Source: Oikopleura dioica
Lineage: Eukaryota > Animalia > Chordata
Length of the DNA: 35,216 bases
Direction of reading: 5' to 3'
Assembly: GCA_907165135.1 (NCBI GenBank)
Contig: CAJRAX010000012.1
Coordinates: 1-35,216 of the forward strand
Shown: in pieces, positions 1 through 35,216 of the stretch
How positions within the stretch are numbered: the stretch's first letter is position 1
How the letters are laid out: each line of letters starts with the position of its first letter
Made by a program: the position numbers and the translations under genes
Notes under the pieces: generated by a model
The model's input: only the letters and a program-made list of their open reading frames with translations
What the model was told of the DNA's origin: nothing
Databases searched by the model: none

Positions 1-424
1 TTCGATTAAAATGAACTCAACATCATCTTAAAACGCCAAAAACGCATCAGAATATTTTTGCGATGAAAATGAACTCAACATCATCTAAAATTGCCAAAAA
101 CGCATCAGAATATTTTATCGATGAAAATGAACTCAACATCATCTAAAACGCCAAAAACGCATCAGAATATTTTTTCGATTAAAATGAACTCAACATCATC
201 TAAAACGCCAAAAAACGCATCAGAATATTTTTCGATGAAAATGAACTCAACATTATCTAAAAACGCCAAAAACGCATCAGAATATTTTTTCGATGAAAAT
301 GAACTCAACATCATCTTAAAAGGCCAAAAAACGCATCAGAATATTTTTTCGATGAAAATGAACTCAACATCATCTAAAAACGCCAAAAAATGCATCCGAA
401 TATTTTTCCGATGTAAATGAACTC
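1..424 (+). repeat. ~59-bp tandem satellite, A-rich strand on +
   Basis: Head-to-tail copies of GATGAAAATGAACTCAACATCATCTAAAAACGCCAAAAA(A)CGCATCAGAATATTTTT(T)C; the array runs off the window start. Confidence 0.98.
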
Positions 425-1442
425 TGATGCCAATTAGCTGCAAATTAATCTCTAAGCTAGAATCCTGCGAAGAATGAGGCTAAAATTCGAAACGTGGCTG
501 TATTATTTTGGGTTTGAAGAGAGTGATTTTTAAATTTTCAAAATTTCAATTTCGCATTTCGCGCAGGTGCTATTACTTCCAAATAAGGCGCAGCGCATTT
601 CGCGCCGATGTTTTTCTTTCCAAATTAGGCGCAGCGCTTTCGCGCATTTGTTTTCTTCGCTGATTTCAATTTCGCTCCAACAGCCACGTTCGCTTCAAAT
701 TTTATCGCAAGAATCGAATTTAATCAATAAGTTCAATTTCCAACTATGTTGCCATATCCCTTATCAATAAAAATTCTATTCGTTCATATTTTTACCAAAG
801 CCAGTTCCATGTTCGTTGTCAGTCCATTGCGTTGTCGTTGTCGTTGAAGAAGAAGTCGCCGCCATTGTTGAAGCTGCAGTTTTGTCGGTTTTAAGGAGAA
901 TGGTCAGTTAATCCTAAAGCGAGCCAAAAAGGTGTTCAATCAATTTTGCCTACCAGGAGCACTTACAGACAGCGCCATCCCGAGGAGCACGGGGTCACAC
1001 TGTCAAGCCGCTTAAAGCGGAACTCAGCTAGAGGATGAATTTATCATGCAACAGCTTCGTTGTAGTTGAAGAAGAATACCAATTGATTTGTCCAATTGTC
1101 GAAAAGATGTTGTCGTTTGAAAGAGTCAGCTTGATTCATCAAATAATAATTACCAGAGCAGAATATTGAAAAACTAAAGTGTGAGCACTAGAATTTGTTA
1201 ACAAAAACCGTCGAAACGGGTGGCTAATGTGCCTTTTTTGAGTGTGAAATAACGCGTACGTTATGAAGGAAAAATAGAGATTTTATGAACTCATGCAATA
1301 TCCGAGATTTGGCTCCAAAATCATCAGAACAATTTAACCGTGAATTTCATGCTTAATCAACCTAATTGGCGCAAAATTATTTGTGAGAAGTAAATTCAAT
1401 TTTTATTTTTTTTTCTCTTGGTTCTTTCCCGTATTCGTATCA
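425..1442 (-). mobile_element. Solo LTR (1018 bp) of a subfamily related to element 1
   Basis: Termini TGATG...TATCA (TG..CA). 5-bp TSD AACTC at 420-424 and 1443-1447. Colinear similarity to element 1 LTR 6574-7632 in the same orientation. No internal domain. Confidence 0.93.
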
Positions 1443-2700
1443 AACTCAACATCATCTAAAAACGCCAAAAAACGCATCAGAATATTTTTTCGATGAAAAT
1501 GAACTCAACATCATCTAAAAACGCCAAAAACGCATCAGAATATTTTTTCGATGAAAATGAACTCAACATCATCTAAAAACGCCAAAAAACGCATCAGAAT
1601 ATCTTTTCAATGAAAATGAACTCAACATCATCTTAAAACGCCAAAAAACGCATCAGAATCTTTTCTTGATGAAAATGAACTCAACATCATCTAAAAACGC
1701 CAAAAAACGCATCAGAATATTTTTTCGATTAAAATGAACTCAACATCATCTAAAAGCGCCAAAAAACGCATCAGAATATTTTTTCGATGAAAATGAACTC
1801 AACATCATCTAAAAACGCCGAAAAACGCATCAGAATATTTTTCCGATGAAAATGAACTCAACATCATCTTAAAAGGCCAAAAAACGCATCAGAATATTTT
1901 TTCGATGAAAATGAACTCAACATCATCTAAAAACGCCAAAAAACGCATCAGAATATTTTTTCGATGAAAATGAACTCAACATCATCTAAAAACGCCAAAA
2001 AACGCATCAGAATATTTTTCCGATGAAAATGAACTCAACATCATCTAAAAACGCCAAAAACGCATCAGAATATTTTTCGATTAAAATGAACTCAACATCA
2101 TCTAAAAACGCCAAAAACGCATCAGAATATTTTTCGATGAAAATGAACTCAACATCATCTAAAAACGCCAAAAACGCATCAGAATATTTTTAAATGAAAA
2201 TGAACTCAACATTATCTAAAAACGCCAAAAACGCATCAGAATATTTTTCGATGAAAATGAACTCAACATCATCTTAAAAAGGCCATAAAACGCATCAGAA
2301 TATATTTTCGATGAAAATGAACTCAACATCATTTAAAAACGCCAAAAAACGCATCAGAATATTTTTTCGATGAAAATGAACTCAACATCATCTAAAAACG
2401 CCAAAAAATGCATCAGAATATTTTTCCGATGTAAATGAACTCAACATCATCTAAAAACGCCAAAAAACGCATCAGAATATTTTTTCGATGAAAATGAACT
2501 CAACATCATCTAAAAACGCCAAAAACGCATCAGAATATTTTTCGATGAAAATGAACTCAACATCATCTAAAAACGCCAAAAAACGCATCAGAATATTTTT
2601 TCAATGAAAATGAACTCAACATCATCTTAAAACGCCAAAAAACGCATCAGAATCTTTTCTCGATGAAAATGAACTCAACATCATCTAAAAACGCCAAAAA
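1443..2700 (+). repeat. ~59-bp satellite, + orientation
   Basis: Resumes at the TSD; about 21 monomers up to the inversion junction at 2700/2701. Confidence 0.98.
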
Positions 2701-5700
2701 TTTCATTTTCATCGCAAAAATATTCTGATGCGTTTTTTGGCGTTTTTAGATGATGTTGAGTTCATTTTCATCGAAAAAATATTCTGATGCGTTTTTTGGC
2801 GTTTTTAGATGATGTTGAGTTCATTTTCATCGAAAAAATATTCTGATGCGTTTTTTGGCGTTTTTAGATGATGTTGAGTTCATTTTCATCGAAAAAATAT
2901 TCTGATGCGTTTTTGGCGTTTTAAGATGATGTTGAGTTCATTTTCATCGAAAAAATATTCTGATGCGTTTTTTGGCGTTTTTAGATGATGTTGAGTTCAT
3001 TTTCATCGAAAAAATATTCTGATGCGTTTTTTGGCGTTTTTAGATGATGTTGAGTTCATTTTCATCGAAAAATATTCTGATGCGTTTTTTGGCGTTTTTT
3101 GATGATGTTGAGTTCATTTTCATCGAAAAAATATTCTGATGCGTTTTTGGCGTTTTTAGATGATGTTGAGTTCATTTTCATCGAAAAAATATTCTGATGC
3201 GTTTTTTGGCGTTTTTTGATGATGTTGAGTTCATTTTCATCGAAAAAATATTCTGATGCGTTTTTTGGCGTTTTTAGATGATGTTGAGTTCATTTTCATC
3301 GAAAAAATATTCTGATGCGTTTTTTGGCGTTTTTAGATGATGTTGAGTTCATTTTCATCGAAAAAATATTCTGATGCGTTTTTGGCGTTTTTAGATGATG
3401 TTGAGTTCATTTTCATCGAAAAAATATTCTGATGCGTTTTTTGGCGTTTTTAGATGATGTTGAGTTCATTTTCATCGAAAAATATTCTGATGCGTTTTTG
3501 GCGTTTTAAGATGATGTTGAGTTCATTTTCATCGAAAAATATTCTGATGCGTTTTTTGGCGTTTTTAGATGATGTTGAGTTCATTTTCATCGCCAAAAAA
3601 TATTCTGATGCGTTTTTGGCGTTTTTAGATGATGTTGAGTTCATTTTCATCGAAAAATATTCTGATGCGTTTTTGGCGTTTTTAGATGATGTTGAGTTCA
3701 TTTTCATCGGAAAAATATTCTGATGCATTTTTTGGCGTTTTTAGATGATGTTGAGTTCATTTTCATCGAAAAATATTCTGATGCGTTTTTGGCGTTTTTA
3801 AATGATGTTGAGTTCATTTTCATCGAAAAATATTCTGATGCGTTTTTGGCGTTTTAAGATGATGTTGAGTTCATTTTCATCGAAAAATATTCTGATGCGT
3901 TTTTTGGCGTTTTTAGATGATGTTGAGTTCATTTTCATCGAAAAATATTCTGATGCGTTTTTTGGCGTTTTAAGATGATGTTGAGTTCATTTTCATCGAA
4001 AAATATTCTGATGCTTTTTTGGCGTTTTTAGATGATGTTGAGTTCATTTTCATTGAAAAAATATTCTGATGCGTTTTTGGCGTTTTTTTTTTGATGATGT
4101 TGAGTTCATTTTCATCGGAAAAATATTCTGATGCGTTTTTTGGCGTTTTTAGATGATGTTGAGTTCATTTTCATCGAAAAAATATTCTGATGCGTTTTTG
4201 GCGTTTTTAAAATGATGTTGAGTTCATTTTCATCGAAAAATATTCTGATGCGTTTTTGGCGTTTTAAGATGATGTTGAGTTCATTTTCATCGAAAAAATA
4301 TTCTGATGCGTTTTTGGCGTTTTTAGATGATGTTGAGTTCATTTTCATCGAAAAAATATTCTGATGCGTTTTTGGCGTTTTAAGATGATGTTGAGTTCAT
4401 TTTCATCGAAAAAATATTCTGATGCTTTTTTGGCGTTTTAAGATGATGTTGAGTTCATTTTCATCGAAAAAATATTCTGATGCTTTTTTGGCGTTTTAAG
4501 ATGATGTTGAGTTCATTTTCATCGAAAAATATTCTGATGCTTTTTTTGGCGTTTTTAGATGATGTTGAGTTCATTTTCATCGAAAAAATATTCTGATGCT
4601 TTTTTGGCGTTTTTAGATGATGTTGAGTTCATTTTCATCGAAAAATATTCTGATGCGTTTTTGGCGTTTTTGATGATGTTGAGTTCATTTTCATCGGAAA
4701 AATATTCTGATGCGTTTTTGGCGTTTTTAGATGATGTTGAGTTCATTTTTATCGAAAAAATATTTTGATGCGTTTTTTGGCGTTTTTTGATGATGTTGAG
4801 TTCATTTTCATCGAAAAAATATTCTGATGCGTTTTTTGGCGTTTTTAAAATGATGTTGAGTTTATTTTCATCGAAAAAATATTCTAATGCGTTTTTTGGC
4901 GTTTTAAGATGATGTTGAGTTCATTTTCATCGAAAAAATATTCTGATGCTTTTTTTGGCGTTTTTAGATGATGTTGAGTTCATTTTCATTGAAAAAATAT
5001 TCTGATGCGTTTTTTGGCGTTTTTTGATGATGTTGAGTTCATTTTCATCGGAAAAATATTCTGATGCGTTTTTTGGCGTTTTTAGATGATGTTGAGTTCA
5101 TTTTCATCGAAAAAATATTCTGATGCGTTTTTGGCGTTTTTTGATGATGTTGAGTTCATTTTCATCGAAAAAATATTCTGATGCGTTTTTTGGCAATTTT
5201 AGATGATGTTGAGTTCATTTTCATCGCAAAAATATTCTGATGCGTTTTTTGGCGTTTTTAGATGATGTTGAGTTCATTTTAATCGAAAAAATATTCTGAT
5301 GCGTTTTTGGCGTTTTTTGATGATGTTGAGTTCATTTTCATCGCAAAAATATTCTGATGCGTTTTTTGGCGTTTTTAGATGATGTTGAGTTCATTTTAAT
5401 CGAAAAAATATTCTGATGCGTTTTTTTGGCGTTTTTTGATGATGTTGAGTTCATTTTTATCGAAAAAATATTCTGATGCGTTTTTGGCGTTTTTAGATGA
5501 TGTTGAGTTCATTTCCATCGAAAAAATATTCTGATGCGTTTTTGGCGTTTTTAGATGATGTTGAGTTCATTTTCATCGAAAAATATTCTGATGCGTTTTT
5601 GGCGTTTTTAGATGATGTTGAGTTCATTTTCAAAAAAAATATTCTGATGCGTTTTTGGCGTTTTTAGATGATGTTGAGTTCATTTTCATCGAAAAAATAT

Positions 5701-6382
5701 TCTGATGCGTTTTTGGCGTTTTTAGATGATGTTTGAGTTCATTTTAATCGAAAAAATATTCTGATGCGTTTTTTGGCGTTTTTAGAGGATGTTGAGTTCA
5801 TTTTCATCCAAAAATATTCTGATGCATTTTTTGGCGTTTTTAGATGATGTTGAGTTCATTTTCATCGAAAAATATTCTGATGCGTTTTTCGGCGTTTTTA
5901 GATGATGTTGAGTTCATTTTCATCGAAAAAATATTCTGATGCGTTTTTGGCGTTTTTAGATGATGTTGAGTTCATTTTCATCGAAAAATATTCTGATGCG
6001 TTTTTGGCGTTTTTAGATGATGTTGAGTTCATTTTCATCGGAAAAATATTCTGATGCGTTTTTTGGCGTTTTTAAATAATGTTGAGTTCATTTTCATCGA
6101 AAAAATATTCTGATGCGTTTTTGGCGTTTTTAAATGATGTTGAGTTCATTTTCATCGAAAATATATTCTGATGCGTTTTATGGCGTTTTAAGATGATGTT
6201 GAGTTCATTTTCATCGAAAAAATATTCTGATGCGTTTTTGGCGTTTTTGATGATGTTGAGTTCATTTTCATCGAAAAAGTATTCTGATGCGTTTTTGGCG
6301 TTTTTGATGATGTTGAGTTCATTTTCATCGAAAAAATATTCTGATGCGTTTTTCGGCCTTTTAAGATGATGTTGAGTTCATT
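2701..6382 (-). repeat. ~59-bp satellite, inverted orientation
   Basis: Monomers read as the reverse complement (GATGATGTTGAGTTCATTTTCATCGAAAAAATATTCTGATGCG...). Confidence 0.98.
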
Positions 6383-6391
6383 CATCTTCAA

Positions 6392-6573
6392 AACATCATC
6401 TTCAAAGGCCAAAAACGCATCAGAATATTTTTCGATGAGAATGAACTCAACATCATCTAAAAACGCCAAAAAACGCATCAGAATATTTTTGCGATGAAAA
6501 TGAACTCAACATCATCAAAAAACGCCAAAAACGCATCAGAATATTTTTTCGATTAAAATGAACTCAACATCAT
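6392..6573 (+). repeat. ~59-bp satellite, + orientation (3 monomers)
   Basis: Orientation flips back after a short filler at 6383-6391; ends in the element 1 TSD ATCAT (6569-6573). Confidence 0.95.
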
Positions 6574-7632
6574 TGATGCCAATTACTCTAATTTATGACT
6601 CTCTAATCTAACTGCGTCTTGCAAAGGATAAGGCCTTAAAATACGAAATGTGGCTTTATTATTTTGGTTATGAAGAGAGTGAAATTGCAATACAAATTTT
6701 TCAGAATTGCAAATTTTGCAGGTGCAAATATTTCCAAATAAGGCATTTCGCGCATTTCGCGCATATGTTTTTCTTTTCAATAATGACGCGGCGCTTTCGC
6801 GCCATTGTTATTTTCTTTTCATCAAATTGGTCGCAATCGCCACGCTCGTAATTATTGTTTTTTCTTGGTCAAAGTTAATTTAAAATCATATCAAGAGATC
6901 AACTTCCCACTATGTGGCCATATCACTCTTGATAGAATTTTTTATCAATTTTAATTTTACTTGGTCCAAGTCCGTTTCCATAATCGTTGTCAGTCCATTG
7001 CGTCGTCGTTGTCGTCGTTGTAGTAGCTGGAGGTGTCGCCGCCATCGTTGAAGCTGCAGTTTTGTCGGTTTTGAGGAAAATGGTCAGTAGTCCTAAAGCG
7101 AGCCAAAAAAGTGTTCAATCAATTTTGCCTACCAGGAGCACTTACAGACAGCGCCATCCCGCGGGTCACGGGGTCACACTGTCAAGCCGCAGGAGCGGAA
7201 CTCAGCTAGAGGATGATAATTCATGCAACAGCTCCGTTGAAATCATAGAAGAGAGCCAATTGAAGTATTTTCCTATAAGCAGAATAATGCATTTCCAAAG
7301 CAGTCCGAGTCGTTGTTGATATCAAGGAAGAGACGAATTGTTTCATCAAAAATAATTACCAGTCAGAAAGAATAAATTGAACACTAGAAAGTTAAATAAA
7401 ACCGCCGAAACGGGTGGCTAAGGTGCCTTTAGAGAATGTGAAATAACGCGTACGTTATAAATGAGAAATATAGATTTTGATGAACTCATGCTATCCAAAG
7501 ATTTGGCTCCATAAATCTTCAGTTCGTTTAACTAGTGATTTTCATGCAAAATCAACCTAATTGGCGAAATTCGGGCCGTGAGTGGAAGGATTCAATTTTT
7601 ATCTTTTATGTTCTTTTTCGCTATTCTTATCA
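6574..7632 (-). repeat. Element 1 3' LTR (1059 bp)
   Basis: Direct repeat of 13369-13971 with 4 substitutions over the 603 shared bp; termini TGATG/TATCA. Confidence 0.95.
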
Positions 7633-7706
7633 GTATGACCCGTTGTGGGTATCTTTTTTTATTATTATAATTTGGAGCTTCTTTTACGAAAAAAAACTAT
7701 TGAATC

Positions 7707-10700
7707 TTAAAATTTTGGTCCAAAAAAAAGCTCGTTGTTTTTTCTTAGATGATTTGGATACAGTTGTTCAAAGGAAATTTTAACAAATTCGATCATTTCA
7801 GTTTTGTTTTGAATAGCAGTTTTTGGAAGTTTGTATTCAGAAATCAGGACCTTTAATTCGGGTTTTGTCAAATCGTAAAGAGTTTTCTCCTTTTTCAAGT
7901 TTAGAACTGAAAAAAACAAAAACTCTCCAGATTCGCTTTTTCGCCAATTAGGGTGATTCTTTCGGATATACTCTCTTATTTTAATTCTTAATTCACCTAC
8001 AGATTCCGTTGTAGTATAAAAGACCTCAAACTTATACAAAATATACCTAAGGGCTTCTCTCGTTAGCTCTCCTAGTTTCAAAATACACCCTTTCTCAATG
8101 TCCTCATCCTCCCTAATTCGTTCTTCAATATTTTTGAAAAATTCAATATCCTTATTCTCAAATTTAAAAGCGATAGAAAGATTAAAATTTTGCTCACATA
8201 TCATTTCTGAACAATCACTGGCTTCAGAATAAGAATTTTCCATATCTAAAATTTCTAAATTTGGAATTTTTGAAGAGGGATTCGAATCTTTTGATGATTC
8301 TCTTTCTCTTTTTCGATCATTTTGTAGGCCTTCACCCTCGTTTGGATTACTTAATTCAAGTTCTCCCTCCCGATTAGCCGTTATGTCCAATTTGTCATAT
8401 GAAATTAGATGTTCCGAATTATTATCAATCTGATTATGAACCGTTTCTGTCTCAATTTCAGAATCAAGTGTGACTTCCCAATGAGAATGCTCTTCTATTT
8501 CCCATTCAGAATCACAAATCGAATTCGATTCTCGTGGCAAAAAATCGTCAGGTTTTGGGATCTCATCCATAATTGACGAATTTATAGTTCCATTTACCGT
8601 TATATTTTGGTTCTCTATAATTGAAACAATAGAGTCTTCTTCGTGAAAAGAGTCAATTGATTCTAGTGTTTCAATTATAAAATCTGTAAATATATTTTCA
8701 AAAATTCCTTCGACAGAAAGAGAGACGAGCTTTTCGTACGCATTCTCCAGAAACTTTTCCTCGGAAGATAAACTTACTGGGGAATACGAACAATTTGGAA
8801 AATTTTCATGGAATCCTGAAGAATAGTTTTCGGACGTTTCTGTATCATATTGAGCGTCGGGGGAAAAACTCGGAATGCCCGAGCTTACTGTAATTTCCTT
8901 CCTATCATTATATTTTTTGAGATGATCGGCGTGTCTCCGATATTCTTTTTCCCCAGATCTGACCGTGTACCACGTCCCCTCCGTGGAGCTACTAGTAACT
9001 TCATATGGGCCTAAAAAAGCTGGTTTTTTAGCGTGAAAATTTTTAATGAGAACTTGATCACCGACCTTATATTTAACAAATTTAGGATTAGAAAATTTTT
9101 CAAGCCTGATTTGCTTCTCTTCGTCCAATAATTTCTTGATCGATTCAAAATTAATTTGTTCTCGTTCATGGTAAATCCTGTAATTTGGGTCAAAAATATC
9201 ATGAGGGTGCTTAAATCCAAATTGAAGCGAGAATGGAGATGTTTTAGTGACCGAATGCTGTGAAGTATTTAAATCATGGACAATTTCTTGCAAAAATAAA
9301 TCCCAGTTTTTATAATCACATTTAGCTCGCAGTCTACTTTTTAGGGTTCTATTAAAATTTTCAACTTAACCATTTGTTGATGGATGTCTCGGTGGTGTAA
9401 AATGGGGCTCAATCGAATTTTCTTTCATAAATTTTTCCATTTCAGAATGCTCTCGAGCATTATCTAGAATAACCTTTTTTGGGAAATAAGGATTTTTGAA
9501 AATAATGCTCTTAAATTTTCCAAGAAGATATTTTGAATCTCGAGATTTAAGCGGTTCACAATAGCCAAATTTAGAGAAAAAATCAATCATAACTAAAACA
9601 TATTTATTTCCAAAATCAGTTGGAGGAAGCGTGATAAGGTCAAATCCAAAAACTTCGAAGGGTCCGTCTGGAGTTTTGAATGATAATATTGGAGCTTTAT
9701 TGGGATGAAAATTAGGCTTATCTTTCTGGCAAAACGGGCAAGTTTTTATAAATTCTTTTATACCATTACGCATTCGCGGCCAAATATATTTCATTGAAAT
9801 TTTTGCAAAAACTTGGTCGATTCCTGCGTGGCAATAGTCATGATAATTTTTTATTATTTCATTTTCGATATCCTTCGGCACGAGAACGCGACGATTATTA
9901 AATTCGTCAATGTAGGCTATTTCTCCACTTTCCAAAAAGGTCAATTTATCTCTCAAAAACGAATAAAAATTTATGTCCCCTTTGGGATTATTTGGCCATC
10001 TATCAATTTGCACGTATTTTCGAATTTCACTAAGTGTTGGGTCTAATTTTTGGATTTCACAAAATTTTTCTTGGGAAATTTGAATCGAATTAAGACTGAC
10101 CTTATGTGAATTATTTCTACTCAAACAATCGCTAATTTTCATTTTTGATGAAGATTTTTGAATAGTTCGAAAGCAGAATCCCTGAATTTCAGTAATCCAT
10201 CTAGCAATTTTTTGATTATTTGTCCTAAGCGATCTTATATATTTTATATTCGAATTGTCTGTTATCCAGTCGAATTCCGTATAAGAGAAATAAACAGCCC
10301 ATTTTGTCATACAAGTTTTTGCAGAGTATAATTCCTTTTCGATAATTGTGTACTTTGACTGTGTTTCATTAAAATTTCCACTATTATAACCAACAGGGAC
10401 CAAACAATCTGTAGAATGATGATGATTCTCGTCCCGACATTTTTGATCACAAATATACAGTACTCCGCCGTAGCCAAGAGAGGATGCATCTGTTTCTAAA
10501 ACAAAAACGCCTTGATCGGCTGGGGGAATTCTCAACTTCATTGCATTATTGCAAATTATTTCTTTGAGTTGTAAAAATGCTTGGGTGGCCTCATTCGTCC
10601 AGCAGAACGAATTTCTATATGTTTTTGTTATCGGTAATGCAATTGCCGCAAAATTTTTAATAAATCTTCTATGATAATTTAAAAGTCCAAAAAGACTTTG

Positions 10701-12365
10701 TGCACCTTCCTTAGACGTCGGGATTTTTAGGTTTTCAATCGCCTTGATTTTGTCTTTTGTTGGGGAAATTTCACCATTGGAAATAAAATAGCCGCAAAAA
10801 TTTACAGACCGCGTAAAAAACGAAGCTTTTCGTGAATGAATACGCAAATTATTAGCATCAAGAATCATGAAAAATTTCTTTAAATTTAATAAATGCTCCT
10901 CTTCCGTTTTGCTATGAACTAAAAGATCATCCATATAGGGTAAAATTGCTGTTTTATCTACCCCTTTCAAGGCTTGGTCAATGATTCGCATGAAAAAAGC
11001 GGGCGCATTGCGGCAGCCCATCGGCATTCTCAAAAATCTAAATTGGCCGTGTTCAGTCGTAAACGCTGTCTTGTTTTTCGACTCTTCAGTCAATTCTATT
11101 TGATGAAAGCCTTTGATGAGATCGACCGAACTAAAAATTTTGCTATTCTCCAAATAAGATAGTGAGTCTTCTAAATTTGGCAAGGGATGATGAATTTGTA
11201 TTGTTGCATCGTTAAGCTTTCGAAAATCAATTACGAGGCGCCATCGCCCGTCTTTTTTTCTGACCAATATTGCAGGGCTATTCCAGGGGCTCGTACATTT
11301 TTCGATTATTTTATTCCCCGTAAATTTATCCAAAATATTTTTCCATTCCCGACGCAAACTAAATGGTTGTCTATAAGGCTGTGAAGAAATCGGGCACTGT
11401 GTATTTGTATCAATTGAAAATTTTTCAATAGAACACGCAGGAAGGGGATCATCATCATCAAGAAATAAATGTGTAACAATGTCTAAAAGGGCGTAAAAAT
11501 CTTTTTCTACTTCTGGCGAGTTAATTTTACCGACTGAGATATTTTCCATATTTTTATTATTTGTGTTTTTGATTTGGGCAATTTCGACTATTTCATGTAA
11601 TTTAGCAAAAACTGTTCCAGCTGGAATACGAATTGTTGTGTCTGTTGGATTAATAACGAGTAACCGAAAAATTGGGGAGTCTTTATCAACAATTTGTAAA
11701 CTTGGAATAAGTTGCAGTTTTGAATTTCCGAGATTTGAATTTTCAAACGAGAGACTCATAGTTTTATTGAAATTTTTAACCGAAAGATCAATTAATCTTT
11801 CTGATTTTCCTCTGAAGGAAAACGTTTCTGTTGAGAATGCGTCATATTCTTCAATCGACTCATTTCTTAAATTATCAGTAGCATTTTCATCCGAACTAAT
11901 TAAATTAAGATTCGCGAACCGTTCAACCGGGCCTGCTTGAATCAATTTTTTACGATGAAGATTTATCAAAATTTCATTATCAAGAATCGCTGGCACTCCC
12001 AAAATAGGGCTAAGGTTATCCGAGACCACATAAAACCAGGACTTCCCCCAGGAAACATTTTCAATAATAAATTCGGTTTCGATTTTGCCAAAAATTTCAA
12101 TTTTTCCGCCGGTATAATTAACCGCCTCCATTTTTGTTTTTTCAATTTTTTTGTTTTTTGGAACATATTTTTTACAAATACAATTTAATTGTGAGCCTGT
12201 GTCAAGTAAAAAACGTACATGTGAATCAAAAATTTTAGCATTTACAAAAAATTGCTCGCCAATTTTATTTACAGAAATTTTCGGGATTGAAATTTGACCA
12301 GAATTTGTCCCGAAATTTAGTTTTTTTGCTCGACAGATCCCTGTTTCTCCCGACGCTTCAAACAA
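7707..12365 (-). pseudogene. pol: Element 1 pol (protease, RT, RNase H, integrase, GPY motif, long C-terminal tail) with one premature stop
   Basis: FLLDTGSQ (PR, ~12201), SPWNSP/LVIDFRKLN/YMDD (RT, YMDD 10926-10937), ETDASSLGYGGVL (RH), H-H-C-C zinc finger, FDLITLP..LDNARE..NG*VE (DDE), FLGPY (~9004-9012). ORFs 9366-12365 and 7707-9293 are in the same frame, split only by TAA at 9366-9368 (probable CAA>TAA). Confidence 0.93.
12279..12326 (-). promoter_or_regulatory. Putative -1 ribosomal frameshift signal gag/pol (A AAA AAC plus stem-loop)
   Basis: Heptamer A AAA AAC (12326-12320) directly before the gag TAA; pol is in the -1 frame; hairpin TTTCGGGA/TCCCGAAA plus AAATT/AATTT with loop CTGGTCA. 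Confidence 0.8.
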
Positions 12366-13328
12366 TTTCTAGAAATGTGACCAAACCCATCACATTCAAA
12401 ACATTTAATCTTAGGGCAACGCGGTTTAGTATGACCCCATTGATTACAATTACGACAGAAAGGGCTGCTCTGGGGAGTCTGGGGATATCCAAATGGATAT
12501 GGGGGGAATTGCCGAGGGCGTTTGGGGCACGGGCTTATTTGTGATCTCCCTCTTTTCAATTTCGAGCTTTGCTACAGTCGCAGTCAACTGTTTGATCATG
12601 TCTGAGAGCTCTGAATTTTTGCGCTCATAATTAGCTTCCATTTGAGCGAGTCTTGAGTCAAGAATTTCACTTGTCTGATCGACAAAAGAGGCTAAATTCG
12701 TTTCAATCGAGGAAACACTGACACTCAAGAACCGCTCTCTGGAATCCAAAAAATCAGCAACTTCCTGAGCACTCTTTCTGTTATACCCATGATCTCGAAG
12801 AAATGACTTGTTGGCCGGTTCCAAACTTTTCATAAAATGAGCATCTGTTATAAACGAAACAGCGTCTGGTTTATCAGAAATAATTCCTGCAACCGTACGA
12901 ATTCTCGTCAAATAAGAACCGAATTTTTCATTCATTTCGGACCGACGAGCCATATTTTCGAGTTCATTTTGGGCCCGCTCCCGCTTCTCGTCCTCAGTTT
13001 CCTTGCCAAAAATAGTCTCTAAAAATTCAAAGGCCTTTTTCTCGGTCTCTAAATTTGCCATTTCCCGCCCGTGATTGCAAATAAAATCATGAGAGCAATT
13101 ATTCCGAATACAGTCAACCGCCTGTCTTTCAAAAGCTTTTTCTAATTCAGCCCGATCGGACTCACGGTTATGATCTTGAATTGATTTTAAAAACAATTTT
13201 TCATGGCCGAAATTTTGTCAATCAAATTATTTTTAGAAATTTGAAATTCATAAGAAAGCATTTTTGGCCGAAAATGTTGCCGAGAATTGAGGGAAGGGAA
13301 TGGGGCAAAGAGAAAATCTTCGGGCCAT
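12317..13328 (-). pseudogene. gag: Element 1 gag (frameshifted)
   Basis: Pieces in three frames align with element 2 Gag. Knuckles CRNCNQWGHTKPRC and CFECDGFGHISRNC (CX2CX4HX4C). Frameshifts near 13195 and in the G6 run 12501-12506. Start codon ambiguous (13328 or 13369). Confidence 0.85.
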
Positions 13329-13352
13329 TTTGTTACCTTGAAATTGGAGTCG

Positions 13353-13368
13353 CCGCTAGTGGTCACCA
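13353..13368 (-). promoter_or_regulatory. Primer-binding site, tRNA-Trp type
   Basis: TGGTGACCACTAGCGG directly after the 5' LTR; TGGTGACC is complementary to the GGUCACCA 3' end of eukaryotic tRNA-Trp. Confidence 0.8.
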
Positions 13369-13971
13369 TGATGCCAATTACTCTAATTTATGACTCTCTA
13401 ATCTAACTGCGTCTTGCAAAGGATGAGGCCTTAAAATACGAAATGTGGCTTTATTATTTTAGTTATGAAGAGAGTGAAATTGCAATACAAATTTTTCAGA
13501 ATTGCAAATTTTGCAGGTGCAAATATTTCCAAATAAGGCATTTCGCGCATTTCGCGCATATGTTTTTCTTTTCAATAATGACGCGGCGCTTTCGCGCCAT
13601 TGTTATTTTCTTTTCATCAAATTGGTCGCAATCGCCACGCTCGTAATTATTGTTTTTTCTTGGTCAAAGAGACGAATTGTTTCATCAAAAATAATTACCA
13701 GTCAGAAAGAATAAATTGAACACTAGAAATTTAAATAAAACCGCCGAAACGGGTGGCTAAGGTGCCTTTAGAGAATGTGAAATAACGCGTACGTTATAAA
13801 TGAGAAATAAAGATTTTGATGAACTCATGCTATCCAAAGATTTGGCTCCATAAATCTTCAGTTCGTTTAACTAGTGATTTTCATGCAAAATCAACCTAAT
13901 TGGCGAAATTCGGGCCGTGAGTGGAAGGATTCAATTTTTATCTTTTATGTTCTTTTTCGCTATTCTTATCA
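13369..13971 (-). repeat. Element 1 5' LTR (603 bp, internal 456-bp deletion)
   Basis: Matches 6574-6874 joined to 7331-7632 at a shared AAG. Confidence 0.95.
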
Positions 13972-14379
13972 ATCATCTAAAAACGCCAAAAAACGCATCA
14001 GAATATTTTTGCGATGAAAATGAACTCAACATCATCTAAAATTGCCAAAAAACGCATTAGAATATTTTTTCGATGAAAATGAACTCAACATCATCTAAAA
14101 ACGCCAAAAAACGCATCAGAATATTTTTTCGATGAAAATGAACTTAACATCATCTAAAAACGCCAGAAAACGCATCAGAATATTTTTTCGATGAAAATGA
14201 ACTCAACATCATCTAGAAACGCCAAAAAACGCATCAGAATATTTTTTCGATGAAAATGAGTTCAACATCATCTAAAAACGCCAAAAAACGCATCAGAATA
14301 TTTTTTCGATTAAAATGTACTCAACATCATCTAAAAACGCCGAAAAACGCATCAGAATATTTTTGCGATGAAAATGAAA
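13972..14379 (+). repeat. ~59-bp satellite, + orientation
   Basis: Resumes at TSD ATCAT; about 7 monomers up to the inversion junction. Confidence 0.97.
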
Positions 14380-15228
14380 TTTTTGGCGTTTTTAGATGAT
14401 GTTGAGTTCATTTTCATCGAGAAAAGATTCTGATGCGTTTTTTGGCGTTTTAAGATGATGTTGAGTTCATTTTCATTGAAAAAATATTCTGATGCGTTTT
14501 TTGGCGTTTTTAGATGATAAGAGTTCATTTTCATCGAAAAAATATTCTGATGCGTTTTTGGCGTTTTTAGATGATGTTGAGTTCATTTTCATCGAAAAAA
14601 TATTCTGATGCGTTTTTTGGCGTTTTTAGATGATGTTGAGTTCATTAACATCGGAAAAATATTCTGATGCATTTTTGGCGTTTTTAGATGATGTTGAGTT
14701 CATTTTCATCGAAAAATATTCTGATGCGTTTTTTGGCGTTTTTAAAATAATGTTGAGTTCATTTTCATCGAAAATATATTCTGATGCGTTTTATGGCCTT
14801 TTAAGATGATGTTGAGTTCATTTTCATCGAAAAAATATTCTGATGCGTTTTTTGACGTTTTTAGATAATGTTGAGTTCATTTTCATTAAAAAAATATTCT
14901 GATGCGTTTTTTGGCGTTTTTAGATGATGTTGAGTTCATTTTTATCGAAAAATATTCTGATGCGTTTTTTGGCGTTTTTAGATGATGTTGAGTTCATTTT
15001 AATCGAAAAAATATTCTGATGCGTTTTCTGGCGCTTTTAGATGATGTTGAGTTCATTTTCATCGAAAAAATATTCTGATGCGTTTTTTGGCGTTTTTAGA
15101 TGATGTTGAGTTCATTCTCATCGAAAAAATATTCTGATGCGTTTTTCGGCGTTTTTAGATGATGTTGAGTTCATTTTCATCGAAAAAATATTCTGATGCG
15201 TTTTTCGGCCTTTTAAGATGATGTTGAG
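14380..15228 (-). repeat. ~59-bp satellite, inverted orientation
   Basis: Reverse-complement monomers ending in the element 2 TSD TTGAG (15224-15228). Confidence 0.97.
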
Positions 15229-16380
15229 TGATACCTAATATGAAAAAAAAATAATATACTGAATCGCCAAATCACGGCCAAAATAAAAAATTATGCATGA
15301 TTTCACAAGCTTACATTAAATGCTAATCAAGTTGATTAGGCCTCGTCAAAAATCAAGAAAAAATATGGCAAACCAAAAAAAAATAGAAAAAATAAAGGTT
15401 TGATGATTAGACTGAGGGTAATTTCTAGCATGAGAACGCTAGAAAAATTGTTAACAGTATTTGCACGTACGCGTGTGTTCACATATTTCTAGGCACATTA
15501 GCCAGCCCTTTTGATATTTTACGATTCAAAAGGTTTTATTATTAATCCCTTTTAGGTTTAAAATTATTTACGCATGAATTTATCTCACGATCTTCAAAAT
15601 CAACTATCCTTACAATATTCTTGTTTTTTCTTTATTTATTTGCTTTCAAAATAAGTTGACTGTACTTGGACGACAAATCTTTTTGGACGCCGTTGGAAGA
15701 CTCCTTCTTACTGTTGAGCTTCCCGTAAGGGCTGAACGCTAAGTAGCCGCGGGCAGAATATCCCGAACCGGCAAAAAGCGTTTATAAGCGCTCACAGGTA
15801 ATCGAACTCGCCGAGGACCGGTTACTGCTTTTCTAGGAAACTGACCATTTTCGACATTGCAGTTACACGTGCGCGTGACGCCGACCCGACAAGAACGACA
15901 ACGACGACATCTACTACTACGACAACGACGACGGAAACCCTGCCTGGACCGACAATGGAATTCTGACAACAACAACGACTAATGCCCTGGAATTTGTCGA
16001 GACTTGTAATAAAACAGTGGGTCACATAGTGAGAAAGCTGTTTTATTACAAGTTTTGGCAAAAAGCGCCACCTATGGCGAATTGATAAAAATAGGAATTT
16101 TTCAAAAATATCGTAACATATTATATAATTATCTGAAATTGATGTTACGAACACAGATGATGAAAGTTTGCCGATAACGCCTTACGTAAGAAGCCACAAT
16201 GGCCGAAATGGCCCCATTTACGAAAACAATAGAAAAATCCGGAACCAACCGGTTTCCGAAATGGAACTTTTCAAAATTTGAAATTTCAAAAATCATTCTC
16301 GATTATCAATAAAACCACCACCAGCTTATTTTATTTTTCGTGTTCTTTGCAAGGATTTTAGCAAGCCGCAATTTGTATCA
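15229..16380 (+). repeat. Element 2 5' LTR (1152 bp)
   Basis: 15399-16380 is repeated at 19060-20043 with 4 substitutions and 2 single-base indels. Confidence 0.94.
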
Positions 16381-17650
16381 GTGATGACCACAGAGACCGA
16401 ATCCACAGAGGCGAAGCCGATTATAATGGCAGAAAGTAAGTCAGCTCCATTTCCCGAGGAAATTTTGATGGCCAGTCTGTCCCCTTTATCTGGATCTCAG
16501 TTGATTTCACCGTCCAGTCAGTTGTATCAGTTCCAATTGAATATGAGTATTTTAGAGGATAGGTTGTGTCAATTTAGCGCTCTTTTTGAAAGAAGTCTGA
16601 AGGACTTTTCTCGAACGGAGGACTCAGATTTAAAGGCTCAATTTGAGCGAAAGCTTTTAAATTGTATTCGTAGTTCTTGCTCTGAAGAATTTCTAGTGCA
16701 ATATGGCCGGGACTTAGCCAATGAAACTTGTTACAAAAAGGCTCTTGAGCTTTTGAGGGAGATTTTTTGGGGAGGAAAGCGAATCTGACAGAAAAGCGCG
16801 AGCGACGGATGAATTCGAAAATTTGGTCCGAAGGACCGATTTGAATGAAATATTCGTTTCATTCTTGAGAAGAATTAAATCGCTTGCGCGACAGATTGAT
16901 AACCGTAAAGACGCGGTTGATTTTTTGGTCGAAAATAAGTTTAAAAAATTTCTTGAGCCCGCAAATTTGAGTTTTTTACGCGATCATAAAATGCAAAACT
17001 CGAGCGCAGAAAAAATCGCTGAATTTTTAGACGAACGGGAAAGACATTGTCTGGCCCAAGTTTCAGCGGTTAACACTGATCGAATGAATTCATTTATTGA
17101 TCAAACTTCGGAAATGTTATCTAAGCAACTGGAAGCATTTAATGAGAGTAATAAAAAGAGTCAAGAGGCTCATGAAAAGAAAAATGAGGAACTTTCGAAG
17201 GCCCTCAAAGATTTGACAGCGACTGTGAACGAATTGAAGTTAGAAAAACAGAAAAATTCTGATAACAATTCTATCACGAAGCAACCTTTTTCGCGAGAGC
17301 AAAATTATCGTCAGGGCGATTTTAATACTTTCCGAAATCCTCAGAATTTTCGTCAAGCAGGGTTTAGTCCTCCTCCAGGTTACCCTCAAAATTTTCAAAA
17401 TTTTCAAAATCTAGGAGCGCCCCGCAACTTTCAGATGCAACAGAGTCGCCCTGTTTTGTTTTGTTCTGAATGTGGTAAATTCGGGCACATGAAACGTAAT
17501 TGCCGATTTATCGAGTGCCATGGCTGTGGACAAAAAGGACACATTCAACGCTTTTGTCAGAGAAACAATAATTATGGTCAAAATAATAATCGAGATAATA
17601 GGAATTTCCCTCCCTTTTCGCGTGGTTCGGGAAACGGGTACTCGGGTTGA
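16381..17650 (+). pseudogene. gag: Element 2 gag (one frameshift)
   Basis: ORFs 16381-16788 and 16823-17650 join if one T is removed from T6 at 16763-16768 (EIFGEESESDRKARA). Knuckles CSECGKFGHMKRNC and CHGCGQKGHIQRFC. Q/N-rich linker. Confidence 0.9.
16382..16391 (+). promoter_or_regulatory. Degenerate PBS (tRNA-Trp type)
   Basis: TGATGACCAC one base after the LTR versus TGGTGACCAC in element 1 (G>A in the triplet that pairs with the tRNA CCA). Confidence 0.65.
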
Positions 17651-17674
17651 GCTCTGGTCAAGCTTTCAATCCGA
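17629..17674 (+). promoter_or_regulatory. Putative -1 frameshift signal (G GGA AAC plus stem-loop)
   Basis: Heptamer 17629-17635 in the gag frame; the -1 frame reads SSGQAFNPK, homologous to element 1 NSGQISIPK; stem 17642-17653 with 17661-17674, loop CTGGTCA. Confidence 0.8.
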
Positions 17675-19063
17675 AAACTTTTGTTAGTTCTGTAAAAGTT
17701 TAGGTCGCCAACATTTTATTGATGCTCACATTTTTAACAAAAACGTAAAATTGATGATTGATACAGGCTCACAGATAAATCTTATTGGACGTGAGTATGT
17801 GCCTGATTCAGAAAAAATATACAAAAATGATTTAAAAATTTTCGCGTATAATAATACTATTGTTCCTGTTGTTGGATATATATTGACAGATTTAATTATT
17901 GATGGACAAAACTGGGGTCGCGCGCGATTCTATGTTGTTAATGATCGATTGAACTGTATTTTGGGAACTTCTTCAATCGAGGAGCTTGAACTTATTATTA
18001 ATCTTCATCGCAAGAGATTGATTAAAGGCGGTGCGATTGAACGATTTGCAAATATTTCTGAAATAACAGTAGAGCCAGACAAGGGTGAAAATGAACAGTT
18101 AGAGGGTATTCTTATGGATACTATTACTTTAAAACCAAGAACAGAACAATTAGTAGATTTACATGTTCGAAACATAAAAAACTGTCGTCATTATTTTTTG
18201 AAAACTCGTGTCTTAAAAACTGTAAATTAGAATTTCTCCCCTCCTTGCAAGAAGTCTCGCCTGATTCACCAATATTTCGCATATTGATTCTTAACATGAC
18301 GGATTCTTCAATAAAACTTGATAAAGGGACAAAACTAGAAGAGATTTTTGAAGTATGTAAAGTCGGTCAGATTAAAGAGGAAGCAGTTGAAGAAATTCTT
18401 CAAAATATAAAAGTTGGCCCGATTTCGAGTGAAAATAAGCCAAAATTTTTTGATCTTATGAAAGAGTTTTGCTATCTTTTATTAAAAGAAGGAGATTATA
18501 TACCGGAATGTTCAATTGCCGAATTCAATATAGATACCATTGATTCTGTCCCTTCTGTATCTCAGCCATATAGAACAGCCTTTGCGTTACGGCAAACTAT
18601 GTGGGATATTCTGAATAATTATTTGGAGAATAAAGTTATCGAGCCCTGTATATCAGTATGGAATTCTCCATGTTTGTTAGTAAGAAAAAAAGGTGGATCT
18701 TGGCGCCTCGTAGTTGACTACAGAAAATTGAATCAGAATACTCATCAGTTTCATTATCCGCTACCATCGCTTGAAGATTCTATTTCTTATATGCAAAATA
18801 GCAAAATATTTAGCGCATGCGATCTGTATAAGGGATTCCATCAGGTTCGAATTAGCCCGAAGTCTGCTGATAAAACGGCATTTTCAACTTAACACGGCCA
18901 ATTTAGATTTTTAAGAATGCCGATGGGTCTAAAAAATTCCCCTTGTTTTTTTATGCTTGTAATGGATAAGGCTCTTGAAAATATCCCAAAGTCAGCTGTC
19001 CTAGCTTACATGGATGATGTTTGTATTCATAGCGTTTTAGAGGCTGAACATTTAGTTAATTTG
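17629..19063 (+). pseudogene. pol: Element 2 truncated pol (PR, spacer, RT to YMDD)
   Basis: MIDTGSQ, SVWNSPC, LVVDYRKLN, YMDD. Frameshifts near 17700 and ~18180, in-frame TAA at 18890-18892. RH and IN deleted. Confidence 0.92.
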
Positions 19064-20043
19064 ATGATTAGACTGAGGGTAATTTCTAGTATGAGAACGC
19101 TAGAAAAATTGTTAACAGTATTTGCACGTACGCGTGTGTTCACATATTTCTAGGCACATTAGCCAGCCCTTTTGATATCTTACGATTCAAAAGGTTTTAT
19201 TATTAATCCCTTTTAGGTTTAAAATTATTTACGCATGAATTTATCTCACGATCTTCAAAATCAACTATCCTTACAATATTCTTGTTTTTTTCTTTATTTA
19301 TTTGCTTTCAAAATAAGTTGACTGTACTTGGACGACAAATCTTTTTGGACGCCGTTGGAAGACTCCTTCTTACTGTTGAGCTTCCCGTAAGGGCTGAACG
19401 CTAAGTAGCCGCGGGCAGAATATCCCAAACCGGCAAAAAGCGTTTATAAGCGCTCACAGGTAATCGAACTCGCCGAGGACCGGTTACTGCTTTTCTAGGA
19501 AACTGACCATTTTCGACATTGCAGTTACACGTGCGCGTGACGCCGACCCGACAAGAACGACAACGACGACATCTACTACTACGACAACGACGACGGAAAC
19601 CCTGCCTGGACCGACAATGGAATTCTGACAACAACAACGACTAATGCCCTGGAATTTGTCGAGACTTGTAATAAAACAGTGGGTCACATAGTGAGAAAGC
19701 TGTTTTATTACAAGTTTTTGGCAAAAAGCGCCACCTATGGCGAATTGATAAAAATAGGAATTTTTCAAAAATATCGTAACATATTATATAATTATCTGAA
19801 ATTGATGTTACGAACACAGATGATGAAAGTTTGCCGATACCGCCTTACGTAAGAAGCCACAATGGCCGAAATGGCCCCATTTACGAAAACAATAGAAAAA
19901 TCCGGAACCAACCGGTTTCCGAAATGGAACTTTTCAAAATTTGAAATTTCAAAAATCATTCTCGATTATCAATAAAACCACCACCAGCTTATTTTATTTT
20001 TCGTGTTCTTTGCAAGGATTTTAGCAAGCCGCAATTTGTATCA
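19060..20043 (+). repeat. Element 2 3' LTR remnant (first 170 bp missing)
   Basis: Begins at TTTGATG, equivalent to 15399; ends TATCA plus TSD. Confidence 0.93.
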
Positions 20044-23000
20044 TTGAGTTCATTTTCATCGAAAAAATATTCTGATGCGTTTTTCGGCGTTTTTAGATGA
20101 TGTTGAGTTCATTTTCATCGAAAAAATATTCTGATGCGTTTTTTGGCGTTTTTAGATAATGTTGAGTTCATTTTCATCGAAAAAATATTCTGATGCGTTT
20201 TTTGGCGTTTTAAGATGATGTTGAGTTCATTTTCATCGAAAAAATATTCTGATGCTTTTTTTGGCGTTTTTAGATGATATTGAGTTCATTTTCATTGAAA
20301 AAATATTCTGATGCGTTTTTCGGCCTTTTAAGATGATGTTGAGTTCATTTTCATCGGAAAAATATTCTGATGCGTTTTTGGGCGTTTTTAGATGATGTTG
20401 AGTTCATTTTCATCGAAAAAATATTCTGATGCGTTTTTTGGCGCTTTTAGATGATGTTGAGTTCATTATAATCGAAAAAATATTCTGATGCGTTTTTTGG
20501 CGTTTTTAGATGATGTTGAGTTCATTTTCATCGAGAAAAGATTCTGATGCGTTTTTTGGCGTTTTAAGATGATGTTGAGTTCATTTTCATTGAAAAAATA
20601 TTCTGATGCGTTTTTTGGCGTTTTAAGATGATGTTGAGTTCATTTTCATCGAAAAAATATTCTGATGCGTTTTTTGGCGTTTTTAGATGATGTTGAGTTC
20701 ATTTCCATCGAAAAAATATTCTGATGCGTTTATTTGGCGTTTTTAGATGATGTTGAGTTCATTTTCATCGAAAAAATATTCTGATGCGTGTTTTGGCGTT
20801 TTTAGATGATGTTGAGTTCATTTTCATTAAAAAAATATTCTGATGCGTTTTTTGGCGTTTTTAGATGATGTTGAGTTCATTTTCATCGAAAAAATATTCT
20901 GATGCGTTTTTTGGCGTTTTTAGATGATGTTGAGTTCATTTTAATCGAAAAAATATTCTGATGCGTTTTTGGCGTTTTTAGATGATGTTGAGTTCATTTT
21001 CATCGAAAAAATATTCTGATGCGTTTTTTGGCGTTTTTAGATGATGTTGAGTTCATTTTCATCGAAAAAATATTCTGATGCGTTTTTCGGCGTTTTTAGA
21101 TGATGTTGAGTTCATTTTCTTCGAAAAAATATTCTGATGCGTTTTTCGGCCTTTTAAGATGATGTTGAGTTCATTTTCATCCGAAAAATATTCTGATGCG
21201 TTTTTTGGCGTTTTTAGATGATGTTGAGTTCATTTTCATCGAGAAAAGATTCTGATGCGTTTTTTGGCGTTTTAAGATGATGTTGAGTTCATTTTCATTG
21301 AAAAAATATTCTGATGCGTTTTTTGGCGTTTTTAGATGATGTTGAGTTCATTTTCATCGAAAAAATATTCTGATGCGTTTTTGGCGTTTTTAGATGATGT
21401 TGAGTTCATTTTCATCGAAAAAATATTCTGATGCGTTTTTTGGCGTTTTTAGATGATGTTGAGTTCATTTACATCGGAAAAATATTCTGATGCATTTTTT
21501 GGCGTTTTTAGATGATGTTGAGTTCATTTTCATCGAAAAAATATTCTGATGCGTTTTTTGGCGTTTTTAAAATGATGTTGAGTTCATTTTCATCGAAAAA
21601 ATATTCTGATGCGTTTTTTGGCCTTTTAAGATGATGTTGAGTTCATTTTCATCGAAAAAATATTCTGATGCGTTTTTTGGCGTTTTTAGATAATGTTGAG
21701 TTCATTTTCATCGAAAAAATATTCTGATGCGTTTTTGGCGTTTTTAGATGATGTTGAGTTCATTTTCATCGAAAAATATTCTGATGCTTTTTTGGCGTTT
21801 TTAGATGATGTTGAGTTCATTTTCATCGAAAAAATATTCTGATGCGTTTTTGGCGTTTTTAGATGATGTTGAGTTCATTTTCATCGAAAAATATTCTGAT
21901 GCGTTTTTGGCGTTTTTAGATGATGTTGAGTTCATTTTCATCGAAAAAATATTCTGATGCGTTTTTGGCGTTTTTAGATGATGTTGAGTTCATTTTCATC
22001 GAAAAAATATTCTGATGCGTTTTTTGGCGTTTTAAGATGATGTTGAGTTCATTTTCATCGGAAAAATATTCTGATGCGTTTTTGGCGTTTTTAGATGATG
22101 TTGAGTTCATTTTCATCGAAAAAATATTCTGATGCGTTTTTTGGCGTTTTTAGATGATGTTGAGTTCATTTTCATCGAAAAAATATTCTGATGCGTTTTT
22201 GGCGTTTTTAGATGATGTTGAGTTCATTTTCATCGAAAAAATATTCTGATGCGTTTTTTGGCGTTTTAAGATGATGTTGAGTTCATTTTCATCGAAAAAA
22301 TATTCTGATGCGTTTTTTGGCGTTTTAAGATGATGTTGAGTTCATTTTCATCGGAAAAATATTCTGATGCGTTTTTTGGCGTTTTTAGATGATGTTGAGT
22401 TCATTTTCATCGAAAAAATATTCTGATGCGTTTTTGGCGTTTTTAGATGATGTTGAGTTCATTTTCATCGGAAAAATATTCTGATGCGTTTTTGGCGTTT
22501 TTAGATGATGTTGAGTTCATTTTAATCGAAAAAATATTCTGATGCGTTTTTGGCGTTTTTAGATGATGTTGAGTTCATTTTCATCGAAAAAATATTCTGA
22601 TGCGTTTTTGGCATTTTTAGATGATGTTGAGTTCATTTTCATCGAAAAAATATTCTGATGCGTTTTTGGCGTTTTTAGATGATGTTGAGTTCATTTTCAT
22701 CGAAAAAATATTCTGATGCGTTTTTGGCGTTTTAAGATGATGTTGAGTTCATTTTCATCGGAAAAATATTCTGATGCATTTTTTGGCGTTTTTTGATGAT
22801 GTTGAGTTCATTTTCATTTCAAAAATATTCTGATGCAATTTTTGGCGTTTTTTGATGATGTTGAGTTCATTTTCATCGGAAAAATATTCTGATGCGTTTT
22901 TGGCGTTTTTAGATGATGTTGAGTTCATTTTCATCGGAAAAATATTCGGATGCATTTTTGGCGTTTTAAGATGATGTTGAGTTCATTTTCATCGAAAAAA

Positions 23001-26000
23001 TATTCTGATGCGTTTTTGGCGTTTTTAGATGATGTTGAGTTCATTTACATCGGAAAAATATTCTGATGCGTTTTTGGCGTTTTTAGATGATGTTGAGTTC
23101 ATTTTCATCGAAAAATATTCTGATGCGTTTTTTGGCGTTTTTAAAATGATGTTGAGTTCATTTTCATCGAAAAAATATTCTGATGCATTTTTCAACTTTT
23201 AAGATGATGTTGAGTTCATTTTCATCAAAAAAATATTCTGATGCGTTTTTGGCGTTTTTAGATAATGTTGAGTTCATTTTCATCGGAAAAATATTCTGAT
23301 GCGTTTTTTGGCGTTTTTAGATGATGTTGAGTTCATTTTCATCGAAAAATATTCTGATGCGTTTTTTGGCGTTTTTAGATGATGTTGAGTTCATTTTAAT
23401 CGAAAAATATTCTGATGCGTTTTTTGGCGTTTTTAGATGATGTTGAGTTCATTTTCATCGAAAAAATATTCTGATGCGTTTTTGGTAATTTTAGATGATG
23501 TTGAGTTCATTTTTATTGAAAAAATATTCTGATGCGTTTTTTGGCGTTTTAAGATGATGTTGAGTTCATTTTCATCGAAAAAATATTCTGATGCGTTTTT
23601 TGGCGTTTTTTGATGATGTTGAGTTCATTTTCATCGAAAAAATATTCTGATGCGTTTTTTGGCGTTTTAAGATGATGTTGAGTTCATTTTCATCGAAAAA
23701 ATATTCTGATGCGTTTTTTGGCGTTTTTAGATAATGTTGAGTTCATTTTCATCGAAAAAATATTCTGATGCGTTTTTTGGCGTTTTAAGATGATGTTGAG
23801 TTCATTTTCATCGAAAAAATATTCTGATGCTTTTTTTGGCGTTTTTAGATGATGTTGAGTTCATTTTCATTGAAAAAATATTCTGATGCGTTTTTTGGCG
23901 TTTTTTGATGATGTTGAGTTCATTTTCATCGGAAAAATATTCTGATGCGTTTTTGGCGTTTTTAGATGATGTTGAGTTCATTTTCATCGAAAAAATATTC
24001 TGATGCGTTTTTGGCGTTTTAAGATGATGTTGAGTTCATTTTAATCGAAAAAATATTCTGATGCGTTTTTGGCGTTTTTAGATGATGTTGAGTTCATTTT
24101 CATCGAAAAAATATTCTGATGCGTTTTTGGCGTTTTTAGATGATGTTGAGTTCATTTTCATCGAATAAATATTCTGATGCGTTTTTTGGCGTTTTTTGAT
24201 GATGTTGAGTTCATTTTCATCGAAAAAATATTCTGATGCGTTTTTTGGCGTTTATAGATGATGTTGAGTTCATTTTCATCGGAAAAATATTCTGATGCGT
24301 TTTTCGGCGTTTTTAGATGATGTTGAGTTCATTTTCATCGAAAAAATATTCTGATGCGTTTTTGGCGTTTTTAGATGATGTTGAGTTCATTTTAATCGAA
24401 AAAATATTCTGATGCGTTTTTGGCGTTTTTAGATGATGTTGAGTTCATTTTCATCGAAAAAATATTCTGATGCGTTTTTTGGCGTTTTTAGATGATGTTG
24501 AGTTCATTTTCATCGAAAAAATATTCTGATGCGTTTTTGGCGTTTTTAGATGATGTTGAGTTCATTTTCATCGAAAAAATATTCTGATGCGTTTTTTGGC
24601 GTTTTTAGATGATGTTGAGTTCATTTTCATCGAAAAAATATTCTGATGCGTTTTTGGCGTTTTTAGATGATGTTGAGTTCATTTTCATCGGAAAAATATT
24701 CTGATGCGTTTTTTGGCGTTTTTAAGATGATGTTGAGTTCATTTTCATCGAAAAAATATTCTGATGCGTTTTTGGCGTTTTTAGATGATGTTGAGTTCAT
24801 TTTCATCGAAAAAATATTCTGATGCGTTTTTGGCGTTTTAAGATGATGTTGAGTTCATTTTCATCGAAAAAATATTCTGATGCGTTTTTTGGCGTTTTTA
24901 GATGATGTTGAGTTCATTTTCATCGAAAAAATATTCTGATGCGTTTTTGGCGTTTTTAGATGATGTTGAGTTCATTTTCATCGAAAAAATATTCTGATGC
25001 TTTTTTTGGCGTTTTTAGATGATGTTGAGTTCATTTTCATTGAAAAAATATTCTGATGCGTTTTTTGGCGTTTTTTGATGATGTTGAGTTCATTTTCATC
25101 GAAAAAATATTCTGATGCGTTTTTTGGCGTTTTTTGATGATGTTGAGTTCATTTTCATCGAAAAAATATTCTGATGCGTTTTTTGGCGTTTTTAGATGAT
25201 GTTGAGTTCATTTTCATTAAAAAAATATTCTGATGCGTTTTTTGGCGTTTTTAGATGATGTTGAGTTCATTTTAATCGAAAAAATATTCTGATGCGTTTT
25301 TTGGCGTTTTAAGATGATTTTGAGTTCATTTTCATCGCAAAAATATTCTGATGCGTTTTTGGCGTTTTTAGATGATGTTGAGTTCATTTTAATCGAAAAA
25401 TATTCTGATGCGTTTTTGGCGTTTTTGATGATGTTGAGTTCATTTTCATCGAAAAAATATTCTGATGCGTTTTTGGCGTTTTTAGATGATGTTGAGTTCA
25501 TTTTCATCGAAAAATATTCTGATGCGTTTTTGGCGTTTTTGATGATGTTGAGTTCATTTTCATCGAAAAAATATTCTGATGCGTTTTTTGGCGTTTTTAG
25601 ATGATGTTGAGTTCATTTTCATTAAAAAAATATTCTGATGCGTTTTTTGGCGTTTTTAGATGATGTTGAGTTCATTTTCATCGAAAAAATATTCTGATGC
25701 GTTTTTTGGCGTTTTAAGATGATTTTGAGTTCATTTTCATTGAAAAAAATATTCTGATGCGTTTTTTGGCGTTTTTAGATGATGTTGAGTTCATTTTCAT
25801 CGAAAAAATATTCTGATGCGTTTTTCGGCGTTTTTAGATGATGTTGAGTTCATTTTCATCGAAAAAATATTCTGATGCGTTTTTTGGCCTTTGAAGATGA
25901 TGTTGAGTTTATTTTCATCGGAAAAATATTCTGATGTTTTTTGGCGTTTTTAGATGATGTTGAGTTCATTTTCATCGAAAAAAGATTCTGATGCGTTTTT

Positions 26001-26699
26001 GGCGTTTTAAGATGATGTTGAGTTCATTTTCATCGAAAAAATATTCTGATAACATTTTTGGCGCTTTTAGATGATGTTGAGTTCATTTTAATCACAAAAA
26101 TATTATGATGCGTTTTTGGCGTTTTTAGATGATGTTGAGTTCATTTTCATTGCTCAAAAATATTCTGATGCGTTTTTTTGCGTTTTTAGATGATGTTGAG
26201 TTCATTTTCATCGAAAAAATATTCTGATGCGTTTTTGGCGTTTTTTTGTGATGATGTTGAGTTCATTTTCATCGGAAAAATATTCTGATGCGTTTTTTGG
26301 CGTTTTTAGATGATGTTAAGTTCATTTAAATCGGAAAAATATTCTGATGCATTTTTGGCGTTTTTAGATGATGTTGAGTTCATTTTCATCGAAAAATATT
26401 CTGATGCGTTTTTGGCGTTTTTAGATGATGTTGAGTTCATTTTCATCGAAAAATATTCTGATGCGTTTTTCGGGTTTTAAGATGATGTTGAGTTCTATTT
26501 TCATCGGAAAAATATTCTGATGCGTTTTTCGGCGTTTAAAGATGATGTTGAGTTCATTTTCATCTAAAAAATATTCTGATAAAGTTTTTGGCGATTTTAG
26601 ATGATGTTGAGTTCATTTTAATCGAATTGACAAAAAAATATTCTGATGCGTTTTCAGGCGTTTTTAGATGATGTTGAGTTCCATTTTCATCGAGAAAAG
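20044..26699 (-). repeat. ~59-bp satellite, inverted orientation (~6.6 kb)
   Basis: Reverse-complement monomers, very homogeneous until ~25900, then increasingly irregular. Confidence 0.98.
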
Positions 26700-26716
26700 C
26701 CGTAGTTGAAAAAGCT

Positions 26717-29700
26717 GCATCAGAATATTTTTCGATGAAAATGAACTCAACATCATCTTAAAACGCCAAAAACGCATTAGAATATTTTTCGATGAAAATG
26801 AACTCAACATTATCTAAAAACGCCAAAAACGCATCAGAATATTTTTCGATGAAAATGAACTCAACATCAATGAAGGAAAAGGCCAAAAACGCATCAGAAT
26901 TTATTTTTTCGATGAAAATGAACTCAACATCATTTCGCAAAAACTTCCAAAAACGCATCAGAATATTTTTTCGATGACAATGAACTCAACATCATTCGAC
27001 AAAACGCAAAAAACGCATCAGAATATTTTTTCGATGAAAATGAACTCAACATCATCTAAAAACGCCAAAAACGCATCAGAATATTTTTCCGATGAAAATG
27101 AACTCAACATCATCAAAAACGCCAAAAACGCATCAGAATATTTTTTCAATGAAAATGAACTCAACATCATCTAAAAACGCCAAAAAAGCATAAGAATATT
27201 TTTATGATGAAAATGAACTCAACATCATTTTAAAACGCCAAAAACGCATCAGAATATTTTTTCGATGACAATGAACTCAACATTATCTAAAAACGCCAAA
27301 AACGCATCAGTGTTATTTTTTCGATGAAAATGAACTCAACATCATCTTAAAAGGCCAAAAACGCATCAGAATATTTTTCGATGAAAATGAACTCAACATC
27401 ATTTTAAAAACGCCAAAAACGCATCAGAATATTTTTTCGATGAAAATGAACTCAACATCATCTGAAAAACGCCAAAAATGCATCCGAATATTTTTCCGAT
27501 AAATGAACTCAACATCATCTAAAAACGCCAAAAACGCATCAGCGCTTTTTTCGATGAAAATGAACTCAACATCATCTAAAAACGCCAAAAGCGCATCAGA
27601 ATATTTTTTGATGAAAATGAACTCAACATCATCTAAAAACGCCAAAAACGCTATCGATATTTTTTCAATGAAAATGAACTCAACATCATCTTTAAACGCC
27701 AAAAACGCATCAGAATATTTTCTCGATGAAAATGAACTCAACATCATCTAAAAACGCCAAAAACGCATCAGAATATTTTTCGATGAAAATGAACTCAACA
27801 TTATCTAAAAACGCCAAAAACGCATCAGAATATTTTTTCGATGAAAATGGGGTTCAACATCATCTTAAAACGCCAAAAACGCATCAGAATATTTTTTCGA
27901 TTAAAATGAACTCAACATCATCTTAAAACGCCAAAAACGCATCAGAATATTTTTGCGATGAAAATGAACTCAACATCATCTAAAATTGCCAAAAACGCAC
28001 TCGAATATTTATTTCGATGAAAATGAACTCAACATCATCTAAAAACGCCAAAAACGCATCAGAATTTTTTTCGATGAAAATGAACTCAACATTATCTAAA
28101 AACGCCAAAAACGCATCTTATTTTTTCGATGAAAATGAACTCGACATCATTTTAAAACGAAAAACGCATCAGAATATTTTTCGACCTAAATGAACTCAAC
28201 ATCATCTGAAAACGCCAAAAACGCATCAGAATTTTTTCGATGAAAATGAACTCAACATCATCTAAAAACGCCAAAAACGCATCAGAATATTTTTTCGATG
28301 AAAATGAACTCAACATCATCTGAAAAACGCCAAAAACGCATGGAATTTTTTTCTGCATGAAAATGAACTCAACATCATCTTAAACGCTCAAAAACGCATC
28401 AGAATCTTTTCTCGATGAAAATGAACTCAACATCATCTAAAACGCCCAAAAAGGGTGCATCAGAATATTTTTATGATGAAAATGAACTCAACATCATATC
28501 TAAAAACGCCAAAAACGCATCAGAATATTTTTTCGATGAAAATGAACTCAACATCATCTTAAAACGCCAAAAACGCATCAGAATTTTTTTCGATTAAAAT
28601 GAACTCAACATCATCTTAAAACGCCAAAAACGCATCAGAATATTTTTGCGATGAAAATGAACTCAACATCATCTAAAATGTGAAAAACGTTTCAGAATAT
28701 TTTTCGATGAAAATGAACTCAACATCATCTGAAAACGCCAAAAACGCATCAGAATATTTTTCCGATGAAAATGAACTCAACATCATCTGAAAAACGCGGG
28801 GAAAAACGCATCAGAATATTTTTTCGATGAAAATGAACTCAACATCATCTAAAAACGCAAGAAAGCATCAGAATATTTTTTCGGAAAATGAAAATGAACT
28901 CAACATCATCTTAAATTTTTCAAAAACGCATCTTCGAATTTTTCGATTAAAATGAACTCATTCATCATTTTGAAAACAAATCAACGCAAGTAAGAGCATA
29001 TTGCTTTTCGATGAGTCATGAACTCAACATCAATCTATAAAACGCCAAAAACGCATCAGAAGGTTTTTTCGATGAAAATGAACTCAACATCATCTTAAAA
29101 CGCCAAGTGCGCATCAGAATATTTTTCAAAATGAAAATAAACTCAACATTCATTCTTTTTCAAAACGCATCAGAATATTTTTCGATGAGAATGAACTCAA
29201 CATCATCTAAAAACGCCAAAAACGCATCAGAATGGTTTAATGAAAATGAACTCAACATCATCTAAAAACGCCAAAAACGCATCAAATCTTTTTTCAATGA
29301 AAATGAACTCAACGATCATCTAAAACGCCAAAAACGCATCATCAAGAATTTTTAATTAAAATGAACTCAACATCATGTAAAAACGAAAAACGATCAGAAT
29401 ATTTTTCGATGGCCATGATTAATTTCAACATAATCTTATAAACGCCAAAAACGCATCAGAATATTTTTTTAATGAAAATGAACTCAACATCATCTAGAAA
29501 ACGCCAAAAACGCATCAGAATTTTTTTCGATTAAAATGAACTCAACATCATCTTAAAACGCCGAAAACTGCATTTGAATACCTTTTTCGAATAGGAAATG
29601 AACTGTAAGACATTCATCGCTTAAAACATCTAAAACGCATACGAATATTTTCTTCATTGTTTTAATGTACTCAACATCATCTAAAACGCCAACAAACGCA

Positions 29701-30432
29701 GTCGAACTTTCTCGATGAAAATGAACTCAACATCATCAAAAACGCTCCAACAATTTCGCATCAGAATAACTCTTTTTTTTCGATGGAAATGAACTCAACA
29801 TCATCTGAGAAAACGCCAAAAACGCATCAGAATAATTTTTCGATAAAAATGAACTCAACATCATCAAAAACGCCAAAAACGCATCAGAATATTTTTCGAT
29901 AAAATGAACTCAACATCATCTAAAAACGCATCAGAATTTTTTGCGATGAAAATGAACTCAACATCATCAAAAACGCCAAAAACGCATCAAAATTTCCGTC
30001 CATTTTCGATTAAAATGAACTCAACATCATCTTAAAACGCCAAAAACGCATCAGAATATTTTTGCGATGAATGAACTCAACATCATCGAAAATTGGAAAA
30101 ACGCATCAGAATATTTTATCGATGAAAATGAACTCAACATCATCTAAAAACGCTTTAAAAAACGCATCAGAATATATTTTTCGATTAAAATGAACTCAAC
30201 ATCATCTAAAAACGCCAAAAACGCATCAGAACGCTTTTTTCGATGAAAATGAACTCAACATTATCTAAAAACGCCAAAAACGCATCAGAAAATTTTTTCG
30301 ATGTCCTTGAACTCAACATCATCTTAAAAGGCCAAAATCGTCATCAGAATATTTTTTCGATGAAAATGAACTCAACATCATTTAAAAACGCCAAAAAATG
30401 CATCCGAATATTTTTCCGATGTAAATGAACTC
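26717..30432 (+). repeat. ~59-bp satellite, + orientation, error-rich or diverged
   Basis: Same monomer with many non-recurrent indels and scrambled patches. Confidence 0.95.
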
Positions 30433-31513
30433 TGATGCCAATTAGCTGCAAATTAGTTCTCTAAGCTAGAATCCTGCGAAGAATGAGGCTAAAATTCGAA
30501 ACGTGGCTGTATTATTTTGGGTTTGAAGAGAGTGATTTTTAAATTTTCAAAATTTCAATTTCGCATTTCGCGCAGGTGCTATTACTTCCAAGTAAGGCGC
30601 AGCGCATTTCGCGCCGATGTTTTTCTTTCCAAATTAGGCGCAGCGCTTTCGCGCATTTGTTTTCTTCGCTGATTTCAATTTCGCTCCAACAGCCACGTTC
30701 GCTTCAAATTTTATCGCAAGAATCGAATTTAATCAATAAGTTCAATTTCCAACTATGTTGCCATATCCCTTATCAATAAAAATTCTATTCGTTCATATTT
30801 TTACCAAAGCCAGTTCCATGTTCGTTGTCAGTCCATTGCGTTGTCGTTGTCGTTGAAGAAGAAGTCGCCGCCATTGTTGAAGCTGCAGTTTTGTCGGTTT
30901 TAAGGAGAATTTTCAGTTAATCCTAAAGCGAGGAAAAAAGGTGATCAATCAATTTTGCCTACCAGGAGCACTTACAGACAGCGCCATCCCGAGGAGCACG
31001 GGGTCAACACTGTTCAAGCCGCTTAAAGCGGAACTCACTTAGAGGATGAATTTATCATGCAACAGCTTCGTTGTAGTTGAAGAAGAATACCAATTGATTC
31101 GTCCAATATGTCGAAAAGATTTTTGTTGTCGTTTGTAAGAGTCAGCTTGATTCATCAATTAATAATTTGAAGAGCTCGAATATTGAAAAACTAAAGTGTG
31201 AGCACATGTCTTTCAATAAAATCAGAGCCAAGAATACTGGATAGAATTTGATTCTCCCCAGCAGACAACTGAAAACCGTCGAAACGGGTGGCTAATATTG
31301 ACCTTTTGAGTCGAAATAACGCGTACGTTATGAAGGAAAAATAGAATTTTATGAACTCATGCAATATCCGAGATTTGGATCGTAAAAATCATCAGAACAA
31401 TTTAACCGTGAATTTCATGATTTCAACCTAATTGGCTGAAAAAATTTGTGAGAAGTAAATTTGAAAATTTTTATTTTTTTCTCTTGGTTCTTTCCCGTCA
31501 CTTCTTAGTATCA
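30433..31513 (-). mobile_element. Second copy of the solo LTR at 425-1442 (same insertion site)
   Basis: Same TSD AACTC and the same flanking variant monomers (TGCATCCGAATATTTTTCCGATGTAAATGAACTC). First ~470 bp nearly identical, remainder noisy. Confidence 0.92.
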
Positions 31514-32467
31514 AACTCAACATCATCTAAAAACGCCTTGCATCAGATTATTTTTTCGATGAAAATGAACTCAACTTTCATCTAAAAACGCCAAAAACGC
31601 ATGGGCAATTTTTTCGATGAAAATGAACTCAACATCATCTAACGACGCCAAAAACGCATCAGAATATCTTTTCAATGAAAATGAACTCAATTTCATGGCC
31701 TTCGCCAAAAACGCATCAGAATTTTCTTGATGATCTGATGAACTCAACATCATCTAAAAACGCCAAAAATTGCATCAGTCGTTTTCTTTCGATTAAAATG
31801 AACTCAAGTTTTCATCTGCTTCGCGAAAAACGCATCAGAATATTTTTTCGATGAAAATGAACTTAGCATCATTTTGAAACGCCGAAAAACGCATGGAGAA
31901 TGTTTTTCCGATGAAAATGAACTCAACATCATCTCAAAAGGCTTCGAAAAACGCATCAGAATATCCTTTTTCGATGAAAATGAACTCAACATCATCTTAA
32001 AAACGAGAAAAAATTCATCAGAATATTTTTTCGATGAAAATGAACTCAACATCATCTAAAAACGCCAAAAACGCTTCAGATTTTTTTTTCGATGAAAATG
32101 AACTCAACATCATCTAAAAACGCTGAAAAACGCATCAGAATATTTTTTCGATTAAAATGAACTCAACATCATCTAAAAACGCCAAAAACGCATCAGAATA
32201 TTCCTTTTTCGATGAAAATGAACTCAACATCATCAAAAAACGCCTGAAAAACGCATCAGAATACTTTTTTAAATGAAAATGAACTCAACATTATCTAAAA
32301 ACGCCAAAAACGCATCAGAATATTTTTTCGATGAAAATGAACGTCAATTTTCATCTTGAAAAAGGCCATAAAACGCATCAGAATATATTTTCGATGAAAA
32401 TGAACTCAACATCATTTTAAAAACGCCAAAAAACGCATCAGTTGTATTCTTTCGATGAAAATGAACT
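31514..32467 (+). repeat. ~59-bp satellite, + orientation; noisy copy of 1443-2382
   Basis: Same succession of variant monomers (ATATCTTTTCAATG, TTCTTGATG, TTTAAATG..CATTATCT, GGCCATAAAACGCATCAGAATATATTTTC). Confidence 0.93.
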
Positions 32468-33744
32468 TGATACCTTTTCTGAGTCTCTTTTACTGCTGAT
32501 TGCAATTAACTATCAATTTTTAATCAAATTTTCTGCAAGAAAATACAAGAAAATATATTTTGCGGCGTTCAGAGGGAGATTTATTGTGAGACTGATTCAA
32601 AATAAAATTTGGCGGTGAGCGAAAATTTTAGCAGGTGCGCGAAAATGCATAACAAAGGCGAAAACAAAGACATAAACAAATGAAATTTCCTTTTTTGGAA
32701 ATAAGGCGCTTCAAGTTCATCCGGTGTATTTTTGAATCCATTTCGGATTTTGTATCTTCTTGCGGTTCGAGCCGGGTTCCCGAGCCGGAAGGGTTGAGTT
32801 TTCCAAAGTGAAGCGTTTTCTGAGTTTTTTCCGCCCAAAGAAGCCATTTTTTGTAAAAGAAGTAATTAGAATAAAGAATGTGAACATTTTAAAATAAAAT
32901 AATTTATAATCAAAATTGGTCAGTTATTTTAATCATAAATTAAGCGCAAAAGGTGATAACATAAATTAACAAGCATAAATAAAATTACAGTAAGAATTAA
33001 ATCACATAAAAATTACAGGTTAATAAAATCATATTAAAATTACAGTTAAAATAAAAATAACTTCGGCTCACCTTTCGGCAGTTACTGACGCAGTTCCCTT
33101 TGCCTTGGTAATTCGCGTCAAGCCTTATCGTTAATAAGGAACCGAAAAGGTCTCCCGTATCTGCTCAATCGCCCAAGGAGTGCTTTGTGAAGTTGATGAG
33201 TATGAAAGGAATGAAGAAGGAAAGATGACGGGAAGGTAGGACCCGTTTTCGTCGTCCGCGTCGATAGAGCATAGTCGTTGTTGATTTCAAATTAAACAGA
33301 ACAGAGTGAGAGCAAATCTATAGAATTAATGAAACAGGAGCAATCAGCGAATTTTTAACAATTATGCCAAAGTGAGGCAACATGCGAATTTGAAAATAAT
33401 TTTCATGCCATAATTTGCAAGCGGTTAGGGTTTTACATTGCTACAGTAGGAAGCTTTGCGTTAGAAAAAATGATTCTGAAATAATAAATGAACAGTAAGT
33501 ATGAAAGCACGCTTTATTTTTCCCCTAACCAAAGATTTTAAAGGATCTAAAGAAGATTTGATGAGAGCATTGTTGAGCGGAATAATCGACGCTATCTTTT
33601 TGAGTGAATTGACAAATTCAGATTTCGAATAAAATGAATTTTGGCCGTGAATCAGAACTACGACGGGTTGGAACTATTTTTCTTCCATTATTTTTTCCCG
33701 ATAAAGCACGTAGTTGAAGAGCAGCTGTTTCCCTAGTGGTATTA
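32468..33744 (-). repeat. Element 3 putative 3' LTR (~1277 bp)
   Basis: Left TGATACC and right GGTATTA form a 7-bp inverted repeat with one mismatch. The right boundary is inferred from a 20-nt flank motif shared with element 1; the partner LTR is not visible. Confidence 0.65.
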
Positions 33745-33871
33745 CTGTGACCACTCATGGGTATTTTCATTTTTTTTTTTTTTTAAAAGCGGGGAGGTGA
33801 ATCATTTTGCGATAAATTTCGGACGTTTTAGAGATCTAACGCAAAAGATATTTCATTTTTATTCGAAATCT

Positions 33872-35216
33872 TCATGCATTTTCGAAAAATGAAGGATCAG
33901 GTCCAAAAACTAATTCTCCATTTTTTCTTTCATGTAAGGGGAATTTATTTGAAAAAAAATCATCTATTTTCGCAAATGCTTCTTGTTTTGACATGTAGAA
34001 TATGTCATTTATCCCGTAATGAGCTGCCAAACATTTAATTTCGACAAAACTCAAATGCTTTAAAAGAATCTCTTTCTGGCAAAAGAAAATCCCAAGAAAT
34101 AAAAATTCTCCTGAAATTGACTTCGACCAATTTGGATGATTTTGCTTGATAAAATCTCGAATAAAAATACGAAGTTCAGCACATGTATTTTTAGACGAAT
34201 CTAATAATCCAAATTTAAAAGCAATAAATTTAAGCATATTTTGATTTAATTCGCTTAATTTGAGGAAAACGCCCTTATTTACAACCATATTATTTTTAAT
34301 TTGATCGTATTTTCGTTCTATTTCCTCAAATAGCTCCGTGTTATCTACTTCTAGTTGAAAATTAACAGAACAGTCCATTTTTGAAGCTTCTTCTAGCTGA
34401 TTATACTTCTCAGCCCTAAGAAACTGAATAGTATATTCATCGCAAACAACGTTTTTTATCTCGTCAAAAATTTCGTTGACAGCATCTTGATCAACCCTCG
34501 GATCAACCTGCTGCCGTTTTTCACATGGATAAACAGATGAGTCTACCGAGGCCTCTCTCTCGCGCTTTTTACTAGCGATAGGTTCCGAAAGATTATAAAT
34601 TGTAGCGCTATCGAGTTCTGAACTCGACACTGTTATATTATCCATGATTGCTAAGTTAGGGAGGCTATCGAATGTGGCCGGGACAAAATTTTGACCATTT
34701 TCTATCTCGATGTTTTGCTCTTCTTCTAATTCTTTTTCCGATTCAGACCCTACGCTTGAATCTGAACCAGAGCTAGAGTTTGCATTTGAGCTATTGTTTT
34801 GGAAAATATTCTTTTTTTGGATAACTCGCTGCGGCTGAGATGGCGTTCTTAAAGGGGTTGAGCTCTGTGGAATATTGCTCTTATCTAGAGGGCCTTTACG
34901 GGTTTGGGATTGGCTCGATTTGCTACTTTCCAAAAATTTTTGCGCTCTCAAGGGGTCCATTTCTAAAGCGGCACCACTCGATTCTGTATTCCAAGAAGAG
35001 TCCGTCGACGACTCATTTGTATTGCTTTTATTCGAGGAAAGATCCGATTCAGAGGAATTTGCGATGGAGGACTCTTTTAACTGCTCAATGTCGACGCCAG
35101 TTTCAGAAGGAGAAACCTCTATACTTGTATTAGACCTTACGGCAGACGAAATAATATCTGAGAAGCATGGAAATTCAATTTGTTCAAATTTTTGAGTGTT
35201 AGGCAAGTTTTCTGAA
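33872..35216 (-). CDS. Element 3 Pol C-terminal tail (partial, open at the window edge): S/E-rich linker plus tandem helical repeat
   Basis: 444-aa ORF with no upstream stop to the edge. Its last ~165 aa align with element 1 (NHPNWSKSISGEFLF vs NHPNWRKSESGEFLF; RKNGELVFGP vs RKNNELFFGP). Confidence 0.85.
   Translation of the reverse strand, partial: SENLPNTQKFEQIEFPCFSDIISSAVRSNTSIEVSPSETGVDIEQLKESSIANSSESDLSSNKSNTNESSTDSSWNTESSGAALEMDPLRAQKFLESSKSSQSQTRKGPLDKSNIPQSSTPLRTPSQPQRVIQKKNIFQNNSSNANSSSGSDSSVGSESEKELEEEQNIEIENGQNFVPATFDSLPNLAIMDNITVSSSELDSATIYNLSEPIASKKREREASVDSSVYPCEKRQQVDPRVDQDAVNEIFDEIKNVVCDEYTIQFLRAEKYNQLEEASKMDCSVNFQLEVDNTELFEEIERKYDQIKNNMVVNKGVFLKLSELNQNMLKFIAFKFGLLDSSKNTCAELRIFIRDFIKQNHPNWSKSISGEFLFLGIFFCQKEILLKHLSFVEIKCLAAHYGINDIFYMSKQEAFAKIDDFFSNKFPLHERKNGELVFGPDPSFFENA

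Follow-up and report, generated by a model that had tools for sequence, protein, structure and literature searches.

The locus studied here (35,216 nucleotides; hereafter the window) is an entire 35-kb scaffold, unplaced in the Okinawa assembly of Oikopleura dioica; in it, a 59-bp satellite is broken up by Ty3/gypsy (Tor-type) elements. A preliminary description of the window reported that four insertions from divergent families had entered one short stretch of the monomer in one orientation. Does something in the satellite direct these elements, and if so, what? Based on insertion junctions in the window and in related arrays, several families of one Ty3/gypsy (Tor-type) clade probably target a subtelomeric satellite family, presumably by way of a tail at the end of Pol that would act as a tether.

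Four insertions in the 59-bp satellite

In the window, the 59-bp satellite switches orientation at about 2700, 6385, 14379 and 26705 (TRF, k-mer map and junction prints). Arrays and insertions are arranged as follows.

1-424, + strand: 59-bp satellite array, A-rich strand on + (TRF, k-mer map)
420-424 and 1443-1447: left and right TSD (AACTC) of the solo LTR, monomer positions 11-15 (junction print)
425-1442, - strand: solo LTR, TGATGCC...GTATCA on +; orientation set from relatives with known PBS side
553-654: 41-bp tandem repeat inside the solo LTR
1443-2700, + strand: 59-bp satellite, A-rich on +, T-rich after the switch at 2700/2702
2702-6382, - strand: 59-bp satellite, T-rich on +
about 6383-6391: palindromic flip, then A-rich satellite at 6392-6573
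6569-6573 and 13972-13976: TSD (ATCAT) of element 1, monomer positions 19-23
6574-13971, - strand: element 1, near full-length Ty3/gypsy (Tor-type)
6574-7632 and 13369-13971: 3' LTR and 5' LTR of element 1, the latter with a deletion of ~455 bp
13972-15228: 59-bp satellite separating elements 1 and 2, A-rich up to 14378 and T-rich from 14380
15224-15228 and 20044-20048: TSD (TTGAG) of element 2
15229-20043, + strand in a T-rich array: element 2, internally deleted
15229-16380 and 19060-20043: 5' LTR and 3' LTR of element 2, the latter without its first 170 bp
20044-26698, - strand: 59-bp satellite, 113 copies, T-rich on +; switch at about 26699-26716
26717-30432, + strand: more degenerate 59-bp satellite (82% matches), A-rich on + (TRF)
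30433-31513, - strand: second copy of the solo LTR, TSD AACTC, flank variants identical to those of the first copy
31514-32467, + strand: 59-bp satellite, A-rich on +
32463-32467: left-flank TSD (GAACT) of element 3, monomer positions 10-14
32468-35216, - strand: element 3, ended by the contig end; 3' LTR at 32468-33744

For every insertion in the window, taking out the element together with one copy of its TSD leaves a monomer that is back in phase, and the junction prints bear out the four TSDs and monomer positions given previously (that of element 2 reads CTCAA on the A-rich strand, monomer positions 13-17). The two solo LTRs carry identical flank variants, and thus the second is a segmental-duplication copy of one event and not a separate insertion. 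As described, all four elements in the window are antisense to the A-rich strand. They also belong to divergent families: the solo LTR matches that of element 1 at 73% identity, and those of elements 2 and 3 have no nucleotide similarity to the others. The chance of four starts falling within 10 of 59 positions, roughly estimated before at ~0.02, is p = 0.0165 in our simulation.

The elements show the layout of LTR retrotransposons, with LTR pairs at least 99% identical, termini TGAT...ATCA, 5-bp TSDs and, as primer-binding site, TGGTG... after the 5' LTR. The two LTRs of element 1 are 99.3% identical over both segments that they have in common (301 and 305 bp). The least certain boundary among the four insertions is the 5' end of element 2, whose first 170 bp are absent from its own 3' LTR. 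We assigned this segment to the LTR because the same segment stands upstream of the 3' LTR in a sister copy on C15.

Coding content and classification

The coding features of elements 1 and 3 are listed below.

7707-9293, - strand: Pol/integrase reading frame of element 1 after the integrase core
7710-8159, - strand: C-terminal tail domain of element 1, the final 150 aa of the frame at 7707-9293
9366-12365, - strand: element 1 pol, with protease, RT, RNase H, and integrase zinc finger and core (Pfam)
12450-13196, - strand: gag-position ORF of element 1, 248 aa, no Pfam match
33899-34351, - strand: tail domain of element 3, within the ORF at 33872-35206

The Pfam matches in element 1 pol follow the Ty3/gypsy domain order (RVP, RVT_1, RT_RNaseH, Integrase_H2C2, rve), and an intact relative on C14 has the same order (RVT_1, RT_RNaseH, Integrase_H2C2, rve) with no protease match. 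The pol frame of element 1 ends at a stop that is absent from intact relatives, in which the open frames span 1500-1690 aa. A reading of the third ORF (7707-9293) as a separate env was rejected, since this ORF aligns with the last part of Pol in relatives whose frame runs uninterrupted for 1447-1690 aa. Gag carries a CCHC zinc knuckle (zf-CCHC, E = 1.9e-5 in the intact relative; Pfam). Element 2 retains a gag with a weak CCHC-like motif and an RT fragment, with no integrase detected by Pfam; the first 170 bp of its LTR resemble decayed monomers. Host and layout agree with the Oikopleura Tor elements. A chromovirus/CRM identity was set aside, as Pfam detects neither a chromodomain nor a CR motif in the C-terminal part of the integrase and the tail is predicted to form two helix-extended-helix units.

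Insertion positions and orientation across the genome

Events were taken from junction prints of a sample of ~300 kb of genome, in a Nanopore assembly of repeats. The 163-bp satellite is the only sequence for which a consensus was built; none was built for any element. Logan contigs are unitigs of ~100 bp that end at the LTR/satellite border.

The 59-bp satellite, its 66-71-bp variants and a related 163-bp satellite share the core CGTTTTT(T)GGCG - 18-25 bp - (T)CATCG, in which the box is CGTTTTTKGGCG. In the 59-bp satellite and its variants, 13 of 14 insertions start 7-19 bp downstream of the conserved GGCG box. The scan statistic was obtained with 12 of 13 starts at +7 to +19 (p = 5e-6); the later event, a C15 sister copy of element 2 with 98-99% LTR identity, also lies in the zone, in the opposite orientation. 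In the same frame of the 163-bp satellite, 14 of the 20 starts lie at -4 to +20, and 12 of the 20 at +8 to +17, a clustering matched by none of 200,000 simulations. Scan-statistic p values are below 1e-5 for the 59-bp family and for the 163-bp satellite each. Of the other six events in the 163-bp satellite, five are elsewhere in the monomer (starts 33, 45, 74, 83 and 89), and one is at -18, on the opposite side of the box. A degenerate version of the box, in inverted orientation, lies at a distance of 12-30 bp from starts 74, 83 and 89.

What had been proposed from the window alone, a narrow monomer zone entered in a fixed orientation, holds in its first part: the zone is far narrower than chance and recurs in the 59-, 66-71- and 163-bp satellites. 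The fixed orientation does not hold. In the common frame, 14 events are sense and 18 antisense (p = 0.6), or 14 and 19 with the later event; because the overall ratio is ~14:19, the orientation shared by four of four insertions in the window is due to chance. Nor are the insertions confined to the 59-bp satellite, and most copies lie outside it because they are sited in its sister satellites. Read to the letter, this is one of the two outcomes that the preliminary description named as refuting its proposal. Integration of a Ty3/gypsy lineage of several families into a narrow satellite-monomer zone is supported by the junction positions and scan statistics.

These events are independent. The site ATGAT in the 59-mer was used by four LTR families, and ATGAC in the 163-mer by at least three. 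Two of the ATGAC elements have LTR pairs that are 99.4-99.6% identical within each element and only 94% identical between the elements. One family was fully enumerated; its 13 LTR ends represent 7 elements, all of them in satellites. Duplication is common as well: the flank of window element 2 recurs on C14, which also repeats C5 elements. One copy resembling element 1 lies inside another element, at its PPT/LTR border, and not in a satellite. We also considered that the satellite was derived from LTRs and rejected this, as monomer-like stretches occur in only one C14 LTR, with no general pattern.

Chromosomal location

The satellites lie ~5-180 kb from TTAGGG telomeres. The analogy with centromere-targeting elements drawn in the preliminary description is contradicted by location, since the copies and both satellites are ~5-180 kb from (CCCTAA)n scaffold starts or from far scaffold ends, or are unplaced; on the integrase side, the tail has no chromodomain. 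According to the Okinawa assembly paper, the assembly is without true centromere sequence, and subtelomeres contain both retrotransposons and long-period tandem repeats (PMC8008620).

About 76 of ~80 integrase matches of the clade (at least 44% identity) are either on unplaced scaffolds or no more than ~180 kb from a chromosome end. The four interior matches represent one tail-bearing family (~55% integrase and 42% tail identity). Three of its four interior copies were read (C1 8.88 Mb, C4 5.25 Mb and C5 5.74 Mb), and all have unique-DNA flanks; a location at centromere gaps was rejected, as these flanks show no gap and no satellite. Other insertions of this family are in another LTR and in a satellite outside the zone. 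It is enriched in subtelomeres without fine specificity. A further, more distantly related clade matches the tail faintly; it is dispersed, and much of it is on the Y-specific scaffold. Tor families with 29% identity or less, many of which have long intact frames, are scattered through chromosome interiors and gave no tail match.

A conserved tail at the end of Pol

In intact copies, Pol finishes in a conserved tail of ~150 aa that is contiguous with the Pol frame and preceded by an acidic linker of ~250 aa. The alignment of 17 tail sequences has 14 invariant columns. Searches against Pfam gave no family-threshold match (best SAP E = 0.073 in one of the 17 members; Rho_N E = 0.22), and a Foldseek search of the tail model against the PDB gave nothing significant. 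In the AlphaFold model (pLDDT 86), residues 29-76 and 95-140 each align to Rho N-terminal, Hcc-1 SAP, emerin LEM, MANF/CDNF, PIAS1 and Tho1 SAP structures. These fold alignments are weak (Z 3.5-5.8; rmsd 1.7-4.7 Å, mostly 1.7-3.8 Å), and Z values below 8 can reflect a common arrangement. Based on this model, the tail is predicted to consist of two SAP/HeH-like repeats. A word-based protein search recovered only four Pol proteins with the tail, each encoded on a metagenome contig that is too short to show flanks.

The tail is a plausible candidate for an integration tether. By itself, the tail is no guarantee of fine targeting, because the ~55% family strays from the zone and the distant clade with a faint tail match is dispersed. 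A scheme in which the tail clade fixes the zone, one clade entering the main zone and the other positions 74-93, was not clearly borne out, as two members of the second clade are in the main zone.

Proposed mechanism and alternatives

The targets would be the 59-bp, 66-71-bp variant and 163-bp subtelomeric satellites. The tail may tether the intasome to the box, either by DNA contact or via a host protein seated there. Strand transfer, with a 5-bp stagger, takes place in either orientation, for the most part at 7-20 bp on the downstream side of the GGCG box and in many cases within GATGAY; local integrase preference would presumably choose the exact bonds. More tentatively, the tandem SAP/HeH-like tail could be a new integrase targeting module that reads the ~12-bp box directly or through one host protein, which would make these the first sequence-addressed LTR retrotransposons of a chordate. 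On this reading, which is less likely than not, sister families whose tails diverged may have been redirected to other zones within the monomer.

Could a regional preference suffice? The elements could be drawn to subtelomeric heterochromatin, as Ty5 is, with the integrase itself preferring A-Y-N-A-Y / GATGAY-like pentamers. In its favour, the commonest TSDs are ATGAT, ATGAC, ATAAC, ACGAT and ACCAT, the two events beyond the box on its other side have CTGAT and TTGAC, and the ~55% family shows just such subtelomeric enrichment. However, ATGAC occurs twice per 163-bp unit (1-5 and 66-70), yet all ATGAC events are at 1-5, and the window TSDs GAGTT (solo LTR), TTGAG (element 2) and AGTTC (element 3), read on the T-rich strand, depart from the pentamer yet lie in the zone. 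We consider this explanation unlikely.

It is also rather improbable that chromatin or DNA shape sets the site, with nucleosome phase or a bent or dyad stretch exposing the same few bonds in each monomer. Such an effect would fit the GATG/CATC inverted repeat within the hit zone of both satellites (GATGA...TCATC in the 59-mer, CGATG-AC-CATCG in the 163-mer), the length of the 163-bp unit, which is about one nucleosome repeat, and insertions that cover ~20 bp rather than a single bond in random orientation. However, the 59-bp unit, which cannot impose one nucleosome phase per monomer, has the same zone, and other Tor families use different positions in the same arrays. The satellites also agree in offset when anchored on the GGCG box (mean ~+12 for the 59-bp family, ~+11 for the 163-bp satellite), whereas anchoring on the CATCG box leaves a difference of ~6 bp.

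Random insertion with survival only in the gene-free satellites of a compact genome, and with apparent clusters from segmental duplication, is largely refuted and very improbable: duplication is indeed frequent (the solo LTR twice in the window; the C14 repeats), and for other Tor families PMC4402516 infers, on the basis of insertion polymorphism, turnover under strong purifying selection, yet position within the monomer is beyond the reach of selection, families with unrelated LTRs have sites in common, LTR identities within and between elements mark separate events, and other young Tor families with intact frames occur throughout the chromosome interiors of the same assembly.

Targeting of the satellite family by the tail-bearing clade would mean that a whole clade is directed to a satellite at base-pair scale, in an animal whose genome has only 64 Mb. 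A box and a zone of ~20 bp, found in three satellite designs, define the target, and the tail domain is the candidate module. Such targeting would account for Oikopleura chromosome ends as mosaics of satellites and Tor elements, and the locations given above correct the view of the 59-bp satellite as a centromere marker. Targeted integration is a survival route for some retroelements in compact genomes, and integrase tethers serve as models for safe-harbour gene delivery.

Comparison with known systems

These elements resemble the published Tor elements in host, Ty3/gypsy layout, TSDs of 4-5 bp and near-identical LTRs, as given in PMC4402516 and PMC8008620. Unlike the Tor families of those studies, which have an env ORF, their third ORF is the end of Pol. 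A search of both papers for terms related to targeting gave nothing on targeting at the monomer level; in PMC4402516, 'integrase' appears once (in the methods, for a Pol alignment) and 'tandem' and 'telomer' are absent. We found no published description in the literature of such satellite targeting by these elements.

To our knowledge, very few LTR elements choose their sites at base-pair scale, and none are known in chordates. R1 and R2 in rDNA and TRAS and SART in telomeric repeats rely on a sequence-specific endonuclease, insert by target-primed reverse transcription and have a fixed orientation. Like the elements described here, they occupy one position of a tandem repeat unit; in contrast, an integrase is used here and orientation is random. 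Plant CRM chromoviruses are likewise a gypsy lineage within satellite arrays, with the integrase C-terminus implicated, whereas the arrays here are subtelomeric rather than centromeric and no chromodomain or CR motif was found. Ty5 of Saccharomyces is directed to telomeric and silent chromatin by a C-terminal integrase targeting domain that binds Sir4. Both are LTR elements restricted to chromosome ends, with a comparable role of the integrase C-terminus proposed here. However, Ty5 is a copia-type element with regional targeting through a motif of a few residues, whereas a folded 150-aa domain is predicted here and clustering is at base-pair scale.

In budding yeast, Ty3 integrates at Pol III start sites, and Tf1 of Schizosaccharomyces pombe integrates beside sites bound by Sap1. 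The elements described here are similarly Ty3/gypsy, with 5-bp TSDs and insertion in either orientation at a fixed short distance from a DNA site, for which binding is proposed in our case. Unlike in Tf1 and Ty3, the landmark is a box in a satellite monomer rather than a promoter, and as tether we propose a tandem SAP/HeH-like tail built into Pol rather than a chromodomain or contact with a Pol III factor.

Target sites in the window

The four insertions in the window were read from printed junctions and placed on the A-rich monomer of the 59-bp satellite (GATGAAAATGAACTC...).

LTR retrotransposon insertions in the window, with target-site duplications (TSDs) and monomer positions.
425-1442, solo LTR; TSD AACTC, monomer 11-15
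6574-13971, minus strand, element 1; TSD ATCAT, monomer 19-23
15229-20043, plus strand, element 2; TSD TTGAG on the plus strand (= CTCAA), monomer 13-17
32468 to contig end, minus strand, element 3; GAACT, left flank only, monomer 10-14

The junctions agree exactly with the target sites of the preliminary description, and in all four cases removal of the element and one TSD copy brings the monomer back in phase. The families are divergent, as had been claimed: the LTRs of the solo copy and element 1 are 73% identical, and those of elements 2 and 3 do not align with other window LTRs at the nucleotide level. Simulation gave p = 0.0165 for four starts in 10 of 59 positions, close to the earlier estimate of ~0.02. 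Element 3 has a single end inside the window. A second solo LTR (30433-31513) was rejected as a fifth event because its diagnostic flank variants are identical to those of the 425-1442 copy, which indicates a duplicated segment.

Element 1 has the Ty3/gypsy order of protease, RT, RNase H and integrase. Its 5' LTR (13369-13971) lacks ~455 bp found in its own 3' LTR (6574-7632) and in relatives. Element 2 contains gag and a truncated RT; an internal deletion, with its join at 19000-19060, runs from the RT active-site region (YMDD codons) into the 3' LTR, whose first 170 bp are gone, and took away RNase H, integrase and the C-terminal tail of Pol. We place the start of its 5' LTR at 15229 because the TTGAG duplication matches and because a sister copy on scaffold C15 has the same 170-bp segment upstream of its 3' LTR. 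These first 170 bp (15229-15398) look like decayed satellite monomers, and the duplicate of this locus on scaffold C14 (54908-55068) is even closer to decayed satellite there; the segment may be target DNA captured into U3, or the product of gene conversion. In another C14 LTR, the first 185 bp (37635-37820) include two monomer-like stretches, among them almost the whole target zone but no GGCG box. The element 2 copy on C14 has an LTR interrupted by 1.37 kb of inserted DNA (55794-57160) bounded by ~150-bp terminal inverted repeats, probably a small DNA transposon.

An insertion zone shared by related satellites

The 59-bp satellite belongs to a family with one common core, comprising a 57-bp variant found where C8 begins, 66-71-bp variants on C5 (16.1 Mb, at its end), C12 and C15, and a 163-bp satellite. 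The plus strand of the 163-mer resembles the T-rich strand of the 59-mer, and in both, 18-25 bp of GATGAY-rich sequence separate CGTTTTT(T)GGCG from a downstream (T)CATCGAAAAAA. The exact 24-mer of the dyad from the preliminary description has only 397 matches in the assembly at no more than one mismatch, on C14 (79,680 bp, fetched whole) and C17 (the window) only, among the matches listed. When other LTR copies were collected, as that description had proposed, the insertion zone recurred, but most copies sit outside the 59-mer in other tandem repeats, chiefly the 163-mer, which is limited to the same chromosome ends as the LTRs.

Offsets of insertions: first base of the TSD relative to the final G of the GGCG box, counted on the T-rich strand (59-bp family) or the plus strand (163-mer).
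59-bp family
Solo LTR (window), +16
Element 1 (window), +8
Element 2 (window), +14
Element 3 (window), +17
C14:37635, +8
C14:46353, +8
C14:65432-75669, +8
C14:54071, +7
C14:37309, about +15
C12:110903, +14
C15:48775, +12
C15:40415-48556, +16
C5:16098365, +19
C5:16101271, -17 (outlier)
163-mer
ATGAC, +14, 4 events from at least 3 families
ACGAT, +11, 2 events
CGATG, +12, 1 event
ACCAT, +17, 3 events
ATAAC or ATAGC, +8, 3 events
ATTCA, +1, 1 event
GGGCG, -4, 1 event
TTGAC, -18, 1 event
Five further events, starting at monomer positions 33, 45, 74, 83 and 89

Events were read from junction prints over ~300 kb of genome, in a Nanopore assembly of repeats. In the 59-bp family, 12 of 13 fall at +7 to +19 (scan-statistic p = 5e-6), or 13 of 14 once C15:40415-48556 is added. 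For the 163-mer, the interval from -4 to +20 takes in 14 of 20 events and that from +8 to +17 takes in 12 of 20; neither count was reached in 200,000 simulations. The far-side events, at -17 in the 59-bp family and -18 in the 163-mer, occupy a matching place across the box in two different satellites. By our arithmetic, the mean offset from GGCG is ~+12 in the 59-bp family and ~+11 in the 163-mer, whereas anchoring on CATCG sets the means ~6 bp apart, which weakly favours GGCG as the anchor.

The arrays in the window switch strand at ~2700, 6383-6391, 14379 and 26699-26716 (Tandem Repeats Finder and k-mer map). At ~6385 the flip forms a near-palindrome with a rare variant monomer in both arms, the structure expected from a fold-back or breakage-fusion event. 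This variant, in which CGGCCTTTTAAG replaces TGGCGTTTTTAG and so changes the GGCG box, occurs in only 7 copies (window 6354, 15206, 20321 and 21147; C14 46336, 54885 and 65415) among what we estimate to be ~580 monomers, or in 6 when the one at the C14 duplicate of element 2's locus is left uncounted. It adjoins three distinct insertion events and one palindromic array flip, and could be a preferred target or a piece of a local higher-order repeat.

Independence and orientation

Families whose LTRs do not align use common sites. Two elements with ATGAC duplications, on C5 and C13, have LTR pairs that are 99.4% and 99.6% identical within and 94% identical between elements, and their flanks are as divergent as ordinary monomers are from one another. 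Copying after insertion could not give such identities; thus, these are separate insertions. Evident duplicates (C14 versus C5, the two solo LTRs, and the tandem copies at C5 20-37 kb) were counted once. In one fully listed family, 13 LTR ends resolve into 7 elements, all 7 in satellites. Elements are evenly spaced on C12 (86366, 93951 and 101539; ~7.6 kb) and C5 (20244-36920; ~6.8 kb plus 6 monomers), representing either tandem arrays of element and satellite or repeated hits on the same site.

All four window insertions are antisense to the A-rich strand, as first described, but the proposal that this orientation is a trait of the lineage fails in the wider sample. In a common frame, sense to antisense counts are 8:5 in the 59-bp family and 6:13 in the 163-mer, or 14:18 pooled (p = 0.6), and 14:19 with the C15 event at +16. 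That event is a sister of element 2 (LTR identity 98-99%) and lies in the opposite orientation, and element 1's own site, ATCAT, is used in both orientations on C14. The agreement of four out of four in the window is chance.

Confinement to chromosome ends

The assembly comprises 64.28 Mb in 19 scaffolds, one of which (C17, 35,216 bp) is the entire window. The large scaffolds were named from the set described in PMC8008620.

Large scaffolds of the assembly.
C1, 17.09 Mb, likely the PAR
C2, 12.96 Mb, likely the X-specific region
C3, 2.92 Mb, likely the Y-specific region
C4, 14.53 Mb, likely chromosome 1
C5, 16.16 Mb, likely chromosome 2

LTR searches of the whole assembly placed copies at the starts of C1, C4 and C5 (first 10-180 kb), at the ends of C2, C3 and C5 (last 30-120 kb) and on unplaced scaffolds C12-C15 and C18, with none elsewhere. 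Because (CCCTAA)n starts C1, C3, C4, C5 and C13, these regions are subtelomeric. In the Okinawa OKI2018_I69 assembly, the small scaffolds are highly repetitive, subtelomeres contain retrotransposons and long-period tandem repeats, and a centromeric satellite could not be found (PMC8008620).

A 193-aa integrase query gave ~80 matches of at least 44% identity, ~76 of them at chromosome ends or on unplaced scaffolds, regions that we estimate at roughly 2% of the genome in total. Four matches are interior (C1 8.88 Mb, C4 5.25 Mb, C5 5.74 Mb and C5 14.80 Mb); they belong to one family, and the first three are flanked by unique DNA. Tor families of no more than 29% integrase identity are spread across the interiors, many with long intact frames and many as identical copies, so the assembly is able to show young interior insertions. 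They are absent for the clade of the 44% matches, which argues for targeting over purging alone.

Two apparent rearrangements were seen in these regions. LTR, integrase and tail matches at C5 16124846-16153937 are mirrored about ~16.139 Mb, which suggests a large inverted duplication near the chromosome 2 end. Two C4 LTRs with one ACGAT duplication (144188-145208 and 174066-175086), 30 kb apart in opposite orientation, appear to be one element split through inversion.

Four public read runs from three studies contain the searched stretch. Their contigs over 13300-15700 are short unitigs that end at the LTR/satellite border and span neither junctions nor flips. Word depth of the satellite exceeds that of the LTRs by two to three orders of magnitude. 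All four runs contain the element 1 LTR, whereas in two of them the element 2 LTR is mostly at zero depth apart from short stretches, a pattern that suggests a young and polymorphic family. In several metagenome runs (marine, seawater, biofilm and other), 3-17% of the words from the search sequence, an LTR end plus satellite, are present.

A conserved domain at the C terminus of Pol

In element 1, the reading frame that follows the integrase core (7707-9293) is not env: in relatives it forms the end of a single Pol frame. An intact C14 copy has a 1447-aa ORF, and relatives have open frames of up to ~1690 aa. After RT and RNase H, this Pol continues with the integrase zinc finger and core, an SH3-like stretch, a serine-rich acidic linker of ~250 aa and, last, a conserved tail of ~150 aa. 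The tail has 92 matches in the genome, distributed to chromosome ends like the integrase, and an alignment of 17 copies has 14 invariant columns. The one family with interior copies has the tail (42% identity) and lacks the fine specificity, and dispersed copies also make up a distant clade in which the tail match is faint; both count against a simple role for the tail.

The clustering, independence and orientation of the insertions, their location and the domain architecture of Pol are direct observations, from which we infer roles for the tail and the box as follows. The tail would tether the intasome near the box, directly or via a host protein. The two-fold symmetric intasome would then attack one side of the box, within about two helical turns and in either orientation, and would favour GATGAY-like sites. 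Full-text literature searches turned up neither a SAP-type integrase tail nor monomer-level targeting in Oikopleura.

Pfam gave nothing above threshold for the tail (best, SAP in one member, E = 0.07), and Foldseek found nothing significant for its model. AlphaFold2, run on the tail alignment (pLDDT 86), predicts a strand-helix-helix unit that is duplicated. With an exhaustive aligner, residues 29-76 and 95-140 each match the Rho N-terminal domain, SAP domains (Hcc-1, PIAS1, Tho1), the LEM domain of emerin and MANF/CDNF (Z 3.5-5.8; rmsd 1.7-4.7 Å, mostly <4 Å). The predicted fold thus resembles those of the SAP/LEM type, a likeness rather than proof of membership.

What the first reader, a model, noticed from the sequence alone, without database searches (positions are those of the whole stretch)
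7707..8204. Unrecognised tandem HeH-like (SAP/LEM/Rho-N) domain at the end of Pol, a candidate targeting module
Seen: after the GPY motif, Pol continues ~400 aa in frame. The acidic linker is unalignable between elements 1 and 3, but the last ~165 aa are conserved and hold two ~56-aa repeats. El1-A LKLGELTREALRYILYKFEV..SVGELRIKIREYIRKNHPNWRKSESGEFLF; El1-B TLYDLTKPELKVLISEYKLP..NKTEMIEFVKISFEQLYPNHLRKNNELFF; El3-A LKLSELNQNMLKFIAFKFGL..TCAELRIFIRDFIKQNHPNWSKSISGEFLF; El3-B LLKHLSFVEIKCLAAHYGIN..SKQEAFAKIDDFFSNKFPLHERKNGELVF. Known: the pattern L.xLt..eLk.l...ygl......K.El...i is that of helix-extension-helix folds (SAP, LEM, Rho N-terminal), which bind DNA or chromatin partners, and SAP domains prefer AT-rich DNA. 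No chromodomain pattern is seen. Inference: this replaces the chromodomain as the integration tether.
Basis: partly seen in the sequence, partly recalled or inferred. Interest (0 to 1): 0.88.

Follow-up and report, generated by a model that had tools for sequence, protein, structure and literature searches.

The report
Duplicated SAP-like tail on Gypsy integrase
A lineage of jumping genes that sits inside an AT-rich satellite ends its integrase with a conserved, basic domain made of two copies of a SAP-type DNA-binding fold, which is a plausible but untested device for steering insertion into that satellite.

Summary
On the minus strand, the last 165 codons of Pol in element 1 (7707-8204) and element 3 (33872-34378) form a conserved tail behind an unalignable acidic linker. 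The tail holds two homologous units of about 58 aa (profile-profile E 9e-17).

The fold reading also holds. A single-unit AlphaFold model (pLDDT 95) is strand-helix-extended loop-helix-strand. Its best structural matches are SAP, LEM and Rho-N domains. The unit profile finds the Ku70 SAP domain, and distant family members score just under Pfam's SAP cut-off.

The tail marks one well-separated Gypsy clade, known only from this genome and marine or seawater metagenome contigs. It is present in 34 of 39 clade rows and in 0 of 59 outgroup Pols. It is under purifying selection (dN/dS 0.10, against 0.47 in the linker) and is basic (pI 9.5).

The targeting role is inferred, not shown. In its favour, four independent insertions in the window lie within one 14-bp stretch of the 59-bp monomer, all in one orientation. 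"Replaces the chromodomain" is not supported as history, because chromodomain-bearing Pols lie elsewhere in the tree.

The scan reached the same reading earlier on other DNA of this genome (s1-322905). I found no published description.

The parts
7707..8204 (-). Element 1 Pol tail, 165 aa plus the TAA stop at 7707-7709. This is the finding.
   Evidence: Translation. Conserved with element 3 and P0001. AF2 model pLDDT 78.8, pTM 0.76.
7908..8093 (-). SAP-like unit A of element 1 (ORF residues 401-462): strand, helix, extended loop, helix, P-x-W-x-K loop, strand.
   Evidence: Unit model pLDDT 95.4. SAP, LEM and Rho-N structural matches. pI 9.5.
7719..7895 (-). SAP-like unit B of element 1 (ORF residues 467-525).
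   Evidence: hhalign of A units against B units, E 9.3e-17. pI 9.4.
8094..8204 (-). Lead-in segment (residues 364-400): a short strand and an acidic helix. It is conserved only among closer relatives and modelled with low confidence.
   Evidence: Alignments A1 and A2. pLDDT 52-65.
8205..8903 (-). Acidic, Ser-rich, poorly conserved linker (residues 131-363). For residues 131-365 the net charge is -40 and the pI 4.1.
   Evidence: Mean identity to 14 relatives is 0.12-0.33 here, against 0.31-0.56 in the tail. It does not align with element 3.
8904..9293 (-). Integrase C-terminal region with the GPY motif at 9003-9011.
9366..12365 (-). Upstream Pol frame (protease, RT, RNase H, H2C2 zinc finger, integrase core), ending at an in-frame TAA at 9366-9368.
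   Evidence: Pfam hits. Read-through view.
6574..7632 (-). Element 1 LTR at the low-coordinate side. It holds 453 bp (6875-7327) that the other LTR lacks.
   Evidence: Self-BLAST, 99.3% identity on both sides of the extra piece.
13369..13971 (-). Element 1 LTR at the high-coordinate side. The 5-bp target duplication ATCAT is at 6569-6573 and 13972-13976.
33872..34378 (-). Element 3 Pol tail (unit A 34091-34276, unit B 33902-34078). Its Pol runs off the window end.
32468..33871 (-). Element 3 downstream region and LTR. The element abuts the satellite at 32467/32468, with flank GAACT.

Best explanation
The tail is a real, selected protein domain that defines one clade of Ty3/Gypsy elements. The architecture is: integrase (H2C2, catalytic core, GPY/F region), then a long acidic linker that is poorly conserved and presumably disordered, then a basic globular module of about 130 aa. 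The module arose by duplication of a SAP-type helix-extended loop-helix unit that is closed by two short strands. This much is shown. The inferred function is that the module binds DNA, as SAP domains do with AT-rich DNA, and so holds the pre-integration complex on the 31%-GC satellite in which these elements sit. That would bias integration to the satellite. The base-pair-level choice of site within the monomer would come from the integrase core, from local DNA shape, or from the two acting together.
For: Conservation: El1 against El3 gives E 2e-31. An exhaustive HMMER search found 42 cluster representatives at E<=1e-3, of which at least one, the bacterial amidase P0036, is a false positive; every hit I examined other than P0036, long or short, places the domain at the extreme C-terminus of a Gypsy Pol or behind an acidic linker. 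Clade marker: 27 of the proteins returned by the RT-IN search (P0059-P0172) carry the tail and 0 of the more distant ones do. In the RT-IN tree, 34 of 39 rows in a clade with SH-aLRT 100 carry it and 0 of 59 outgroup rows do. The 5 exceptions are truncated proteins or basal, divergent SAP-like tails. Selection: between two natural copies on contig L004, dN/dS is 0.10 in the tail core, 0.47 in the linker, 0.04 in RT and 0.05 in IN. Duplication: E 9.3e-17. SAP kinship. Fold. Language-model neighbours of both units are SAP, Rho_N and HeH clusters (leads only). Charge: tail core pI 9.5; unit pI medians across the family 9.1 and 9.3. Target pattern in the window: four independent insertions (solo LTR 425-1442, El1, El2, El3) have 5-bp duplications AACTC, ATCAT, CTCAA and flank GAACT. 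All lie within the 14 bp GAACTCAACATCAT of the 59-bp monomer and all have one orientation relative to it. My estimate of the chance probability is 0.002-0.007.
Against: There is no binding or localisation data. The window's own tails do not hit Pfam SAP at all, and the family's best hit is below the curated cut-off. All structural matches are short, with Foldseek E>0.2 and Z<6, which is usual for a 45-residue motif but not decisive. A flexible linker of about 230 residues cannot by itself explain a 14-bp insertion window. Only El1 and El3 are shown to carry the tail; El2 is internally deleted and the solo LTR has no Pol. Accumulation in satellite could partly reflect survival rather than choice. 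SAP-fold domains also bind RNA (3'hExo) or proteins (MANF with BiP, LEM with BAF). Metagenome contigs gave no usable flanks, so the link to satellites is seen in this genome only.
Confidence: 0.6

Rival explanations
1. The module tethers through a host protein rather than DNA. In the way LEM domains bind BAF or the MANF SAP-like domain binds BiP, it would dock the intasome on a chromatin or nuclear-envelope protein that marks the satellite heterochromatin.
For: Emerin and LAP2 LEM domains and the MANF/CDNF domains are among the best structural matches. A long linker suits a protein tether. The known integrase tethers (chromodomain, Ty1, Ty3, Ty5) all act through host proteins (established knowledge; PMC7459421 is listed).
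Against: The sequence signal points to SAP (Ku70, Pfam PF02037), not LEM. The phase- and orientation-specific insertions argue for readout of the DNA sequence somewhere in the complex. The domain is strongly basic.
Confidence: 0.15
2. The module serves a step other than target choice. It could bind the element's own RNA or cDNA ends, help intasome assembly or nuclear entry, or counteract the acidic linker.
For: SAP folds bind RNA in 3'hExo, the top Foldseek match. Rho-N is part of an RNA-binding region. Conservation and selection show function but not which function.
Against: C-terminal add-ons after the GPY/F region of Gypsy integrases, where studied, are targeting devices (established knowledge). 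The elements that carry the tail show a narrow target window.
Confidence: 0.2
3. The unit is not SAP-related. It would be a strand-helix-helix-strand fold of another kind, such as the LysM-like modules of phage baseplates, and the resemblance to SAP would be convergent.
For: The strand-helix-helix-strand order recalls LysM. Several phage or tailocin baseplate chains score Z 4.1-5.3. No match reaches Z 6.
Against: Those matches cover model residues 5-49 only, which is the helices and not the closing strand. No LysM hit appears in Pfam at E<=10 among 23 members, whereas SAP, SAP_new25 and Rho_N do appear. The Ku70 SAP domain is the top PDB sequence match.
Confidence: 0.04
4. The tail is a chance open frame or a decayed read-through without function.
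For: Element 1 is itself defective, with one stop in the integrase core. No RNA reads were laid on it (which the tool marks as no test).
Against: It is conserved across at least 34 Pol clusters down to about 22% identity, always in frame at the C-terminus. dN/dS is 0.10. The fold prediction is confident.
Confidence: 0.01

Closest known systems
SAP domain (Pfam PF02037; Ku70, PIAS1, SAF-A/E1B-AP5, Tho1, Hcc-1, 3'hExo, SLX4, FAN1)
   Same: A helix-extended loop-helix of about 35-45 residues with the same hydrophobic pattern and a lysine at the start of helix 2. Distant family members score 15-23 bits on the Pfam model. The Ku70 SAP domain is the top PDB sequence match. Many SAP structures match at Z 4-5.9.
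   Different: The window's own sequences fall below any Pfam signal. Each unit is longer (about 58 aa), has a 15-residue second helix, a conserved P-x-[WH]-x-K loop, and N- and C-terminal strands that close it. Two units pack into one domain. The domain sits at the end of a retrotransposon Pol, a context I did not find described.
Chromodomain of chromoviral (Ty3/Gypsy) integrases
   Same: An extra module after the GPY/F region at the very C-terminus of a Gypsy integrase. For chromodomains this is an established chromatin tether.
   Different: The fold is unrelated, and there is no PF00385 hit in the clade. Chromodomain-bearing Pols fall on the other side of the RT-IN tree and the nearest outgroups have none. 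This is therefore a separate acquisition, not a swap within chromoviruses.
LEM / HeH / Rho_N domains (emerin, LAP2, Src1/Heh1, Rho)
   Same: The same two-helix fold class, with structural matches at Z 3.6-5.6. Rho_N scores weakly in 3 of 23 members.
   Different: The sequence signal is weaker than for SAP. LEM works by binding BAF, and nothing here suggests that.
Short targeting motifs in yeast integrases (Ty1 with AC40, Ty5 with Sir4, Ty3 with TFIIIB)
   Same: A determinant of insertion site located in the integrase C-terminus.
   Different: Those are short peptides or surfaces that bind host proteins. This is a folded domain of about 130 aa that looks like a DNA binder.

Membership tests
SAP domain (PF02037) | Helix-extended loop-helix fold of about 35 residues | tested here: met
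   Unit model pLDDT 95.4, helices at 12-21 and 32-46. SAP structures are among the top matches in three searches.
SAP domain (PF02037) | Score at or above Pfam's gathering cut-off (23.9 bits) | tested here: not met
   The window tails give no hit at E<=10. The best family member, P0039, scores 22.7 bits, E 7e-5; P0032 scores 20.4 and P0033 15.4. This is kinship by transitive, near-threshold evidence only.
SAP domain (PF02037) | Sequence similarity to a solved SAP domain | tested here: inconclusive
   The 46-unit profile against PDB gives the Ku70 SAP domain at per-domain E 0.0016 in 1jjr and E 0.018 in full-length Ku70. The E of 2e-10 for 1jjr comes from a doubled sequence in that entry.
SAP domain (PF02037) | Binds DNA, preferring AT-rich or S/MAR DNA | not testable with these tools
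   Indirect only: pI 9.5 and a host satellite of 31% GC.
Ty3/Gypsy (Metaviridae-like) LTR retrotransposon | Pol order PR-RT-RNase H-IN with H2C2 finger, rve core and GPY/F; LTRs; short target duplication | tested here: met
   Pfam hits. GPY at 9003-9011. LTRs 99.3% identical and a 5-bp ATCAT duplication.
Chromovirus | Chromodomain (PF00385) at the integrase C-terminus | tested here: not met
   No hit at E<=1. None in the precomputed Pfam of clade members. The clade is separate from chromodomain rows in the tree.
LysM | Strand-helix-helix-strand fold together with the LysM sequence profile | tested here: not met
   The topology is similar, but there is no LysM hit among 23 members at E<=10. Baseplate matches cover the helices only.
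LEM domain | LEM sequence profile and BAF binding | tested here: inconclusive
   Emerin LEM gives E 0.24-0.41 by sequence and Z 4.9-5.2 by structure. There is no Pfam LEM hit. BAF binding cannot be tested here.

The most novel reading that the evidence does not exclude
The duplicated SAP-like module reads the 59-bp monomer directly, one unit per A-tract cluster, and together with the integrase sets both the phase and the orientation of insertion. That would make this clade the first LTR retrotransposon lineage whose satellite-specific, sequence-specific integration is encoded by its own DNA-binding domain. It would also make these elements active builders of the satellite and subtelomere landscape of a marine organism.
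Probability: 0.25. Interest if true: 0.8.

Novelty: new variant of a known kind. Interest (0 to 1): 0.6.

Why it matters
How LTR retrotransposons choose where to land is known for only a handful of tethers: chromodomains, the Ty1, Ty3 and Ty5 motifs, and LEDGF or BET for retroviruses. All of these work through host proteins. A self-encoded, folded, probably DNA-binding module on an integrase, found in a clade whose copies sit in one phase and one orientation of a satellite monomer, would be a different solution. It is directly testable, because the domain is small, folds confidently in prediction, and the candidate ligand is a defined 59-bp sequence. It also gives a sequence marker (profiles A2 and A3) for an unnamed Gypsy clade that is widespread in marine metagenomes.

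Tried and rejected
(1) Whole-domain fold search in PDB, AFDB clusters and the ESM Atlas found no match above TM 0.36. Only single units match.

(2) Pairwise repeat detection in single sequences is too weak (z 1-3). It was replaced by profile-profile comparison.

(3) I looked for flanks of the metagenomic relatives, to test satellite association elsewhere. The contigs are collapsed onto themselves (ends repeat exactly: L007, L008) or are head-to-tail arrays (L002-L004). L005 lies in AT-rich DNA with short mixed repeats. None holds the window's satellite, so the test is uninformative.

(4) RNA evidence: no reads from four RNA runs of the same species label were laid on 7633-12400 at >=95%. The tool marks this as no test.

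(5) P0036, a bacterial amidase with 7 weak matches, is a false positive made of Y_Y_Y/PKD repeats.

(6) Short hits (72-353 aa) were checked as possible free-standing host proteins. Every one I read carries an acidic linker or an integrase end upstream, so they are Pol fragments.

(7) The LysM-like reading was considered and rejected (see rivals).

(8) Four open-library paper searches found no description of a SAP-type domain in a retrotransposon integrase. This is absence in that library only.

(9) The organism stayed coded. Runs and contigs point to a marine organism also seen in seawater, aquaculture and Tara metagenomes.

Full report
**What is there**

The finding's coordinates are correct, but the coding strand is the minus strand. 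The + strand frames are full of stops. window:7707-9293:- is an open 528-aa frame. It continues the Pol of an LTR element whose upstream frame, 9366-12365 (-), carries protease, RT, RNase H, the H2C2 finger and the integrase core. The two frames are separated by a single in-frame TAA at 9366-9368.

The element (El1) is bounded by LTRs at 6574-7632 and 13369-13971. These are 99.3% identical apart from 453 bp present only in the first. The element is flanked by a 5-bp ATCAT duplication inside a 59-bp, 31%-GC satellite. GPY lies at residues 95-97 of the 528-aa frame, so 431 residues follow it.

**Architecture of the extension**

- Residues 131-363 are acidic (net charge -40 and pI 4.1, computed over residues 131-365) and poorly conserved.
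- Residues 364-400 are a weakly conserved lead-in.
- Residues 401-528 are a basic core (pI 9.5).

The second copy, El3 (33872-35206, minus strand, running off the window), aligns with El1 only over the last ~200 residues of each (230 alignment columns, 33% identity, E 2e-31).

**Is the repeat real?**

In single sequences the A and B halves score only z 1.0-3.2 above shuffles. I therefore collected relatives. A word-indexed search gave one (P0001). An exhaustive HMMER search of 1.84 billion representatives with the three-sequence profile gave 42 hits at E<=1e-3. From 23 tails with good coverage I built alignment A2. I then split it into A and B units. hhalign of the two unit profiles gives probability 98.8%, E 9.3e-17 over 55 columns. 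The domain is an ancient internal duplication.

**Fold**

AlphaFold2 on the three-sequence alignment gave pLDDT 78.8 and pTM 0.76 for the 165-aa tail. Each half is strand, helix, loop, helix, strand. On the 46-unit alignment A3, a single unit gave pLDDT 95.4: strand 4-6, helix 12-21, extended loop, helix 32-46, strand 58-61.

Three searches agree on what the unit resembles.

- Foldseek against PDB: 3'hExo SAP (39 residues, 1.6 A), MANF/CDNF SAP-like (44 residues, 1.9 A), emerin LEM, T4 endonuclease VII.
- Foldseek against Swiss-Prot models: MANF (probability 0.99), Src1/Heh1, Arabidopsis ARP, FAN1.
- The Foldseek-independent VIA search of 48,161 chains:
  - Z above 5: Hcc-1 SAP 5.8, Rho N-terminal 5.6, CDNF 5.3, emerin LEM 5.2.
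  - Z 4-5.1: the SF3B2, E1B-AP5, PIAS1, MKL1, Tho1, SLX4 and FAN1 SAP domains.

None of these is statistically strong, which is usual for a motif of about 45 residues. The list is nevertheless almost entirely of one fold class. The two-unit domain as a whole has no structural counterpart.

**Sequence kinship to SAP**

The window's own tails hit nothing in Pfam. Unit A of distant family members does hit SAP over the whole model: P0039 at 22.7 bits against a cut-off of 23.9 (E 7e-5), P0032 at 20.4, and P0033 at 15.4. SAP_new25 hits two members and Rho_N hits three.

The unit profile ranks the Ku70 SAP domain first among all PDB sequences, with per-domain E 0.0016 and E 0.018 for full-length Ku70. 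It is followed by 2rno (deposited only as 'Putative DNA-binding protein'), emerin LEM and Rho. Language-model neighbours of the whole tail and of each unit are SAP, Rho_N and HeH clusters at 0.78-0.86, which I treat as leads only.

I therefore accept "SAP-like HeH units" as the best reading. Formal Pfam membership is not met.

**Distribution**

The long hits are Gypsy Pols with the domain at the very end. All come from ENA, JGI or Logan metagenome assemblies (seawater, Tara). None has a name or a UniProt or NCBI entry. The short hits I read are Pol fragments with acidic linkers, not free-standing host proteins.

A search with El1's RT-IN region shows about 40 relatives at 35-69% identity, then a drop to <=29% for ordinary Gypsy Pols. 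The A2 profile finds the tail in 27 of the proteins returned by that search and in none of the more distant ones.

In an RT-IN tree of 98 rows, the tail-bearing rows fall in one clade of 39 (SH-aLRT 100, stem length 0.53). The five rows without a clear tail are as follows.

- P0076 and P0078 are truncated proteins.
- P0088 stops just after the start of unit A.
- P0090 and P0093 are a basal pair with divergent SAP-like sequences.

These are shown. The eight chromodomain-bearing rows lie in the other half of the tree. The nearest outgroups have no chromodomain.

**Selection**

Mean identity of 14 relatives to El1 is 0.32-0.50 in the integrase C-terminal region (residues 1-120), falling to 0.26 at its junction with the linker. 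It is 0.12-0.33 in the linker and 0.31-0.56 in the tail. Two natural, intact copies on metagenome contig L004 give these dN/dS values.

| Region | dN/dS |
|---|---|
| RT-RNase H | 0.04 |
| Integrase | 0.05 |
| Linker | 0.47 |
| Tail core | 0.10 |

One caveat applies: dS is lower in the 3' part of the gene.

**Function**

Nothing here measures binding. Three things favour a DNA or chromatin tether: the SAP kinship, the basic charge across the family (unit pI medians 9.1 and 9.3), and the position after GPY/F, where other Gypsy lineages carry targeting modules.

I also tested the companion claim about insertion sites in this window. The four independent insertions have these target duplications or flanks.

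| Insertion | Coordinates | Duplication or flank |
|---|---|---|
| Solo LTR | 425-1442 | AACTC |
| El1 | 6574-13971 | ATCAT |
| El2 | 15229-20043 | TTGAG, which is CTCAA on the other strand |
| El3 | from 32468 | flank GAACT |

All fall within GAACTCAACATCAT of the monomer, and all four elements have the same orientation relative to it. A fifth insertion, the solo LTR at 30433-31513, is part of a segmental duplicate and was not counted. My rough chance estimate is 0.002-0.007.

This shows site-selective integration by these elements, but it does not show that the tail is the cause. A flexible linker of about 230 residues cannot by itself fix a 14-bp window. Only El1 and El3 are shown to carry the tail.

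**Comparison and novelty**

The fold class is known, and so is the idea of a C-terminal integrase tether. I found no description of the combination seen here. That combination is a duplicated, strand-capped SAP-like domain on a long acidic linker, diagnostic of a metagenome-only Gypsy clade.

The scan itself reached the same reading earlier on other DNA of this genome (s1-322905, and several first-reader notes). This is a re-discovery within the scan. It adds the family profile, the clade test, the selection test and the insertion-phase check.

**Limits**

- The second structure job went on the single unit, so the two-unit packing rests on a three-sequence alignment.
- The tree used the quick search with LG+G4 and has some long-branch warnings outside the clade of interest.
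- The organism is coded.
The stop in El1's integrase was left as it is.

Noticed in passing
window 6875-7327: The two LTRs of element 1 are 99.3% identical, but the low-coordinate one holds 453 bp that the other lacks. This is an LTR-internal insertion or deletion in an otherwise young element.
   Followed up: partly
window 15229-20043: Element 2 (+ strand) is internally deleted. Its frames run gag, protease and the start of RT, then stop at about 18892, and the LTR match resumes at 19060. The deletion therefore removes the rest of Pol (including any tail) and about 170 bp of the 3' LTR. Its TTGAG duplication is intact.
   Followed up: partly
window 1-1188 and 30005-31205: A segmental duplicate (95.8% identity) carries satellite plus a solo LTR (425-1442 and 30433-31513). 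That LTR is 77-81% identical to the element 1 LTR.
   Followed up: partly
window about 2700, 6382-6392, 14378-14380, 26698-26717: The 59-bp satellite flips orientation at these four points (head-to-head or tail-to-tail junctions). GC and AT skews change sign with it.
   Followed up: no
L004 1-19180; also L002 and L003: Metagenome contigs hold head-to-tail arrays of diverged copies (79-88% identity) of tail-bearing elements. Only one LTR-like spacer of about 720-760 bp lies between a pol stop and the next gag. This could be real tandem arrays or repeated same-site insertion.
   Followed up: partly
L005 10644-13103; L006 4650-6506; L010 6083-8590: In the distant subclade a third ORF of 618-835 aa starts at or just after the pol stop, directly behind the SAP-like tail. 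It has no Pfam family and might be env-like. The window's elements have no such ORF.
   Followed up: partly
P0020 residues 235-327: One tail-bearing Pol has a sub-threshold dUTPase match (20.3 bits against 22) between protease and RT.
   Followed up: no
window 8094-8204 (-): The lead-in before unit A (pattern F-K-F-E-N ... F-F ... I-E) is conserved among the closer relatives only and is modelled as a strand plus helix at low confidence. It may be a third element of the domain.
   Followed up: no
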